Source: Candidatus Poribacteria bacterium
Lineage (GTDB): Bacteria > Poribacteria > WGA-4E > WGA-3G
Direction: 5' to 3'
Assembly (NCBI GenBank): GCA_964291315.2
Contig: OZ219753.1
Span: 3,168,001 to 3,232,000 of the forward strand
DNA length: 64,000 bases
Shown: positions 1 to 64,000 of the stretch, one piece after another
Layout: every line of letters begins with the position of its first letter
Position numbering within the stretch: the stretch's first letter is position 1
Notes under the pieces: model-generated
Seen by the model: the letters and a program-made list of their open reading frames with translations, nothing else
Told to the model about the DNA's origin: nothing
The model's database searches: none
Program-made: the position numbers and the translations under genes

Positions 1-631
1 CACCTTTTTTGATGCCATGCCGATGTTCCGGCTATGTGAGACTCCGATGCAAGGTATGCAGGGCGTTGCCAAACGTTTTGTAGACATCATTTTGAGTCTT
101 TTCGCGTTAGTTGCGTTAAGTCCGCTCATGTTAGCAATCGCCGCTGCGATTCGCCTTACCTCACCTGGCGGAGCGATCTTCTGTCAAGAGCGAGTTGGTA
201 GAGCCGGGAAGCGATTTAACATTTATAAGTTCCGCTCGATGCGGGCTGATGCCGAAGAGAAATTGGGGCATATATGGGCAAAAGATGACGATCCACGGGA
301 GACCCCACTCGGGAAATTCTTGAGACGGTGGAGTTTAGACGAACTCCCCCAATTTTTCAATGTCCTCAAAGGCGATATGAGTCTCGTTGGGCCCCGGCCG
401 GAGATGTCTGGTCTCATCGATGCCTTCCGAGAATCGATACCGCACTATCTTACGCGGCAGCGCGTCAAGCCCGGGATGACCGGCTGGGCACAAGTCAATG
501 GTTTACGGGGCAACACCTCCCTTGAAGAACGGGTCTCTTATGACCGATATTATATCGACACCTGGTCCCTCGGGTTGGATATCAAAATCATTTTGAAGAC
601 GTTGTGGGCAATCAAAAAAGGCGGGCGATAA
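1..631 (+). CDS. Polyprenyl-phosphate sugar transferase (WcaJ/Bac_transf family), C-terminal part; the frame is open off the left edge
   Basis: Motifs KRFVDI, YKFRSM, SLDELPQFFNVLKGDMSLVGPRP, KPGMTGWAQVNG. The frame is open from base 2. Confidence 0.9.
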   Translation, partial: TFFDAMPMFRLCETPMQGMQGVAKRFVDIILSLFALVALSPLMLAIAAAIRLTSPGGAIFCQERVGRAGKRFNIYKFRSMRADAEEKLGHIWAKDDDPRETPLGKFLRRWSLDELPQFFNVLKGDMSLVGPRPEMSGLIDAFRESIPHYLTRQRVKPGMTGWAQVNGLRGNTSLEERVSYDRYYIDTWSLGLDIKIILKTLWAIKKGGR

Positions 632-638
632 CCGGTAT

Positions 639-1676
639 CTATTCTGCAAAGTAGCGCCGCACAAAGGGCCATGCCCCAGCTTTATAGTATCGATGCCCTC
701 CCTCACCTATGAAAAGTTCACACCTATCGGCAACACCTGCCACCGTATAGATTTCCTTTAACCGTTCATACGCTAATTTGACATGGTCTATCGGAAAGAT
801 TCGGTCATCTCGCCCCGCGATTGCACAAAACGGGCGCGGTGCGATTAAGCCTGCAATGTCGTACATTTCTCCAAGCCGCATGACCCTTGGCACATAGTTA
901 CACTCACAGTGTCGGATCGTGCCGATGCTGCCTTCAAATGTGCAGAAATAGCAACCCGGTACTGCAACTGCGATGCGAGTGTCACACGCTGCAGCAAAAA
1001 GTGAAACGGTTCCACCGCCGGAATTCCCGGTAATCGCGATGCGGTCAGGATCTACTGGTAGCTGCCTCGTTGCCCAGTCAATAAGCCGTGACATGTCCCA
1101 TACCCGTTCCCCTATCGGGGTGCGTCCGACAAGTATGCTGTGAACCAATTGATGCCGACATGAATGCGTATTATTAGCATGTTTATCCGGCTCCGTTCGT
1201 GTCTCACCGAACGCCCGTGTTGTCGGAGCGATAGCGATGTAACCTTCTTCAACAACTGCCTGGCGTGCAATGTCACGTTCCCCTTCCAACATATGCTTTT
1301 CTTCGGCTTTCGACTCGGCGATACCGGCATAGATGTGCGGATGATTGTGCCCGTGTGGTGCAAGCACTAGTGGAACTTTACCTTTTAGCTTTTTCGGCCG
1401 AAGCATATAAAACGGCAGCGGCACTGTCGGTTCTACCCATAAATACCAACTTTCGCGAAAGTGGTCATTCATCTCCAAGGTTTCGATCTGCTCAGCTTTC
1501 GGAACGTAGTCCGCTAGATCGGATTCCATGTTATCTAGGCCGAGAGTTTCCCGCAACTCCGGGCGAAAATTAGCTTGCCAGGCCAACAGCCCCTCTCGCG
1601 TGGTTTCCTGAAATTCATATTTCCGCGGCACTGTGTCGTATAAGCTTTTGAAATGTACTTCAGCGTTGTACATCAC
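639..1676 (-). CDS. Alpha/beta-hydrolase family protein (dienelactone hydrolase / acetyl esterase-like)
   Basis: Nucleophile elbow ITGNSGGG, then GRDDRIFP and a C-terminal GGHRY (His). Confidence 0.8.
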   Translation of the reverse strand: MMYNAEVHFKSLYDTVPRKYEFQETTREGLLAWQANFRPELRETLGLDNMESDLADYVPKAEQIETLEMNDHFRESWYLWVEPTVPLPFYMLRPKKLKGKVPLVLAPHGHNHPHIYAGIAESKAEEKHMLEGERDIARQAVVEEGYIAIAPTTRAFGETRTEPDKHANNTHSCRHQLVHSILVGRTPIGERVWDMSRLIDWATRQLPVDPDRIAITGNSGGGTVSLFAAACDTRIAVAVPGCYFCTFEGSIGTIRHCECNYVPRVMRLGEMYDIAGLIAPRPFCAIAGRDDRIFPIDHVKLAYERLKEIYTVAGVADRCELFIGEGGHRYYKAGAWPFVRRYFAE

Positions 1677-1710
1677 GTTTCTCCTTCGCAGATGCGGTCA
1701 ATTGAATCGC

Positions 1711-1738
1711 TTGACAAAATTCATGGCTCTGTTATAAT
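1711..1738 (+). promoter_or_regulatory. Sigma70-type promoter
   Basis: TTGACA-16 bp-TATAAT upstream of the 1940 gene. Confidence 0.6.
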
Positions 1739-1809
1739 ATTGGCTTGTAGACTTCGAAATAAATTTTAAAAGAGAATAAAGGATACGCGAATACCTGTCA
1801 ACATAATTC

Positions 1810-1915
1810 AGGAATTATGCAAAGTCGAAAGGTAGCCCTACTTCTCCACAGAATTCGGGCACTGATGTCCGCAAAAACGAGGCAGTTTTCCGACCGTATG
1901 CCTTGCGTAAGTCCT
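1810..1915. repeat. Small MITE/REP-like element with 13-bp terminal inverted repeats
   Basis: AGGAATTATGCAA (1810-1822) and TTGCGTAAGTCCT (1903-1915) are reverse complements with 2 mismatches. Confidence 0.5.
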
Positions 1916-1939
1916 AAAAGTGAGTGAAAGATTTTTTAT

Positions 1940-2824
1940 ATGAAAATATTGATAACTGGAGCAAGCGGCAGGCTTGGCCGATATGTGATCCGAGAATTAA
2001 CAGCGAAACACGAATTAGTGTTGATGTCGCGCAGAACGCCGCCAGATGAATTTTCACACCTGCCCTTTATTCAAGGCGACCTGAACAATTTTGAGGACTG
2101 CCAACGCGCTGTTAAGGGTGTGGAGGCGATTCAACACCTCGGCGCTCAACCGAATCCGGTCGATCATCCGGAGTTCCGATCAGGTGCAGCAGAAAACGGT
2201 ATCCCGTTCGATGCAACTTTCAAAACAAATATGCTCGGCACCTATTACCTCATGCAAGCAGCGATTGAAGCAGATGTACACACGGTGGTGATGTGCGGCA
2301 GCAATTGTGCGTTGGGGCACGGCTTCCGAATCAGCAAAACCAATATTCCAATAGACTATCTGCCTATCGATGAAAAACACCCATGCTACCCCGAAGATTC
2401 CTATAGCTTTTCTAAACGTTGTGGTGAGGATCTGTTAGCAAGCTACACCCGCGCGTACGGGATCCGAACCTACGTCACACGTCCCGCGGGTATCAGTCCT
2501 GAAGAACGACGAAAGCAGATGGCAGAAACCACTAAACCAACGACCCATTGGACACCCTGGCTCTGGTGTTGGGTTGGGAGTGAAGATGTCGCTAGGGCGC
2601 ACCGCCTCCTGATGGAAAAGGCGGCTACCCTTCCCCCACATGATGTCTATTTTCTGAATGCTAATGATACTTCGGCATTAGAGCCCTCTCAAGAATTAGT
2701 TGAATGCTTCAAACCTGAACTCCTTCCGAAAGTGAGATCACTTCAAGGACATCAATCCTTTATCAATTGTAACAAACTGAAATCTGCTGTCGGATGGCAG
2801 CACAAAACATCGTGGCGGGTATAG
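1940..2824 (+). CDS. NAD-dependent epimerase/dehydratase (extended SDR)
   Basis: N-terminal TGASGRLG Rossmann motif and YSFSK (YxxxK). Confidence 0.85.
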   Translation: MKILITGASGRLGRYVIRELTAKHELVLMSRRTPPDEFSHLPFIQGDLNNFEDCQRAVKGVEAIQHLGAQPNPVDHPEFRSGAAENGIPFDATFKTNMLGTYYLMQAAIEADVHTVVMCGSNCALGHGFRISKTNIPIDYLPIDEKHPCYPEDSYSFSKRCGEDLLASYTRAYGIRTYVTRPAGISPEERRKQMAETTKPTTHWTPWLWCWVGSEDVARAHRLLMEKAATLPPHDVYFLNANDTSALEPSQELVECFKPELLPKVRSLQGHQSFINCNKLKSAVGWQHKTSWRV

Positions 2825-2941
2825 TGCAGGCTGTCGGCCTTCGATTCTCCATCAAGAGCTCCATGTGGTAGGTACACAAAATGGAATTGCTACATTGACA
2901 TAGCTGATAACTAAATACGATATAAAATTGGAGGAATTATC

Positions 2942-4024
2942 ATGTCAACGGGTGATAGAGTACGGATCGGTGTTGTCGGCGTTGGTAGCATTTCTGTCCG
3001 TGGAATCCTGCCACACCTCACACAAGACGACGTTCAAGACAGATTAGAGGTAACCGCTGTCTGTGATCCCGTTCCGGGTAGGGCGCAAGCCGCATCCGAG
3101 AGGTTCAATGTCCCGCATGCTTACGAGACTTATGAGGCACTTCTGGCAGATGGACATGTGGATGCCGTCAGCATCGCCTCGCCTATCGGTCTTCATTATG
3201 AGCAGGGTAGACTTGCCATCGAGCATGGTATTCATGCCCATTTCAACAAGACGATGACAACGTCCGTTGACGAAGCGGACGACCTCATTGAATCAGCGGC
3301 GCGCCGGGGTGTTAAATTAGTGGCATCCCCAGGGGAGATGCTCCGTCCTATCCATCAAAAAATTCGCAGGCTCATTAACGAGGGGGCTATCGGAACTCTA
3401 ACGTGGGCAGCCGCCGGATCAGCTTTCGGGAGCTACCATGAAAACGAATCTGTCAGGCACGGCAACGATCCGCTTTCGAATATCAATCCTGCGTGGTACT
3501 TCCGTAAACCCGGCGGTGGTCCTCTCTACGACATGACCGTTTACGGTTTGCATGCGATGACTGGCATCCTTGGCCCCGCAAAACGTGTGACAGCGTTCTC
3601 TGGTGTTCGTATTAAAGAACGAGAATTCCGGGGGGAGATGCTGCCTTGCGATATGGACGATAACACCTTCATTCTGCTCGACTTTGGCAAAGCATTTTTC
3701 GGATTTGCCTACGGCGCAGCCGCCGGATCGGTTGTCAGTGGAAGACTAGCAATCCACGGCACCACTGGCACGATTGAGGGGAATTTGCTGAACAAGAAAC
3801 GGATTGAGATATCGGATGCGGAACTTCCGCACGTCGTAGGACCCCATCGCAACATTCAGGAATCACATGTCTATGAAGATATTATGCAGTTGGTGGATTG
3901 GATCCGCGAGGGTAAACCGACGATTGTCACGGCGGAGCATGCGCGACATGTCATAGAGATTTTTGATGCAGGCTACACGTCTGCACAAACCGGTCAAGCA
4001 CAAGTGTTGAGAACTACATTCTAA
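2942..4024 (+). CDS. Gfo/Idh/MocA family oxidoreductase
   Basis: RIGVVGVGSI, GGGPLYDMTVY and the family domain layout. Confidence 0.85.
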   Translation: MSTGDRVRIGVVGVGSISVRGILPHLTQDDVQDRLEVTAVCDPVPGRAQAASERFNVPHAYETYEALLADGHVDAVSIASPIGLHYEQGRLAIEHGIHAHFNKTMTTSVDEADDLIESAARRGVKLVASPGEMLRPIHQKIRRLINEGAIGTLTWAAAGSAFGSYHENESVRHGNDPLSNINPAWYFRKPGGGPLYDMTVYGLHAMTGILGPAKRVTAFSGVRIKEREFRGEMLPCDMDDNTFILLDFGKAFFGFAYGAAAGSVVSGRLAIHGTTGTIEGNLLNKKRIEISDAELPHVVGPHRNIQESHVYEDIMQLVDWIREGKPTIVTAEHARHVIEIFDAGYTSAQTGQAQVLRTTF

Positions 4025-4043
4025 TAAGGAACGGAACACTTTT

Positions 4044-5000
4044 ATGCCCAAAGCTCTATGTATCGGAGAACTCCTCATCGACTTTGTGTCCACGACACCT
4101 GACGTAACCCTCGCTGAAGCCCCGGGATTCGTTAAATCCCCCGGGGGCGCGCCCGCTAATGTTGCTGTCGGACTAGCTAAACTCGGTATAGACAGTGGGT
4201 TTATCGGAAAGGTTGGTACAGACGCATTCGGCGATTTCCTGCGCGATACCCTTCAACAAAACAACGTGGATACCACCTACCTCATCGCCGGAGAGGAATC
4301 GCGAACGACATTAGCTTTCGTAGCTACACGCTCTGATGGCATGAAAGACATCATCTTCTATCGGCATCCGGGGGCGGATATCCAACTCTCTTCAGAGGAA
4401 ATCGACACGCGTTATGTCGAATTAGCGGAACTCTTCCACTACGGTTCTGTTAGTCTTAGCCATTCGCCAAGCCGCGAGGCAACGCTTCATGCAATCCAAT
4501 CTGCAAAGGCGAGCGGCGCAATGATTTCCTACGATCCGAATTTGCGGTTACCCCTGTGGGACACTGTCGGCGATGCCAAACGCTGGATCTGGGAGGTCAT
4601 GCCCTACGCAGATGTCGTCAAGATATCAGAAGAAGAGTGGGCGTTCGTTACAGGAGATACTGAACTAACTAGCGGGGTTGAGCGTATTCTTGGACTTGGT
4701 GTAACATTGCTAGTTGTTACGTTAGGTGAACGCGGCTGCTACTACACAAACGGTACTGTTGAGGGTTATGTTGACGGTTTTGCTGTTGATGTTGTTGATA
4801 CGCTTGGCGCGGGCGATGCCTTCGTTGCTGCTATGCTCATGCAATTGATGAAGCATGGGAATATCAGAGGGCTTGACGCGGCGCGCCTGAGTGCAATTAT
4901 GCGTTATGCGAATGCAGCGGGAGCGTCAGCAACCCAAAAAATAGGCGTAATTCCTGCATTGCCAACGCTATCTGAGATTGAACAGTTCTTGGAAGAGTAA
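4044..5000 (+). CDS. PfkB family carbohydrate kinase (fructokinase-like)
   Basis: GGAPANVA, YDPNLR and DTLGAGDAF signatures. Confidence 0.9.
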   Translation: MPKALCIGELLIDFVSTTPDVTLAEAPGFVKSPGGAPANVAVGLAKLGIDSGFIGKVGTDAFGDFLRDTLQQNNVDTTYLIAGEESRTTLAFVATRSDGMKDIIFYRHPGADIQLSSEEIDTRYVELAELFHYGSVSLSHSPSREATLHAIQSAKASGAMISYDPNLRLPLWDTVGDAKRWIWEVMPYADVVKISEEEWAFVTGDTELTSGVERILGLGVTLLVVTLGERGCYYTNGTVEGYVDGFAVDVVDTLGAGDAFVAAMLMQLMKHGNIRGLDAARLSAIMRYANAAGASATQKIGVIPALPTLSEIEQFLEE

Positions 5001-5058
5001 CCGCTCATTAAATTGAACTCGCGTTTGAGACAAAATGATGAAACATGGGAAAACCTGT

Positions 5059-7062
5059 TTACTGCACAGTTATCAGTATCGGTTCAACGCCCAGCATTTT
5101 TTGAATACGTTGCCGGAGCGCTGCTGCGTCTTCGCGTGTGCCAAACTCTCCGATCGTCACACGGTGCCTCGCCTTACCATCAACACTAGTGATATGTACG
5201 GTAACCTTCTGGTTGGGATTTTGATTCCGTAACTGTGTTTCCAACCTTTTAGCATAACGGGCTTCTACAAACGAACCGACCATGAGCGTTAATTTCGGTT
5301 GCGGGTCATTGACTGACGCTTGTTCCGTTTTGGGAGCTGCCTGATGCTCTGTCCCTAGATCGAGTTGTACCTGTTGCTTGTTCTGATTGCCTGCTATATC
5401 CTGAACGCTTAATTTACAAGTATACCGAGCGAGTGGTTTTGTTTGTAAGCTGCTTAAAAAAACTTCTGTTGGTGGGGGCCCGTTTCCTTCCATTTGTTCA
5501 ACAATCATGTTGCTGGCGTCAAAAATTTCCATCTTCCAACGTGCAAGCGGGTTGAGGTCCAAAGTCTTGATACCGACGGAATACCACCCGCGCGTTCCGT
5601 GTTGATTGATCGTTGCTGCTTTCCTAAAGATTTCTAATGTTGTTGGAATAACATCTACCGTGATCTTTGCGCTATCGATGAGATGCGGTGTGCCGTGTAC
5701 GTCTAAAACATGCAGATGTGCTTCGTAGTTGCCATCAGGCACCAGCTTGCCGGTATCGGCAATGCCATTCCAGATGATGCCTTCTATAGGTGCCCCTCTT
5801 CCTGATTGTTCCCAGACACTCTCGGTGTATTCATCAATAAGCGCCAGCCGCCAGTTAGTGTCTGCCGAGGCATTAAAATGGAAAGTGGTGCTATCTGCAA
5901 AGCCGTCGTTATTCGGTGAAATTGCGTGTTCAGAGACTCGTAGTTCTCCAAGGAATGCCGTGATTCCGGTTTCCGTTGTGAGGGTAGTTGGCATTAAAAT
6001 TGGAATACTTTCATCGGGGTTGTATATTTCGACAGTTGGTTCGACGAGAGTTGGTTCTGGGAGCGGTGCTGCCTCGCTCGTACCCCAACGTAAGGTTGCG
6101 GAAAGCCAATGGATAGACTGTTCCAATTCCTTACCACTCACATAGGCATAATCAAGTTGTCCCGACGAATTCCGGAAACTGAAACCTCGCGCCCATTCCC
6201 CGGCTTTGACTCTTTCGGAAGCCATTAGAGCCGTGTATCCAAGACGTAGGCCTAGATGCCCACGAATCAGCCAGCGTTCCGCGCCAAGGTGCAATCGGAG
6301 TCTCTCGCCCCAATGTCCGCTATTTTCGCCTCGGACAGCGAGGTCCACAGAGAACAACGTTTCACCGCCTAATTGATACGTTGTTCCGAAGCGCGCTGCT
6401 AATGGGACACTCTCAAGGAGGACGCCGTCCATCCGAATCCCATTACTCAATTCGGATAAATTCACGCCTACGGTTACCGAGTCTGCTGATTCTCCGGATT
6501 TTTTCAACGGATAGGTGAATTGCATACCCAGATCTAAGCTCCAGAGGAAATTTGTCCTACTAGGTGTACTATTTTGATAGTAGCGCAGATTTGCGCCCAC
6601 TGATGCGCTTCGGCCTAATGCAAACCCATAGCCTAGAAGCACGATCTGTGTGGAATCAGTTGTATCTCCCTGCCAGCCATCGAGCCAGGTCGCAACGGAT
6701 AGGTTGCCAACGTTCTTATCCGTTAAACCGAAAGTATGAGGATTCGCGGCGATTGAGAACGCCTGCTCCAATCCTGATGAGCTTCCTGAAAAGGGCATAC
6801 CACCCATATTCACTTCAACACCGTCCATAAAACCGAGTGATGAAGGGTTCCAAAGAAACCCACTTGTTGCGGCGGGGCCCGCCGTAAAAGCGCTTCCCAT
6901 ACCGACAGCGCGTGCACTAGCACCGACAAAAATATCTCGATGATTAATGCCAGAAGCCCACGTAGGAATGGAAACAACGAGAAACGCTATTATGATAACA
7001 CCTGTCGCTCGCCAAATTCGGATTGACGAGGGGCTAGTGAATTTAAAAAAATGTAATTGCAT
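5059..7062 (-). CDS. Secreted/outer-membrane protein: PorV/FadL-like barrel, FlgD-like Ig domains, C-terminal SPOR domain
   Basis: Signal peptide, ARAVGMGSAF...WNP barrel start, ISPNNDG and WNG...PDGNY Ig motifs, C-terminal VGSF...HRVTIGEF SPOR-like segment. Confidence 0.7.
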   Translation of the reverse strand: MQLHFFKFTSPSSIRIWRATGVIIIAFLVVSIPTWASGINHRDIFVGASARAVGMGSAFTAGPAATSGFLWNPSSLGFMDGVEVNMGGMPFSGSSSGLEQAFSIAANPHTFGLTDKNVGNLSVATWLDGWQGDTTDSTQIVLLGYGFALGRSASVGANLRYYQNSTPSRTNFLWSLDLGMQFTYPLKKSGESADSVTVGVNLSELSNGIRMDGVLLESVPLAARFGTTYQLGGETLFSVDLAVRGENSGHWGERLRLHLGAERWLIRGHLGLRLGYTALMASERVKAGEWARGFSFRNSSGQLDYAYVSGKELEQSIHWLSATLRWGTSEAAPLPEPTLVEPTVEIYNPDESIPILMPTTLTTETGITAFLGELRVSEHAISPNNDGFADSTTFHFNASADTNWRLALIDEYTESVWEQSGRGAPIEGIIWNGIADTGKLVPDGNYEAHLHVLDVHGTPHLIDSAKITVDVIPTTLEIFRKAATINQHGTRGWYSVGIKTLDLNPLARWKMEIFDASNMIVEQMEGNGPPPTEVFLSSLQTKPLARYTCKLSVQDIAGNQNKQQVQLDLGTEHQAAPKTEQASVNDPQPKLTLMVGSFVEARYAKRLETQLRNQNPNQKVTVHITSVDGKARHRVTIGEFGTREDAAALRQRIQKMLGVEPILITVQ

Positions 7063-7486
7063 CGCATAGACTCCATTTTTCTGACAGCGTGCTTACCTAT
7101 ATCCGACCTCTCTTTATCTATTTGATAATACCCTATGGAACACGCTTTTTTTAAAGGATCCTCTTTATCTCAAACGTTACAAACGTTACACTGTAAGCTT
7201 TGCCTACTATACTTTAACGTCAAATCTATAAGAATAGGTACACACATCAGGCAAGATATATACAAACAATCCCAAAAACTGGTATCATCCTGAGTCTGAA
7301 GGCAAAATGTGTCAAAAACCCGCGTTATTCGTCTCAGCTGTGTAAGCCGCGATTCAGACGTTACTTTCCCGCCGCCCTATATTTTCCTTGATTTTTTCTC
7401 TGCCGTGTGCTAAAGTTAAAATAGGTTATTTTGCTGGGAACACCTCATAAAAACCACTCTTATCCTAAAACAAAGGTTACCACTCT

Positions 7487-9471
7487 ATGCCCAAACACAA
7501 CTTCAATGAGAGACTGACAGCACTCCTCAAAACTGACACTGATTTTATCGACGACGCAGGCGAACTCATCCTCGCCGCTGTCAGAGAACACGCTTGGAGA
7601 CTCGACCACAACCTCATCAGATTACTCATCACCGACACAGAGATTAAGAAAACCTTCTTTCACGAGATCGAAGGACATTGGGTCTTCAATCACAATACCT
7701 TCGTTAACTATATCACCGATAAAAACTTCCTCGCCAATTCCTACACCCGTTTCCGAAATAAAATCGGCTTGAATATCGGCGGCAAATATCTCCGAGAACG
7801 CGGTGAAGTGTCGCTGGTTTGGCCTTACAAAGACTGCGTTCTGGAAGGCGGGCAGACGCGCGAAGAAGAGCAGCGTGCGGAGATATTTTTCAATGAGGTG
7901 CTTGCACAAGATGAGATAGATCGGCTGTTTGATCCGAAGGTTCTGACGAGTTGGCGGCGTTATACGTCTGATATTCTGGTTGACAAAAGCGGGGGGGGGT
8001 ATTTCATGATAAGTATACCGAAGGTGGCGTGGGAGAACTGAAGCGAGATGAGAACGGGGTTATTCGTGAGAACCTCATTATCAAAGGCAACAATCTCATC
8101 GCGCTCCACACGCTCAAGCAGCAATTCCGCGGACAGGTCAAGCTCATCTACATCGACCCGCCGTATAATACCGGAAATGACAGTTTCGGTTACAACGACA
8201 AATTTAACCATTCCAGCTGGCTAACCTTCATGAGAAATCGATTGGATATAGCAAGAGAATTGTTAAGAGAGGACGGTGTCGTTTTTGTACAATGCGATGA
8301 TAATGAGCAGGCCTATCTGAAAGTTTTAATGGACGAAGTTTTTGGCAGTAAAAATTTCGTCTCAAACTCCGTAGTGGTCATAAATAGGGGTGGTCGAGAT
8401 TATGGAGGGATAGCGCGAACGCACGAATACCTTTTGGTATATTCAAAAGAACCACAAACTGAGCTAAATCAGATAGAAGAAAAAGACAAAAAATTTGCTT
8501 ACGAAGATGATCGCGGCGGCTTTAACTTAATGGAATTGAGAAACCGTAATGTTCGATTTAATTCTGAGAATTGCCCAAGTTTATGTTATCCATTTTATGT
8601 CAACCCAGCCGACGTAGATATCAACGGTTTATTGGAGCTCTCATTAGAGAGAAAACCGGGGTTTGTCGAAGTGATGCCGTTAAAATCTCAGGGCGTGCAG
8701 ACCGTCTGGAGGTGGGGTCGGGAAAGAGCCCTTAAGTATCTAAACACTGAAATAAAAGGGAAATCGAGACGGAATGGCGGTTACATGATTGTTCAAAAAT
8801 ATAGGAGTACCTCTAAACGTCAAAGAAGCGTTTGGGACGAGAAAGCGTTTGTAAACCAAAGAGGAACTGCACACATAAAAGCCTTGTTTAACGGAAGCGT
8901 TTTTGATTATCCAAAATCAGAGCATCTAATCGCACGGATTATTGAGCTCGGCAGCAAAGTCGGGGACATTATTTTAGATTTCCAGCTCGGATCCGGGACA
9001 GCTGCCACTGCCGCCCATAAAATGAGGCGGCAGTATATAGGTATTGAGCAGATGGATTATATTACCGAGGTGACTCTGCCGCGACTCAGCAGTGTCATTG
9101 CCGGTGAACAAGGCGGCATCTCTGAATCAGTCAAGTGGCAAGGCGGCGGTGATTTCATCTATTGTGAGCTAACGCCATATAACCAAAGCTATATGGACAA
9201 AATCCAAGCCGCACAAACCTCTGAAGAACTGATCGCCCTCTGGCGAGAGATCGCTGAAAACTCATTTCTGAATTGGTATGTCAACGCCGAAGTGCCCCAA
9301 GAGGCGATAAACGACTTCAAGGCTATCAGGGACGTGCAGAAACAGAAGCATCTATTGGCAGAACTTCTGGATAAAAACCAGCTGTATGTCAATCTCTCGG
9401 AGATAGAAGACGCAGATTTTAGGATTAGCGAGGAAGATAAAACCTTAAACAAGGCGTTTTATGGCGAATAA
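7487..9471 (+). CDS. mod: Type III R-M Mod DNA methyltransferase, frameshifted at a G9 tract (7991-7999). G10 gives a 661-aa protein. No res gene adjacent.
   Basis: ORF 7487-8041 is the Mod N-terminus. ORF 8029-9471 has NLIIKGNNL, IYIDPPYN and DFQLGSGT. The downstream frame is open from the tract onward (V-F-H-D-K-Y-T-E-G-G-V). Confidence 0.85.
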
Positions 9472-9661
9472 AAAATTTCACGGCGGGCAAAAGACGATAG
9501 GAAGCACAGGGATCTATCCGTTGTGAGTATCACCGTAGCAGTATTGACAATATTTATGCCCCTGCTCGTTGTTCCTAAAATTTGATTTAAAAGTCAGTTT
9601 TTGATATAATACGGTTTTAAAGTAAACACTTCTAATTGCAACGCGAAAGGAGATTCCGGTC

Positions 9662-10540
9662 ATGCGAGAATTTGGGTATATTGACGCGAAAACTGTATCG
9701 GAAGCTGTTACCCTACTCGATAAGAAAGGGCAGACTGCGCGGATTTTAGCCGGCGGTACCGATCTTATCGTCCAAGTGAGAGAAGCACAGAGAGATGTTG
9801 ACTGGATGATCGATATCAAATCCATCCCTGAGGTCAACGTATTAGATTATAATGCGGATGCTGGTTTAACGCTCGGTGCTGCCGTGGAATGTTATAAGAT
9901 TTATGCTGTTGACGAGATCTGTGATGCCTATCCATGTTTAGTTGATGCTGCCAAAATTATTGGGGGCACTGCAATTCAAGGACGCGCGGGGGTTGGTGGT
10001 AATTTGTGTAACGCCTCACCTGCGGCAGATACCATACCGCCTCTAATTGTGTTAAATGCCATTTGTGTCATCGCCGGCCCAAACGGTGAACGCCAGCTGC
10101 CAGTTGAACAATTCTGTACCGGCCCTGGGCAGACTGCGTTAGAAACGGGGGAGATACTTGTATCCTTAAAGATACCGGCACCTGCCAGCAATTCAAGCTC
10201 CTACTATCTCCGGTTCATTCCACGCAACGAGATGGATATCGCTGTTGTCGGTGCAGGTGCTTCTGTGAGGCTTGACGATGCTAAACAGTCCATTGTCTCT
10301 GCTCGGATCGCGCTCGGTGCTGTTGCACCAACGCCGCTGTTTGCAGAAGAGGCGAGTGGGCTACTCGCGGGGCGTGAAGTCTCTAATACCGCGATTGACG
10401 AAGCCGCAGCGGCTGCGCAAGCGATCGCCCGCCCGATTAGCGATATGCGTGGAACGGCAGAGCAGCGGACACACCTTGTTGGTGTACTGACGCGGCGCGC
10501 CCTCAATGGTGCAATCCAGAGAATCCGTGACGCAGCATAA
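9662..10540 (+). CDS. Xanthine dehydrogenase / CoxM-family FAD-binding subunit
   Basis: AGGTDL, GGNLCNASPAAD and ISDMRGTAEQR. Confidence 0.9.
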   Translation: MREFGYIDAKTVSEAVTLLDKKGQTARILAGGTDLIVQVREAQRDVDWMIDIKSIPEVNVLDYNADAGLTLGAAVECYKIYAVDEICDAYPCLVDAAKIIGGTAIQGRAGVGGNLCNASPAADTIPPLIVLNAICVIAGPNGERQLPVEQFCTGPGQTALETGEILVSLKIPAPASNSSSYYLRFIPRNEMDIAVVGAGASVRLDDAKQSIVSARIALGAVAPTPLFAEEASGLLAGREVSNTAIDEAAAAAQAIARPISDMRGTAEQRTHLVGVLTRRALNGAIQRIRDAA

Positions 10541-10634
10541 ACATTCTTGTTTTACCTGCATCGGTTGATTAACGTTTCTCTATCGGAAGGACACACCCTT
10601 CCTTCTTCACTCAATGCAAAAGGAACTCATAACT

Positions 10635-11105
10635 ATGGCGAGAAAATCGCACGTTCAAACCGCTATTAATGGTGAAACGGTGGAATTTCTATGTGAGCCC
10701 CGGCAGAGTTTGCTGGAAATTCTCAGAGATGAACTCCACCTTACTGGTGCTAAAGAGGGATGCAACAACGGAAATTGTGGTGCCTGTTGTGTCATTCTCG
10801 ATGGCAGACTCGTCAATTCATGCTTGGTCTTGGGGGTCGAGACTGAAGGCAAATCCGTTGAAACGATCGAAGGACTTGCTGAACCCGAAAAATTGCACCC
10901 CATTCAGGAAGCTTTCCTCGAAAACGCAGCGCTTCAATGCGGTATCTGTACTCCGGGCTTTATCATGAGTGCGAAAGCACTTCTTGATAAAACCCCAAAC
11001 CCGACTGAACACGAAATTCGATACTGGTTGGCCGGAAATTTATGTCGCTGTACCGGTTACGATAAAATTGTTCGAGCTGTGCTCGACGCAGCCGCAGCTA
11101 TGTGA
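10635..11105 (+). CDS. Xanthine dehydrogenase / CoxS-family 2Fe-2S subunit
   Basis: [18 protein letters not shown] and [11 protein letters not shown] at 10635 follows an AAGGA RBS. Confidence 0.92.
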
Positions 11106-11135
11106 AAGGAGCGTCTCTCGACGAAAAAATAGAAA

Positions 11136-13391
11136 ATGGCTGATAACAAAGAATACAAAGTTGTTGGAACCCGACCTATCCGCCATGACGGCGTTGACAA
11201 GGTCACCGGCCGGGCTCTTTACGGGGCAGATTTTCAGATCACAGGACTCCTTCACGGCAGGGTGCTTCGGAGTCCACATGCCCACGCCCGAATCCTCTCA
11301 ATTGACACGAGTCGTGCCGAAGCTCTTCCGGGAGTCAAAGGGGCAGTCACTGCACAAGACTTGCCTACCGCTGAGGACAGAGTCGCAGACCTCGGTGAGG
11401 GAGCTGTCAATCTCAAATATCTCTGCGATAACATTTTAGCGAACGACAAGGTGCTGTACAAAGGACACGCAGTTGCTGCAGTTGCTGCGACGGACCCGCA
11501 CATTGCAGAAGAGGCATGCAAACTGATTGATGTTGAATATGAGGTGCTGCCCCCTGTGCTAGAGGTGCGTCATGCTATGGAGTCGGATGCGCCTCTCCTG
11601 CACGAGAATCTGAAAACTACTTCACTGGGTGAAACTGCTGAGGAACCGAGCAACATTGCAAGTCACATCCAACATAAAAAGGGCGATACTGAGAAAGGGT
11701 TCGCGGAAGCAGATGTCGTCATTGAACGGGACTTCGTTACAGGCACTGTCCACCAAGGCTACATTGAACCGCACAATGCCACGGCACATTTCAACCAAGA
11801 CGGTCAGCTGACCATTTGGTGTAGCACACAAGGGGCGTTTACTGTTCGTGAGCAGGTTGCTGAGATCCTCCACTATCCGATTTCTAAAATTAAGGTTGTC
11901 CCGATGGAGATCGGGGGAGGCTTTGGTGGCAAAATCAGCGTCTACATTAAACCGGTGGCAGCACTGTTAGCAAAGAAAACAGGCAAGCCGGTCAAGGTCT
12001 TGATGAGCCGCACGGATGTGTTTGAAGGTACAGGACCGACCCCGGCCTCTTACATCCGCGTCAAGATGGGGGCTACTAAGGACGGTAAGCTAACTGCGGC
12101 TGAGGCGTATCTCGCTTTTGAAGCGGGAGCTTATCCCGGCTCCCCGGTTGGCCCCGGGGCCATGTGTATCTTTGCACCTTACAACATTGAAAACGTCCTC
12201 ATTGACGGTTACGATGTTGTTGTGAACAAACCGAAAACCGCTCCGTATCGCGCACCGGGGGCAACAAACGCAGCTTTCGGTTCAGAGACAGTGCTTGACG
12301 AGATCGCCGAAAAGCTGGGCATAGATCCTCTTGAAATCCGGTTAATCAACGGTGCGAAAGAGGGGGATCGTCGTGCAGACGGTCCGGTTTACCCACGCAT
12401 CGGCTTCATTGAGTCAGTTGAGGCCGCGAAACAGCATCCACACTATGGCTCACCGAACGGGAAAAAGCACCACGGGCGTGGCGTTGCTTCTGGCTTCTGG
12501 TTTAACATCGGCTTGGAGTCGAGCGTGACGATTAATGTTAACGCCGATGGCACAATTAATCTCATTGAGGGGTCAACAGACATCGGCGGCACGCGCGCTT
12601 CCATCGCCATGCAAGCGGCAGAGGTTCTTGGTATCCCCGCGGAATCGGTGAACCCGAGCGTCGTTGACACCAATTCTGTGGGTTATACTGCTGTAACAGG
12701 TGGCAGCCGCACAACGTTCGCAACGGGGTACGCAGCGTATGAAGCAGCACAAGATGTTAAGAGACAGATGATCGATCGCGCCGCGAAACTCTGGGAGGTG
12801 GACGCATCCAAGGTCCAGTTTGCAGAGGGCGTATTTTCATCCATTAACGGCAAAGAGGAACAGATAAGTTTCCGTGACCTCTGCGCGCGTCTCGGTGAAA
12901 CCGGGGGTCCAATTGTCGGCAGCGGAACCGTAAATCCTGGGGGCGCTGGCGGTGCCTTCGCAACCCACGTTGTAGATGTGGCAGTAGACGAAGAGACCGG
13001 CAAGGTTGAAATTTTGCGCTACACCGCAACACAGGATGCAGGAAAAGCCATTCATCCGAGTTACGTTGAGGGGCAAATCCAAGGCGGTGTTGTTCAAGGC
13101 ATTGGCTGGGCATTGAATGAAGAATATATCTACAACGCCGAGGGTACGATGACAAACGCCAGCTTCCTTGACTATCGGATGCCAACCTGTTTGGACTTAC
13201 CTATGATTGATGCTGTCATTGTTGAGGTGCCGAATCCCGGGCATCCGTATGGTGTGCGTGGTGTCGGCGAAGTGCCGATCGTGCCACCGCCTGCTGCTAT
13301 CGCCAACGCTATCTACGATGCAATCGGCATTCGAATGACAGAGCTCCCGATGTCGCCAGATCGGCTTCTGAAAGCCATGGGCAAAATCTAA
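11136..13391 (+). CDS. Xanthine dehydrogenase-family molybdopterin-binding large subunit (not a form I CO dehydrogenase)
   Basis: GGGFGGK, APYRAPG active-site loop (not AYxCSFR), EGQIQGG and GVRGVGE. Confidence 0.9.
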   Translation: MADNKEYKVVGTRPIRHDGVDKVTGRALYGADFQITGLLHGRVLRSPHAHARILSIDTSRAEALPGVKGAVTAQDLPTAEDRVADLGEGAVNLKYLCDNILANDKVLYKGHAVAAVAATDPHIAEEACKLIDVEYEVLPPVLEVRHAMESDAPLLHENLKTTSLGETAEEPSNIASHIQHKKGDTEKGFAEADVVIERDFVTGTVHQGYIEPHNATAHFNQDGQLTIWCSTQGAFTVREQVAEILHYPISKIKVVPMEIGGGFGGKISVYIKPVAALLAKKTGKPVKVLMSRTDVFEGTGPTPASYIRVKMGATKDGKLTAAEAYLAFEAGAYPGSPVGPGAMCIFAPYNIENVLIDGYDVVVNKPKTAPYRAPGATNAAFGSETVLDEIAEKLGIDPLEIRLINGAKEGDRRADGPVYPRIGFIESVEAAKQHPHYGSPNGKKHHGRGVASGFWFNIGLESSVTINVNADGTINLIEGSTDIGGTRASIAMQAAEVLGIPAESVNPSVVDTNSVGYTAVTGGSRTTFATGYAAYEAAQDVKRQMIDRAAKLWEVDASKVQFAEGVFSSINGKEEQISFRDLCARLGETGGPIVGSGTVNPGGAGGAFATHVVDVAVDEETGKVEILRYTATQDAGKAIHPSYVEGQIQGGVVQGIGWALNEEYIYNAEGTMTNASFLDYRMPTCLDLPMIDAVIVEVPNPGHPYGVRGVGEVPIVPPPAAIANAIYDAIGIRMTELPMSPDRLLKAMGKI

Positions 13392-13756
13392 TTTACTCTC
13401 AATGCTACCGGGGTGGGGCCCGCCGCCTACCCCTACAAGTCAACCGAGTTGATAAAAACAGACAAACATCCGAAGTATGCCAACCGTTGCCATTCCCGCT
13501 CTCATGCGTAATCTTACAGACGGTGAAGAGAGCGTCTTGGTCTCTGGGACTACTGTCCGTGAAGCGATTGATAGCTTAGAAAGTCGCTACCCGGGTATCA
13601 AAGTTCGCTTGTGTGAAGGGGACCGTCTTAAACCCGGTATTGCCGTCTATATCGACGGTCTTCTCACCCGAGGGTCTCTCCGCGAACCGGTTAATGCGGA
13701 TGCGGAGATCCATTTCCTTCCTGCCATCAGCGGCGGCGCTGCCGAATCAACCTGTT
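13334..13756 (+). repeat. Direct repeat R1, copy a (last 18 codons of the xdh large subunit, intergenic region, moaD)
   Basis: Near-identical to 15589-16015, with a few substitutions and a 4-bp indel mostly in the 5' half. Confidence 0.95.
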
Positions 13757-13758
13757 AA
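13477..13758 (+). CDS. moaD: MoaD/ThiS sulfur-carrier protein, copy 1
   Basis: Ubiquitin-like fold ending FLPAISGG plus an AAESTC extension. Confidence 0.85.
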   Translation: MPTVAIPALMRNLTDGEESVLVSGTTVREAIDSLESRYPGIKVRLCEGDRLKPGIAVYIDGLLTRGSLREPVNADAEIHFLPAISGGAAESTC

Positions 13759-13869
13759 GATTGGTTATATGTAATCAGGCAAAAGATGGCGAATAGTCAA
13801 AAAAGTATCCCCACTATAATTCCAATCCTGATGACGAGTTGATGGAGTCCTCTTGGCAGCAATTTGATC

Positions 13870-14323
13870 TTATCGGTGCCTCGCTGACCTTCTACGGATA
13901 ACGGATGATGTGAGTACGTGCGGGCACCGCGTTGGTGGTCGGCTTCCTGTTTCTATCCCCAGCTTCCGGCCCGTCCGAAACAACGCAACGGGACACGTCG
14001 AGATTACCGGGATAACGCAGTCTGAACTCAATAACGCGGGGTTCAATATCCTACGGAGTAAGAGCAAGGCCTGCAAGTTCCCAGCGATTAACACAAAAGG
14101 GCTAATTGCTGGCCACGGCACGACACCCGAGAAGCATGTCTATACCTACACAGATACCACTGCGAAACCCATGGTCTATTACTACCAGATAGAAGCCATT
14201 TCTATGGACGGGGTGCGCACGATGTTACGGACGACGCATCTGCGTGGAAATGTCTCTGTGAGTGGTAACCTCACAACGTGTTGGGGTGAGCTGAAATCGC
14301 CAAATAGCAGACATAGCAGTTAG
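13870..14323 (+). pseudogene. Decayed C-terminal fragment of a large secreted protein (LPV-type Ig domain and a 'LTT.WGELK' C-terminal motif)
   Basis: LPVSIPSF, SELNNAGFNILRS, GHGTT, YTYTD, YYYQIE and LTTCWGELK. No signal peptide or clear start. Confidence 0.6.
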
Positions 14324-14547
14324 ACAACAAACTAACCTTACAAATCAATTAACCGAACGTAGAGGGCGGAACTCATGTTTCACTCCCCAACGTTTTTTAA
14401 CCACAGTCGCTGCCTGTTTTCTTTTCGGTGATCGAAAAAAAGCTAAACTTTTTGGACCGAAACGTATATATATAAATAATAAGGCGAAACATCACCGGAC
14501 GTGAAAGTATCCGGGAGTTTTGCACTACAAGAGGAAGGAGAAAACAA

Positions 14548-14865
14548 ATGAAAACGTCTTTGTTTCAAATGCTTGTGATTCTTAGCTTCCTTACCGTAGG
14601 TTTCATGACCGTTACGTCGTTTTTTCAAGAGAGTGGGGCAGATCCAAGCGAGGTTATACATGAGAGACACGAATATTGGAGGCGGTGTATAAACCTACCA
14701 AGTTCACCACAACTCCTGTTTATTCAGAATAAGGTCTATGCGAATGGGTGGCATGAAGGGGATCACTGGAGCAGCGGTGGAAACGACTCTGTGCCGCGCC
14801 ATCTTGTATCCATAATACGCAGAACGGTTTACCATCTCCGTTGGGTACGGTGTGAGGTCGCCTAA
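14548..14865 (+). CDS. Small secreted His/Cys/Trp-rich orphan protein (105 aa)
   Basis: Strong RBS (AAGGAGA), signal peptide ending ESGA, mature part with 2 Cys and several His. Confidence 0.7.
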   Translation: MKTSLFQMLVILSFLTVGFMTVTSFFQESGADPSEVIHERHEYWRRCINLPSSPQLLFIQNKVYANGWHEGDHWSSGGNDSVPRHLVSIIRRTVYHLRWVRCEVA

Positions 14866-14882
14866 ACCTTACCTTTTCTTTT

Positions 14883-14919
14883 TATAGGTAGGACTTGCCA
14901 GAGACAAGTTCTACCTATA
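14883..14919 (+). terminator. Intergenic hairpin between the peptide gene and its partner gene
   Basis: TATAGGTAGGACTTG...CAAGTTCTACCTATA inverted repeat. Confidence 0.6.
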
Positions 14920-14951
14920 TCTAATCTTTAAAATAGGAGGTATTCTTAGAA

Positions 14952-15593
14952 ATGAAACGAGTTTTTTTCACTGCCGGCGCTCTAATTTTTTTAGGCATCG
15001 CTTGGACGTTATTTCTCCGGTGGGATAGGATCCGTTTTGTGGAAAGCCTACCCAAAGCGCCCGTTCGCACTGATATCCAACACGCCACAGAACAGACTCC
15101 TCAAGATCTCATTGCTGAAGACAAAAGCAGCGATGCGCTTAGAGTCCAGAGAACACAAGATGAGTCTGCCCATATAGATGAGGAAACGCCTATAGACACA
15201 ACGGACAGGCCCTTGCATCACAATGAGACTCATTCGTACCGCCCCGAACTCACTTTTCGCCATGAGTCTGAACAAGGCATTGAAACTCTCAAACCAGAGA
15301 ATAAATCCCCAATTTTTGCTCCGGATCTCTCCGCAGAGGAACTCATAGAGATGGACCGTCAGAGCTTCGTAGAAAAATACGGTAATATTCCTGAGATAGA
15401 CATATTTTTCAAATATATGTCTCCTGTTTATGAAGCGTGGGCAGCTGGGGAAAGTCAGTTTACCGTTGACAGAACCAACGAAAAAATACTTGAGTTGAGC
15501 CGCGCACAGATGGTTTTGTATCCGGATAAGCCTTATTTTAGAAAGGAATACGAACGCGCGCTAAAAATATTGAAGGAGCAAGAACAACAATGA
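14952..15593 (+). CDS. N-terminally membrane-anchored orphan protein (213 aa), 'G(D/N)IPE' family
   Basis: AGGAGG RBS, single N-terminal TM, low-complexity linker, C-terminal EKYGNIPEI...AQMVLYP similar to the 239-aa proteins. Confidence 0.75.
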   Translation: MKRVFFTAGALIFLGIAWTLFLRWDRIRFVESLPKAPVRTDIQHATEQTPQDLIAEDKSSDALRVQRTQDESAHIDEETPIDTTDRPLHHNETHSYRPELTFRHESEQGIETLKPENKSPIFAPDLSAEELIEMDRQSFVEKYGNIPEIDIFFKYMSPVYEAWAAGESQFTVDRTNEKILELSRAQMVLYPDKPYFRKEYERALKILKEQEQQ

Positions 15594-16015
15594 CAGAGCT
15601 CCCGATGTCGCCAGATCGGCTTCTGAAAGCCATGGGCAAAATCTAATTTACTCTCAATGCCACCGGGGTGGGGCCCGCCGCCTACCCCTACAAGTCAACC
15701 GAGTTGAAAAAAACAGACAAACATCCATCCACAGTATGCCAACCATTGCCATTCCCGCTCTCATACGTAATCTTACAAACGGTGAAGAGAGCGTCTTGGT
15801 CTCTGGGACTACTGTCCGTGAAGCGATTGATAGCTTAGAAAGTCGCTACCCGGGTATCAAAGTTCGCTTGTGTGAAGGGGACCGTCTTAAACCCGGTATT
15901 GCCGTCTATATCGACGGTCTTCTCACCCGAGGGTCTCTCCGCGAACCGGTTAATGCGGATGCGGAGATCCATTTCCTTCCTGCCATCAGCGGCGGCGCTG
16001 CCGAATCAACGTGTT
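15589..16015 (+). repeat. Direct repeat R1, copy b
   Basis: Starts at AATGACAGAGCTC and supplies the TGA stop of the 213-aa gene. Matches 13334-13756. Confidence 0.95.
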
Positions 16016-16023
16016 GGAATTAG
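15736..16023 (+). CDS. moaD: MoaD/ThiS sulfur-carrier protein, copy 2
   Basis: Differs from copy 1 by V4I, M10I and D15N, and ends ...GGAAESTCWN. Confidence 0.85.
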   Translation: MPTIAIPALIRNLTNGEESVLVSGTTVREAIDSLESRYPGIKVRLCEGDRLKPGIAVYIDGLLTRGSLREPVNADAEIHFLPAISGGAAESTCWN

Positions 16024-16191
16024 TTTTAGGTATCGATGCAAAAAGCGCGCGTATGATCGGCGATTCTGCTTAAAAATGCAGGTAAAACCCCTAAAATTTC
16101 CTGATCACAGCTTTTCTTCGTAAAAAAAACGAATAAATTTGAAAAAAAATGGTTTTAAGGGCAGAATTATGCATTTTTTTGACAAATTAAT

Positions 16192-16220
16192 TTGACAAAC
16201 GCTTTTTGAAGGTGTATAAT
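16192..16220 (+). promoter_or_regulatory. rRNA promoter; boxA-like GTTCTTTGAAA at about 16253
   Basis: Perfect TTGACA-17 bp-TATAAT with an AT-rich upstream region. Confidence 0.85.
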
Positions 16221-16338
16221 TAACATTACCTTTCAATAGGAAAGGTGGTTTTGTTCTTTGAAAGTTAAATAGTGAACGTGACGTGCCTATTAAATAGCTT
16301 GTGAGTGCACTTCCATTGAGAAGATGTACTTCAATACT

Positions 16339-17997
<1,659 letters not shown>

Positions 17998-18073
17998 AAC
18001 AAATGTTCTAACACATCCTACCTTGCTACAACTTATCTTGCAAAGAACCTCCAATTAGAGGAGATCAATCAAC

Positions 18074-18847
18074 ATGTGGAAAGATGTTCTCTTCAACAAA
18101 CGTTTTTTTACTGGCCTCGTTTTTCTCACGCTTCTTATTGTAGGCAGCATCATCTGGTATGAAAGTGAAATACGCAAATTACGAAAGAGCGAGGCAAAAA
18201 CTCAGGTATTTCTCGACGCTTTAAAGAAAGACACCCTAGCTACCAAAGATGGTGAAGAGAATCCGGACTTGGCCATTTCACAGTCGGAAACCACAACAGC
18301 ACCTCTGGTGGTTGAAGAAAATGAAATGCAGACATTACAACAAGAGAATTTTATCAGGGACGATCAAAGTATGGAGACTGCGGAGCCCCTGAGAAACAGT
18401 AAGACTGGTGACATAATAGGTGAATCAAATTTAATAAATGACTTTCCAGAAGTTCCTGAAGGGTTTCCATCCGACCTTATTCCGGTTTGGGTTCACCTCC
18501 CGAATTATCAAAAAGGTGATATGTACGGACATGAACTGATGTATCGGGTTTTGATAAAACTCTGGAATCAGGGCGATCACGATTTTGTAAACGGCATCTA
18601 TAGCCACAATAATGGCCGCGTCTACCCACTCTGTAATGATGTGCTGTATGTTGAATGGGACGATGAGGTTGTTAATGGTAAAACTATTAGGTTTCCAGTT
18701 GCTACGACTGGAGCAATGGAATATCCCTTTACAATTGAGGAACAGATCACAGGAAGTTACTTAACGAAATATCCCGGCCTCAAGTTTGTTGATTGGCATC
18801 AGGCGGGATATGACCCTGAAACTTTTCTGAGTGCTGATGAAAAATAG
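18074..18847 (+). CDS. N-terminally membrane-anchored orphan protein (257 aa), 'MWKDVL' family
   Basis: GAGGAG RBS, N-terminal TM, acidic linker, globular C-terminal domain (FPEVPEGFP...ELMYRVLIKLWNQG). Confidence 0.75.
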   Translation: MWKDVLFNKRFFTGLVFLTLLIVGSIIWYESEIRKLRKSEAKTQVFLDALKKDTLATKDGEENPDLAISQSETTTAPLVVEENEMQTLQQENFIRDDQSMETAEPLRNSKTGDIIGESNLINDFPEVPEGFPSDLIPVWVHLPNYQKGDMYGHELMYRVLIKLWNQGDHDFVNGIYSHNNGRVYPLCNDVLYVEWDDEVVNGKTIRFPVATTGAMEYPFTIEEQITGSYLTKYPGLKFVDWHQAGYDPETFLSADEK

Positions 18848-18929
18848 TAGACACTGTGTCAAAAAGGTTATCCGACTTTTTTTGCAATTGATACGATCAC
18901 TGTCATGTTCAGTGCAACAGGGGAAAATT

Positions 18930-19036
18930 ATGATACGGAAACCTAGCTTCTCGGTTACATTATCAGTATTGCTGCTCACATTTTCTGTCACAGTTAGGTT
19001 AGGGGCATATGGTGTTTTTACCACTGCACATCGAAA

Positions 19037-19055
<19 letters not shown>
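18930..19055 (+). pseudogene. 5' stump of a signal-peptide gene, truncated by the 16S fragment
   Basis: AGGGG RBS and ATG, then MIRKPSFSVTLSVLLLTFSV..., running into 16S sequence at 19037 and stopping at 19055. Confidence 0.45.
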
Positions 19056-19842
<787 letters not shown>

Positions 19843-19904
19843 TCGGAACCTAGCTTCACAGACAGTAAACACTTTGTCTACACCCCTTAGGAAAAGGAGA
19901 AAGA

Positions 19905-20261
19905 TTGATGTTTTTCTTCACTCGTATGATGGTTATCCTCTATATGTTGAGTATCATATCATTTGCTTGGATACCGCATGCAGAAGCCGGCTGGGGCGTC
20001 GAGATCGTTACAGATATACATTCGCCGTGTTATGCATCCCACCCCGGGTATGGTAGCTACTATTGCGGCACTAAAACCAATACACGCTATGAGTATGAAA
20101 GTCCACCTGAGCCACCAGCTCATTATTGGTATTATCTTGATCGATATAATAGGCAAATTCCTGTACACGTTGAGCATCCACGAGAACGGCGAAATAAACG
20201 ATTAGTCATTTTTCGGAAAGAAAGCACTTGCATGGAATGCGATTTCGGTGTTGTCTATTAA
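19905..20261 (+). CDS. Small secreted Cys/His/Tyr-rich orphan protein (about 117 aa)
   Basis: AAGGAGA RBS, signal peptide ending HAEA, 4 Cys in the mature part including a C-terminal CxxC. Confidence 0.7.
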   Translation: MMFFFTRMMVILYMLSIISFAWIPHAEAGWGVEIVTDIHSPCYASHPGYGSYYCGTKTNTRYEYESPPEPPAHYWYYLDRYNRQIPVHVEHPRERRNKRLVIFRKESTCMECDFGVVY

Positions 20262-20270
20262 CATTTGACT

Positions 20271-20299
20271 CGTGCGGATAGAAGATTTCTATCCGCACG
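20271..20299 (+). terminator. Perfect 13-bp intergenic hairpin (second copy at 24167-24195)
   Basis: CGTGCGGATAGAA-GAT-TTCTATCCGCACG. Confidence 0.65.
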
Positions 20300-20317
20300 T
20301 ACTCGATTGGAGTTTTT

Positions 20318-21037
20318 ATGAAATTATGGATGGTTGCAGCAACCCTGTCTATTCTCTTGGCTTGTGGGTTCCTCGTTTATACAAAATGGGAAAAGCAGCA
20401 TTTTTTAGAAGGTATTCCGAAAAATCCGGGACTCGAAAATCTTCCGAAACATCGAGCTGTCGACTCTACGGAACCCTTTAAGACACAAGAGCTAAAAACT
20501 GAACAGAATACACAACGGCATCCGAGATTAATTTTTGAACATACTGAAGACAGAAACTATCAGATAGAATCCCCGGATGAACATGCCGCCCCAAATTGGG
20601 ATGACAACGAATCCCCCGCTGAACAAAGCCAGGACCCCTGGGGAGACATGATCGACAAGGAGCGGATCAAAGCACGTGGGGCTTATATCGAGGATCCGGA
20701 AAACATGGAACTCGGAGAACTTGTTGAGGCGGAACGTCAACAACTCATTGAGCGATTTGGAGATATTCCTGAAGTGAGTCTTTATACTTCTTTGAAACCA
20801 GGATACTTGGTTGGGAAACTAAATCTTGACGAACTGATAACTTTTCTCAAAGCCCAATATTCACTCTTTCCAAGCGAAAGTACTCGGAAGTCAATTGTCT
20901 TACGCGAATGGGAAAAATCGAGGGATGATAGAGGCGTTAGGCATCAAGATCCAACAGAGGCGGATCTAGAATATCTCAAATCCCAGGGTATTACTGTCAG
21001 AAGGACAAGAAACCGTTTAACGATTACCAGTGAATAA
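20318..21037 (+). CDS. N-terminally membrane-anchored orphan protein (239 aa), 'G(D/N)IPE' family, copy 1
   Basis: N-terminal TM and ERFGDIPEV...AQYSLFP. Confidence 0.75.
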   Translation: MKLWMVAATLSILLACGFLVYTKWEKQHFLEGIPKNPGLENLPKHRAVDSTEPFKTQELKTEQNTQRHPRLIFEHTEDRNYQIESPDEHAAPNWDDNESPAEQSQDPWGDMIDKERIKARGAYIEDPENMELGELVEAERQQLIERFGDIPEVSLYTSLKPGYLVGKLNLDELITFLKAQYSLFPSESTRKSIVLREWEKSRDDRGVRHQDPTEADLEYLKSQGITVRRTRNRLTITSE

Positions 21038-21166
21038 GAATTAGCGATTGCAAGCATATCGTTTTCGGAAACACTTTTGACAGCGCCACATTCCAGCAGA
21101 TCCAATTCCGCTTTCGGTTTCCGGCGATGACAATAGACAAGGTTGTAAAATTTAAGGACACATTGT

Positions 21167-21430
21167 ATGTTAAGGAAAAAGAACCTGCTTATAATAGGCG
21201 GGGTCTGTTTCCTCATAGGGGCTATTTTCCTTTATCTACACACTTCTTCCCGAAGAGTTAGCGAAGAAGTGAAGCCGCACCTTAAAAAGCTTTATGCCCT
21301 TTCGGGTGAACTGACTCTAGCACAAAAACTGGAATATATCGAGATAATGGCTGCCATTCAGGCCGTTCATAATCAAACGCCCCTCCCGGTGGAAAGATGT
21401 TCTCTCCAGCAAACTCGCTTTCAATTTTGA
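21167..21430 (+). pseudogene. Truncated copy of the 180-aa protein (first ~74 codons), fused to the tRNA-promoter segment
   Basis: Nearly identical N-terminus to 25063-25605 up to ...NQTPLP, then switches to the sequence found at 26124. Confidence 0.8.
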
Positions 21431-21455
21431 AAAACCCCATTTCTTAGGAATTAAT

Positions 21456-21484
21456 TTGACAAATCCTACTGCTGAGCGTATGAT
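21456..21484 (+). promoter_or_regulatory. Diverged copy of the tRNA-Ile promoter
   Basis: AATTAAT-TTGACA-17 bp-TATGAT-TAATATT; compare 26192-26220. Confidence 0.7.
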
Positions 21485-21559
21485 TAATATTGCGTTTTGC
21501 CAAGAACAGCTCGGCGGTCCTTCCCTAAAGACTGTCTTTTCTTCAAGATACCTCTCATA

Positions 21560-21612
21560 GGCTTATAGCTCAGGCAATTAGAGCACCCCTGATAAGCGCG
21601 AGGTTTCTGGTC
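21560..21612 (+). pseudogene. Degenerate tRNA-Ile(GAU) lacking the T-arm 3' side and acceptor 3' strand
   Basis: GGCTTATAGCTCAG-GCAA-TTAGAGC-ACCC-CTGATAAGCGCGAGGT-TT-CTGGT aligns to 26280-26333. Confidence 0.8.
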
Positions 21613-21671
21613 CACCGTGTGTTTATAGTTCGGCTGATTGTCTTTAACTAACAACAAAGGAGAACACTTTA

Positions 21672-22520
21672 ATGAAGCATTTACGTACACCCTATCGCCT
21701 GTTTATAGGTGCCCTGATTGTCTTTGTCGGCATCTTTGCTTTAAGGACGCTCTACCTCAGGCATGCTGAACGTGAGACGCAAGAAGCGATTAAATTGGCA
21801 CCGCTGCCGACAGGGACTATCCAAACCCCCTCTATAGAAGAAACATCAGAAGGCGGACGTTTCCGAACCGGCGGCGCAGAGCATGCACAACCGGGCGAAA
21901 CGACTCATTTAGATGAGGCAGAGACATCCTCACAAAAGACCATTGTTGAGAATACCACTAGTGTTAAGAAACAGCCCACTCCTCTTGAAATGAAACTGCT
22001 GGAGCGTGGGATTGACATTAGCAAATTACCGCGCGGGCCCAATGGGGAACTTCTTAAAGGAGCAACAGGCGGAATCGCACTCGTTCCCAATCCTGTTGCC
22101 CCTACACAGAAAGACATTGAAAGAGCTAAGAAAGATAGACAGCTCAGGGAATGCCTTGCAGAGATTGAAACGGAACTTCTAAAATTTCCGTCCGATGGCA
22201 CTATAGGCAAGGAACCGTTCCTCAAAGTCCTTGATTTGCAAGAAGAGAAATTCCGTATAGAACGAGAGTTGGGCGTTCAATTGCGAGGTACTGCTGATCC
22301 GATTATAGGGGTAGAAATCGCAAGACATGCGATGAACGTTATGACTGATGAGGGGATCCCCGTCTCTGGTGTCCCTCGTTTCATAGAATTATTTGAAGAA
22401 CTGGGGGCTTTGGAGTTAGCACGTCTGTTTCGGCTTGCTGCGGAGAATGCTGTTCGAAACGGTGAAGGTTTCTTTCATTCTCCGCTAGAAATACAACACG
22501 GAGAATCAGATGAACCTTAG
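21672..22520 (+). CDS. N-terminally membrane-anchored orphan protein (282 aa)
   Basis: AAGGAGA RBS, N-terminal TM, helical C-terminus. Confidence 0.7.
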   Translation: MKHLRTPYRLFIGALIVFVGIFALRTLYLRHAERETQEAIKLAPLPTGTIQTPSIEETSEGGRFRTGGAEHAQPGETTHLDEAETSSQKTIVENTTSVKKQPTPLEMKLLERGIDISKLPRGPNGELLKGATGGIALVPNPVAPTQKDIERAKKDRQLRECLAEIETELLKFPSDGTIGKEPFLKVLDLQEEKFRIERELGVQLRGTADPIIGVEIARHAMNVMTDEGIPVSGVPRFIELFEELGALELARLFRLAAENAVRNGEGFFHSPLEIQHGESDEP

Positions 22521-22621
22521 ATTTTTATTTATATGCCTTTTATTGATGGGCTCTTTTTTTAGTTTTGCCGATAACGAGTCAGGATTCTAGCAAGGCAGCC
22601 TTTTTAAAAGGAGATGACGGT

Positions 22622-24071
22622 ATGACACGATCGAAATACCTTTGGCTATTCTCTCTTTTAATCGTTTTAGCAATAATAGCCTTTTTTCTTTTTCGATTAC
22701 AGGAACCCTCTAAGAACGCTGCCGCCCCATCAAACCTGAAAACGACTGAAAAGAAGGTGCTCGGTAGTTTTGACAGTCAGACCCCAATGCAGACAACGCC
22801 CCTTAGCAACAGCACAGACGCATGGGAGACCTGGATCGAGAAACAAACCGAAGATCTCTTGAAGTTCGCCATTTCAGATTTGTATAAACAGATACCCGCT
22901 GCACAAACGCTTGAACCAGAACAGATTGAGGACATGAAAGCCAGCTTTCGGGCACAAATAGCAGAGCATGCGGCTCGACTGAAAAACGAAAGAACCGATC
23001 CGCCACCAATAAGTCCAACCTTCGAAACAACGTATAGGACCTCCGACTTTGAGAAATACACAGGTGCCCAAACGGTAGCGGCGATCATGGAAAAATATGA
23101 TGAAGGATACACTCGCTTCCATAAGGACACACTCGCGGACACAAAGTATCCAAGAGAGGAATGGCTCGCTATGCTGCTGGATCGCGGGATCACTATAGAG
23201 ACAATTCTGGACTATCAGAGCTACCTGCAGATACGCAAGGACTTAGCTCACTTGGAGAACAATCCGGGTGCCTGGGAATCGTGGGGGCACGGGGCGATCG
23301 CTCCAACGGACGACTGGGAAACCTACAAGTCTGCGTATACGGAACGGAAGATTTGGGAAGCCCAACAAGTTCAGCAAGCCCAGCGAGCAGATCCAAGCGT
23401 TGACGGCGGAATGTTTGGTGGGACGGATCGCAAAACGTTCCTTCCTATAAGGCACGACACCCTTTATGTCAAGCGACGCGGCATGAGATTCTCATTTTCT
23501 GGGGCACCCTTTAGAAATAAGACGCAAGAGTTTAACCTGATATTTCGCAGAGCCTGAGGGGTATGACATCATTTATCTGGATTCAAACGACAATATACTC
23601 AGCGAGCCGCCTCCGCCTATCACGCGGGAAGAGCTGATGAATGCGGGAGGTGCGGTGCTGCCAGAGGCGTGGTGGGAAGGCGACTTCAGCGAACAGTCCC
23701 TGACGGAGTTTCAAAGGGACGTTCCTATGCAAGAGATGCCTGAAACTCGGAGTGTAGAGGCTCCGCGTTTTGCTGCAGATGTCGAGCAAGAGATAAAGGC
23801 TCAGGTAGAGCAAGCACAACAGAGCACGGAGCGTTTATTAGAGAAGCTCACCCAGAGTGATGCTGATTTTCAGGAAGAGTTTAAGAAGCAGTTTCTGCCT
23901 GAGGTATCCGATGAGGGTTTTGAGAATACACTTCGGCGCCGTTTTTCACCGGAGCGTTTCAACGCGGCATTGCAGACGCTAAAACGTTATGGTCCTAAAG
24001 AGGGACTCCGTAAATTGAAAGAGGTTGATCCAGAAGTTGCGATACACTTAGAACGTTTAATCCAACGGTAA
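22622..24071 (+). pseudogene. N-terminally anchored orphan protein split by a frameshift near 23548
   Basis: ORF 22622-23557 ends ...FNLIFRRA. The +1 frame continues EPEGYDIIYLDSNDNILSEPPPPITREEL into ORF 23637-24071. Confidence 0.7.
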
Positions 24072-24085
24072 GGCGGAAAACACAA

Positions 24086-25285
24086 CGAAAGAAACGATTA
24101 GTCATTTTTCGGAAAGAAAGCACTTGCATGGAATGCGATTTCAGTGTTGCCTATTAACATTTGACTCGTGCGGATAGAAGATTTCTATCCGCACGTACCT
24201 GATTGGAGTTTTTATGAAATTATGGATGATTGCAGCAACCCTGTCTATTCTCTTGGCTTGTGGGTTCCTCGTCTATACAAAATGGGAAAAGCAGCATTTT
24301 TTAGAAGGTATTCCGAAAAATCCGGGACTCGAAAATCTTCCGAAACATCGAGCTGTCGACTCTACGGAACCCTTTAAGACGCAAGAGCTAAAAACTGAGC
24401 AGAATACACAACGGCATCCGAGATTAATTTTTGAACAGGCTGAGGACAGAAACTATCAGATAGAATCCCCGGATGAACATGCCGCCCCAAATTGGGATGA
24501 CAACGAATCCCCCGCTGAACAAAGCCAGGACCCCTGGGGAGACATGATCGACAAGGAGCGGATCAAAGCACGTGGGGCTTATATCGAGGATCCGGAAAAC
24601 ATGGAACTCGGAGAACTTGTTGAGGCGGAACGTCAACAACTCATTGAGCGATTTGGAGATATTCCTGAAGTGAGTCTTTATACTTCTTTGAAACCAGGAT
24701 ACTTGGTTGGGAAGCTAAATCTTGACGAACAGATAACTTTTTTCAAAGCCCAATATTCACTCTTTCCAAGCGAAAGTACTCGGAAGACAATTGTCTTAAG
24801 CGAATGGCAAAAATCGAGGGATGATAGAGGCGTTAGGCATCAAGATCCAACAGAGGCGGATCTAGAATATCTCAAATCCCAGGGTATTACTGTCAGAAGG
24901 ACAAAAAACAGTTTAACGATTACCAGTGAATAAGAATTAGCGATTGCAAGCATATCGTTTTCGGAAACACTTTTGACAGCGCCACATTCCAGCAGATCCA
25001 ATTCCGCTTTCGGTTTCCGGCGATGACAATAGACAAGAGTGTAGGATTTAAGGACACATTGTATGTTAAGAAAAAAGAACCTGCTTATAATAGGCGGGGT
25101 CTGTTGCCTCATAGGGGCTATTTTGCTTTATCTACACACTTCTTCCCGAAGAGTTAGCGAAGAAGTGAAGCCGCACCTTAAAAAGCTTTATGCCCTTTCG
25201 GGTGAACTGACTCTAGCACAAAAACTGGAATATATCGAGATAATGGCTGCCATTCAGGCCGTTCATAATCAAACGCCTCTTCCGG
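24086..25285 (+). repeat. Direct repeat R3, copy b
   Basis: Begins with a headless remnant of the peptide gene (KRLVIFRKESTCMECDFSVAY*). Confidence 0.95.
24214..24933 (+). CDS. 239-aa anchored orphan protein, copy 2
   Basis: 10 amino-acid differences from copy 1. Confidence 0.75.
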   Translation: MKLWMIAATLSILLACGFLVYTKWEKQHFLEGIPKNPGLENLPKHRAVDSTEPFKTQELKTEQNTQRHPRLIFEQAEDRNYQIESPDEHAAPNWDDNESPAEQSQDPWGDMIDKERIKARGAYIEDPENMELGELVEAERQQLIERFGDIPEVSLYTSLKPGYLVGKLNLDEQITFFKAQYSLFPSESTRKTIVLSEWQKSRDDRGVRHQDPTEADLEYLKSQGITVRRTKNSLTITSE

Positions 25286-25605
25286 ATGAGGAAGCTCGTC
25301 GTGTGTTGCAACATGCCTATACGCTCGTTATGTCAAACCCTGAACTTATTAAATTAGGCGGTATGATAGAGGATAAGGCACACGGCAACACCCATGAACA
25401 TAATTTGACCGAGCAAGAAAGGATACAAAAAAGGCTTGATGCATCGGTTGAAGATATCTTAAGCAATCCGATACCAAAACCACAAGGTTTTACGCCGCAG
25501 CGTTTTGAAAAGGCCACGCGAACCTTGGCAGAAAAAGGGATGCGCAGCCTCGAAAAAATAGATCCTGATATGGCGAAGTATCTTAAACAACTCATTACCC
25601 CCTGA
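25063..25605 (+). CDS. N-terminally anchored orphan protein (180 aa)
   Basis: N-terminal TM. C-terminal FTPQRF...GMRSLEKIDPDMA motif is shared with 23637-24071. Confidence 0.7.
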   Translation: MLRKKNLLIIGGVCCLIGAILLYLHTSSRRVSEEVKPHLKKLYALSGELTLAQKLEYIEIMAAIQAVHNQTPLPDEEARRVLQHAYTLVMSNPELIKLGGMIEDKAHGNTHEHNLTEQERIQKRLDASVEDILSNPIPKPQGFTPQRFEKATRTLAEKGMRSLEKIDPDMAKYLKQLITP

Positions 25606-25720
25606 AAAGAAAGGAAACCGAGCTGCCGAAGAGAGGGAAGGGGATCCGAAATTGGACATTTCACAGCCAGAACCCCTGACCGCACCTCTGGTGGTTGAAG
25701 CATTGGAATGGAGGCATTTT

Positions 25721-26059
25721 ATGAAGAAGATATTTCAAAATACAATCGATTCTCTTCATCTCTTTTTTGAGATGTCTTCGGAATGGAGACGTTTTACGAA
25801 GAAGGAGCCGAAGAAGAAGCCTCGGTTGGAACTCAGTTCTGCTGCGTGGAGTTTGGTAGGCACCCTCGGATATTTATTCGCTCGACTGGTCGATCACTGG
25901 TATCCGTTTCTGATTGCTGGTTTACTTGGTGTTGTGTTTTCTTTATTTGAGGGACCACACCCCCGCCCCAAACCAGCACGCGAGGCCTACGCAGAGTATC
26001 TGGCAAGGCGGCAAGAGCAGAAAAGGCAAAGAGACTCAAGTCGTAACCCGGAAAAATGA
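25721..26059 (+). CDS. Small two-TM orphan membrane protein (112 aa)
   Basis: GGAGG RBS before ATG 25721 and two hydrophobic segments. Confidence 0.55.
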   Translation: MKKIFQNTIDSLHLFFEMSSEWRRFTKKEPKKKPRLELSSAAWSLVGTLGYLFARLVDHWYPFLIAGLLGVVFSLFEGPHPRPKPAREAYAEYLARRQEQKRQRDSSRNPEK

Positions 26060-26191
26060 AGACGCATTTGCAAAGCATCGTAGACATCTTGTCAGAACCG
26101 AGTGCCTTGTTCACACGCCTCATGTGGAAAGATGTTCTCTCCAGCAAACTCGCTTTCAATTTTGGAAAACACTCATTTCTTACAAATTAAT

Positions 26192-26220
26192 TTGACAGTT
26201 CCTCTCTTAGAATGTATAAT
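26192..26220 (+). promoter_or_regulatory. tRNA-Ile promoter
   Basis: Perfect TTGACA-17 bp-TATAAT. It shares the upstream palindrome CAAATTAATTTG with the rRNA promoter. Confidence 0.85.
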
Positions 26221-26278
26221 TAATATTAGATTTGGCCAAAAAATAGGTGTTCTTTCCCTGAACATCTATATTCCTCAA

Positions 26279-26352
26279 GGGCTTATAGCTCAGACGGTTA
26301 GAGCGCGCGCCTGATAAGCGCGAGGTCCCTGGTTCGATTCCAGGTAAGCCCA
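26279..26352 (+). tRNA. tRNA-Ile (GAU); CCA not encoded
   Basis: Acceptor GGGCTTA/TAAGCCC, anticodon loop CTGATAA, T-loop GGTTCGATTCC. Confidence 0.95.
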
Positions 26353-26525
26353 CCTTCCTCCCTATCGCCCCCTTCACAGTCTATCTGCGGAGATTTTAAT
26401 TGAAGAAAAATATCTGGACTGGGTTTTAATACGTGCTACGATGAAGGCTAATCGTTCATACCCGTCCATATTCGGTATTGCTGCAAGCAAGTCTGAAATC
26501 TCTGACCTGTGAGGAGAAACGTTCT

Positions 26526-28052
26526 ATGCTGCTAACGCTCATCCGTCGAGAGCTTCTCGACAACCTCATGACCTTCCGTTTCGCGGCTGCAGTCTTCATT
26601 ACACTGCTGCTGGTGGTTGCCAATACCGTTGTCCTCCTCAAGGACTATGAACAGAGACTCGCCGCTTACAACACCGCCACCACGGAAAGTCGCCAGAGAT
26701 TAGAGAAAGAAAAAGTCTATGCGCGTTACGCTAAAAAACTGGTTGTGCATCGTCCTCCGAACCCTTTGAGCATTTTCAACCTGGGATTAGATAGGCAGGT
26801 GGGTAACAAAATTAATATATACCACGCGTTTGTACCGACAATTTGGGATGCAGAGAAGCACGGTTCGGATAATCCGTTTCTCAACCTCTTCAATTCAATT
26901 GATATTGCCTCTATTTTTCAGGGGACGCTGAGTCTCCTCGCGCTAATTTTCGCTTACGATGCGCTGGCTGGTGAACGTGAACGCGGTACGTTACGCCTTG
27001 TACTGACACACCCGATCCGGCGCGGATACATCCTATTTGCCAAGTACATCAGTGCGATGCTTTGTTTACTGTTGCCGTTGCTGATAAGCCTTCTCCTATC
27101 TGTCATCTTGCTGACGACATCCCCAGCGATTTTTCTGAACACAGGCGAATTTCTTCGGATCGGTGGGATTGTCCTAACGTCATTTCTTTATCTGTCGCTG
27201 TTCTATCTCATCGGCATGGGTATCTCCTTGATGACGCGTCGAAGCGGTACCGCGCTCATGCTTTGCATGTTCGTCTGGGGTCTCTTAGTGCTTGTGTATC
27301 CGAACCTGATTGTTACTGCTGTTGAAATTACCCCGCAACCTGATACGCAACTATCTGTCTATAACCAAATCAGACAGATATGGGAAAAATTGGACAGAGA
27401 AAATAAGCAGTTTCTCCGTAATGATACTGTCCTGGGCCCTCTATCGCGTGGCGGCGAAGATTGGGGGTTTAAACTAGAAGGCGTTGAATATACCTTTCCG
27501 GTGAGTGCGGACAACCCATCAACACTGCTTTACTTTTACCAAACCGGATTCTATGCTGGAAAAGTTAAGGCGGAATCTGAACCATTGGTACCGTACGTAC
27601 AGGACTATTACCGTTACTATAGTAGAGAAGTTGCAGATACCGTGCAGCAAACGTGGCTTGTTCGTAAGCCTGCCTTAGAGACCGCCTACGTCCGCCCTGC
27701 AAACCTCGGGCGAGTACTATTAAAGTTCTCACCCGTTGGGTTGTATGATGCAGCAACGGAGGCTTGGGCAGGCACTGGTTTAGAGGGGATTCAAGACTTT
27801 TTCAGTGCGGTTCGACGTTACCGGCGCGCGGTCCTTGACTATTTCCATGACGAAAAAATATTTGAATCGCGACAATGGTTTGCTGCCGATAGGGGCACAG
27901 CTGATTGGAACGCGCTCCCTCGGTTTTCTTTTCAGCGGAGCAGTATAAACATCAACGCACAGAGAGCTTTGCCAGATTTAACCTTATTGTTTATGATTAA
28001 CCTCATGCTGTTCACTGTCATATTCCTGATTTTCATCAAGAGCGAGGTATAA
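26526..28052 (+). CDS. ABC-2 type permease with a large extracytoplasmic loop (type A)
   Basis: LIRRELLDNL, AYDALAGERERGTLRL, FAKY and multiple TMs. Confidence 0.85.
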   Translation: MLLTLIRRELLDNLMTFRFAAAVFITLLLVVANTVVLLKDYEQRLAAYNTATTESRQRLEKEKVYARYAKKLVVHRPPNPLSIFNLGLDRQVGNKINIYHAFVPTIWDAEKHGSDNPFLNLFNSIDIASIFQGTLSLLALIFAYDALAGERERGTLRLVLTHPIRRGYILFAKYISAMLCLLLPLLISLLLSVILLTTSPAIFLNTGEFLRIGGIVLTSFLYLSLFYLIGMGISLMTRRSGTALMLCMFVWGLLVLVYPNLIVTAVEITPQPDTQLSVYNQIRQIWEKLDRENKQFLRNDTVLGPLSRGGEDWGFKLEGVEYTFPVSADNPSTLLYFYQTGFYAGKVKAESEPLVPYVQDYYRYYSREVADTVQQTWLVRKPALETAYVRPANLGRVLLKFSPVGLYDAATEAWAGTGLEGIQDFFSAVRRYRRAVLDYFHDEKIFESRQWFAADRGTADWNALPRFSFQRSSININAQRALPDLTLLFMINLMLFTVIFLIFIKSEV

Positions 28053-28203
28053 GCGTTTTCATCAGCGTGGGGTGTTGCGGTCTCTTTCAGTTATCCGTTT
28101 CCAATGAGGCGACTATGTGGTAGGCAAGCGGTTTTCAACAACCAACATTCTAACTGACGATTGAAACGAACGGAGCAAAAAGAGGGACAACTTGCAACGA
28201 TAA

Positions 28204-29628
28204 ATGTGGCATATTATAAAACGGGAAATCTATGATAATCTCAATAGTCTCCGCTTTGCGCTAACATTTGTATTATTGTTAGCCCTGATGGTAACGAATG
28301 CTGTCGGCTATCTCCGAGAACATCCAAAACGCGTGCAAGAGTACCGGAATGCTGTCACCGAATCTTTGAATCGTTTGAATGTTCATGCTGAAGGCAGTCT
28401 CTATAAACTGGCACAATATGGGCCGGGGAATTTCTACAAGAAGCCCTCTCCACTTCACTTCTGTGCAAACGGAGGTTTCTCCCTTTTACCGGATAGAGTC
28501 GAAGTGGACGAACCACGTGTGTTCGCAACGGATTCGGAAGGTAACTCGACACTCGTCGGACTCTGGCGTTTGCTATATCTAGAGGCCAACCTTCAGAATA
28601 AGAACGTTGGTCCGGACGTTCCACAAGTGGATTGGGCGTTCATCATCGGTTACGTTTTAAGCTTGATAGCCCTTTTGTTTACCTTCGACACCTTTTCTGG
28701 CGAACGCGAGCGCGGGACACTCCGGTTGATGTTGGCAAATCCAGTGCCTCGACACACGCTCCTTATCGGCAAGTTTTTAGGAGCAATGATCAGTATCAGC
28801 ATCCCGTTTACAATTGCGGTAGTGGTAAATCTCTTGTTGATTTCTACTGCTAGTACTGTTCACCTCACGTCAGAGGCATGGGCACGCTTAGGTATTATCT
28901 TCTGTGTTGCGCTTTTGTACACAAGTCTGTTTTTGGTGTTAGGCGTGTTAGTCTCTACGCGTGTGCAACAGAGCTCGGTGAGTCTGATGATACTTCTTTT
29001 GACGTGGATAACCTTTGTTGTCTTTATGCCCAGCACCCTTGCTTCAATTGCAAGTGGTTATTCACCTACCGGGTCCTTTGATGAATTTTGGAAGCGGCGG
29101 AACCCAATTCAAGAGGATTTATGGGATAAATATGACGAGTGGATCTGGTCAGACGAATTGGACGACAAGACGTTGCGCGGGAAAAGTGAGTTCTTCACCA
29201 AAAATGTTGAAAGATCGGAGCGGTGGCACGAAACACGGTTAAAGTATCGGAGTACTCAAGTGCAACGCGCCCGCGCTATCTCTAGTATCTCACCGGCCAC
29301 ACTGCTGAAGCATCTTATTGAAGGGTTTGCCGGAACCGGATTTGAGCGGCATCTGCAATTTGTGGAGAATGTACAACATTACGCCCGGCAATTCCGCGAA
29401 TTCATCGTTGACACCGATAGAGGCGACCCTGAAAGTCTTCATATCATAGGCGTTCGTGAAGGCATGTCACAGAAGCTCATCAATCTAGCAGGAGTTCCGA
29501 GATTTGAAGATAGATTCAATCTCAGTCAGGACTTCAATACTAGAGCAGCGGAATTGCTGCTCTTAGCACTGCTTGTCGTTGTCCTACTCTCCGGGGCATA
29601 TCTTGCATTTGTGCGCGCGGAGGTGTGA
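28204..29628 (+). CDS. ABC-2 type permease (type B)
   Basis: MWHIIKRE, FDTFSGERERGTLRL and GKF. Confidence 0.85.
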   Translation: MWHIIKREIYDNLNSLRFALTFVLLLALMVTNAVGYLREHPKRVQEYRNAVTESLNRLNVHAEGSLYKLAQYGPGNFYKKPSPLHFCANGGFSLLPDRVEVDEPRVFATDSEGNSTLVGLWRLLYLEANLQNKNVGPDVPQVDWAFIIGYVLSLIALLFTFDTFSGERERGTLRLMLANPVPRHTLLIGKFLGAMISISIPFTIAVVVNLLLISTASTVHLTSEAWARLGIIFCVALLYTSLFLVLGVLVSTRVQQSSVSLMILLLTWITFVVFMPSTLASIASGYSPTGSFDEFWKRRNPIQEDLWDKYDEWIWSDELDDKTLRGKSEFFTKNVERSERWHETRLKYRSTQVQRARAISSISPATLLKHLIEGFAGTGFERHLQFVENVQHYARQFREFIVDTDRGDPESLHIIGVREGMSQKLINLAGVPRFEDRFNLSQDFNTRAAELLLLALLVVVLLSGAYLAFVRAEV

Positions 29629-29634
29629 GCCAAA

Positions 29635-31128
29635 ATGCTCAAAGTACTCATCGTTAGAGAACTGCTTGACAACCTCATGACCTTCCGTTTTGCCGCGGTC
29701 TTGCTGATTACACTCCTGCTCGTTGTTGCAAATACCGTTGTGCTTGTTCAAGATTACGAACTCCGTTTAGCGAGTTACAACGATGCTGTCAAAATCCACA
29801 ACGTGGAACTACGGAAGGCAAAGACCTATTCTAAGATGTACCTGACTGTTGACCGGCCCCCCAATCCGTTGAGTATTTTTAATGTCGGATTGGATAAACG
29901 TTTAGGTAATTCTAGCGGCATCTGGCATGGATTCGTTCCGACGCTCTGGGACGCTCAGAAGCACGGCACCGATAACCCGTTTATCGCCTTCTTTTCTTCC
30001 ATGGATATTGTCTTTGTCTTTAAGGTGATTTTGAGTCTTATAGGGTTGATATTCGCTTACGACGCGATTACAAGGGAGCGGGAGCGTGGCACCCTACGAC
30101 TTGTTCTTGCACAGCCCGTCGGACGCGGACAGATCCTGCTTGCAAAATATATGAGTGCGATGGTATGCCTGTTAGTTCCGTTAATATTAAGCCTTCTTTT
30201 TGCCCTACTGTTGATAACCCGTTTGATTCCGTTATCAACTGCGGATTTCCTCCGCGTCGCTGGAATTGTGTTTACGTCGTTTGCCTATCTGTCCTTGTTC
30301 TATCTCATTGGATTGTTGATATCCGCGATGACCCAAAGAACCGGTACTGCGGTGATGATCGCAATGTTCGTATGGGGCTTTCTGATACTTGTGTACCCAA
30401 ATCTGATTCGGGCAACAGTTAACCCAGGAGGCGATATTCGCGAGCGCACAAAGTCCGCAGAAAATCAAATTCGACAGATTGTAGATGAATATGAGAGAGC
30501 ACGGCAAGAATTTCTTGAAAAGGAGGGTGTCGCCGGCGAAACATCTGAGTTTAACAAGGCTTTGGGGCTTTACACGGATGCACACGTGGATCCAGTCACC
30601 CTCTCGCCTTATTTGGAAAATATGAGCGAGATTTCAGAAATTCCCCCGAAGTTTGAGAAGTACGTTTCAGTCGCTAAGCGATATTATGCATTTGTGGAAC
30701 CGCTGGCTGCCGATGCCGCAGAAAAGGCATGGTTCATACAGAGGCAGGCACTTGATGCCACTTTTGTTCGACAAGCCGAAACGGATAGAGCACTGTTGAA
30801 GCTTTCACCGGTGGGTATCTATGAGGCCGCAACACAAGCATGGGCAGGTACTGACTTATCGGGGCTTAGAGATTTTTTTCGGGCAGCACGCCGCTACCGA
30901 AGGATCCTAATTGATTATTTTTACGCAAAGAACGCATTTTCATCACGGGAGTGGTTTGTTGCCGATAGAGGCGTGGTCGATTGGAGCACACTCCCCACAT
31001 TTACTTACCAGAGAAACAATATAGGGGTGAATGCCAAACGAGCATTGCCCAACCTACTTCTATTGTTGATAGCTAACCTCACACTATTTATGGGGATAGT
31101 TCTCGTTTTCATCAAAAGCGAGGTATAG
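29635..31128 (+). CDS. ABC-2 type permease (type A paralog)
   Basis: Paralog of 26526-28052 with the same FIKSEV C-terminus. Confidence 0.85.
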   Translation: MLKVLIVRELLDNLMTFRFAAVLLITLLLVVANTVVLVQDYELRLASYNDAVKIHNVELRKAKTYSKMYLTVDRPPNPLSIFNVGLDKRLGNSSGIWHGFVPTLWDAQKHGTDNPFIAFFSSMDIVFVFKVILSLIGLIFAYDAITRERERGTLRLVLAQPVGRGQILLAKYMSAMVCLLVPLILSLLFALLLITRLIPLSTADFLRVAGIVFTSFAYLSLFYLIGLLISAMTQRTGTAVMIAMFVWGFLILVYPNLIRATVNPGGDIRERTKSAENQIRQIVDEYERARQEFLEKEGVAGETSEFNKALGLYTDAHVDPVTLSPYLENMSEISEIPPKFEKYVSVAKRYYAFVEPLAADAAEKAWFIQRQALDATFVRQAETDRALLKLSPVGIYEAATQAWAGTDLSGLRDFFRAARRYRRILIDYFYAKNAFSSREWFVADRGVVDWSTLPTFTYQRNNIGVNAKRALPNLLLLLIANLTLFMGIVLVFIKSEV

Positions 31129-31296
31129 AATAACGGGCAGCAGGGAGCTATCAGCTCGTAGCTTGCTTGAACTGCATCTCATTAGAGTGCCTGCCGAAAA
31201 AACGCAATGTCCGTTTGGGCCTGACCTCTCCAAGAACGAGTGACATTCAACATATTTTTGCGGATTGAAAACTGACAACGGACAACTATTTAACCG

Positions 31297-32697
31297 ATGT
31301 GGCATATCACAAAGCGTGAACTCTACGACACCGTCAATAGCCTGCGTTTCGCGTTGGGAACGGTGCTCCTCCTAGTGTTGATGTTAACCAATGCTGTTCT
31401 GCATCTGCGTGAACATCCGGCGCGTCTACAAGCGTATCATAACGCAGCTGCAGAATCTATAAAGACGTTAGAATCGCGCAGTACCAGTTTATATCGTCTT
31501 GCAACAGAAGGCCCTGGAGACCTCCATAAAGCCCCCTCATCCCTCCATTTCTGTGCTGAAGGCGACGAGGTACTTTTACCTAGACATGCCAGTGGCATAA
31601 ACTACTTTCGCTATGTCGCCAACGCTAGGCCCGTCTGGCGGATGGTGTATCCACAAGAGACACCTGATCTACGGAATATCCGTCCTGAGTTTACTACACT
31701 CGATTGGGCGTTTATTATCGGCTACGTACTGAGCTTTATCGCCATCCTGTTCACTTTTGACGCAATTTCTGGTGAATTGGATCGCGGCACCTTGCGACTG
31801 ACTTTAGCAAACGCTATTCCGCGGCATACGGTGCTGATCGGAAAGTTCTGCGGAGCATTTATCAGCATTAACATACCCTTCACTATTGCGGTGCTGATGA
31901 ATCTACTTCTCATCTCTACCTCGAACGCCATACACCTTAACGTCGAGGCATGGAGCCGTTTAGGTATCTTGTACGCTATCGCTATCCTCTATGTCTGCCT
32001 GTTTATTGCTTTAGGACTCTTCATATCTGCTGTAGTTCGAGAAAGTGGGGTGAGTCTTGTCGTTCTCCTTTTAATCTGGGTGAGCTTTGTGATTTTTATG
32101 CCGAATACATTGGCATCAATTGGAAGTCAAACGTCAGTGCCGACGGCGTATATGAAATTTTGGAATCAACGCATTCAAATTACCGATGAAGTGCGCGCAG
32201 CCTATCGAGATAAATACGGAGATTCCGAGACAACACCGCCGCTGCATGTAGTCGGTGAGTATGTCAATTCAGAGGCGGAACAGTACGAGCATTTCAATGA
32301 GCAGTATTTGAAGCAACAAATTGCACAGGGAAAACGGGCGCGGGCGATAACCCGTATATCACCAACAGCAATGGTTCAACGCCTATTTGAATCTTTTGCT
32401 GGGACCGGGTTTGAACGGCATCTACAGTTTATTGAGAATGTGCAGCGTTATGCACGGAAATACCGCGAATTCGTCATTGATACCGATAGGGCGGATCCTG
32501 AAAGCCTTCACGTTGTTGGAGTTCAAGAAGGCATGTCACAAAAAAGTGTCAGCCCAGAGGCGATCCCAAAATTTAAAGACGCACTCAGCCTCAACAAAGA
32601 CTTCGATGCAGCCGCAATGGACTTGCTGCTATTGGTTCTGTTTCTGGCGGTGCTTGTGTCGATTGCGTACCTCGCCTTTGTGAGTCTTGAGATTTAA
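31297..32697 (+). CDS. ABC-2 type permease (type B paralog)
   Basis: Paralog of 28204-29628 (FAGTGFERHLQF, DTDR.DPESLH). Confidence 0.85.
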   Translation: MWHITKRELYDTVNSLRFALGTVLLLVLMLTNAVLHLREHPARLQAYHNAAAESIKTLESRSTSLYRLATEGPGDLHKAPSSLHFCAEGDEVLLPRHASGINYFRYVANARPVWRMVYPQETPDLRNIRPEFTTLDWAFIIGYVLSFIAILFTFDAISGELDRGTLRLTLANAIPRHTVLIGKFCGAFISINIPFTIAVLMNLLLISTSNAIHLNVEAWSRLGILYAIAILYVCLFIALGLFISAVVRESGVSLVVLLLIWVSFVIFMPNTLASIGSQTSVPTAYMKFWNQRIQITDEVRAAYRDKYGDSETTPPLHVVGEYVNSEAEQYEHFNEQYLKQQIAQGKRARAITRISPTAMVQRLFESFAGTGFERHLQFIENVQRYARKYREFVIDTDRADPESLHVVGVQEGMSQKSVSPEAIPKFKDALSLNKDFDAAAMDLLLLVLFLAVLVSIAYLAFVSLEI

Positions 32698-32748
32698 CTT
32701 TACGATCCATCCATTTGCAGTCGGGAAGATATTTATATTAAATCCGGT

Positions 32749-33651
32749 CTATGGCACCAATTCGCCTCGACTTGCAGTCAATTCAGCGTAAAGCCGCTGC
32801 AGTTGGGTTGTCACTGGGCTAATGCCTCCGTTTCCAATTTTCCTGCCGTCAACCTCTAAGACTGGACTCAGCTCACCGACAGTCCCAGTGGTAAAGACTT
32901 CGTCTGCAGTATAAACTTCAGTCAATGACAAGTTCCGTTCTGTGAGTGGGATACCAGCGTCATGAGCAATTTGGATGACCGTTCCACGTGTAATTCCTGG
33001 TAGGCAGCTATCGGCGTGTGGGGTTAGTACCCGTCCGCGTTTTATAACAAAGATATTCGTCGCGTTTGTCTCTGAAACGTACCCGTGGATGTCGAGCATA
33101 ATTGCATCGTCCATGCCAGCAACGTTCGCCTCAATCTTAGCGAGGATGTTGTTAATCAGGTTATTGTGGTGGATTTTAGAATCGACACACTGTGGCGGAT
33201 TCCTTCGGATCGCTGAAGTGATTAAACGGACACCATCGCTAGCATAGATAGGCGGCTTCCACTCCGCAATTACAATTAAAGTCGTGCCGTACTGGTTGAC
33301 GCGTGGGTCCATACTGGATGTGATCTTTTTTCCGCGGCCGAGCGTTAGACGGATATGAACGTTGTCTCGCATGCCGTTGGCTGCGAGCGTTTCGAAAATC
33401 GCTTTTTTAACTTCGGCGCGCGTCGGAACGCCTGCAAATGCCATAGCATGCGCGGAATCCATGAGTCGATCGAGGTGTGCATCCAAAGCGAAGATTTTCC
33501 CGTTATAGACACGCAACCCCTCCCATACACCATCACCACCTTGAACAAGGCTGTCGAACACAGAAATTTTCGCATCTTCGCGCCGGAGCAATTCGCCGTT
33601 GACGTGGATTAATATATTTTCGTTTCTTGCATCAGGTAATTTAGGTTCCAT
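32749..33651 (-). CDS. Class IV aminotransferase (branched-chain amino acid aminotransferase-like)
   Basis: GDGVWEGLR, ETNATNIF, LPGITR and DEVFTTGT. Confidence 0.88.
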   Translation of the reverse strand: MEPKLPDARNENILIHVNGELLRREDAKISVFDSLVQGGDGVWEGLRVYNGKIFALDAHLDRLMDSAHAMAFAGVPTRAEVKKAIFETLAANGMRDNVHIRLTLGRGKKITSSMDPRVNQYGTTLIVIAEWKPPIYASDGVRLITSAIRRNPPQCVDSKIHHNNLINNILAKIEANVAGMDDAIMLDIHGYVSETNATNIFVIKRGRVLTPHADSCLPGITRGTVIQIAHDAGIPLTERNLSLTEVYTADEVFTTGTVGELSPVLEVDGRKIGNGGISPVTTQLQRLYAELTASRGELVP

Positions 33652-33792
33652 ATATCCTCCATTTAATAATTATTAGCTGTGAAAGAGCAACAATCAGAGC
33701 CCCATAGCAAACTGCTTTGTTCAGTGTCTTCAAAAGCGGATACATTGTTACAAAACCTGTCTTGAGCGATACCTAACCGTTGATAGTCAGCA

Positions 33793-34572
33793 TTACCACG
33801 TATCCCGCACACTTACACCCGCGCCGGCGAGGTAGGTTTTAATGTTTTCGATCGTGAATTCTCCGTAGTGTGTAATAGAAGCTACGATTGCAGCATCTGC
33901 ATTGCTTTCGATGAAGACATCTCGCAAGTGCTGTGGGTTTCCTGCACCGCCAGAAGCGATAACAGGCACTGAGACCAAATCTGCAATAGCCCGCGTTAAC
34001 TCAAGTTCATATCCTGCTTTTGTGCCGTCCGCATCAATGCTATTAACAACAATCTCGCCCGCTCCTAGATCAACGCTGCGTGCCGACCATTCTAGGGCGT
34101 CCCAACCGATCGGGGTCCTGCCACCGTCTATGTAAATTTCATAACCGTTTGGAATCTGTTCGCTTTTCGGAACTCGTTTCACTTGCATACTTAGCACAAT
34201 GCACTGACTCCCGAACGCCCGTGCGCCTTCGGCAATAATATTAGGGTTTCGCACGGCCCCGGAGTCTATACTCACCTTCTCCGCACCGGCGAGCAGAACG
34301 CGGTGCATATCCTCAAGGGTTCGCAACCCGCCACCGACTGAAAAGGGAATGAAGATCTCAGCAGCGACAGCAGAGACAACATCAATCATTATATCGCGTT
34401 CCTCGTTGCTGGCTGTAATGTCGTAAAACACAAGTTCATCGGCACCGCCTTCGTAATAGAAACGCGCCATCTCAACAGGGTCGCCGACATCCACATTGCC
34501 CTGGAATGCAATACCTTTTGTGACCTTTCCGGCGCGCACATCTAAACATGGAATTATCCGTTTTGTTAGCAA
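33793..34572 (-). CDS. hisF: Imidazole glycerol phosphate synthase cyclase subunit
   Basis: [19 protein letters not shown] and [12 protein letters not shown] start. Confidence 0.95.
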
Positions 34573-34595
34573 AGTTTTCTCCTGTAAGAAGTTGA

Positions 34596-36242
34596 TTAAT
34601 TTGTGAACCGTTGCTTCTTGAATATACTCAAAATGTCGTCAAATTCTGCAACTCTTAGGAGCTTATACATTCCGGTGAGCGTGAGGACGCTCAATCCGAT
34701 TGGGACAAACACACCGGCCAAGCGCTGCACTGTACCCTCTGTGCCGAGCCAATCGCCTTCGATCACTCCATTTGTTAACCAGCAGACAACGCCCATGACA
34801 GCTGAAGCGATTAAGACTTTAAATGTTAACGGGATGACTGCCCTGAGTCCCAAGCGGCCGACCTTACGCCGAAGCAATAACAGTAGCATAGCACAGTTCA
34901 ACGTCACAGTCAAAACTGTTGAAAACACTACAGCTCGAGGGTCTAAAAAGAGTTCTCGGTAGATAAAGAGATAGTTGAGACAGATGTTGAGTATAACAGC
35001 ACAAATGCTGAGGATGACAGGTGCACGAATGTCTTTATGAGCGTAAAAACCATCCGTAACGATCTTGAGAGCCGAAAATCCACACAAACCGAAGGCGTAA
35101 ACGAACAGCACCCCGGCGGTTCCGGCAGTGTCTAATGCATCAGTCTCTCCTCGTTCATACAGAAATCGGCAGATAGGTATCGACATGACCATCAACCCAA
35201 CCGCTGCAGGTACTGTCAAGGTAAGCATGAGGCGCAGGGCGTAAGAGAGGGTGTTGCGGAAATTCTCTGTCTCTCCGATCGATGTGAACCTCGCAAGTTG
35301 AGGGAGAGCCACTGTTGAAATGGCTACACCGAAGATCCCGATCGGAAGATGCAGGATGCGGTACGCACGGCTAATCCACGTCAACCAAGCAGAACCTGAT
35401 GTAATAAAGAACGTGTTCGTAAATTGATTTACCTGCACGACTGCAACCCCTAGCACTGCAGGCCCAACCAGGCGCATAACCTGAAGTACCCTCGGATCCC
35501 GTAGGCTTAGCAGCGGGCGATATCGAAACCCGACGCGATACATAGACGGCACCTGAATTGCGAATTGTGCGATCCCGCCAACACATACACCGATAGCCAT
35601 TCCAGTTACAGGATGTGTTCCGGCTAAAGGGAACAAATAGTAACCACTGATCCCAATAAAAAGGGAACTGACATTAAAAAACGAGGAAGCGCACGCCGGA
35701 ATGCCGAACCGACCTTTGCTGTTCAATAGGCCCATCGCAATCGCCGCGAGCGAAACAAAGATCAAGTACGGAAACATCAACTCGGTGAGATAGACGGTTA
35801 ATTCAACTTTAGTGTCAAACCCGTAATGTTCGGTGACATCGAATTTCTCATCAAAATCCGTACGGGCTAATACGTCAACGATAGTAGGAGCGAAAACGAT
35901 ACCGAGGAGCGTGATACCCATTAAGATGAGAAACGTTAGGTTGAATATCCGGTTTGCGAGATTCCACGCTGCTGTTTCCCCATCTTCGGCTTCTGTGGCG
36001 AGGAAGGTCGTAATGAATGCTTTACTCAAGATACCTTCGCCAAACAGATCGCGGAGAAAATTCGGGATGCGAAACGCCAGATAAAAAGCGTCGCCACTAA
36101 GATTCGATCGAAAATAATAGGCGATCGCTGCTTCGCGCGCGAGCCCCAATATCCGCGATCCCATCACAGCAATGCTGACAATTCCAGCCGACCGGGTGAC
36201 ACCTTGATTATTTTTTTTTGCAGGTTTTGTTGCTTTTTTCAT
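34596..36242 (-). CDS. murJ: Lipid II flippase MurJ/MviN
   Basis: [24 protein letters not shown] and multiple TMs. Confidence 0.93.
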
Positions 36243-36436
36243 TTGGAGAAGATTGCCCCGAAGAACTTCAAGCAAGATATTCGGAGCCCGTCTGTAGGCA
36301 GGGTTTAGTAGCGTGTAGTCGTTTGGAGCTGCCGCCTACAGATTAGAATGTAACTTCTTGTTGACAGGGCTGCTAATTTAGTGTAAATTTTAGGAAGTTG
36401 CCATTACAAATTCTATCGACGTAAGGAGCCCCGAAG

Positions 36437-36817
36437 ATGCAGCATAAGCGATATTTCACGCTTGAAGAAGCCAACCGATGTATCCCTGAATTAATTGAGG
36501 AGATCTCACTCTTAAGAACGATAAGAGACGAACTCGCAATGTATCACGCCAAGGTTACCCCGCTCTTAGAGGTCGTTTCCACTAACGGTGGGAGTCAGTG
36601 GACCCCCGTTCTACTTAAAGCAACAGCGAATTTTCAGGATGCCCTTGCAAGGATCGAAGACCGTGGATGTCATCTGAAAGGAATTGACCCGGGTTTAGTT
36701 GACTTCCCACACCTACGCGAGGGCAAAGAGGTCTATCTCTGTTGGCAGGTTGGTGAAACCAAAATCCGCTACTGGCACGACATCGAGGACGGGTTTGATG
36801 GACGACAACCGCTGTAA
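36437..36817 (+). CDS. DUF2203-like protein
   Basis: FTLEEAN, GLVDFP, YLCW.GE, WH...GF.GR.PL. Confidence 0.8.
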   Translation: MQHKRYFTLEEANRCIPELIEEISLLRTIRDELAMYHAKVTPLLEVVSTNGGSQWTPVLLKATANFQDALARIEDRGCHLKGIDPGLVDFPHLREGKEVYLCWQVGETKIRYWHDIEDGFDGRQPL

Positions 36818-36823
36818 TAGGTA

Positions 36824-36865
36824 ATTCCCGATTAGCGATTTGCTATTCCCGATTAGCGATTTGCT
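36824..36865. repeat. 2 x 21-bp perfect tandem repeat
   Basis: ATTCCCGATTAGCGATTTGCT occurs twice. Confidence 0.9.
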
Positions 36866-36971
36866 GTTACCCTTCAGCAGCATTTAATTCGTGTGGCAGT
36901 TGCTAACGTTTGACACGCCACAAACCGCTTTTGACTGACAGCAGAGTGCGGCACGCCCCGATTGCTTGTCG

Positions 36972-37763
36972 CTAATCACAAATTGCTTTAAAAAAATGAT
37001 GCGTAGGGCCGTGGCCGTGTCCGATATCCAAGGCGTGTTGAATAGCCCCGGTAATATATACCTTGGCGATCCTGATAGCGTCCACTAAATTTTTGCCGTG
37101 TGCAAGTTGGGTCGCAATCGCCGCTGAATAGGTACAACCTGTGCCGTGTGTGTGGTTCGTCTCGATCCATTCCGCCTGAAAAAACGTCCATTCTCCATCA
37201 CAATAAAGTATGTCGGTAGCCCTATTGCCGGTAAGATGGCCGCCTTTAACCAGCACCGCGTGACAACCGAGTTCGGCAATTGTTTTCGCAGCGCTTTTCG
37301 CCGCATCGGTATCCCGGATGTTCTGTTCCGAGAGCAATTCTGCCTCGTAAATATTAGGCGTAATCACCGTTGCAAGTGGAATCAACACAGTTTTGAGGCT
37401 ATTAATTGCTTCCTCTTTTAAGAGTGGGAATTTGCTTTTGGATATCATTACGGGGTCGACGACGAGAGCCGGTGGCGCATATTGCTTCAATTTTCGCGTA
37501 ACCGTCTCGACGATAGCTGACGAAGAGAGCATCCCCGTTTTAACACTGGCTACGTCGAAATCCGTAAAGACAGCATCTAACTGTGCCTCAATTAGCGAAA
37601 TGGGGAGATCAAACGCCTCGGTCACTGCGACCGTATTCTGCGCTGTCACGGAAGTAATCGCCGACATCGCGTAACCGCTATTTGCCGAGATCGCCTTTAT
37701 ATCCGCCTGTATACCGGCACCGCCCCCTGAATCTGAGCCTGCAATCGTTAAAATCTGTTTCAT
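36972..37763 (-). CDS. thiD: Hydroxymethylpyrimidine/phosphomethylpyrimidine kinase
   Basis: LTIAGSDSGGGAGIQAD and HTHGTGC. Confidence 0.95.
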   Translation of the reverse strand: MKQILTIAGSDSGGGAGIQADIKAISANSGYAMSAITSVTAQNTVAVTEAFDLPISLIEAQLDAVFTDFDVASVKTGMLSSSAIVETVTRKLKQYAPPALVVDPVMISKSKFPLLKEEAINSLKTVLIPLATVITPNIYEAELLSEQNIRDTDAAKSAAKTIAELGCHAVLVKGGHLTGNRATDILYCDGEWTFFQAEWIETNHTHGTGCTYSAAIATQLAHGKNLVDAIRIAKVYITGAIQHALDIGHGHGPTHHFFKAICD

Positions 37764-37820
37764 ATTTTTGCAATATTAAATCTAGTCACTGTTCCGCATC
37801 CAGCAGGAATTGTTAAACAA

Positions 37821-38435
37821 TTAGAGAGTGCCAAGATAGTGTTTCGCCTGTTTCCCGGAGTTTTTAGGAGCCATAACGCCTGACATCACAGCAACTCCAA
37901 AGGCACCAGCTGCTAAGCACTCAGCAACTCTTGCTGGAGTAATGCCACCTAATGCGAATACCGGCAATTTAAAGCGTGATGTTATCTCTCTGAGGCTTCC
38001 TAAACCGACTGCGGGGCCGTACCCCGGTTTGCTTACAGTCGGATAGATAGGACTATAGGTCAGAAAATCGGCACCTTCTGCCTCTCGTTTTTCTGCTGCC
38101 TCAATGGAGTGCACCGAGCACCCGACATAGAAGTGCTTATCTATCCGAGCCTTTACTACCCTAGCAGATTTCGCACTCGCCGGAAGATGAACACCTGCTG
38201 CCCCAGCGTTGCATGCAACACGTATATTTGTATTGACAAAAAGTTTTGCCTTATAATTCCGACACAATTCAGCAATCGCTTGTGCCAAATCCATTAATTC
38301 CTCATCTATCATCTCTTTTTCCCGCAATTGGATAGCGGTAACGCCCACGTCCAACAACTCGGAGATCACATCAGTGAGTGGGGTAGGTGTACATCTATTA
38401 CTATCTGTAATAGCATACAGCTTAAAATTAACCAT
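37821..38435 (-). CDS. thiE: Thiamine-phosphate synthase
   Basis: IQLREK, GVHL, SVH, PTVSKP and FALGGI. Confidence 0.88.
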   Translation of the reverse strand: MVNFKLYAITDSNRCTPTPLTDVISELLDVGVTAIQLREKEMIDEELMDLAQAIAELCRNYKAKLFVNTNIRVACNAGAAGVHLPASAKSARVVKARIDKHFYVGCSVHSIEAAEKREAEGADFLTYSPIYPTVSKPGYGPAVGLGSLREITSRFKLPVFALGGITPARVAECLAAGAFGVAVMSGVMAPKNSGKQAKHYLGTL

Positions 38436-38608
38436 TCTTTTCTAACGATTCTGTCTGTTGTTGATACCGATCATGATTTATTAAATGACCCGATTTAGCA
38501 AAATGAGGTCTCCGTCCATTTAATCCGGTGCAATTAAACTCACAAGAATCCGGTTGAGACGCTTGAGAACCTATAAGGGCAACAAACCGAGCAGGGCAGG
38601 AACAGTCC

Positions 38609-39991
38609 TTAAGAAACACGGCGGAGGCGTGCGGCGAACGTTCCGTCAACGCGGTGTTCGTGTGGCAAGGTCTGGACAAAGCCTTCTGTTGTTAAGGCGC
38701 TCGACGGAATATCTGGTAAAAAGCGTCTAGCATCTTCTACGATATACGTCGGAAAATTCGCCAAAAACCGTTGAACAACCGCCTCGTTTTCTATTGATTC
38801 AATGCTACAAGTGCTGTAAACAAGGATGCCTCCTGGTTTGATGTGTTGGCCGGCGTTTTCCAATAAGTTATACTGAAGTTGGCTGAGGGCTCGAGTCTGT
38901 TCAAATGTTTTGTTCCACTTGATATCGGGATGCCGTCGGAGCGTTCCGAATCCCGAACAAGGTGCATCGATAAGCACAGCATCCGCGGTTTTAATAAATC
39001 CAATATCTGCTTTCGTTGCGTCCATTATCCGTGTTTCGACGTTGTTGGCACCAACCCGTCGACAGTTCTTTTGCAATAAGGCTATTTTTTCCATGGATAC
39101 ATCCACGGCAACAAGTTTTCCGCTATTTTCCATGAGATGCGCGAGATGCGTCGTCTTGCCGCCCGGCGCGGCGCAGAGGTCTACGATAAACTGCGTCTCT
39201 TTTGGTGCAAGGAGATAGGAGACTAACATAGCACTTTCATCTTGAATGTAGATATCTTCTCGCCTTAAGACATCTTTTAATGTGTGATCGTTTGTAGTGT
39301 CAGAAGCAGTGGCGACGGCCGGGTTTTCCAGTACTAAGCCGTCGGGGGCGATTTTGGAGAGACGGGCGGTAATACCGCCTGCCCTTAGTGATTGAAGAAC
39401 TTCTTCGCGCTGTGTTAGAGGCGAATTTACGCGAACGGCGAGCGGTGCGATTTGGTTGCTTGCGCGACAGAATGCTAAAGTCCATGTAACGCCGCGGGTC
39501 TGAAGCCACCGCTTTACCAACCAGGTCGGGTAGGACAACGAAATAGCAATATGTTCAACCGGGTTTGCATAGAGTGGCGGGTAGGCCAATGTTCTACCTT
39601 TGCGTTGCACGGATCGGAGGATAGCATTGATAAACCCAGCAGTTTTCTGCCCACGCGCAGATTTGCGACGGTGAGAATTGGTGAGTTGGACGGTTTCGTA
39701 AATCGCTGCGCGCGCAGGGATCGCGTCGAGATGTAGGAGTTGAAATGCGCCGATCCGCAGGATAGTGCGGTGTCGAGCATCTAACTGAAATCGGGGATTG
39801 ATAAACTGATCCAATACCCAATCCAGTTGCCGCTGCCATCGGATAACACCATAGACGATGCCATTCGCCAGCCGCCGCTCACGTTTACTGATCGCATAAC
39901 GCCCAAACGCACTGTCAACAACAGACGCTATGGATGCGCGGGTATGTGTGAGGGTCAACAAGCATTCTAGAGCGACTTTGCGGGCGTTCAT
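38609..39991 (-). CDS. rsmB: 16S rRNA m5C967 methyltransferase RsmB/Sun (start could be as far up as 40057)
   Basis: NusB-like N-terminus, DLCAAPGGKT, DAPCSG and YSTCS. Confidence 0.92.
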   Translation of the reverse strand: MNARKVALECLLTLTHTRASIASVVDSAFGRYAISKRERRLANGIVYGVIRWQRQLDWVLDQFINPRFQLDARHRTILRIGAFQLLHLDAIPARAAIYETVQLTNSHRRKSARGQKTAGFINAILRSVQRKGRTLAYPPLYANPVEHIAISLSYPTWLVKRWLQTRGVTWTLAFCRASNQIAPLAVRVNSPLTQREEVLQSLRAGGITARLSKIAPDGLVLENPAVATASDTTNDHTLKDVLRREDIYIQDESAMLVSYLLAPKETQFIVDLCAAPGGKTTHLAHLMENSGKLVAVDVSMEKIALLQKNCRRVGANNVETRIMDATKADIGFIKTADAVLIDAPCSGFGTLRRHPDIKWNKTFEQTRALSQLQYNLLENAGQHIKPGGILVYSTCSIESIENEAVVQRFLANFPTYIVEDARRFLPDIPSSALTTEGFVQTLPHEHRVDGTFAARLRRVS

Positions 39992-40084
39992 ATCTCGCGA
40001 TAACGCGAGGTGCCGCGAGATATCATCTCGATCCCTCGCGAGCCTCCTTCTTTTCACAGCAAATTATCTAATACAACATTACAA

Positions 40085-40357
40085 TCAAGCCAATTTTGCC
40101 TTCAAAGCATTCAGTTTGCGGTCGAGTCTGGACTTTTGGCGGTTTCCTGTGCCTTTTTTGATAACGCCTTTACCGGCAGCTCTGTCCAAGAGACTTGCTA
40201 TGTTCCTACACAATTCTTGTGCTTTTTCAACATCGCCTGCATCCAGTGCCGCTTCGGTCTGTTTGAGCACTGTCCGTAGCGTTGCTTTGCGATGTCGATT
40301 GCGTGTGCGTTTGGCTTTATCTGCCCGCGCGTGTTTCCTTGCAGATTGTCTATTCAA
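40085..40357 (-). CDS. rpsT: 30S ribosomal protein S20
   Basis: Basic 90-aa protein with SARK...RNR...LDRAAGKGVI...RQKSRL. Confidence 0.9.
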   Translation of the reverse strand: MNRQSARKHARADKAKRTRNRHRKATLRTVLKQTEAALDAGDVEKAQELCRNIASLLDRAAGKGVIKKGTGNRQKSRLDRKLNALKAKLA

Positions 40358-40700
40358 AATTTATACTCCTTTTGAGAACTTATCCCCCGGTAATTTCATA
40401 AACCCCCGAGGCGTTGAATATCCTTCACAGGATGTGTATATTTAATGATACCACAAAATGTGGGGTTTGTCTACTTTTTTCTCATGAGTTTTCGGCTGTC
40501 AGTAATGCACGTGATTTCTCCCAGGCTTTCTGTAGGTTGATCTTTCTAAGGCCGGCTTTTGTGGTAGGGACTCGGCGTTTCCTCTTAGAGAGCAGCGAAT
40601 GGCTGGATTTCGAATCCGGACCTTTGAAACCGTATTGATTTTTCCCCGAGAAGGCAGTAAAATATTAATAAAACATTGGAAACAAAAAGGAGTTTTTTTC

Positions 40701-42470
40701 ATGAAACGTCTCCCCCTTCTCTTAATTTTTCTGCTTGGGATCGGACTTTGCGCCACCGTAGCAGCACCGCTAGAGCTCCCTAACACGCCTCCATGGAAAC
40801 CTATAGGAAAATACACACACCCGGACATCCGGGAAAGTTCCGGTATTGTTACAAGTCAGCAGTTTGAAGGTGTCTATTGGACACTGAACGACTCCGGTAA
40901 CCCGGCAACACTTTACGCCACAAAACTAAATGGCGAATTAATTCAAGAGATCACTGTGCAAGGTTCAAAAAACTTCGACTGGGAAGCACTCGGCATCGAC
41001 TCACAAAACCGACTCTGGATTGGTGAGATCGGTAATAATAGTAGATTACGGCAAGATTTAAAGGTGGTCGTCATCGCAGAACCAAACCCTTTCACTGACA
41101 CGGAAGCGGTGGTCATTGCAAGTTACCCGTATCAATATCCGGACGAAAATGTTGATGCGGAAGGCCTCTTCATCGTCGAAGGATTCCCTTACATTGTCTC
41201 TAAGGAACGAGAACGGGCTGTACTTTACCGGTTTCCGGCTCTGAAACCGGATGTCAAACAGGTTTTGGGGCGCGTTGGCGAATTTGCGGAGGCAAAATTC
41301 GTAACCGGTGCCGGGGTATCGGAAGACGGAACGCGGCTGGCTGTCTGCACTTACGACGCACTCTGGGTATATAATAAGGCAACAGCGAAAGACTTAGCAG
41401 AAATGATTCAAGGTACACCGTGGCAATTGCCACACGATTTTAGCGGGGAAGCAGTCTGCTTTGACGGTTACGATCTCGTCCTAACGAACGAGGGGCGCGA
41501 CCTCTACCGCTTACCACAATTTTGGTATGAGAAAGAGTGGACGCTGCCCCCAAAGAACACGCAATCGGTAGTTCCCCTATTGCCTGACGCAATTACGCAT
41601 CATGCAACAGCACAGATAGAAAACTATAGTACTGCTAGCATAAATATAGGCGGGAGCTATGTCGTACTAACACCGCAGACTGACAAAGAGATCGGTTCTC
41701 TAACTATTCCAATAGAAGTGCCTTACAGCGATATTTATGAAATCAGTGCTGTTTTAACGCGAGGACCGGAATACGCGCAGGTCGAACTATCCGTGAACGG
41801 CACTGCGGTCGGCTCGCCATACGACTGCTATTCTGCTGAAACAACAGCCGGAACCTTGGTTTCGTTTGGGACGACCCCGCTGACCGCTGGGACGAACCCT
41901 ACGATGTTTAGCATCGTCGGGAAGGCAGCTGAAGCGACAGACTATAAAATCGGTATCGACTCCTATCGGGTGCTGCATGCTTCACCGCTTGTTAAACACT
42001 ACATGGTGTTGGGCCCGTTTTCGAAAACAGACGAGATTGACAAGATGCCCGCTCTTGGAAGTCTAGTGGATCCGAACGCAACTTACACAGATATGCATGG
42101 CAAAACGATCCAGTGGAAGGAAACAACCACGGGGGGAGACGGGTTTCTCAATTTAAGCATAAATCTCGGCTTTGAGTCAGCAGCCGTTGGATACGCACTG
42201 ATGTACGTCCACGCATCGAAACCGACTGATTCTGTGTTACTGATCGGCAGTGATGACGGGGCAACTGTGTGGTTAAATGGGGATGAAGTCTACCGAATCG
42301 ACGCGAACCGCCCAGCGATTCCAGATGAAGATGCTGTTCCTTGCCAACTCAACGCCGGATGGAATGAGGTTTTGTGCAAGGTCAGTCAGGAAGGGTGGGG
42401 TTGGGGACTCTACCTGCGATTTACAGATGTAGATGGACTTCTTAAGTATAGCGTCCGACGACAGGAATAA
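40701..42470 (+). CDS. Secreted multidomain protein (beta-propeller-like N-terminus, galactose-binding-like C-terminal domains)
   Basis: Signal peptide, ESSG, WTLNDSG, DWEA, IGNN, DAEG, and C-terminal GSDDG..VWLNG...L.AGWN. Confidence 0.7.
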   Translation: MKRLPLLLIFLLGIGLCATVAAPLELPNTPPWKPIGKYTHPDIRESSGIVTSQQFEGVYWTLNDSGNPATLYATKLNGELIQEITVQGSKNFDWEALGIDSQNRLWIGEIGNNSRLRQDLKVVVIAEPNPFTDTEAVVIASYPYQYPDENVDAEGLFIVEGFPYIVSKERERAVLYRFPALKPDVKQVLGRVGEFAEAKFVTGAGVSEDGTRLAVCTYDALWVYNKATAKDLAEMIQGTPWQLPHDFSGEAVCFDGYDLVLTNEGRDLYRLPQFWYEKEWTLPPKNTQSVVPLLPDAITHHATAQIENYSTASINIGGSYVVLTPQTDKEIGSLTIPIEVPYSDIYEISAVLTRGPEYAQVELSVNGTAVGSPYDCYSAETTAGTLVSFGTTPLTAGTNPTMFSIVGKAAEATDYKIGIDSYRVLHASPLVKHYMVLGPFSKTDEIDKMPALGSLVDPNATYTDMHGKTIQWKETTTGGDGFLNLSINLGFESAAVGYALMYVHASKPTDSVLLIGSDDGATVWLNGDEVYRIDANRPAIPDEDAVPCQLNAGWNEVLCKVSQEGWGWGLYLRFTDVDGLLKYSVRRQE

Positions 42471-42666
42471 AGAACGAATTTGCACAACTGATTGTCAATT
42501 CGAGCTTCACAACAGCAAGTGCTATCCGTTCGGACTTATAAAGCTGCGAACTACTATAGGTCCTGTCCTTTCGATTTGCATAAAGACGCATTTTCCGTTG
42601 CCTAGCGGGCGCGAGCAGAAGCACATTGGCGAGGTTAAGACGCCTCGCCCAGCAAAAATGAATCTT

Positions 42667-45600
42667 TTAGACCTGTTCGACGGTTATGGTCGCGGGTTCG
42701 CCGTTGAGTTTCTGAGAAACTGTGAAGGCGTTCTCGCCCGAAGACTCGACAACGGTTGTTGTCAATGTCTCTTGCAGAATATAATCTCGATGCACCTCAA
42801 ATGCTTCTTCAACAAGCAATGAAGGCGTTTCGAGACTGAGCTTAATCCGGTCTGAGACATTAAAGTCGGCTTCTTTCCGCATATTCTGGATTTTGTTGAC
42901 AAGTTCGCGTGCCAAACCTTCAAGCGTCAGCTCATGTGTCAATTCGGTTGACAATGCCCCGAATTTCTTCGCGTCTACCTCCACAAAGAAACCCTCTCTA
43001 TTTTGTGTTTGCACGTCGATTTCTGATTGTTCGAGTGTGTAGGTCTCGCCTGAGGCTTCGAGCTGTAGACTGCCGGTCGCTTCTAGTTCCGCCTTCAGTT
43101 GCATTGAATTTGCAGTGGCGAGTGCCTTTGCGATGGCTTGTACACCTTTGCCATACTTCGGTCCCAAGGATCTGAAGTTCGGCTTGAGCGTCACTTGTGC
43201 GAATGCATCTAGATTCTCTACAAAGGTAATCGTCTTGACGTTGAGTTCATCGTGGACAAGTTCTGATAGACGGTTAACCGTCTTTTTTTCCAGGTCAGAG
43301 AGTCCTCCGAGTGTGAACTCGGCGAGCGGTTGGCGTGTTTTAATGCCCGATCGGTTGCGTGCAGCATGTCCCATACGGATGATCTCGCGCGTGAAAGCCA
43401 TATCGGTGTCGAGCTGGGTGTCTTTTAGTGTGGCATCTGCAACTGGGTATTCTGCAAGATGAACGCTAGGTGGGGCGTTGGGGTCCAGCGAACACGCCAA
43501 GTTTCTGTAGAGTTCGTCCGAGAGAAACGGAGTAAAGGGGGCTGCGAGTTTTGCAAGGGTTACCAGCACCTCATAAAGCGTTGCATAGGCAGCCTGTTTG
43601 TCTGGTCCGGCTTTAGTCCCCCAGAATCGGTCTCGACAGCGTCGGACGTACCAGTTGCTGAGGTCATCGACAAACGTCTCAATAGCGCGCGGCGCGTTCG
43701 TGAGGTGGTAATTTTCCATGCTATTGCGTGCAGCGTCGATGAGGGTATGGAGTCGTGATAAAATCCATCTGTCCATTGTCGCCCGTTTTTTGACCGGTGG
43801 GGCATCTTGTAGCACGTCGATCTGCTCTAAGTTGGCATACATAACGAAGAAGCTGTAGACGTTGTAAAAAGTGCCCATGAACTTCTTCAGGGCTTCATCA
43901 ACTCCCTCGGTTTTGAAAGTGCGCGGTGTCCACGGTGTGGTTGCGGTGAACATGTACCAGCGCATTGCGTCCGCGCCTTGTTTGTTGAGAACCGTCCATG
44001 GGTCCACTGTGTTACCTCGGCTCTTACTCATTTTTTGGCCGTCGGGTCCCATAATGAGTTCAAGGCAGAGGCAGTTTCTGTAAGCCGGTTTATCATAGAG
44101 AAGGGTGCCGGTTGCCAAGAGGCTATAGAACCAACCGCGCGTCTGATCGATGGCTTCCGAGATGAAATCGGCGGGGAACGCTTGTTCGAACATCTCTCTG
44201 TTTTCAAACGGGTAGTGCCATTGTGCAGTGTGTGCACAGCCCGAGTCAAACCAGCAGTCAATTACGTCTTCCACGCGATGCATTATGCTGCTGCACTTAC
44301 TGCAGGTGAGGACCACGGCATCCACATACGGGCGGTGCAGTTCGATATCGGCCGGAACGTCTGTGCCTCGTTCCTTCAATTCGGCGATACTTCCCACACA
44401 GTGCTGATGTCCGCAGTCGTCACAAACCCAGATCGGCAGCGGTGTCCCCCAGTATCGTTCACGACTCAGGCCCCAGTCGATGTTATTTTCTAACCAGTTG
44501 CCGAACCTTCCATTTTTGATGTGTTCCGGATACCAATTGATCTCCTGATTGTGTTGACGCATCTGATCGCGAATGGCGGTTGTTCGGACAAACCACGATT
44601 CACGGGCGTAATAGAGCAGCGGGTTATCACATCGCCAGCAGAAGGGATATTGGTGCTTATGTTCGGCAGCCTTGAACAAGAGACCGCGCCCTTTTAAATT
44701 GGCTATGATGTGTGGATCGGCAGCCTTGACGTATTCCCCCGCCCATTTTTCTTTCACCTCTGGAACAAATCTGCCATCCGCCCCGACTAATTGCACAAGG
44801 GGCAGGTTATATTTTTGCCCGATCTCATAGTCGTCTTGTCCAAAGGCGGGGGCGATGTGGACCAAGCCGCTACCCTCTGTCGTTGTCACGAAATCTGCTG
44901 TGACGATGTAGTGCGATTTTTCTGGGTGCTGTCCGCTATCAAACAGCGGCTCGTACTCCCAATCGCGGAGGGCACTGCCTTTATAGCTCTCAACGATTTG
45001 TGGAGATTCATCACCGAATAGACTCTGCATACACGCTTTTGCAAGTATAAGATGCTGCCCGTTGTGTTCAACAGAGACATACTCGTAATCTTCACCGACA
45101 GCAACGGCGACGTTAGACGGCAGCGTCCACGGGGTCGTCGTCCACACGAGCAAATAGGTGTTTTCCTGATTTTTCAACGGGAAACGCACAAAGATTGACG
45201 GATCTGAGACTTCTTGGTACGCCAAAGCGACTTCGTGACTAGCTAAGGTTGTACCGCACCGGTAGCAGTAGGGTTGCACTTTGTGCCCCTGATACAGCAG
45301 ATCCTTATCCCATGCCTGCCGAAGTACCCACCAGACGCTTTCTATGTAGTCGTTTGACAAGGTAATATAGGCATCGTCAAGGTTGACCCAGAACCCGATG
45401 CGTTCTGTCATTTGTCGCCAGTCTTGCTCGTATTGGAACACGTTCTCTTTACATTTTTCGATAAAGTTCTGAACACCGTAAGCCTCAAGTTCGGCTTTGT
45501 TTGTAATATTCAGCTGCTTTTCAACCTGATATTCAACGGGGAGTCCGTGTGTGTCCCAACCTGCCTTCCGGTGGACGTAGTGTCCTGTCATCGTTTTGTA

Positions 45601-45810
45601 GCGGCAAATAGCGTCCTTCATGACGCGAGCGAGGACGTGATGCACACCGGGCGGTGCGTTTGCAAACGGCGGTCCCTCTAAGAAAACAAATGGCGGCGCG
45701 TCTTTTCGCAGCTCCATGCTCTTCTGAAAGATGTTATTTTCACGCCAGAAGGCTAAGGTATGTTTTTCTTTCTCAGAAAACGTAAATTGTGGTGATACCT
45801 CTTCAAACAT
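42667..45810 (-). CDS. ileS: Isoleucyl-tRNA synthetase type 2 with a GVHH signature
   Basis: EGPPFANAPPGVHH, GWDTHGLP, WTTTPWTLP, DQTRGWF, KMSKS and the IleRS2-type C-terminus (EGLARELVNKIQNMRK). Confidence 0.95.
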   Translation of the reverse strand: MFEEVSPQFTFSEKEKHTLAFWRENNIFQKSMELRKDAPPFVFLEGPPFANAPPGVHHVLARVMKDAICRYKTMTGHYVHRKAGWDTHGLPVEYQVEKQLNITNKAELEAYGVQNFIEKCKENVFQYEQDWRQMTERIGFWVNLDDAYITLSNDYIESVWWVLRQAWDKDLLYQGHKVQPYCYRCGTTLASHEVALAYQEVSDPSIFVRFPLKNQENTYLLVWTTTPWTLPSNVAVAVGEDYEYVSVEHNGQHLILAKACMQSLFGDESPQIVESYKGSALRDWEYEPLFDSGQHPEKSHYIVTADFVTTTEGSGLVHIAPAFGQDDYEIGQKYNLPLVQLVGADGRFVPEVKEKWAGEYVKAADPHIIANLKGRGLLFKAAEHKHQYPFCWRCDNPLLYYARESWFVRTTAIRDQMRQHNQEINWYPEHIKNGRFGNWLENNIDWGLSRERYWGTPLPIWVCDDCGHQHCVGSIAELKERGTDVPADIELHRPYVDAVVLTCSKCSSIMHRVEDVIDCWFDSGCAHTAQWHYPFENREMFEQAFPADFISEAIDQTRGWFYSLLATGTLLYDKPAYRNCLCLELIMGPDGQKMSKSRGNTVDPWTVLNKQGADAMRWYMFTATTPWTPRTFKTEGVDEALKKFMGTFYNVYSFFVMYANLEQIDVLQDAPPVKKRATMDRWILSRLHTLIDAARNSMENYHLTNAPRAIETFVDDLSNWYVRRCRDRFWGTKAGPDKQAAYATLYEVLVTLAKLAAPFTPFLSDELYRNLACSLDPNAPPSVHLAEYPVADATLKDTQLDTDMAFTREIIRMGHAARNRSGIKTRQPLAEFTLGGLSDLEKKTVNRLSELVHDELNVKTITFVENLDAFAQVTLKPNFRSLGPKYGKGVQAIAKALATANSMQLKAELEATGSLQLEASGETYTLEQSEIDVQTQNREGFFVEVDAKKFGALSTELTHELTLEGLARELVNKIQNMRKEADFNVSDRIKLSLETPSLLVEEAFEVHRDYILQETLTTTVVESSGENAFTVSQKLNGEPATITVEQV

Positions 45811-45940
45811 TTGGAAATTCCTCCGGCTCTTGTGGAAGTTGGAAGCGGCTGTCTGCTTGCCATCCGCACCGTCTTCCATCTACATCTGGAAGCGTGGGAA
45901 AGTAGTATGAAGTTCCTTCCAGATTTTCTTAGATCGTAAC

Positions 45941-45983
45941 AAAAAAACGCCCTCACCGAAATCGTCCGTTTCAGCGATGGGCA
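45941..45983 (-). terminator. Intrinsic terminator (attenuator) in the ileS leader
   Basis: Minus strand GCCCATCGCTGAAA...TTTCGGTGAGGGC followed by T7. Confidence 0.8.
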
Positions 45984-46013
45984 TCCGAATAAAGACTGCG
46001 TATCTACCTATGA

Positions 46014-46181
46014 TTAGCCCACCACGGCATGATCAATAGCAATAACAGTGGGTAGGGCGCGCAGAACCGCGGCAACCCGAGGGTTCCCTGGATGTGGAAC
46101 GTTGTTGCGCATCAGTTTCTTATATTGCAGCAGCATCAATGTGGGAAGCGATTTTCTGTCCATGCCTGGTTTGAATGACAT
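46014..46181 (-). CDS. Putative ileS leader peptide (up to 55 aa; Val-Ile-Ala-Ile near the end)
   Basis: Open frame ending ...LPTVIAIDHAVVG*, overlapping alternative hairpins upstream of the terminator. Confidence 0.55.
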   Translation of the reverse strand: MSFKPGMDRKSLPTLMLLQYKKLMRNNVPHPGNPRVAAVLRALPTVIAIDHAVVG

Positions 46182-46240
46182 TTAGTACTGTGAACGTCGA
46201 CTTTTCTCGAATTTATCTGCTAAAGATATACTAGTTAATT

Positions 46241-46269
46241 ATAATACTACATTCTCTGTGGGATGTCAA
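46241..46269 (-). promoter_or_regulatory. Promoter for the ileS leader
   Basis: Minus strand TTGACA-17 bp-TATTAT. Confidence 0.65.
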
Positions 46270-46590
46270 CTATTTTTCCGCTGTAGAAGGCTATTCAAAT
46301 GCCTCCCAAAAAATAGAAGTGTTTATAGAAAATGCCGGGGGCTATTTTTCCTTGGATCCGCTAGCAATCTCACTGGTATCTAATGATTTTGGGTTGAAAA
46401 TTATAGATTTATCAGGTATACTAGATAAAAGTAGCATCTAACTTATTTTTCCCTGAATTATAGCAATCCGTTGACATTTTGCGAACCACAAATCTATAAG
46501 TGTGTTTCTCGAAAAACAGCGTATGTACATCACCTCTTACTGCTGATAGCGTAATAAATAATACAAGGATGACTCATTCGGAGAACTAGC

Positions 46591-47715
46591 ATGGCTAAAC
46601 AGATTGCACTTTTCAACCATAAAGGCGGTGTCGGCAAGACAACAACAACCTTCAATCTAGGTTGGATGTTAGCAAATAAAGACAAAAGGGTTATTATTGT
46701 GGATTGTGACCCACAGTGTAACCTTACCGGCATGGTGCTTGGGTTTAAAGATGCTGAGGGATTCGCCTCAATGTATGAGTCGGCTGGCGTAACGAACATT
46801 CGCAAAGGTCTCGCTCCTGCTTTTGAATCGCGGCCTGCACTTATGAAACCTGTGAAGTGTACCTCTATCAGGGGACAACCGGATATGTACCTACTCCCTG
46901 GGCACATCGGTCTTGCCGAGTATGAAATTACCTTAGGGATTGCCCAAGAGCTGTCTGGATCCTTGGTAACACTTCAGAACTTGCCAGGCTCCTTGCACTA
47001 TCTTTTTCGCAAGACTGCTGAAAAATACAACGCCGATTTCATCTTAGTAGACATGAGTCCAAGTTTGGGACCAATTAACCAAAACTTACTGATGACGAGT
47101 GACTATTTCATTGTGCCGATGTTTCCTGATTACTTTTCAACCATGGCGATAAGAAGCCTCGCCTCAATTTTACCGAAATGGTCAGCATGGGCAAAGCAGG
47201 GCAAAAAGTCAACCATCTTGCAACAAGCGATTTACCCTTTTCCCGACAAGCACCCTAAGTTTCTAGGACCCATAATCCAGAATTTTCGAATTAGGGGAGG
47301 CATTCCGGCTACCGCTTTCAAAAAATGGATTGAGGAAATAAAAACGGGCATTAAGGAAAAGCTCATCCCTGTCTTACGTGAAAACAACATGCTACTTCCA
47401 GATGAATGGTATATAGAAGGGAGGTCAATTGAATCATATCAGACCCAATTTAATTTTCTTAATCCGAATTTCACACACGACTCGATCATAAGCCAACCAC
47501 TTTTCCAAGTGTCAGACTTCAATAGTCTCATTGCTCTCTCACAAAAACATAAAGCCCCGGTTTTTGACTTGAGGGACGATCAGATTGGTCAAGCAGGTAT
47601 AATACTTGCGAATACCAAAGCTTCGATGAAAAGGTTTTATGACTTATTTGATGATGGAGCTGACCGGATAATCACCCTCACTGAGAAGGTCGAATCCGAT
47701 TGTCTATGCAACTGA
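46591..47715 (+). CDS. ParA/Soj-family ATPase (long, non-partition type)
   Basis: Deviant Walker A NHKGGVGKTT, VDCDPQCNLT and VDMSP. Confidence 0.88.
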   Translation: MAKQIALFNHKGGVGKTTTTFNLGWMLANKDKRVIIVDCDPQCNLTGMVLGFKDAEGFASMYESAGVTNIRKGLAPAFESRPALMKPVKCTSIRGQPDMYLLPGHIGLAEYEITLGIAQELSGSLVTLQNLPGSLHYLFRKTAEKYNADFILVDMSPSLGPINQNLLMTSDYFIVPMFPDYFSTMAIRSLASILPKWSAWAKQGKKSTILQQAIYPFPDKHPKFLGPIIQNFRIRGGIPATAFKKWIEEIKTGIKEKLIPVLRENNMLLPDEWYIEGRSIESYQTQFNFLNPNFTHDSIISQPLFQVSDFNSLIALSQKHKAPVFDLRDDQIGQAGIILANTKASMKRFYDLFDDGADRIITLTEKVESDCLCN

Positions 47716-48365
47716 CGATCTACATACCACTTGAGATAATATCCTCGAGCGTGTTGAATCCTATTGAGCAATTTCGTGGAAATATAGACCGCGTCCGAGC
47801 ACACGGTAGATTGCACGCTGCGTTCGACCAGCAGACTACTGATGTTGTAGATCTGACTGATCTTTTACGCGCCCAGATCGTTATGCTTATCAGTGCGCTT
47901 GACCACTACATCCACGAAATCACACGGATTGGAATGTTAGAAGTCTATGCCGGGATACGTCCAAAGACGAAGCCTTTTTCACGTTTTCAAGTGTCTCTGG
48001 ACGCGACGATAATGGGAATTTCCAAACCCAATGAGAAAGAGTGGCTTGATATAGCAATCCGAGAAAAGCATGGTCATAAAGCTTTCCAGCAACCAGATAA
48101 GATCGCCGATGCGGTCCGGCTCTTTTCATCCTGCAAGTTATGGAGAACCGTTGCATCAGAACTTAACCTAACCGAGCAGGACGTGAAAAACCGACTCCGT
48201 ACGATAGTTAACCGGCGAAATCAAATTGTCCATGGGGTTGACTTGGATCCGAGTTATCCAGGAACTAGAAACCGTTGGCAGATTTCTCCTTCGGATGTGA
48301 CAGATGCCCTGGAATTCATTCAGGAAGTTTGTGAAACGATTGATGTTGTTGTTAATCAAAATTAG
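47700..48365 (+). CDS. HEPN domain protein (putative RNase); start uncertain
   Basis: Helical protein with the Rx4H motif RNQIVH. It overlaps the end of the ParA gene. Confidence 0.75.
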   Translation: MSMQLTIYIPLEIISSSVLNPIEQFRGNIDRVRAHGRLHAAFDQQTTDVVDLTDLLRAQIVMLISALDHYIHEITRIGMLEVYAGIRPKTKPFSRFQVSLDATIMGISKPNEKEWLDIAIREKHGHKAFQQPDKIADAVRLFSSCKLWRTVASELNLTEQDVKNRLRTIVNRRNQIVHGVDLDPSYPGTRNRWQISPSDVTDALEFIQEVCETIDVVVNQN

Positions 48366-48368
48366 ATC

Positions 48369-51300
48369 TCACCGCGCCATCCCCGCCTCACGATACGTCT
48401 GCTCAATCAACGCGATCTCCGCATCTGTCAAACCATACACCCGATACACCCACGCGTCTATCTCCCGCTCTATGTCGCGCACGCCCTCGCTCTCTGGATC
48501 TGCCAATATCTGCTCGACGAGCCGTGACAGCTCCGCTTTCTGTGCATCAGTCCGATCTGCTATCGGGGTACGGCGCATATACTGTGGCTTGAAACGTAAA
48601 CCACCCGTCCAAGGATCATTAAGGCTCTGGAATTTATGGCGTGCATACCAATCAAGCAGTGTGCTGTTTAAGATAGCAAGCAAGGAGAGATCATAGGTCG
48701 GTATAAAGTGGGTTGTGTCTAACCCGAATGATTTCATTGTGTCATAGCATGCGTGAATCGATTTTGAAATCTCTGGGTACAAAATCTTCGGTTTTTCGAA
48801 CTTGTCATAATAAGCGGTATTCGCTTGTATTTCATACCACTGATAGCGTCCTGCTGCCCTATTTTCAAGTGCCTCTCTATATTGGCTCAGATGTTTCTTG
48901 ACAGCTGGGTATCGGTCAATCTCAACCCCTTGCCGTGTGAAGATGAGATATTGCCCTGTGCTATCCGTCCGCCACTTTCTAAGGTCTCGCCCTCTGAGCA
49001 AAGGCTTTATGAGCTCATCGCTCTTCGGATCCTCGGAGATCAGCCGCTGCCGCACAGCCGCATCGATGATAAATGCCTTGTTATATCCTGTTACGACCCC
49101 GCGCCAAAGTCCATCCACATATTCTCCGAGGGGTGTGCCAGTTGTTTCGAGTTTCCGCAGGAGCCGCACTGTCTCGGGCGATGCCAAGGTCCAGCCCTCC
49201 GCTGATAAATCACGCGGATGCAGCCGAAACGCCCGCTCCCGAAACGCCGCAGACAGCCGCAGCACATCGGACGCCTCCCGAAACGTCGCCACCGAAACAG
49301 GCACTCTGTCTGATGTAGCATTTTCAAGGATCAGGATACAGGTATCCACACTCGCTTTGAAGACAGCGACACTCCCGAAGTCAAGCAGCCGCTGAATGCG
49401 TTGGGTATCGCTGAAAAAGGTACGCAGTTTTCTGCCATACGCTGCCCGCAAAAACTTGTTTGAGGAGATATACGCCAAGATGCCGTGCCTCCGCAGCAGC
49501 TCCGTGCCGCGCTTGTAAAAATAGACGTAGAGGTCTGCGGTGCCGACATACACCTCTGGGAATAGCCGTTTGTAAGTCGGCTTCATCGCTTTGATAAGTT
49601 CTTGTCGCACATAAGGTGGGTTGCCGATCACAACATCAAAACCACCGGCTTGAAAAACCTCCGGAAACTCAACCTGCCAGACAAACGCCTCCTCCGGGGC
49701 ATCTTGCCAGCCTTGAAGATCCGCTCGGAGTGTCGCGATCTGCTCTCGGAGTGCCTGTCTCTTTGCATCCCCGCGCGTGCCGAAATAGACGGCTTGCCGC
49801 TCCTGTATCTCTTGGATCAACGGCCTGTCAAGCGTCATCTGTTCGGGGGCTGCACCGGTCAAACTGTCTCCTGTTGCAACCTTATAGTCCAAGTTCGGCA
49901 GCGGTTCCGGTACGGCACCTTCATAGTCTACTGTGAGGCTCAGCCACAGGCGCAGCATCGCGATGTTGACAGCGAAGTCGTCTCTGTCCACGCCGTAAAG
50001 GTTCTTCCGGATAATCTCCAGCTTGCGTTCATACACCGTGCCAGAATCGGTCTGATCGCTTTGGAACAGAGCATCGCGCAGGCGGAGCAGTTCGCCCATC
50101 ATACCGAGTAGATACGCACCGCTCCCACACGCAGGATCACACACCCGTAAGTTCTGCAGCACCGCTAACACGCCCTCTGAATCGCGGATCCCCGTGGCAT
50201 CGCCTGCGTCAACAAACTGTGTCAGGCACGCCGCGCTCTCCGTTGTCTGCGTCTGCAAGCAGAGCTTCAGGCTCTCCCTGCACATGAAGGAGACAACCGC
50301 ACGCGGCGTGTAGTAGCTCCCACTGGCGTGCCGCCCCGTGACGAGTTCCTCAAACACCTTACCCAGCATCTCGGGATCCACTGCAACCTCTATGTCTAGC
50401 GGCGTGGATTCGGTGATCGTGAAGTTATAACGTTCGAAGAGGTTGAGGATGTCGGCAAAGGTGTCGTTCGGCAGATCCACTGCGTGTTGTTCATCATACG
50501 GCTGCATCTCGAAGAGTCCACCGTTGAGGAACGGCACATCGCCGCGCCGGGTGCGAGCGGCGGCATCTTCGGATCCGGACTCACCGGCGGGATTGCTGAG
50601 ACCGTGGAAGAAGACGTAATAGAGCCGGTCGTTGAGCAAGCTCTCTGTCCGAGGCTCCTTGTGCTTATCAGAGATTACCCCCCCCGCTTCTTATAGATTC
50701 CGCACTGCCAGAGAGAGTCTCGATGCCCATTGCAGCCTCATACAACGCACGCAAGTAGTCCCGGCGACCCGCATACCGCAACCAACCCTTTTTTTCAAGA
50801 AAACGCAGAAACATCAAACGATTCAACAGACGCTGCGTATACAACCGACGAGCCTCCACAGCGCTCTCCGGGATCCCTGACAGCGAGGCCTCCACCAACG
50901 CAAAGACGCTCTTATACTCACGGAAAAACTGATCCGTCACAGCCGCCACATCAAACGCACGCTGCCATTTAGCAACCCACGCTTGCGACGACGAAAAACC
51001 GCCACGCGGAAACGCCAGAGCCGGCAGGTTGTATTCACACAGCGTCCGAAGGTGCGTATCCCCACGATCCCACGAGAATATAGACAGCACCGCATCCTGC
51101 CAAGACGCACCCGCACCTGCGAAGTGGGCAAACGCAAACCGATGAAAATCAGCAGTCGTGCAGATGAATAGCAGATGATCCAGCTCCCACGCAGGCAACC
51201 GTGCATCTCGGGCGCGCCTTTCAACCAGACCCCGCAGAACCCGCCGCAACTCCGTGCGATACACCCGCTCGCTACTGAATTCAACAAAGAAGATGCCCCA

Positions 51301-51546
51301 CGGCTGCGAGCCGACCTCGGGAGAAAATCCCAACGCCTCGCGCGCGAACGGCGGCAGCTGCAGACAGTCAGCGACTCGTGCCTCAGACGTTTCATCAAGC
51401 TCCAGCTCTGCTGACGACCACGGGAAAGCTATCTCGCCGAGCGTCACGTCTTCGGGGATAGGCCAGTCGAGAGTGTCACGAAAAAACGCTAAGAGCGTCT
51501 CAAAGTCAGTTATAGTATCAACATTTTCAACGGGTATATATGACAT
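48369..51546 (-). CDS. Eco57I/type IIG-like R-M adenine methyltransferase with a C-terminal TRD, frameshifted at a G8 tract (C8 at 50678-50685). G7 or G10 gives about 1058-1059 aa.
   Basis: ORF 51546-50668 (RLMFLRFLEKKGWL) and ORF 50639-48369 (PFLNGGLF, GSYYTP, DPACGSG, GNPPY). The downstream frame is open from the tract onward. Confidence 0.85.
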
Positions 51547-51732
51547 TGGTATTCCTCAAGGGTTAGGCGATAAGTAAACGGATAACGGACATCTTGGAAA
51601 ATAGACCCGACCAACGAGACGGGTGCTTCACTCTCCTAATATAGCACGCACCGCTTGTTTTGTCAAATGTAGCACAACAGGCGTACCGGGTGTAGAACAT
51701 TAATCTTTAGTGTGTACCCAAAAGATTTTGCC

Positions 51733-51761
51733 TTGACATTCAGACGTATACCGCGTATCAT
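51733..51761 (+). promoter_or_regulatory. Sigma70-type promoter
   Basis: TTGACA-17 bp-TATCAT. Confidence 0.6.
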
Positions 51762-51814
51762 AGATAAAAAAGAATTTACCAATCGGAGATTAGCATTAGA
51801 ATAGCATAGAAAAC

Positions 51815-53833
51815 ATGAAAAAATTAATCCTCATATCACCCTTTTTACTCTTCACGTTCTGCTTTCTACACCTGGGACTCAATACCGCCCTTTCCGTGGA
51901 TTTTATCCAATTAGAGCGTGAATTTTCAGGCAAAGGAGCAACCCAAGGGCGGTTCAGTAAGGACATTCATCTTGCCTTTGACAGACAACACATTTACATT
52001 AGCGACACCAAAAATCGATTGATTCAGAAGTTATCGGCGACCGGAGAATTTTTGCTTCAATTCCCAGAAGCACCAGAATCTCCGGACAATATTCTGCGAA
52101 AACCAGGGCATCTGGCTGTAGATAGCATCGGGAACATCTATGTTGCCGACGTGACTGTGCACCATATTGCCGAAACTGCTGACCCAAAAGTCTACATATT
52201 TGTGCCGTGTGTCTATAAATTCAGTGCAACAGGCGAAGTGTTAGATACCTACTTTGTGGATCCGGTGGACATCCGTCCAAAGGTCGTCTTACCAGTAAAT
52301 CTCATTATTGATGAACAAGGGAAAACCGCTTTCGCCATTCAACCGAACGGACATGATAGAGCCCTTCGTGTCGCGCTCAGTGCCGAAAATGAACTCTACG
52401 TCTTGGATGCAACACGAGGACGTATTCATAAATTCAGTGCTGACGGAGAGGCACTGCTCACTTTCGGTAGGTACGGTGCGGCGGACGGCGAATTTGATAT
52501 GGATGCTGCAGATATCGCGGTTGACGCGACCGGAAACTTACTCATTGCAGATACCGGGAACCACCGTATTGTGAAATTTGATTCAGCAGGTCAATTTGTC
52601 GGCAGTTTTGGCAGAAAAGGGCGCGGTAACGGTGAATTCACCAAACCGATGGCGCTTGCTACACTGCCCACGGGCGAGATTTTAGTTAAAGATGCAAGTC
52701 AATTTCGCAGGAAAATAGGCGGGATGCCGGAGATCATCGCGCTCTCTCCAACATTGACACAGCTGACGGAAGTTACGCCTGGACAAGCAGAACTTGCCGA
52801 TACAATCGCAAACGCAGTTCGAACCCAATACGGACCCTTCCCTCAAAGTCGGGCTGCCACCGCCGATACGGCTGCCTTGAACCGACGCGTCCGATTGCTG
52901 GAAGAAGCAGAATACAACCGTTACTATTCCGACGAAACGAACGATGAAGGTAAGACTGAACTTGCCGAAGAACTCAAACGGAAAGACATCCGTCTCACCA
53001 TCTTTCATAACGTCATCTCACGTATCCAAAAGTTTGACAGCAATGGACAGTATGTGGGACGTATCATTTATGAGACCGACCAGCTTGACGAAGCGAAACA
53101 CGATCAGACCTTCTTAGACCTTGACAATTCTGGGTACCTCTACTTGCGAGATGCCAGCGATTTTACCATCGCGCAGTATTCAGTCACAGGCTTTACTGTG
53201 AAACCTTCCCACATGAATGGATTCTATACTACGCGGGCCGCAAGTCTACGTAACAACTATTTGGAAGATTACGAAGACATTGACTTCTCAACCGATGTCC
53301 AAGATCAACTCAGCCAATTGGAATTAAAAAATATGTTTGGATGGTCTTACAGCCTGTCTGAACGCTGGCATTTGACGCTCCTTGATGAACTAACTTACAG
53401 CGAGCAGGATGAACGCTATATCACCCCAGCGAAAGTAGAGGACAGCTACGATTTCGAGACGCAGGCATTAGAGAACGCGTTCGCAGCGAATCTGAAGTTT
53501 ATTACCAATCCGAATCCGTATCGCTATAAGGAGCTAAATCTGTCCGTTGGACGTGTTGATGGTACATCTGATTTGACCCAGGATGCCCTCTTCCCCGAGC
53601 TCAACAAACAACACAGAAAAGACACCGGCGACGCAAGTTCTACCGTTATTGAGCTGAATTGGGATATATGGTCACGTGGAAACTTATGGCTCCGGTATGC
53701 GGACCTGAATCCTGCTGAAACAAGTCGAAATTTTGTTCGCCGATTTTACGATGTCTCTGGCGACCTCTATGAAGTCTTTGGAAGCCGCAACGAAGCCAGG
53801 CAGTTTATGGGCGAACTAACCCTAAAATTTTGA
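51815..53833 (+). CDS. Secreted NHL-repeat beta-propeller protein with a barrel-like C-terminus
   Basis: Signal peptide, repeated IAVD..GN..IADTGNHRI.KF units, terminal ...GELTLKF. Confidence 0.8.
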   Translation: MKKLILISPFLLFTFCFLHLGLNTALSVDFIQLEREFSGKGATQGRFSKDIHLAFDRQHIYISDTKNRLIQKLSATGEFLLQFPEAPESPDNILRKPGHLAVDSIGNIYVADVTVHHIAETADPKVYIFVPCVYKFSATGEVLDTYFVDPVDIRPKVVLPVNLIIDEQGKTAFAIQPNGHDRALRVALSAENELYVLDATRGRIHKFSADGEALLTFGRYGAADGEFDMDAADIAVDATGNLLIADTGNHRIVKFDSAGQFVGSFGRKGRGNGEFTKPMALATLPTGEILVKDASQFRRKIGGMPEIIALSPTLTQLTEVTPGQAELADTIANAVRTQYGPFPQSRAATADTAALNRRVRLLEEAEYNRYYSDETNDEGKTELAEELKRKDIRLTIFHNVISRIQKFDSNGQYVGRIIYETDQLDEAKHDQTFLDLDNSGYLYLRDASDFTIAQYSVTGFTVKPSHMNGFYTTRAASLRNNYLEDYEDIDFSTDVQDQLSQLELKNMFGWSYSLSERWHLTLLDELTYSEQDERYITPAKVEDSYDFETQALENAFAANLKFITNPNPYRYKELNLSVGRVDGTSDLTQDALFPELNKQHRKDTGDASSTVIELNWDIWSRGNLWLRYADLNPAETSRNFVRRFYDVSGDLYEVFGSRNEARQFMGELTLKF

Positions 53834-53848
53834 AGGAATTGCGTAAGT

Positions 53849-54811
53849 ATGGAATTTCGGTCACTTTATCCTGAAGAATTCGAGACCTGGTTAGAGCATG
53901 TTACGTCTGTTTTTGCAGGCGGCGGTCAATACTTTTCGAATCACTGGCACAACGATCCCTGGCGAGACGCTGAAGGGATCCGGGTCGCTGTTGATAATGG
54001 TTCCATTGTTAGTACAGTCCGCGTCTTTATTCGGAAAATGTTTTTGCACGGGGAACCAGTAAGTGTCGGGGGGATCGGAGAAGTCAGCACCCGCCCGGAA
54101 TACCGTCGACGCGGGATCGCCACACAACTTCTCAAGGATGCGATTGAATTTATGGAATCCCGTGACATCGCTATGTCCTCGCTCCACGGAAGCCAACGCA
54201 TCTATTCGCTTGAAGGATGGGAAAAAGTGCCCCGCTACTATGCAAGACAATCTTTCAAGGCTGAAAAACTAGCAGAATGGGCAGTGCATGCAATGAATTT
54301 TGACAACGCAGCTGAAGTCAAACGGATCGCGGAAATCTATGATTGGTATGCACGAAAATTCAACGGCACTTTCGTCAGAGACAAGATGACTTACTGGACA
54401 CAATGGGTGCGAACTGAGTCATCAAACACATGGGTTGCTAAACGTAATGGCAACATTGAAGGTTATATTTCGGTCGTCCGGCGTGACAATGAGCTGAGCG
54501 TCGAAGAATTCATCGCTTCAGAGGCTGCTTTCGCAATGGATAAGGGCAAGCAACTTTTTAAAAACATGATTTCTCACATTATCTCCGAGCTAGACGCGAA
54601 ATCACTGGCGGTCGTTTATCCGGCCCCGATCGCGGACGGTTTTAAGGCACCGAATATTGAAGAACACGGGAGCACGATGTATCGTATTGTTCAACCGGCT
54701 GTGCTTTCGACCCGAGCCGATTCAATTCCGAGCTTGCTACACAATCAACCGAAACCTTTCGCACAAGGTATCAAGTCGCATCATATCTTTTGGTATACTG
54801 ACGGATATTAA
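53849..54811 (+). CDS. GNAT N-acetyltransferase (Eis-like)
   Basis: GGIGEVSTRPEYRRRGIA acetyl-CoA motif. Confidence 0.85.
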   Translation: MEFRSLYPEEFETWLEHVTSVFAGGGQYFSNHWHNDPWRDAEGIRVAVDNGSIVSTVRVFIRKMFLHGEPVSVGGIGEVSTRPEYRRRGIATQLLKDAIEFMESRDIAMSSLHGSQRIYSLEGWEKVPRYYARQSFKAEKLAEWAVHAMNFDNAAEVKRIAEIYDWYARKFNGTFVRDKMTYWTQWVRTESSNTWVAKRNGNIEGYISVVRRDNELSVEEFIASEAAFAMDKGKQLFKNMISHIISELDAKSLAVVYPAPIADGFKAPNIEEHGSTMYRIVQPAVLSTRADSIPSLLHNQPKPFAQGIKSHHIFWYTDGY

Positions 54812-54860
54812 GCAGCAGACAGATCAATTCATGAAGGCTTCAAAAGTGGAGGATGGAGAA

Positions 54861-55859
54861 ATGGCAAAACTGCGTGTAGGTGTTATCGGTTGTAGCGGTA
54901 TCGGTACGACACAGGTATCAGGTTTAGTCGACATGCCAAACGTTGAATTAGTCGCTGGCTGCGATTTTGTTCAGAGCACATTGGATACTTTTAAAGAAAA
55001 ACACCAAGATACCTGGGATAACATTTCTCTGTACACCGACCATCAAGAGATGCTTGCCTCTGAAAATTTAGACATTGTGACAGTGGCGACTTCTGACCAT
55101 CAGCACGCCGATGTGGTCGTTGATGCAGCAAACGCCGGTGTGAAAGGCATCTTCTGTGAAAAACCGATGGCGACGAACATCGCAGATGCAGACAGAATGA
55201 TGGAGGCAACAGCACGAAACCGGACTATCCTATCAATCGATCACACCCGTCGATGGCAGCCGCTGTGGCGGCACACTAAAGAAATAGTCGTCGGCAGCGG
55301 ACAGATCGGGGAAGTCCAGTATATTATCGGCACGCTGAGTGGTGGACGAGCAATGCTGTTCCGCAATGGAACGCATCTTATCGATGCTATTTGTTATTTC
55401 GCCGATTCTGATCCACAGTGGGTTTCTGCTGAGCTAGAGGAGGGTTACGAAAACTATAACGAATATAAAGGCGATGGCGGACATGATCCGGCAACGGAAC
55501 CCTCGGCACACGGCTATATTCACTTTGCAAACGGGGTGCGCGGCTACTACGCCGGGGGGCCAAAGACCACCCTCTCGGGGTTCCGCGTGGAGATTGTGGG
55601 CACCGAGGGTTATATTCTCATCAGTGACCGAGGGGCAACACGCCATCAAGGGGAGGTCATTGAGACAATAACCGCACCGACATGGGACATTTCCGGTATC
55701 CCTGCTGGGCCACGAGAGCTGGTAGGTTTGATTACAGAAGGTGGAGAACCCGTCTCGCCTGGAAGCGAAGGCTACAAAGTTGTCCAAATTATCATCGGTT
55801 TTTTAACCTCACAACAACGCGACAATGGAAAGGTCAAGCTGCCATTGCCTGCAGGTTAA
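54861..55859 (+). CDS. Gfo/Idh/MocA family oxidoreductase
   Basis: LRVGVIGCSGIG, FCEKPM and GTHLID. Confidence 0.88.
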   Translation: MAKLRVGVIGCSGIGTTQVSGLVDMPNVELVAGCDFVQSTLDTFKEKHQDTWDNISLYTDHQEMLASENLDIVTVATSDHQHADVVVDAANAGVKGIFCEKPMATNIADADRMMEATARNRTILSIDHTRRWQPLWRHTKEIVVGSGQIGEVQYIIGTLSGGRAMLFRNGTHLIDAICYFADSDPQWVSAELEEGYENYNEYKGDGGHDPATEPSAHGYIHFANGVRGYYAGGPKTTLSGFRVEIVGTEGYILISDRGATRHQGEVIETITAPTWDISGIPAGPRELVGLITEGGEPVSPGSEGYKVVQIIIGFLTSQQRDNGKVKLPLPAG

Positions 55860-56947
55860 TCCTCATCAGTTTTCAAAACAAATGCATTCTCAGGGGGCCA
55901 TTGTAGATAGATCGTATCGCCGCGTTGAAAGCGTAGGGTTTCCCTCGCGCCCGTATTTTGTTGGTGAACGATGAGTGGATCTGGATAGTCGGTCTGTACT
56001 GTGTATTGCAGCGTTGTGCCAAGGTAACTTTCGTCTTGAATTACGCCGCGTAGGAGATTTGGAACATCAGAAGCGGGTGCCACTCTTAAGTTAAAACGTT
56101 CTGGACGAATCGCAACCGTGACAGGCGTGTTCAATGGGATATCCTTGTTTGACACAGTGACAATTTTAAGCAGCGGTTCTGTTGTTAGCACAATCTCATT
56201 CTCACTGATACATATACCTTCAAGAAAGTTAGAGGTACCAATGAAATCCGCGACGAAGCGGTCATGTGGTGAGTCGTAGATTTCAGCGGGCGTGCCTATC
56301 TGAAGGATTTTCCCATCTTTCATCACTGCAATCCGATCAGACAGCGCTAACGCCTCACCTTGATCATGTGTAACGTAGACGAACGTAATGCCGACTTTGC
56401 GTTGCAGTACTTTGAGTTCCGATTGCATCTGCTTTCGGAGTTTTAAGTCTAGTGCGGAAAGCGGTTCGTCTAAGAGCAAGATACTGGGTTCGTTAATTAA
56501 TGCACGAGCGAGTGCGACGCGCTGCCGCTCGCCGCCAGAGAGTTCACTCGGTTTACGGTCGCCATAGCCGGTCAGTTGAATTAAATTTAATGAACGTTCA
56601 ACGGCATCCGAGATTTCTTGTTTCGATGCCTTTTTCATCTGTAACCCGAAAGCAATATTCTGTGAGACCGTCTTATGAGGAAATAAAGCGTAATTTTGGA
56701 AAACAGTGTTGACAGGCCGACGATAAGGGGGCGTTTTTATCATCAATTCATCGTTGATGTAGACTTCTCCGGTGGTAGGGTACTCGAAACCTCCGATGAG
56801 GCGCAGCGTCGTTGTTTTTCCGCACCCGCTCGGGCCCAGTAGCGAAAAAAATTCACCGCCCTCTATCTGTAGCGACACGTCATCCACAGCGGTGGTGTCG
56901 CCAAACGTTTTCGTTACGGATATGAGCGTAATCTGGCCTACTGACAT
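55856..56947 (-). CDS. potA: PotA-like polyamine ABC transporter ATP-binding subunit
   Basis: GPSGCGKTT, VNTVFQNYALFPH, LSGGERQR, LLLDEPLSALD and a TOBE-like C-terminus. Confidence 0.8.
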   Translation of the reverse strand: MSVGQITLISVTKTFGDTTAVDDVSLQIEGGEFFSLLGPSGCGKTTTLRLIGGFEYPTTGEVYINDELMIKTPPYRRPVNTVFQNYALFPHKTVSQNIAFGLQMKKASKQEISDAVERSLNLIQLTGYGDRKPSELSGGERQRVALARALINEPSILLLDEPLSALDLKLRKQMQSELKVLQRKVGITFVYVTHDQGEALALSDRIAVMKDGKILQIGTPAEIYDSPHDRFVADFIGTSNFLEGICISENEIVLTTEPLLKIVTVSNKDIPLNTPVTVAIRPERFNLRVAPASDVPNLLRGVIQDESYLGTTLQYTVQTDYPDPLIVHQQNTGARETLRFQRGDTIYLQWPPENAFVLKTDED

Positions 56948-56962
56948 GGATACGTTGTTTTT

Positions 56963-57160
56963 TGACAGATGACAATGTTCTCTTCGTTCATCGTTGCAGA
57001 GGTTTCCCCGGCGATATTGGATGGACTGTTCTTCTTCGGCATCCGTTTGTTTGGTATGTTTCGGACGATGGTAACCTTATGCGTGAATCCATGTTGTCGG
57101 AATGCCTCAACAACAAATTCATCAGTCGGTAGCAATACCTCCTTACACGGCAATCGCTAA
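56963..57160 (-). pseudogene. C-terminal remnant of a DNA modification methylase
   Basis: (C)RVR.VLLPTDEF...GF.H..TIVRNIPNKRMPKKNSPSNIAG...TMNEENIVI resembles the C-terminus of MvaI-like N4-cytosine methylases as I recall it. It is frameshifted and headless. Confidence 0.55.
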
Positions 57161-57203
57161 TAATCCGATTGCGGCCATTCTTGCTTTTCAAGGGACTGCA
57201 CGG

Positions 57204-57886
57204 TCACGCTGAATCTTGGTCGATAAGGATATCCCTAATAATACTTTCAGTTTCGGGGATACAGAGAAGCTCCTGAAGAAAATAATAAATGTTATCTTCA
57301 GCATCTAGCTTACGAATTTCTATGATCTCATCGTAATTAATCTCTAGTAGATCACAAAACTCTCTTCCTGTCATTGCTTCTTCAATATCGATTTTCTCTT
57401 TGAATCCTCTCCAAATGACTTCATTATCATCTTGATTAAACGCACAAAAGTGAGTTGAAACCCTATACGGGAGCCGTCCTGCATTTCGTCTAGCAAAGCC
57501 GTGCAGTGCCTCACGTTCGCTATTGGCTTTTTTTGTATCAAAGATGTGTCCATCCTTTAATTCCACAATATGACAATGTTGGTGCCCCCCTCGCCTCTTG
57601 AAAATCATAAAATCAGGTTCTGATCCTTGAGAATCTAATTGGATACACCTCTTAATCTTTTTTTTTCGGCCAAAAGCACACCATTAGGCATGATATCTTT
57701 GCACAGAAAGGTATCTAAGTCGTCTATAGTTTCTACTCTCTCCGCTATGAGTTTTTCTAACTCACTCCCTGCAGAGATCACTGTTCCCTGCACCTTGCTC
57801 ATGAGTTCACCTAATGCCTCATTACCGAATAAGCGAGCATATCCGCCAGAAGATTCCTTAGGGATTCTACCTCTAATTTTTGCCAC
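57204..57886 (-). CDS. Type II restriction endonuclease (PD-(D/E)xK), frameshifted at an A9 tract (T9 at 57658-57666). A10 gives 227 aa.
   Basis: The joined frame reads ...AEKKKIKRCIQLDSQGSEPDFMIFK...IVELKDG. It lies directly downstream of a methylase. Confidence 0.75.
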
Positions 57887-57887
57887 C

Positions 57888-58649
57888 TTATCCCTCCAGA
57901 TCGCAACCAATGAAATTTCGATTTTTTGAGAGCGCTGCTTCCATGACAGAAAAAGACCCCGCGGCAGGGTCTATTACATAATCGCCTTCATTACTAACCG
58001 CAGCAATAAGTTCTGCTTGCAAGCAGACAGGTTTCTGATGCGGATGCTTTTTCGTTTTCGTCCGTTCGACCCAAACATCGCGAATGTTATGTATTTTCCA
58101 AATCCCTTTGGCCTTTCTAGGGTGCTTCTGCAGAACAACACAATATTCGCTCACGCGCCTGGATCGATATCCCATCCCAAACCTGTCTTTATTCCAGACG
58201 ATCAAATCAACAGTATCTAATTGTGTACTATCAAACCAGGTTCTAAAACCTTGACACAGGTGAAATTTATCTATCCACAGAAACAGATGCCCGGTCGGGA
58301 TAAGCACATCGGCAATGCCTCGAATGAATTCACCGATGAGTTCCTCAGGCATCTGTGTCAATGAACACCTACGTTTTTCTCTACTTTTTCCCTCGTTGCC
58401 ATAATTCATTCTGTCAAGCACCCCTCGATACTGTGGATCAAGAAACGCTACAGGTATAGCTTCTTTGGGAAGATGAGACAGGAGTTTTAGCCCCTCCATC
58501 TTTAACCTTGTATTCGGTTTCAAAAAATTGGGCAGATCGATAGGTGGGGCTTGTACAAGCCGCTCAGTAGAAAATACAGTATTTTTAGCATGATCGGTTG
58601 CTTCCGGGAAAAGTGTAAAGGTTTCCGACGTAGCGGCCAATTTCTTCAT
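57888..58649 (-). CDS. N4/N6 DNA methyltransferase (beta class)
   Basis: FLDPQY catalytic motif, HPHQKP and VIDPAAGSFS. Confidence 0.88.
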   Translation of the reverse strand: MKKLAATSETFTLFPEATDHAKNTVFSTERLVQAPPIDLPNFLKPNTRLKMEGLKLLSHLPKEAIPVAFLDPQYRGVLDRMNYGNEGKSREKRRCSLTQMPEELIGEFIRGIADVLIPTGHLFLWIDKFHLCQGFRTWFDSTQLDTVDLIVWNKDRFGMGYRSRRVSEYCVVLQKHPRKAKGIWKIHNIRDVWVERTKTKKHPHQKPVCLQAELIAAVSNEGDYVIDPAAGSFSVMEAALSKNRNFIGCDLEG

Positions 58650-58674
58650 GGATTCTCCTTAACTATTAATCGAC

Positions 58675-60120
58675 TTAATCAGCTGATAGTATTCGAATTA
58701 ATATCTGATTCACCAGTTGCGGGTTCGCCTTTCCACGAGTAACACGCATCACTTGTCCTACAAGGAATCCGATCGCTTTTTTGGTGCCGTCTCGGTAATC
58801 TTGAGCAGGACCGGGGTTTTCCTTCACAACCTGTAACACAATATTTTCTATTTTTGAACTATCCGTAATCTGCGCCAACCCCTTTTCTTCAACGATATCT
58901 GTCGGCATTTTGCCGGTCTCAAAGGCATCATCAAGTACAGACTTAGCAATTTTTCCGCTGATGGTTGCGTTATCAATCAATTGAATGAGTTCGCTGAGAT
59001 GCGCCGGCGTCACTCTTGAGTCTTGGATATTAATTTCTGATGTGTTCAGGAGTCGCGTTAAGTCCCCCATGATCCAGTTTGCACAGGCAGTAGGTTGAGC
59101 GCTGCGTTTTGCTGCTTCATCGAAGAATTCAGCGAGGGGGCGGGTGGCCGTCAGGAATTCGGCGTTTTCAGCTGAGATGCCGTAATCTGCAATGAAGCGT
59201 TTGCGGCGAGCTGCGGGGAGTTCTGGGAGCGTCGGTCGGATGTCCGCTATCCATTCATCACTGATCTGTATGTGAACGAGGTCCGGCTCTGGAAAATAGC
59301 GATAGTCGTCCGCTTCTTCTTTGCCACGCATCGCCACAGTCTTCCCGGTGGTGGCATCAAAGAGGAGTGTCTCTTGGACGACTTCGTCACCTGCGTCTAA
59401 AATTCGAGCCTGGCGTTTTACTTCATATTCCATCGCATCGATCAGTTCTTGGAACGAGTTCTTGTTTTTGATTTCTGTCCGCGTTCCCAATTCCTGGCTC
59501 CCCTTGGATCGTAACGATAGGTTAGGCTCACATCGCAGGCTACCTTCTTCCATGTTGCAGTTACTGACTCCGATATATTCCAAAATTTCTTTAACAGCAC
59601 GACAGTAAGCGATAGCTTCGTCAGGGGAACGTAGCTCGGGCTCACTTACAATTTCAAGTAAAGGAACGCCTGCTCGATTGAAATCCATAAAACTACGACT
59701 GGGGTCGCCTGTGATCTGAGCGTGAATAGACTTCCCTGCGTCCTCTTCGAGATGAATTCTCCGGAGTGCGACAGTGAGCGGTTCACCTTCAAAATCAAAC
59801 GTTACCTGCCCGTTCTGACAGAAAGGTATGTCATACTGCGAAATTTGGTAGTTCTTCGGTAAATCTGGATAGAAATAGTTTTTACGGTCGAATTTACTAG
59901 AAGCTGTAATGTCACACGCCATTGCCAAGCCGGCGCGAACCGCAAATTCCACTGCCCGTCTATTGACGACAGGCAGCGTTCCTGGCATTCCTAAGCAAAT
60001 TGGGCACGTACAGGCGTTTGCCAAAGCACCAAAGGTATAGGCGCAATTGCAGAAGAGCTTACTCTCTGTGCATAATTCTGCATGGATTTCCAATCCAATA
60101 ACTATTTCATATTTTTCCAT
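58675..60120 (-). CDS. gatB: Asp/Glu-tRNA amidotransferase subunit B
   Basis: IGLEIHAEL, RKNYFYPDLPK, HLEEDAGK and YRYFPEPDL. Confidence 0.97.
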   Translation of the reverse strand: MEKYEIVIGLEIHAELCTESKLFCNCAYTFGALANACTCPICLGMPGTLPVVNRRAVEFAVRAGLAMACDITASSKFDRKNYFYPDLPKNYQISQYDIPFCQNGQVTFDFEGEPLTVALRRIHLEEDAGKSIHAQITGDPSRSFMDFNRAGVPLLEIVSEPELRSPDEAIAYCRAVKEILEYIGVSNCNMEEGSLRCEPNLSLRSKGSQELGTRTEIKNKNSFQELIDAMEYEVKRQARILDAGDEVVQETLLFDATTGKTVAMRGKEEADDYRYFPEPDLVHIQISDEWIADIRPTLPELPAARRKRFIADYGISAENAEFLTATRPLAEFFDEAAKRSAQPTACANWIMGDLTRLLNTSEINIQDSRVTPAHLSELIQLIDNATISGKIAKSVLDDAFETGKMPTDIVEEKGLAQITDSSKIENIVLQVVKENPGPAQDYRDGTKKAIGFLVGQVMRVTRGKANPQLVNQILIRILSAD

Positions 60121-60213
60121 ATATCATGACGTTCCTTCTCGTTTCAATCTGTCGCGATCATACCAACCTTAGCGGATGAGATAAGGTAGCTCATGCTTGC
60201 ATAAAAACATGCT

Positions 60214-60987
60214 CTATAAGGATCTCCGCGAAAACTCGTTGACGACGGCGACGTTTGATTCGACTTCGTCCTTTGAAGTCATACCGATAGTCATTGCATG
60301 TACACAAGATAAGCGCATCACAAATTCAATTGCTTCGCGTTGGCGCGGCGCTTCCGTCGCCAATTTACCCTGTCCGAGGACCTTCATGCCGTAAATACCT
60401 TTTCCTGCAAACGCCATCTGTTGCATTGTACGGATGACATCAGCCGGAGAAGCATCCATATGAACCCCGGCATGATTAATTCGCGCCAAAACGACATCAA
60501 CCCATTCTGTCGTTGCAGATGTTTGGAACGCACCGAAATCATGACAAGATACGCCGTGGGCACGAATCAGCCCCTGCTCCTTACAACGGACGAGTGCCTC
60601 CATAGTCTCCGGATATCGCTGTGGCCAGTCAACCTGTGTGAGACAATGGAGCAGAACAATATCAACATAATCAGACCCAATTTCTTTAAGAAAACGTTTC
60701 ACATCAGCTTCCACCGTTTCACGCGCGCGGGACACCGTCTTTGTAGTAATAGTGATACTCTCCCTTGGCAGTTCTTTGAGTGCTGCCTTGACATGTGGAT
60801 GACTCCCATATTGATCAGCAGAATCCCAGAATGTCACGCCTTTTTCATGTGAAAATAGGAGCAAATCGCGCAATCCTTCTAATCCCAAATCTGTCTGATT
60901 TGAGCGGCCATTCCAACCATTCGACCCGGTACCAATTGAGAGCCTTGAAACCTGCAATCCTGTTTCCCCAAGTGCTACAATTTCCAT
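60214..60987 (-). CDS. Aldo/keto reductase
   Basis: LGETGLQVSRL, WDSADQYG and YVDIVLLH. Confidence 0.88.
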   Translation of the reverse strand: MEIVALGETGLQVSRLSIGTGSNGWNGRSNQTDLGLEGLRDLLLFSHEKGVTFWDSADQYGSHPHVKAALKELPRESITITTKTVSRARETVEADVKRFLKEIGSDYVDIVLLHCLTQVDWPQRYPETMEALVRCKEQGLIRAHGVSCHDFGAFQTSATTEWVDVVLARINHAGVHMDASPADVIRTMQQMAFAGKGIYGMKVLGQGKLATEAPRQREAIEFVMRLSCVHAMTIGMTSKDEVESNVAVVNEFSRRSL

Positions 60988-61243
60988 CAGATATCCTCCT
61001 TAGTTCGAGACCTATAAGGCATCTAAACCATACAATCAGTTATGAGTGTAAATTAAGTGTAACACAAGCCCCAAAATTTGGCAAGCGATTTCTATGAGAT
61101 TCACTTTTTTGTTGCCTTCTCACCTCAGACAACGTTATAGTATAAGTTATAGCATACGATATTAGTCGGAAAATCTATCTTCATCGTCATTGTCGTCAAT
61201 TACACACTAATTTCCATTGAGGGAGACCAACAGAGATATCGAA

Positions 61244-63523
61244 ATGAAATATACAATTTTTTGGGGCATAAACCGAATTCAGTCTGACCTGAAAGTGAAA
61301 CTACACGCTGGGTCATATCCCATCTTAATTCAGAGAACTTTTTACGGTCTGCTAGCTCTGGTTTATAGCTGCCTTACAATAGGGATACCCGTTTTTGCTG
61401 ATGAAGAACATAGTGCTGCATGGAAAGAAGCCTTCGCTTTAATTGACCAACGGAACCGCAAAAGTGCAGTCTCCAAATTGGAGGTTTTATTGCAAATGGA
61501 TCTATCTGAATCAGAGAAACTTCAGATTCATCACGTACTCGGTTATAACTATGAGAAGCTTAGAAATCGACCAAAAGCTGTTCGTCATTACGCACGTGTC
61601 GCCTCGCTTAATTATCCATTAGCAGATCATGCTGTGTACCGTCTTGCGAAGCTGTATAAAGGAATGAACAATAACACGCGGGCGATAAAGTGGTATGCAC
61701 AACTCGTTAAGGATTACCCCACGAGTTTCTACTTTTTGGAAGCAAAAGAGGCTTTGGCACAGCTGTATCTTGATCAGAAACAGTACGAAGCGGCAAAACT
61801 AGAGTTCACTGAACTGGTTAACCACTCACAATATAAGAGACAGGCAGCCTTCGGGTTAGCACGCTGTAACGAAGAACTCGGCGATATTGGTGCAGCATTT
61901 AAGGCCTACCGCGAACTTATAACAGAGAATCACTCAGGAAGCGCTGCCAAAAAAGCACTAGATCGACTCAAAAAACTCACGCGGGGAAATAAATCTTTAA
62001 AACTCACTCCGCATGATCGGATTAATTGTGGTTTGGTCTTCTTTTCGCATAAGGCGTGGAAGTCTGCGGTATCAGAATTAGAGCGGATTCCCAAGACACT
62101 AAATATAGAGATACGGGCACAAGCACTATACCACATTGGGCGAAGTTACGAGGGACGCAAGTGGTATAACACTGCGATTAAAAAGTATAACGCAGTGCTC
62201 GCCCTCGGGAATAACAACGAATATCTGACACGAGCGACCTATCGAATAGCACAATGTTACCAGAAAAAAGGACACCTCAAAACTGCAGTTAACCGACTTG
62301 AAAAATTTGTAAAAAACCACACATGGAGCGCGTTGGTAGATGATGCTCTATACGATATCGCGCAAATCCGTGAGAAACAAGACAAATCGGAATTGGCATT
62401 GGATGCTTATGCTCGTTTAACCGAAACGGCACCTAAGAGCCCCTACGCCGATGTAGCAGCGTGGCGCACAGGTTGGCAACGTTTCGACGAAAGACGCTAC
62501 GAAGAAAGCTACAAGGCCTTCAAAGGGTTGAAGGAAAATTTTCCGGGAAATAGATATGCCATGGGAGCCCATTTCTGGATGGCAAAGATCCGAGAACGCC
62601 AAAAACGACCTGCTCTCGCTCGAAAATTATACCAAGAAGTGGCTGAAGCAAGATATTGGTACTATACAGCCAGGGCAAAGGCAATTCTGGAAATTACTGC
62701 CTCGGAATTGGAACCTAAAGCTGTTGAGGACGCAAAATTACCGTTGTGTGAGACGTGCTCACATCAGGTAACCTCGTTGATGACGCTCAGACTTTATGAA
62801 GATGCCATCGCACATTTAAACCGGCACATCAATACAAGAGCGGTCCTAGAACGCCAATGTTTTTATAATTTGATTACATGCTACGAACGTCTCGCGATGT
62901 ATGATAAAGCCCGGAAGTTAACCGAAGAAGCGCTTGACAGTCCGGCTTTTGCAAACGCATCACGAGCAGATTTAGCGAAACTCCAACGCAAACTTTACCC
63001 ACGCTATTACACGAACACAGTTGAAAAATACGCACAACTCTACAACGTAGACCCTTTTCTAATCGCTGCAATGATTTTAGAGGAAAGCCGATACAACCAG
63101 GAAATAGTTTCTTGGGCAGGCGCGATCGGATTGATGCAGATTATGCCCGCTACCGGGAGAGAACTCGCTCAAAGCCTCAAAATTCGGCGCTTCCGAACCG
63201 CAATGCTTAAACAACCCGACGTGAATATTCGGATGGGAACGAAGTACATCGCCTACCTTAATTCGCTATTTGATGGCAACCCGATGTTGGTGATCGGCGC
63301 GTATAACGGAGGGCCCGGACGGATGAAGCGATGGGTGGCCTCAAAAAATATAAAGGACATAGATGAATTTGTGGAGAAAATTACCATCCGAGAAACCCGG
63401 CTCCATATTAAGAAAGTTATCGACAGCCACTACAACTATGTCGGAACTTATCGGCAAACCGATGAACCGCCCGCGGTGAACTCCAAAGCAGACATCACAC
63501 CGAAGCGATTCGGAGGGTTTTAG
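61244..63523 (+). CDS. slt: TPR-repeat soluble lytic transglycosylase (Slt70-like); start uncertain
   Basis: TPR-like helices, then ILEESRY, GAIGLMQIMP, AYNGGPG and ET..HIKKV. Confidence 0.85.
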   Translation: MKYTIFWGINRIQSDLKVKLHAGSYPILIQRTFYGLLALVYSCLTIGIPVFADEEHSAAWKEAFALIDQRNRKSAVSKLEVLLQMDLSESEKLQIHHVLGYNYEKLRNRPKAVRHYARVASLNYPLADHAVYRLAKLYKGMNNNTRAIKWYAQLVKDYPTSFYFLEAKEALAQLYLDQKQYEAAKLEFTELVNHSQYKRQAAFGLARCNEELGDIGAAFKAYRELITENHSGSAAKKALDRLKKLTRGNKSLKLTPHDRINCGLVFFSHKAWKSAVSELERIPKTLNIEIRAQALYHIGRSYEGRKWYNTAIKKYNAVLALGNNNEYLTRATYRIAQCYQKKGHLKTAVNRLEKFVKNHTWSALVDDALYDIAQIREKQDKSELALDAYARLTETAPKSPYADVAAWRTGWQRFDERRYEESYKAFKGLKENFPGNRYAMGAHFWMAKIRERQKRPALARKLYQEVAEARYWYYTARAKAILEITASELEPKAVEDAKLPLCETCSHQVTSLMTLRLYEDAIAHLNRHINTRAVLERQCFYNLITCYERLAMYDKARKLTEEALDSPAFANASRADLAKLQRKLYPRYYTNTVEKYAQLYNVDPFLIAAMILEESRYNQEIVSWAGAIGLMQIMPATGRELAQSLKIRRFRTAMLKQPDVNIRMGTKYIAYLNSLFDGNPMLVIGAYNGGPGRMKRWVASKNIKDIDEFVEKITIRETRLHIKKVIDSHYNYVGTYRQTDEPPAVNSKADITPKRFGGF

Positions 63524-63580
63524 TTATCTGATACAACGCGGCAAATTAACAACTGCTAATTCTGTTTTTTTTCGGAAAAG

Positions 63581-63609
63581 TTGACACAGGATTAAAATTA
63601 GCGTATAAT
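63581..63609 (+). promoter_or_regulatory. Consensus promoter P1
   Basis: TTGACA-17 bp-TATAAT. Confidence 0.75.
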
Positions 63610-63691
63610 GCTATCTATCCAAGCTTCCGCTACAAAACCCTGTCTGTGTCAGGAATGGAGTAGCGGTTAATGAACGGTGTCAAGAACATAT

Positions 63692-63720
63692 TTGACAATC
63701 TCGAAAAAATGTAGTATCAT
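63692..63720 (+). promoter_or_regulatory. Tandem promoter P2
   Basis: TTGACA-17 bp-TATCAT. Confidence 0.65.
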
Positions 63721-63749
63721 ATATGTAACGCGAGTTTGAAAAAAGATTT

Positions 63750-63955
63750 AGGGCTGCGCTTTTATAGCATCGCCTGTTCGGTCTGAAAGCCATTGGTAGC
63801 ATAGACTGTGAGGCTGTGCCGCTTCAACACTTGTTAGAACTTGCGACTGCAAGCAGCTCCTCGTAGAGAACGCCACAACCGGCCCCTAAAAGCAGGGGAT
63901 CCACGTTCAGCAGAATCCTGCATGCGTTGGTTGGCGGAATGTATCAAACGGTGTA
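63750..63955 (+). ncRNA. Candidate structured RNA or leader, unidentified
   Basis: GC-rich, ORF-free island with nested stems: CTTGC/GCAAG, CGCCA(C)AACC/GGTTGGCG, CCCCT/AGGGG and GCAG/CTGC. Confidence 0.4.
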
Positions 63956-64000
63956 AATAACATTTTAATGTTTCGATATTTCACATAGAGTTAGAAACGA

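Follow-up and report, generated by a model that had tools for sequence, protein, structure and literature searches.

Two unrelated DNA methyltransferase genes in a 64,000-nt stretch of a Candidatus Poribacteria genome (contig OZ219753.1; hereafter, the window) are broken at what appears to be the same short poly-G element. Are these genes dead, misassembled, or switchable, and how would nonhomologous genes have come to carry the same flanks? To answer these questions, we analyzed both sites, their paralogs across the genome, and their orthologs within the genus.

Two methyltransferase genes are interrupted at a common poly-G element

The preliminary description of the window claimed that a shared poly-G element breaks both genes, and the coordinates, the reading frames, and the domains of the two halves confirm this (Table 1). 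Both genes are interrupted exactly at AAGC-G9/G8-N7-TGATAAG, with AGC in frame in each case. As had been proposed, G7 or G10 repairs both genes in the same frame; only these lengths join the halves, yielding SGGGVFHDKYTE and SGGGVISDKHKE. The tandem stop TGATAA, described as lying in one off frame, is seen at both sites.

Table 1. Features of the two poly-G sites in the window
Feature	Position	Strand	Remark
Site 1, 5' flank AAGC	7987-7990	+	AGC is an in-frame Ser codon
Site 1, G9 tract	7991-7999	+	Out of frame; G7 or G10 in frame
Site 1, 3' flank	TATTTCA 8000-8006, TGATAAG 8007-8013	+	
Type III mod, N-terminal part to tract	7487..7990	+	PF12564 TypeIII_RM_meth, E 3.5e-21
Type III mod, methyltransferase core, TRD, and C-terminal part	7999..9471	+	PF01555, E 4.5e-42
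Site 2, 5' flank AAGC	50689-50686	-	
Site 2, G8 tract	50685-50678	-	Out of frame; G7 or G10 in frame
Site 2, 3' flank	TAATCTC 50677-50671, TGATAAG 50670-50664	-	
Type IIG-like gene, N-terminal 292-aa part	51546..50668	-	Ends at TGA TAA just past the tract
Type IIG-like gene, methyltransferase and TaqI_C-like specificity part	50678..48369	-	Downstream frame

At site 1, the upstream mod frame (ORF 7487..8041, +) runs past the tract and stops at 8041. The 3' flank reads F H D K in the ON frame and TGA TAA in one off frame; at G9, the other off frame is used, with a stop 14 codons on. The downstream part matches the PADLOC model MTase_III (E 9e-147), and the Mod proteins of PDB entries 6k0w and 4zcf align with the window mod from the core onward. 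With its TypeIII_RM_meth N terminus, beta-class N6_N4 methyltransferase, and central TRD, this gene is predicted to encode a type III Mod subunit. No res helicase-nuclease gene was found beside this copy, whose neighbors encode a SPOR-domain protein and xanthine-dehydrogenase-type proteins; the mod gene thus appears to be solitary, which is compatible with a phasevarion mod.

At site 2, the 3' flank reads V I S D K in the ON frame, and its two off frames are closed by TAA and by TGA TAA; at G8, translation would meet TGA TAA. The downstream half matches Eco57I (E 4.6e-42), MmeI_Mtase, TaqI_C (E 5.4e-12), and the PADLOC model REase_MTase_IIG (E 1.5e-112); the 292-aa N-terminal part has no Pfam, NCBIfam, or PADLOC match. 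By domain content, the product would be a gamma-class methyltransferase fused to a C-terminal specificity domain. A search for sigma-70 promoters (-35/-10 hexamers with proper spacing) found no promoter-like sites at either window site.

G runs of at least 7 nt occur in the window at these two sites only; G7 words number 5, compared to 4.2 expected, so the count itself is ordinary. Taken by itself, the pair is weak evidence of flank sharing: the flank alignment (30 + 30 nt) gives z = 0.4 to 0.5 against shuffles, with identities of 12/20 downstream and 5/8 upstream. The argument for nonrandom flanks is therefore based on the genome-wide set and not on the window pair.

Poly-G tracts interrupt 28 methyltransferase genes

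In the whole genome, G/C runs number 510 at length 6, 47 at 7, 45 at 8, 18 at 9, and 2 at 10, with a shoulder at 8 to 9 that is absent in A/T runs. Among the 65 runs of at least 8, 28 lie inside methyltransferase genes of four families, two type III-like and two type IIG, and are distributed as A (8), B (5), B' (2), C (6), and D (7). Family A, which includes the window type IIG-like gene, and family D match type IIG enzymes, and B and C match type III methylases; A and D also match PglX weakly, well below the NCBIfam cutoffs, and their best PADLOC matches are type IIG. The tracts are located near aa 175 in the type III mod, aa 290 in A, aa 712 in D, and, in reverse orientation, aa 577 in the long type III-like methylase C. 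Another N6_N4 methylase carries a tract near aa 611 in two other species. Related G7-G10 tracts precede the genes of a fifth methylase family and those of several secreted proteins; besides the 28 intragenic tracts, three promoter-type tracts are associated with methyltransferases.

All 28 methyltransferase tracts are out of frame, each G8 copy shifted by 1 and each G9 copy by 2. Every copy in families A, B, and C (19/19) is exactly G8, and families D and B' contain G8 as well as G9 copies. Both halves are full length in 26 of the 28 genes, with no further stop over about 660 to 1090 codons; second defects are confined to a short downstream half at C4:2332208 and a short upstream half at C1:360080. 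Paralogs are 90 to 97% identical outside a single hypervariable block, which matches the TRD in position, and 26/28 target-recognition blocks are distinct (under 90% identity). With freely drifting tract lengths, about a third of the copies should be ON; that all 28 are OFF counts against the switch interpretation. If the copies are independent, the chance of this outcome is (2/3)^28, about 1e-5. Genes for both MutS and MutL are present in the genome, suggesting that switching may be slow.

Tract flanks are shared among nonhomologous genes

We scanned Poribacteria genomes for the motif, a check put forward in the preliminary description. This genome has 21 loci that fit the pattern of G8 or longer followed by 7 nt and TGATAAG and none that fit a reversed control pattern; TGATAAG alone shows no genome-wide enrichment (589 copies, 611 expected). 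The pattern is present in 9/65 genomes of the genus versus 0/111 genomes in 30 other genera of the phylum. The exact cassette had no match in viral contigs or in other species' genomes and a single chance match in JGI metagenomes. In G080, of the same genus, long G tracts are numerous but have heterogeneous flanks, so shared flanks do not characterize the genus as a whole.

Over the 20 nt downstream of the tract, identities are 17 for A-B, 15 for A-D, A-F1, and B-E, and 14 for B-C, against a null mean of 5.1 [P(≥14) = 7.7e-4]. Flank alignments give z = 6.2 for A-B, 5.5 for A-E, and 4.8 for B-C, while ordinary G8 tracts, used as controls, fall mostly within about ±2.5, with a maximum of 3.1. 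A and B also have ATAAG(A)AGC in common upstream of the tract. The assertion that flanks are common to nonhomologous genes therefore holds well beyond the window, for mod, A, D, reverse C, the N6_N4 methylase, and intergenic copies. The family C flank is on the strand opposite to the gene, and the E, F, and G080 copies are intergenic; protein-level convergence cannot account for these copies.

The spacing from the tract to TGATAAG is always 7 nt, even though a requirement for stops would equally permit 1, 4, or 10. Among the ON-frame readings compared (A, B, B', G014, G021, G057, G077, G063, and E2), the GAT and AAG codons are unchanging and the adjacent codons vary; the codon that precedes them has T at its third position in all of these readings, though it encodes H, P, C, or S. 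This invariance of TGATAAG, wobble T included, fits selection for tandem off-frame stops. With a TAAT-type flank, G9 leads to TAA immediately and G8 to TGA TAA three codons on. GATAAG-like words are found on both sides of the tract in B, imperfectly in A, and not in C or D. The view that the tracts did not arise independently thus stands in part: copying at the DNA level is indicated, but some of the flank likeness can be ascribed to selection for off-frame stops.

The segment is absent from most orthologs

As predicted in the preliminary description, the segment is extra relative to homologs: it is missing in 16/19 orthologs of A, 18/23 of mod, and 20/23 of D, and also in 17/21 of C; one further D locus has a different insert. 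Since most same-genus orthologs lack it, the segment is probably a derived state. On the other hand, it was not inserted in every host, as had been supposed. The mod gene swaps 18 nt for ∼60 nt, A gains ∼75 nt, D gains ∼21 nt, and C gains almost nothing; the family C cassette is a ∼21-nt patch with five or more base changes and extra C's. Some of the "flank" in family D was coding sequence in the ancestor, and the ancestral sequence of both C and D already resembled part of the flank. Flanks found in nonhomologous positions, together with their absence from most orthologs, point to DNA-level copying rather than to independent origin alone.

Cassette alleles in the genus carry G6, G9, G10, G11, C9, C10, C11, and C15 tracts, as well as interrupted ones (GGGGGAGGG, GGAGGGG, and GGGGAGGGGGGGG), and tract length at orthologous loci ranges from G6 to G15 between species. 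Three of the pure tracts of at least 8 in orthologs are in frame and eight are out of frame; in the fifth host family, G007 has G8 in frame and G056 has G9 off. On a tree of the flanking gene parts, cassette-bearing mod alleles do not form one clade: four changes are needed, and the starred branches force two (AU test, P = 1.5e-58). A family C allele in three species carries TAATTTGTG[A/T]TAAG, and the genomes of these species have no other locus of G8 or longer with TGATAAG at +7, so a within-genome donor is not evident there.

Tract lengths among samples were compared in Logan contigs of public runs rather than in reads. The assembly and runs X1 and X3 have C8 at the promoter-type tract C4:3159100, and run X2 has C9. 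The contigs revealed no length heterogeneity at the window sites: at site 1, no length other than that of the assembly was flagged in three samples, and an apparent G8 variant in the Logan contigs turned out to be the paralog C4:1696268, which has the same four SNPs. Five ordinary genes contain in-frame G8 tracts, indicating that the assembly handles G8 correctly there.

Alternative origins of the flanks and of the OFF state

Could the flanks have been placed by a dedicated portable element, with its own machinery (transposition, retro-homing, or a site-specific enzyme) inserting a module into R-M loops and promoters? Such an element would explain why a core of ∼25 to 35 nt is present at five or more nonhomologous host positions, in both orientations and between genes, with constant spacing to TGATAAG and within a single genus, and the GATAAG-like words around the tract in B and, imperfectly, in A are readable as a target duplication. 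However, the putative duplication is missing in C and D, boundaries are unlike between mod, A, D, and C, no terminal inverted repeats were seen by eye in the printed flanks, and the database matches to the exact cassette amount to one chance hit. The discrete portable module of the preliminary description is thus not borne out, and we consider dedicated machinery quite unlikely. A different possibility is that each tract arose in place and that convergent selection did the rest, because a switch needs Ser/Gly-rich loop codons and off-frame stops. The wobble T and GAT AAG are what TGA TAA selection would produce, the ancestors of C and D were already partly flank-like, and G tracts followed by 10 nt and TAAGAT are found as promoters in unrelated bacteria, which shows that pieces of the motif also arise for unrelated reasons. 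Yet stop logic sets neither the 7-nt spacing nor TAATCT, is powerless on reverse-oriented C and on intergenic copies, and leaves the two-sided A-B identity unexplained, making convergence decidedly improbable.

The remaining explanations concern the frame. tRNA slippage is possible on runs of GGG codons, and stable tracts could permit low-level expression via transcriptional slippage or ribosomal frameshifting; the uniform G8 of A, B, and C, the constant length of site 1 in three samples' contigs, and the mismatch repair genes are all in keeping with recoding. However, the G8 and G9 copies within D and B' would require opposite shifts, orthologs have pure as well as interrupted tracts that are in frame, and the slip site lacks a stimulatory stop or rare codon; recoding thus seems very unlikely. 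Homopolymer errors in the assembly, with all genes truly in frame and intact, would account for 28/28 tracts out of frame, by the tract alone in 26, and the four-contig assembly was probably built from long reads. We judge this highly improbable: every tract in A, B, and C would have to be undercalled by 2 bases, the in-frame G8 tracts of ordinary genes argue against it, orthologous tracts elsewhere in the genus are both in and out of frame, and Logan contigs of run X1, which may be the source sample, repeat the paralog G8 and the C8 of C4:3159100. Finally, plain decay of dead methyltransferase genes broken at a mutational hot spot is consistent with the lack of in-frame copies and with the second defect in 2/28; it is extremely improbable given that 26/28 have no other stop over their full span and that TRD diversity is kept within conserved scaffolds.

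Discussion

We conclude that the two sites are probably members of a family of poly-G contingency switches specific to the genus, with flanks that were spread by short-patch recombination and kept by selection. As judged from sequence, they have the makings of repeat-tract contingency loci, i.e., simple repeats inside an ORF or promoter whose length alone sets the frame, and phase variation would be expected within the population. Replication slippage would alter the length of the G tract; only 3n+1 lengths (G7, G10, and G13) would unite the two halves of each methyltransferase gene, and off-frame translation would terminate fast at TAA or TGA TAA. With each family consisting of a conserved scaffold and a different target-recognition block, the methylation and restriction states available to the population could be very numerous, and switching would presumably be beneficial. 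From the patterns of sharing, we infer that a short patch (∼25 to 45 nt) may be copied between loci or alleles by gene conversion or microhomology-anchored recombination, with selection retaining the off-frame stops. No sign of an autonomous mobile element was found in the flanks, which were inspected by eye.

A bolder reading, which we regard as unlikely, is a self-propagating ∼25- to 45-nt cassette, a G tract with stops built into both off frames, put into permissive R-M loops and promoters by a templated or enzymatic process, the OFF state resulting from resetting or copy-correction. If this were true, at least 31 methyltransferases with about 26 or more specificities would be independently switchable, a population-level lottery of methylomes and defenses in an uncultivated sponge symbiont.

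The contingency switch family that we favor has partial parallels elsewhere. In phasevarions, type III mod genes with simple-sequence repeats are phase variable (Haemophilus, Neisseria, Helicobacter modH, and Moraxella modM). As in those systems, the repeat lies in the 5' part of mod, upstream of the methyltransferase core, the frame would set ON and OFF, many TRD alleles share one conserved scaffold, and the window mod is solitary, like some phasevarion mods. Unlike in those systems, the host is a sponge symbiont and not a host-adapted pathogen, the genome has 7 mod paralogs plus 21 further switchable methylases, flanks are common to nonhomologous genes, and all copies are OFF in the consensus. 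Campylobacter jejuni has a poly-G phasome that includes the type IIG gene cj0031; the likeness extends to the number of G8-G11 tracts, tens in a genome, and to their location within as well as between genes. However, targets in this Poribacteria genome are mostly methyltransferases, and MutS/MutL mismatch repair, which Campylobacter is not known to possess, is present. No conserved flank cassette is known to have been described for the C. jejuni phasome, and our searches found none.

In the BREX-type Pgl system of Streptomyces coelicolor, Sumby and Smith are said to have described, in 2003, phase variation due to a G tract in pglX. There, too, the tract is within an Eco57I/PglX-like methyltransferase, and the weak PglX matches of A and D, although below cutoffs, recall this case; in contrast, pglX is a single gene of a multigene system, the best PADLOC matches here are type IIG, and no BREX neighbors were seen in the window. 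Inverting type I hsdS loci, such as SpnD39III, shuffle specificities. Like them, one Poribacteria genome would supply a population-level repertoire of methylation specificities, but through many complete paralogs with their own frameshift switches rather than through a recombinase that reshuffles the TRDs of a single locus. Neisseria Correia elements and other MITEs are small portable regulatory repeats, mostly intergenic, that are bounded by terminal inverted repeats and target duplications. The Poribacteria flanks resemble them as a short sequence that carries a regulatory property into many unrelated contexts; in contrast to them, the core is only ∼25 to 45 nt, often sits in frame within genes, and has ragged boundaries, and on inspection by eye neither inverted ends nor consistent target-site duplications typical of a transposable element or MITE are apparent.

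Most known examples of repeat-driven methyltransferase switching come from host-adapted pathogens, in which a genome typically has one such gene or a few. In the sponge symbiont studied here, which is abundant and uncultivated, methyltransferases with different recognition domains appear to carry 28 intragenic and 3 promoter-type switches, and the switch sequence itself recurs across unrelated genes. Such "pseudogenes" are probably conditional genes, and annotators should be warned accordingly. If confirmed, our findings would extend phase-variable epigenetic or defense heterogeneity to environmental symbionts, provide a natural case of a regulatory "part" copied between genes, and make the idea of switch flanks as functional design, with off-frame stops and fixed spacing, testable.

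Poly-G tracts split two methyltransferase genes

Within the window, runs of G7 or longer occur at only two sites: a G9 tract in a type III mod gene (site 1) and a G8 tract in a type IIG-like gene (site 2), which PADLOC assigns to MTase_III and REase_MTase_IIG, respectively. In both genes the halves are joined only at G7 or G10, with AGC in frame, and the products read SGGGVFHDKYTE and SGGGVISDKHKE. At G8, the site 2 frame ends at TGA TAA; at G9, the site 1 frame runs 14 codons more. The preliminary description had pointed out a shared G-tract layout at which both genes break, and coordinates, frames, and G7/G10 repair all agree with it. The flanks of the two sites alone show no significant likeness (z = 0.4 to 0.5 for a 30+30-nt alignment versus shuffles). 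No res gene adjoins the window's mod gene. Adjoining the type IIG gene (window positions 46591-48365, + strand), a gene for an AAA_31 (ParA-like) ATPase overlaps a HEPN RiboL-PSP gene; the two may form a small defence pair.

Tracts, split genes, and methyltransferase families in the window and in the Poribacteria genome under study (G000; C1 and C4 are its contigs)
Feature	Location or copies	Strand	Description	Basis
Site 1	AAGC 7987-7990, G9 7991-7999, TATTTCA, TGATAAG 8007-8013 (window)	+	G9 tract	sequence
Site 2	AAGC 50689-50686, G8 50685-50678, TAATCTC, TGATAAG 50670-50664 (window)	-	G8 tract	sequence
Type III mod gene split by site 1	7487..8041; 7999..9471 (window)	+	PF12564; PF01555	domain search
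Type IIG-like gene split by site 2	51546..50668; 50678..48369 (window)	-	no family match; Eco57I, MmeI_Mtase, TaqI_C	
Family A	8 copies, window's included		type IIG, 290 + about 780 aa	
Family B/B'	5 + 2 copies, window's included		type III mod, about 178 + 490 aa	
Family C	6 copies		long type III-like N6_N4 methylase, about 580 + 405 aa	
Family D	7 copies		second type IIG, about 712 + 375 aa	
Upstream poly-C tracts (L004, L132-L136)	C4:330232, 775135, 2769968, 2223563, 2430290, 88854, and about 25 more			
HmaB/DUF1156 upstream tracts (L131)	C1:9495, C4:2402822, C4:3144572		flank AAAGC-Gn-TAATCTGG	

Long G tracts are concentrated in four methyltransferase families

The window spans C4:3168001-3232000 of the genome (4.40 Mb, 4 contigs, 48% G+C), which contains 510, 47, 45, 18, and 2 G/C homopolymers of lengths 6 to 10, respectively; the shoulder at 8 to 9 has no counterpart in A/T runs. 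Of the 65 G/C runs of at least 8, 28 lie in methyltransferase genes of four families. All 28 copies are out of frame, the G8 copies shifted by 1 and the G9 copies by 2, and both halves are full length in 26 (the exceptions are at C4:2332208 and C1:360080). Five further G8 runs, found in ordinary genes, are all in frame, and the other 32 runs are mostly 5' of genes, on the C strand. Within each family, paralogs share 90 to 97% DNA identity, save for one block at 37 to 55% or less that coincides in all four families with the target-recognition domain (TRD). At a 90% threshold, 26 blocks among the 28 copies are distinct (6 in A, 7 in B, 6 in C, and 7 in D). Three mod paralogs with different recognition blocks are clustered at C1:317900-326100 (tracts at 318425, 320499, and 324553).

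Among the genes 3' of upstream tracts are three copies of an HmaB/DUF1156 methylase gene and genes for a TonB_C protein, a Laminin_G_3 protein, and secreted proteins with FGE-sulfatase domains. Poly-C tracts 7 to 10 long, about 65 to 220 nt 5' of the FGE-sulfatase-domain, TonB_C, and Laminin_G_3 genes, lie in a conserved element, ..TTAGCGATTA-Cn-GCTCCACACACAGTAAGTGTTTTATCCCCTTTATCACAAAA.., and look like promoter-level contingency loci. All three copies of the 929-aa HmaB/DUF1156 DNA adenine methylase are preceded, at 194 to 220 nt, by a G8/G9 tract with a cassette-like flank, making this the fifth methylase family with a tract in the genome, here upstream rather than intragenic.

The flank is shared beyond chance and points to copied DNA

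Over the 20 nt downstream of the tract, families A and B share 17 identities, B and C share 14, and A-D, A-F1, and B-E share 15 (E and F are intergenic tract types with a cassette-like flank); among 557 G6-7 tracts used as a null, the mean was 5.1 and P(≥14) = 7.7e-4. Alignment z-scores reached 6.2 for A-B, about 5.5 for A-E, and about 4.8 for B-C, while eight ordinary G8/G9 controls fell mostly within about ±2.5 (maximum, 3.1). In the genome, 21 loci have a run of G8 or longer with TGATAAG placed exactly 7 nt beyond it, as do 1 to 2 loci in each of 8 other genomes of the genus; the observation is thereby confirmed and reaches far beyond the two genes in which it was made. Among 111 genomes that represent 30 other genera of the phylum, none has this pattern. 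A reversed control pattern gave no hit at the fixed 7-nt spacing and one in the genus search with 5 to 9 nt. TGATAAG is not a general genomic motif (589 observed versus 611 expected).

Part of the flank is accounted for by its reading frames. The codon 5' of GAT AAG, which encodes H, P, C, or S, ends in T in every ON-frame (in-frame) reading seen; GAT and AAG are invariant, and the 7-nt spacer and the codons after GAT AAG vary freely. A wobble T before a fixed GAT AAG is what selection for off-frame TGA TAA predicts, and in TAAT-type flanks the TAA that adjoins the tract ends translation in the other off frame. However, the spacing to TGATAAG is always 7, though stop logic permits 1, 4, 7, or 10. 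In addition, the family C flank and its gene lie on opposite strands, and the E-type and F-type copies and those of G080, another genome of the genus, are intergenic; the reverse-strand and intergenic copies therefore lie beyond a protein-level or stop-codon explanation. A mod tree was built from the gene sequence on either side of the cassette (24 loci, 792 columns); placing the cassette alleles on it takes 4 changes, at least 2 of them forced by strongly supported branches, and a single cassette clade is rejected (AU p = 1.5e-58). Together, the flank statistics, fixed spacing, reverse and intergenic copies, and mod tree support DNA-level copying between loci and alleles.

Other readings of the flank did not hold. 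An internal extended -10 promoter was rejected for the intragenic copies, the -10 candidates of family A and mod lacking the final T, and no sigma-70-like promoter was predicted at either window site. By eye, an IHF site, a DnaA box, or a hairpin in the flank was also unconvincing. A motif TTGAC-G9/10-TATAAAATGATAAGAT, found on four contigs of one uncultured Bacilli MAG (L066, L070, L076, L079) and in two Kiritimatiellia MAGs (L077, L078), resembles a promoter in which poly-G forms the spacer, followed by an extended -10; it has no relation to the Poribacteria cassette.

Most orthologs lack the segment

With the parts of the gene that adjoin each tract as queries, we searched 65 genomes of the genus. 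The tract is absent from 16 of 19 family A loci, which read ..DYLRSLFDATEAQTDENFLNDRLYW.., and the window's gene has about 24 residues more than these orthologs; other inserts of a G tract plus TGATAAG occupy the same spot in three species (G022; G063, with G11; G020, in frame). Among mod orthologs, 18 of 23 loci lack the cassette and read ..WKRHT-VDGEQDVTDIQ-RDENG..; in the remaining five the segment is about 14 to 15 aa longer, with tracts of G9, G9 (in frame), G10, GGGGGAGGG (in frame), and G6 (in frame). AlphaFold modeling of one in-frame mod allele (G057; 18-row alignment) gave a mean pLDDT of 46, too poor to bear on whether the segment forms a loop. In family D, 20 of 23 loci lack the segment, 2 carry interrupted in-frame tracts, and 1 has an unrelated insert; the insert in the genome under study adds 7 residues, and the bases 3' of TAATC are ancestral coding sequence. 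Family C lacks the cassette at 17 of 21 loci, and its cassette allele is no longer than the others: the cassette is a patch of about 21 nt, differing at 5 or more positions, plus extra C's; the tract is C8, C9, C10, C11, or C15 (in frame), depending on the species. The segment, missing from most A, mod, C, and D orthologs, is therefore not ordinary conserved sequence; cassette alleles are longer in A, mod, and D, and family C shows replacement of a patch without gain in length. Another N6_N4 methylase is a fifth intragenic host family (G007 has an in-frame G8 and G056 an out-of-frame G9), and its flanks (GACAAAAAAGC..TGATAAGTATA) closely resemble those of the window's mod gene.

Possible mode of copying and wider occurrence

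The idea of a portable module stands as far as copied DNA is concerned, on the shared flanks and the mod tree, but we found no evidence of an autonomous element: by eye we saw no discrete ends, and boundaries vary with the host. GATAAG-like words lie on either side of the tract in B, partly so in A, and not in C or D. Families C and D had ancestral sequence that was already similar to part of the flank, which fits patch transfer anchored by microhomology, or gene conversion for which the tract itself was the seed; either would be a possible route. Within-genome homogenisation was rejected as a general rule: G080, which far exceeds every other genome of the genus in long G tracts (266 G9 windows; the longest tracts reach about G15), has heterogeneous flanks at these tracts. 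A run of about 23 G's occurs in G046 (contig C46).

The exact cassette had no match in viral contigs or in the genome contigs of other species and one chance match in JGI metagenomes (G6-CA, outside long ORFs, without similarity to the genome under study). A looser global pattern gave 18 loci, only 3 in Poribacteria; matches in Niastella/Longitalea (5) and Thiomicrorhabdus (2) fall in in-frame orthologous genes and were taken as chance. At about position 6057 of L067 (a Gastranaerophilales MAG), G8-TAAATCATGATAAG interrupts a gene whose upstream part encodes 145 aa and whose downstream part, in another frame, encodes 153 aa. This gene may also be phase variable, unrelated but with a flank like that of the cassette.

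Probable phase variation and the OFF state

Tract length and frame state vary among species. Tracts span G6 to G15, some in-frame alleles have interrupted, "locked" tracts, and pure tracts of at least 8 outside the genome under study are in frame in 3 cases versus out of frame in 8. In Logan contigs from four runs of one study, compared over 19.5 kb that include site 1, two runs (X1, X3) agree with the assembly in giving C8 at one promoter-type tract, and another (X2) gives C9. An apparent G8 variant at site 1, one G fewer, proved to be the paralog at C4:1696268 rather than a length variant.

These comparisons make phase variation likely. Against switching, all 28 copies are OFF, each of the 19 copies in families A, B, and C is exactly G8, and the genome has both MutS and MutL. 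Homopolymer assembly error, which would make the broken frames artifactual, is unlikely because in-frame G8 tracts occur elsewhere and the contigs support the assembled lengths. Recoding across the break fits poorly because G8 and G9 copies share a family. Reinitiation past the off-frame stops, which could give a methylase-only product, is no more than an idea; in 3 of 8 paralogs the AAGGAG/TTG arrangement seen in the type IIG gene of the window is not conserved. With phase variation as the likely reading, the uniform OFF state of the 28 copies is the main puzzle.

Our literature searches turned up no account of phase variation in Poribacteria or of a conserved-flank poly-G cassette. Phasevarions are type III mod genes under repeat-driven phase variation, the poly-G phasome of Campylobacter includes a type IIG gene, and Streptomyces pglX carries a G tract. 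The Poribacteria switches would work like all three. Unlike these systems, they belong to an environmental symbiont with 28 + 3 methylases in a single genome, they are built as scaffold-plus-TRD paralogs, and their flank cassette is common to nonhomologous genes and to both orientations.

What the first reader, a model, noticed from the sequence alone, without database searches (positions are those of the whole stretch)
13334..26352. Integrase-free 'duplicate the target, insert cargo' architecture repeated around the rRNA locus
Seen three times with one geometry, [gene 3' end + downstream DNA]-cargo-[same segment starting mid-gene]: R1 13334-13756/15589-16015 (cargo 1.8 kb), R2 17192-17997/19037-19842 (cargo 1.0 kb) and R3 20190-21389/24086-25285 (cargo 2.7 kb). 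A fourth, more diverged duplicate covers the tRNA-Ile promoter and tRNA (21389-21612/26124-26333). All cargo is on the + strand and is secreted or membrane-anchored orphan genes. The copies are not identical. No integrase, transposase or reverse transcriptase is visible. Inference: the geometry fits single-crossover (Campbell-type) integration of small circles carrying 0.4-1.2 kb homology arms, including arms to highly conserved 16S/tRNA sequence. That would be a RecA-driven cassette-exchange system for surface or secreted proteins, and it would also allow precise excision.
Basis: partly seen in the sequence, partly recalled or inferred. Interest (0 to 1): 0.85.

Follow-up and report, generated by a model that had tools for sequence, protein, structure and literature searches.

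The report
Recombination scars around the 16S gene
Three blocks of extra membrane-protein genes sit around this bacterium's only 16S rRNA gene, each bracketed by a duplicated piece of the neighbouring gene; this is the usual scar of DNA spliced in by the cell's own recombination, not a new kind of mobile element.

Summary
Three direct-repeat pairs bracket unique DNA: R1 13334-13784/15589-16043 (95.6%), R2 17192-17997/19037-19842 (99.75%, a 3' 16S half) and R3 20190-21389/24086-25285 (97.6%). An older pair covers the tRNA-Ile promoter and tRNA 5' part (83-87%).

The structure is probably not an assembly artefact. Contigs built independently from four public runs carry the cargo/repeat junctions, including strains about 5% diverged. 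In the best run, cargo depth (867-998) is close to flank depth (907-1049).

Relatives G017 and G007 show all sites empty: XDH-ThiS-16S-tRNA-Ile.

No integrase, resolvase, rve or Ku hit exists anywhere in the 4.4-Mb assembly. RecA, ComEC and DprA are present.

Best reading: scars of one homologous crossover plus one illegitimate joint (Campbell-type or homology-facilitated integration). The geometry matches rhs/T6SS orphan arrays.

The "cassette-exchange system" is not supported:
- The 16S duplication occurs in 1 of 65 genus genomes.
- Cargo 1 begins with a pseudogene fragment.
- Excision could not be tested.

The scan had already logged the same scar type in four other genomes and judged it ordinary.

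The parts
11136..13391 (+). 751-aa molybdopterin-binding subunit of the xanthine dehydrogenase/aldehyde oxidase family. Its last 58 nt lie inside repeat R1.
   Evidence: Pfam PF02738, PF20256 and PF01315. Syntenic in all relatives examined.
13334..13784 (+). R1 copy a (X1): XDH 3' end, ThiS-family gene (13477-13758) and 26 nt downstream.
   Evidence: ThiS PF02597.
13785..15588 (+). Cargo 1. It holds a broken fragment (13820-14429, stops and a frameshift) of the conserved C-terminal end of a roughly 30-copy family of 900-1000-aa proteins, then a 105-aa ORF (14548-14865) and a 213-aa ORF (14952-15593). The stop codon of the 213-aa ORF lies in R1 copy b.
   Evidence: No Pfam family.
15589..16043 (+). 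R1 copy b (X1'): starts 58 nt before the XDH stop. Its second ThiS copy (15736-16023) has 3 non-synonymous and 1 synonymous changes and has lost the stop codon.
   Evidence: G017 aligns without a break from here into the 16S gene.
16192..16220 (+). Consensus promoter (12 of 12) ahead of the 16S gene.
16339..17890 (+). The only full 16S rRNA gene of the assembly.
   Evidence: Rfam RF00177, 1539 bits. blastn against the genome.
17192..17997 (+). R2 copy a (X2): 16S nucleotides 854-1552 plus 107 nt of trailer.
17998..19036 (+). Cargo 2: a 257-aa gene (18074-18847) with an N-terminal helix, a disordered acidic linker and a conserved 135-aa C-terminal domain with no fold match.
   Evidence: An X21 contig covers 17968-19066 with 0 differences.
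19037..19842 (+). R2 copy b (X2'): 5'-truncated 16S copy plus trailer, 2 mismatches to copy a.
19843..20189 (+). Unique spacer holding the start of a 118-aa ORF (19905-20261) with a signal-peptide-like N-terminus. Its last 72 nt lie in R3.
20190..21389 (+). R3 copy a (X3): tail of the 118-aa ORF, a 239-aa gene (20318-21037) and the first 74 codons of a gene that is 180 aa long in copy b (87-aa ORF, 21167-21430).
21389..21611 (+). R4 copy a: duplicated tRNA-Ile promoter (21456-21484, 11 of 12) and a decayed 5' part of tRNA-Ile (21554-21611). A ribosome-binding site and the 282-aa gene follow directly.
   Evidence: ARAGORN calls no tRNA here.
21612..24085 (+). Cargo 3: 282-aa (21672-22520), 330-aa (22565-23557) and 144-aa (23637-24071) genes.
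   Evidence: Contigs cross both ends.
24086..25285 (+). R3 copy b (X3'): starts inside the tail of the 118-aa ORF. It holds the second 239-aa gene (24214-24933) and the start of the 180-aa gene (25063-25605).
25286..26123 (+). 838-nt segment present only in copy b: the rest of the 180-aa gene and a 135-aa ORF (25652-26059). Positions 25606-25718 are 77% like part of the cargo 2 gene.
26124..26354 (+). R4 copy b: consensus promoter (26192-26220, 12 of 12) and the intact, only tRNA-Ile(GAT) gene (26279-26354).

Best explanation
These are three, with R4 perhaps four, real and inherited chromosomal insertion-duplications at the single 16S/tRNA-Ile locus.

Proposed mechanism. In each event, DNA carrying a stretch homologous to the resident locus (X) next to foreign or paralogous DNA (C) entered by one RecA-type homologous crossover in X plus one illegitimate joint. 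That joint is the one between the right end of C and the mid-gene left end of X'. The substrate was either a re-circularised fragment integrating by single crossover (Campbell type) or a linear fragment integrating by homology-facilitated illegitimate recombination. The two routes give the same product. The likeliest donors are co-resident related strains.

Why the geometry recurs. Only fragments that include a gene end leave one intact copy of an essential single-copy gene (16S, tRNA-Ile). Selection, not a dedicated machine, therefore explains the repeated geometry.

What is shown and what is inferred.
- Shown: the repeats, the junctions in independent runs, the empty sites in relatives, and that no recombinase was found in the assembly.
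- Inferred: the crossover mechanism, the inter-strain origin of the DNA, and transcription of cargo 3 from the duplicated tRNA-Ile promoter.
For: (1) Geometry. Unique DNA is flanked by direct copies of the target. The left copy continues the intact gene and the right copy is 5'-truncated. There are no inverted repeats or short target-site duplications.

(2) Empty sites. G017 aligns without a break from ThiS copy b through the 16S (window 15736-17989, 91.3%), then reaches the tRNA-Ile promoter after 86 nt. G007 has gaps of 212 nt and 57 nt. The outer flanks are therefore ancestral and the interior was added.

(3) Hotspot boundaries. The right ends of R1 and R2 (13784, 17997) lie within about 35 nt and 8 nt of where alignment with relatives stops (13747-13749, 17989-17990). 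X|C and X'|flank thus look like two alternative fillings of one variable slot. Only C|X' is a new joint.

(4) Real, not assembled in.
- Contigs cross 13784|13785 (X22), 21611|21612 (X21, X24), 24085|24086 (X22 with 28 differences in 590 nt; X24) and 25285|25286 (X24).
- Cargo 2 is one 0-difference contig reaching 30 nt into both repeats (X21).
- X21 depths: flanks 1049 and 907; cargo 965, 867, 998, 879, 902.

(5) Enzymes. The assembly has 0 hits for PF00589, PF00239, rve and Ku. It has RecA, ComEC and four DprA-family hits.

(6) Divergence. It is 0.25% in the 16S part against 2.4-4.4% elsewhere. At 17460/19305 the truncated copy keeps the base of 6 of 6 outgroups and the working gene is the derived one. 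In R1, 10 changes fall on copy b, 8 on copy a and 4 are ambiguous. This fits two parental functional loci better than decay of a dead copy.

(7) Precedent.
- In E. coli conjugation, 56 of 60 recombinants were single crossovers of a circularised molecule that duplicated 109-950 bp of the homologous locus (PMC3240628, passages read).
- The same X-C-X' layout is proposed for T6SS immunity arrays and rhs orphan strings (PMC5361080, passages read).
Against: - No donor sequence was found. No cargo has a copy above 80% identity elsewhere in the assembly, in 60 other genus genomes (best protein identities 36% and 49%), or in JGI metagenome contigs.
- No circle, excised allele or long read spanning a whole unit was seen. 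The contig data cannot show them.
- Two junctions (15588|15589, 21389|21390) are not among the listed pieces. Cargo 2's contig has 30 letters on each side, one short of the tool's 31-letter bridging rule.
- The polarisation counts are small: 2 sites in R2 and 22 in R1.
- R4 is far more diverged (13-17%) than the adjoining R3 (2.4%). The history is therefore mosaic, and later gene conversion could also explain the low 16S divergence.
- Competence genes are widespread (ComEC rings in 10 of 14 control genomes) and do not show that transformation occurs.
Confidence: 0.55

Rival explanations
1. In-situ replication or repair errors without incoming DNA. A fork or break at the heavily transcribed rRNA locus switched template, copied a stretch from elsewhere in the same genome, and returned upstream of the break. 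Alternatively, a plain tandem duplication later received an insertion at its join point.
For: - The genome makes local direct repeats far more often than inverted ones: 95 against 2 pairs within 20 kb.
- Cargo 1 starts with a fragment of a family that has about 30 copies in this genome.
- The 113-nt similarity between 18223-18336 and 25606-25718 shows local patchwork.
- Three of the 6 unique-cargo repeat pairs in the assembly lie in these 13 kb, as expected for a fragile site.
Against: - No source copy of any cargo is found at a similarity comparable to X versus X'. The best DNA hits are 68-80% and short, and the best hits to the cargo 1 fragment are 75-79%.
- A simple backward template switch would duplicate the cargo too. 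No cargo is similar to its flanks (fractions 0.00-0.06).
- The model does not explain why the right ends of the repeats coincide with the synteny break points.
- About 1 Mb may be unassembled (4.4 Mb against 5-6.7 Mb in relatives), so a source copy cannot be excluded.
Confidence: 0.2
2. One reading: a working RecA-driven cassette-exchange system. Small circles with 0.4-1.2-kb homology arms to conserved rRNA/tRNA sequence shuttle surface-protein genes in and out.
For: - Three events share one geometry within 13 kb.
- The cargo consists of N-terminally anchored or secreted proteins of fast-evolving genus-wide families.
- Direct repeats of this length and identity are substrates for RecA-mediated loop-out (general knowledge).
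- The ThiS|16S and 16S|tRNA-Ile gaps differ between species.
Against: - The 16S duplication is unique to this genome among 65 of the genus, of which 55 had a match.
- No relative's locus examined carries such repeats (for 10 relatives).
- Eight of 10 closed or nearly closed relatives have the same conserved genes in the two gaps, not shuffled cassettes.
- Cargo 1 begins inside a decayed gene.
- Homologues of the cargo genes in other genomes lie elsewhere, not at the rRNA locus.
- The junctions persist in strains about 5% diverged and across samples of three years.
Confidence: 0.07
3. An assembly artefact. Either two strain haplotypes were concatenated, or a small free circle (X+C) was threaded into the chromosome path by the assembler.
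For: - The best run holds two variants of this organism, at depths of about 600 and about 430-470 (table 3).
- The repeat copies differ by amounts typical of strains.
- Short-word contigs give the same junction set for 'integrated' and for 'empty site plus circle'.
- No listed piece spans a whole unit.
Against: - The cargo/repeat junctions occur in contigs built separately from four runs, including diverged strains.
- 0-difference cargo contigs have the summed depth of both variants (867-998 against flanks 907-1049), not half and not a plasmid-like excess.
- The minor-variant letters at 24468 and 24484 are not the letters of the other repeat copy, so the two copies are not simply the two strains.
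- A mid-16S junction cannot arise from collapsing two collinear haplotypes.
- The assembly has 4 contigs, which suggests long reads that would span 1-4-kb units. That last point is an inference.
Confidence: 0.06
4. Remnants of integrase-borne islands that targeted the tRNA-Ile and neighbouring genes and later lost their integrase.
For: A partial tRNA-Ile copy borders cargo 3. tRNA genes are classic island targets (general knowledge).
Against: - The duplicated part is the promoter and 5' 55 nt of the tRNA together with at least 1.2 kb upstream, not a short 3' att repeat.
- The repeats are 0.45-1.2 kb long and share no sequence between events.
- The cargo blocks are 1.0-2.7 kb and contain no phage, plasmid or recombinase domains.
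- There is no PF00589 or PF00239 hit in the assembly.
Confidence: 0.04

Closest known systems
Campbell-type insertion-duplication: a single crossover of a non-replicating or re-circularised molecule carrying a piece of the target. It is used in insertion-duplication mutagenesis and was seen spontaneously in E. coli conjugation (PMC3240628, passages read).
   Same: - Unique insert flanked by direct copies of the homologous segment.
- One copy joined to the intact gene and the other truncated.
- No recombinase, att site or target-site duplication.
- Duplication sizes overlap: 109-950 bp there, 451-1200 bp here.
   Different: - These are natural, old events, with copies 0.25-4.4% diverged.
- They are stacked three times at one locus and involve the only 16S and tRNA-Ile genes.
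- No circle or donor was observed.
Homology-facilitated illegitimate recombination in transformable bacteria: Acinetobacter, S. pneumoniae, P. stutzeri. The original papers are recalled, and were seen here only as references and a description in PMC5361080 and in the abstract of PMC3240628.
   Same: - One homologous anchor plus one illegitimate joint.
- It needs only the cell's own recombination functions.
- RecA, ComEC and DprA are present.
   Different: - The classical outcome deletes recipient DNA, as PMC3240628 states was predicted. Here the illegitimate joint lies upstream of the anchor's end, giving a duplication.
- Microhomology at the joint cannot be checked without the donor sequence.
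C-terminal displacement and orphan-module arrays at rhs, cdiA and T6SS effector-immunity loci (PMC5361080, passages read; the listing seen only).
   Same: - Layout is [conserved gene end]-new module-[fragment of the same conserved gene end]-old module.
- It is explained by an incoming allele anchored in the conserved part, with the old allele pushed downstream.
   Different: - The anchors here are housekeeping genes (XDH/ThiS, 16S rRNA, tRNA-Ile promoter), not a polymorphic toxin core.
- The cargo shows no toxin or immunity domain.
- No array recurs across relatives.
Scars of the same type logged earlier by this scan in four other genomes: prfB, arfB, hscA and gatA/exbD.
   Same: A partial duplication of a housekeeping gene end brackets 1-2 kb of accessory DNA. 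All four were judged integrase-free recombination scars.
   Different: Those are single events. Here three or four are nested in 13 kb and include an rRNA gene. Those notes were not re-tested here.

Membership tests
Campbell-type insertion-duplication (single crossover) | Insert flanked by direct repeats that are copies of a single-copy chromosomal segment | tested here: met
   Searches show the repeats. The segment is single-copy in the 16 relatives' loci examined and, for the 16S part, in 54 other genus genomes with a match.
Campbell-type insertion-duplication (single crossover) | Outer flanks collinear with an empty site | tested here: met
   G017 and G007 have XDH-ThiS-16S-tRNA-Ile, with only 57-212 nt in the gaps.
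Campbell-type insertion-duplication (single crossover) | Circular intermediate carrying X plus cargo | not testable with these tools
   A circle has the same junctions as the integrated form. Only contigs were available, not raw long reads.
Homology-facilitated illegitimate recombination | Illegitimate joint at a short microhomology between donor and recipient | tested here: inconclusive
   The junction sequences were read. Without the donor sequence the microhomology cannot be scored.
Homology-facilitated illegitimate recombination | DNA uptake and RecA functions present | tested here: met
   ComEC, DprA-family (4 hits) and RecA are present. Presence only; activity is unknown.
Integron / gene cassette | IntI-type tyrosine recombinase and attC-like imperfect inverted repeats at cassette ends | tested here: not met
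   There are 0 PF00589 hits in the assembly and 0 inverted repeats of 60 nt or more in 11000-29000. Shorter attC-like sites were not modelled.
tRNA-targeting genomic island | Integrase gene, plus a short direct repeat of the tRNA 3' end at the far border | tested here: not met
   There is no integrase. The duplicated part is the promoter and 5' 55 nt of the tRNA plus at least 1.2 kb upstream.
Transposon / insertion sequence | Transposase, terminal inverted repeats, short target-site duplication | tested here: not met
   No rve hit. There are two weak DDE_Tnp_1 hits, both outside the window. No inverted repeats. The repeats are 451-1200 nt long.
rhs/CDI/T6SS orphan arrays (C-terminal displacement) | Repeated fragment belongs to a polymorphic-toxin core gene and the modules are toxin-immunity pairs | tested here: not met
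   The anchors are XDH/ThiS, 16S and the tRNA-Ile promoter. The cargo has no Pfam family.

The most novel reading that the evidence does not exclude
The rRNA/tRNA locus serves as a universal landing pad. Small promoter-less gene blocks, armed with a piece of near-invariant 16S or tRNA sequence, spread between strains by DNA uptake and RecA alone. They land behind the cell's strongest promoters and can loop out again. This would be an integrase-free analogue of an integron for surface proteins in uncultured symbionts.
Probability: 0.07. Interest if true: 0.75.

Novelty: new member of a known kind. Interest (0 to 1): 0.3.

Why it matters
- It is a clean natural example of gene gain with no mobile-element enzyme. 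Accessory membrane-protein genes were added by ordinary recombination, even inside an rRNA transcription unit, and the essential 16S and tRNA-Ile genes stayed intact.
- It warns that a near-identical half-copy of 16S can sit in a genome. That matters for amplicon counts, for chimera filters, and for judging long-read MAGs, where such repeats are easily taken for misassemblies.
- The duplicated near-consensus tRNA-Ile promoter in front of cargo 3 suggests how newly arrived genes can acquire strong expression.
- It does not open a new class of system.

Tried and rejected
- **Empty-site alleles in the runs.** Joints 17898->26279, 19743->26279 and 19743->26288 link the 16S end to the tRNA-Ile start. 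They have depths of 94-775 and 26-51 letters on the shorter side. They may come from any bacterium with a normal 16S-tRNA-Ile spacer, so they were not used.
- **Other weak joints.** Joints 18012->25703 (X24, depth 27, 28 letters on the shorter side) and 18012->19706 (X23, 27 letters on the shorter side) fall under the tool's warning for sides below 30 at likeness 93. They were not used.
- **X21 depth dip.** The X21 bin 24600-25083 has depth 16.6. The tool says a hole proves nothing, so it was not used.
- **X23 contig.** A 1602-nt contig joins 78 nt matching 26045-26122 to 21435-22250. The R4a copy therefore has a longer b-like left edge in another strain. About 709 nt of that contig match nothing here, so this is only a hint that the 838-nt gap in copy a is a later deletion.
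- **Donor search.**
  - The search for related loci with the 257-aa protein in JGI metagenome contigs found no relative.
  - blastn of all cargo blocks against the assembly gave only distant paralogues.
  - tblastn of the cargo proteins against the 16 relatives' loci hit only ThiS.
- **Cargo function.**
  - Pfam found no family above cut-off.
  - ESM Atlas gave no usable hit for the 330- and 257-aa proteins.
  - The AlphaFold model of the 257-aa protein has pLDDT 67, with the C-terminal domain at 79-94.
  - Foldseek against PDB found nothing at E <= 0.001.
  - VIA-align matched only the N-terminal helix, at Z about 6. The C-terminal domain was not searched alone.
- **Simple tandem duplication of [X+C].** Rejected, because the sequence after X' is not cargo-like.
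- **Census of other repeat pairs.** Of 29 high-identity local repeat pairs, 23 are tandem paralogue arrays or tandem mod alleles by the flank-similarity test.
- **Redundant call.** One search repeated part and added nothing.
- **Literature.** Searches for Poribacteria long-read genomes and for unlinked rRNA gave listings only, and none was read. The search for natural insertion-duplication found nothing relevant. I therefore make no claim that such a 16S scar is or is not in print.
- **Taxonomy.** The organism was not checked.

Full report
**Observation**

A self-comparison of the window confirms four direct-repeat pairs at the stated places:
- R1: 13334-13784 / 15589-16043, 95.6% over 456 columns.
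- R2: 17192-17997 / 19037-19842, 99.75%, 2 mismatches.
- R3: 20190-21389 / 24086-25285, 97.6%, 29 mismatches.
- R4: 21389-21491 / 26124-26227 at 86.8%, plus 21554-21611 / 26274-26333 at 83.3%.

No inverted repeat of 60 nt or more lies in 11000-29000.

Rfam finds one complete 16S (16339-17890) and one partial copy. By blastn the partial copy begins at nucleotide 854 of 1552. There is one tRNA-Ile(GAT), at 26279-26354. It is the only one in the assembly, as is the 16S.

Each right-hand copy begins inside a gene: 58 nt before the stop of a 751-aa XDH-family gene, mid-16S, and 72 nt before the stop of a 118-aa ORF.

**Anatomy**

On the + strand the order is:
1. XDH, then X1 (ThiS-a).
2. Cargo 1.
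3. X1' (ThiS-b), the 16S promoter, and the 16S gene, whose 3' half is X2.
4. Cargo 2.
5. X2', the truncated 16S.
6. A 347-nt spacer.
7. X3.
8. R4a, a copied tRNA-Ile promoter with a decayed tRNA 5' part.
9. Cargo 3.
10. X3'.
11. An 838-nt segment absent from copy a.
12. R4b, the promoter and intact tRNA-Ile, followed by an ABC-2 permease array.

Pfam names only XDH, ThiS and the permeases. No cargo ORF has a family.

Read from the translations, eight cargo and repeat gene products start with a hydrophobic stretch. No predictor was run.

The cargo genes are not orphans. The 330-aa protein has relatives in 60 of 61 genus genomes and the 257-aa protein in 45 of 61, in many copies and at other places. 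The best identities outside this genome are 36% and 49%.

The first 0.6 kb of cargo 1 is a broken fragment, with stops and a frameshift. It matches the conserved C-terminal end of a roughly 30-copy family of 900-1000-aa proteins. That cargo therefore begins in the middle of a dead gene.

The three best promoter matches in 13000-26600 are:
- the 16S promoter (12 of 12);
- the tRNA-Ile promoter (12 of 12);
- the copy of the tRNA-Ile promoter at 21456-21484 (11 of 12), which is followed by a ribosome-binding site and the first gene of cargo 3.

**Is it an assembly artefact?**

The window lies in a 3.26-Mb contig of a 4-contig, 4.40-Mb assembly.

Four runs of one study hold the stretch, with word shares of 0.87, 0.65, 0.42 and 0.39. 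Their independently built contigs were laid on 12500-27000.

Contigs cross these junctions:

| Junction | Run(s) | Detail |
|---|---|---|
| 13784\|13785 | X22 | 1 difference |
| 21611\|21612 | X21, X24 | 0 and 26 differences |
| 24085\|24086 | X22, X24 | 28 differences in 590 nt; 12 in 356 |
| 25285\|25286 | X24 | |

Cargo 2 is one 0-difference contig, 17968-19066 in X21. It reaches 30 letters into both repeats, one short of the tool's 31-letter bridging rule. I take this to be where a graph of 31-letter words must break.

Junctions 15588|15589 and 21389|21390 are not among the listed pieces.

In X21 the 0-difference contigs have these depths:
- flanks: 1049 and 907;
- 16S 5' part: 1001;
- cargo: 965, 867, 998, 879, 902.

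Cargo depth is therefore neither halved nor in excess. X21 holds two variants, at about 600 and about 430-470, and both carry the cargo. The minor letters at 24468 and 24484 are not those of the other repeat copy.

The junctions are therefore real and shared by strains about 5% apart.

The limits of this test are as follows. No piece spans a whole unit. Short-word contigs cannot tell 'integrated' from 'empty site plus free circle', and they cannot show an excised allele, because neither form creates a new junction.

**Relatives**

I examined sixteen loci from fifteen relatives of the same genus. Ten of these relatives are closed or nearly closed genomes.

- G017 has the closest XDH (84%). It aligns without a break from ThiS through the 16S (window 15736-17989) and reaches the tRNA-Ile promoter 86 nt later.
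- G007 has gaps of 212 nt and 57 nt.
- Both therefore show all sites empty.
- Eight of the ten closed or nearly closed relatives carry the same three genes between ThiS and the 16S. All but G004 also carry one 211-275-aa secreted-protein gene between the 16S and tRNA-Ile. The two gaps vary between species but are not shuffled.
- No relative has a second ThiS, a partial 16S or a partial tRNA-Ile copy, and none has a homologue of the window's cargo at this locus.
- Across 65 genus genomes, 55 with a match, only this one has two full-length matches to the 16S 3' half. The four other double matches are contig-end pieces or, in G063, a 78% match.

Alignment with relatives stops at 13747-13749 and 17989-17990, close to the right ends of R1 and R2. 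X|cargo and X'|flank therefore look like two alternative fillings of one variable slot. Only the joint between the cargo's right end and the mid-gene start of X' is new.

**Enzymes**

- The assembly has no hit for tyrosine recombinases, serine recombinases, rve or Ku.
- It has two weak DDE_Tnp_1 hits and two reverse transcriptases, all far from the window.
- It has RecA, ComEC and four DprA-family hits.
- Because 25 of 25 relatives have at least one Xer-like gene, and relatives are 5-6.7 Mb, the missing Xer probably lies in unassembled DNA. 'No integrase' holds for what is assembled.

**Mechanism**

The layout is that of an insertion-duplication: one homologous crossover in X plus one illegitimate joint. 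A re-circularised fragment integrating by single crossover and a linear fragment integrating by homology-facilitated illegitimate recombination give the same product. I cannot separate the two.

Experimental precedent exists. In E. coli conjugation, 56 of 60 recombinants were single crossovers of a circularised molecule that duplicated 109-950 bp of the homologous locus (PMC3240628, passages read).

The same X-C-X' layout is the accepted picture for T6SS immunity arrays and for rhs orphan strings (PMC5361080, passages read).

The shared geometry needs no dedicated machine. With single-copy essential targets, only fragments that include a gene end leave one intact copy.

An inter-strain origin is suggested by three observations, but not proven:
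- Divergence is 0.25% in the 16S part against 2.4-4.4% elsewhere.
- At 17460/19305 the truncated copy keeps the base of 6 of 6 outgroups and the working gene is the derived one.
- Changes in R1 are nearly symmetric: 10 on copy b, 8 on copy a, 4 ambiguous.

Against this, the counts are small. R4 is far older than the adjoining R3, so gene conversion has acted. No donor was found. ThiS-b shows relaxed constraint, with 3 non-synonymous changes, 1 synonymous change and a lost stop codon. The two 239-aa copies differ by 10 non-synonymous and 5 synonymous codons.

**How special is the locus?**

The genome has 95 local direct repeat pairs against 2 inverted pairs. Of the 29 pairs at 93% identity or more with 0.3-10 kb between them, 23 are tandem paralogue arrays or tandem mod alleles by a flank-similarity test. 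Six have unique cargo, and three of those six are at this locus.

The clustering is real. A fragile, heavily transcribed site is one explanation. The long, highly conserved homology that rRNA and tRNA genes offer to incoming DNA is another.

**Comparison and verdict**

This is a member of a known kind, the integrase-free insertion-duplication scar. It is not an integron, a tRNA island, a transposon or a toxin-array locus. Each of those fails a defining feature that I tested.

The scan had already logged single scars of this type in four other genomes and judged them ordinary. I did not re-test those notes.

What is unusual here:
- Three to four events are stacked in 13 kb.
- A near-identical half-copy of the 16S gene is present.
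- Protein genes lie inside the 16S-tRNA-Ile unit.
- A captured strong promoter sits ahead of cargo 3.

The cassette-exchange reading remains possible but unsupported. I give it about 7%.

Noticed in passing
Loci L014-L021 (G004, G024, G018, G014, G016, G002, G008, G006); in the window, compare 17998-26123: In 7 of 10 closed or nearly closed relatives, a 211-275-aa secreted-protein gene (N-terminal motif like EILFVDDFEQDKIGEEP) lies between the 16S gene and tRNA-Ile. All 8 genomes listed here carry a conserved three-gene set between ThiS and the 16S; G004 has that set but only 242 nt between the 16S and tRNA-Ile. No 23S rRNA gene was found in the 64-kb window, so the 16S is unlinked from the 23S here.
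   Followed up: partly
whole assembly G000: There is no tyrosine recombinase hit (not even Xer) and no resolvase, rve or Ku hit in the 4.4-Mb assembly. In contrast, 25 of 25 genus relatives have at least one Xer-like gene. The gene is probably in unassembled DNA, since relatives are 5-6.7 Mb.
   Followed up: partly
window 13820-14429; about 30 places in G000, e.g. C4:59696-60217 and C1:376414-376979: A roughly 30-copy family of 900-1000-aa proteins shares a conserved C-terminal domain of about 165 aa (…GYRLGGPLPVSLSSFRPVRN…KLTTRWGELKS). The copies often stand as tandem pairs about 2.85 kb apart. The fragment tested has no Pfam family.
   Followed up: partly
window 26478-32540: A tandem array of ABC-2-type permease gene pairs follows the tRNA-Ile. 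The paralogous units are 71-82% alike, and relatives carry three or more such units.
   Followed up: no
G000 C4:2788296-2794615 (outside the window): Two tandem Type III mod alleles stand next to one Res gene (PF04851). One is an intact 577-aa gene. The second copy is split into 325 and 214 aa, with near-identical ends (99.1%) and a different middle.
   Followed up: partly
G000 C4:493933-500618 and C3:29211-32769 (outside the window): Two 368-aa reverse-transcriptase genes each lie beside 0.5-1.2-kb direct repeats of 85-93% identity. This could be diversity-generating retroelements.
   Followed up: no
G000 C1:217440-222737 (outside the window): This is another repeat pair with unique cargo. 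Mostly intergenic repeats of about 470 nt (93%) bracket 4.35 kb holding four membrane-protein ORFs.
   Followed up: no
window 18223-18336 and 25606-25718: A 113-nt stretch of the cargo 2 gene's linker region recurs at 77% identity just before and into the 135-aa ORF upstream of tRNA-Ile. It looks like a remnant of an older family member at that site.
   Followed up: no
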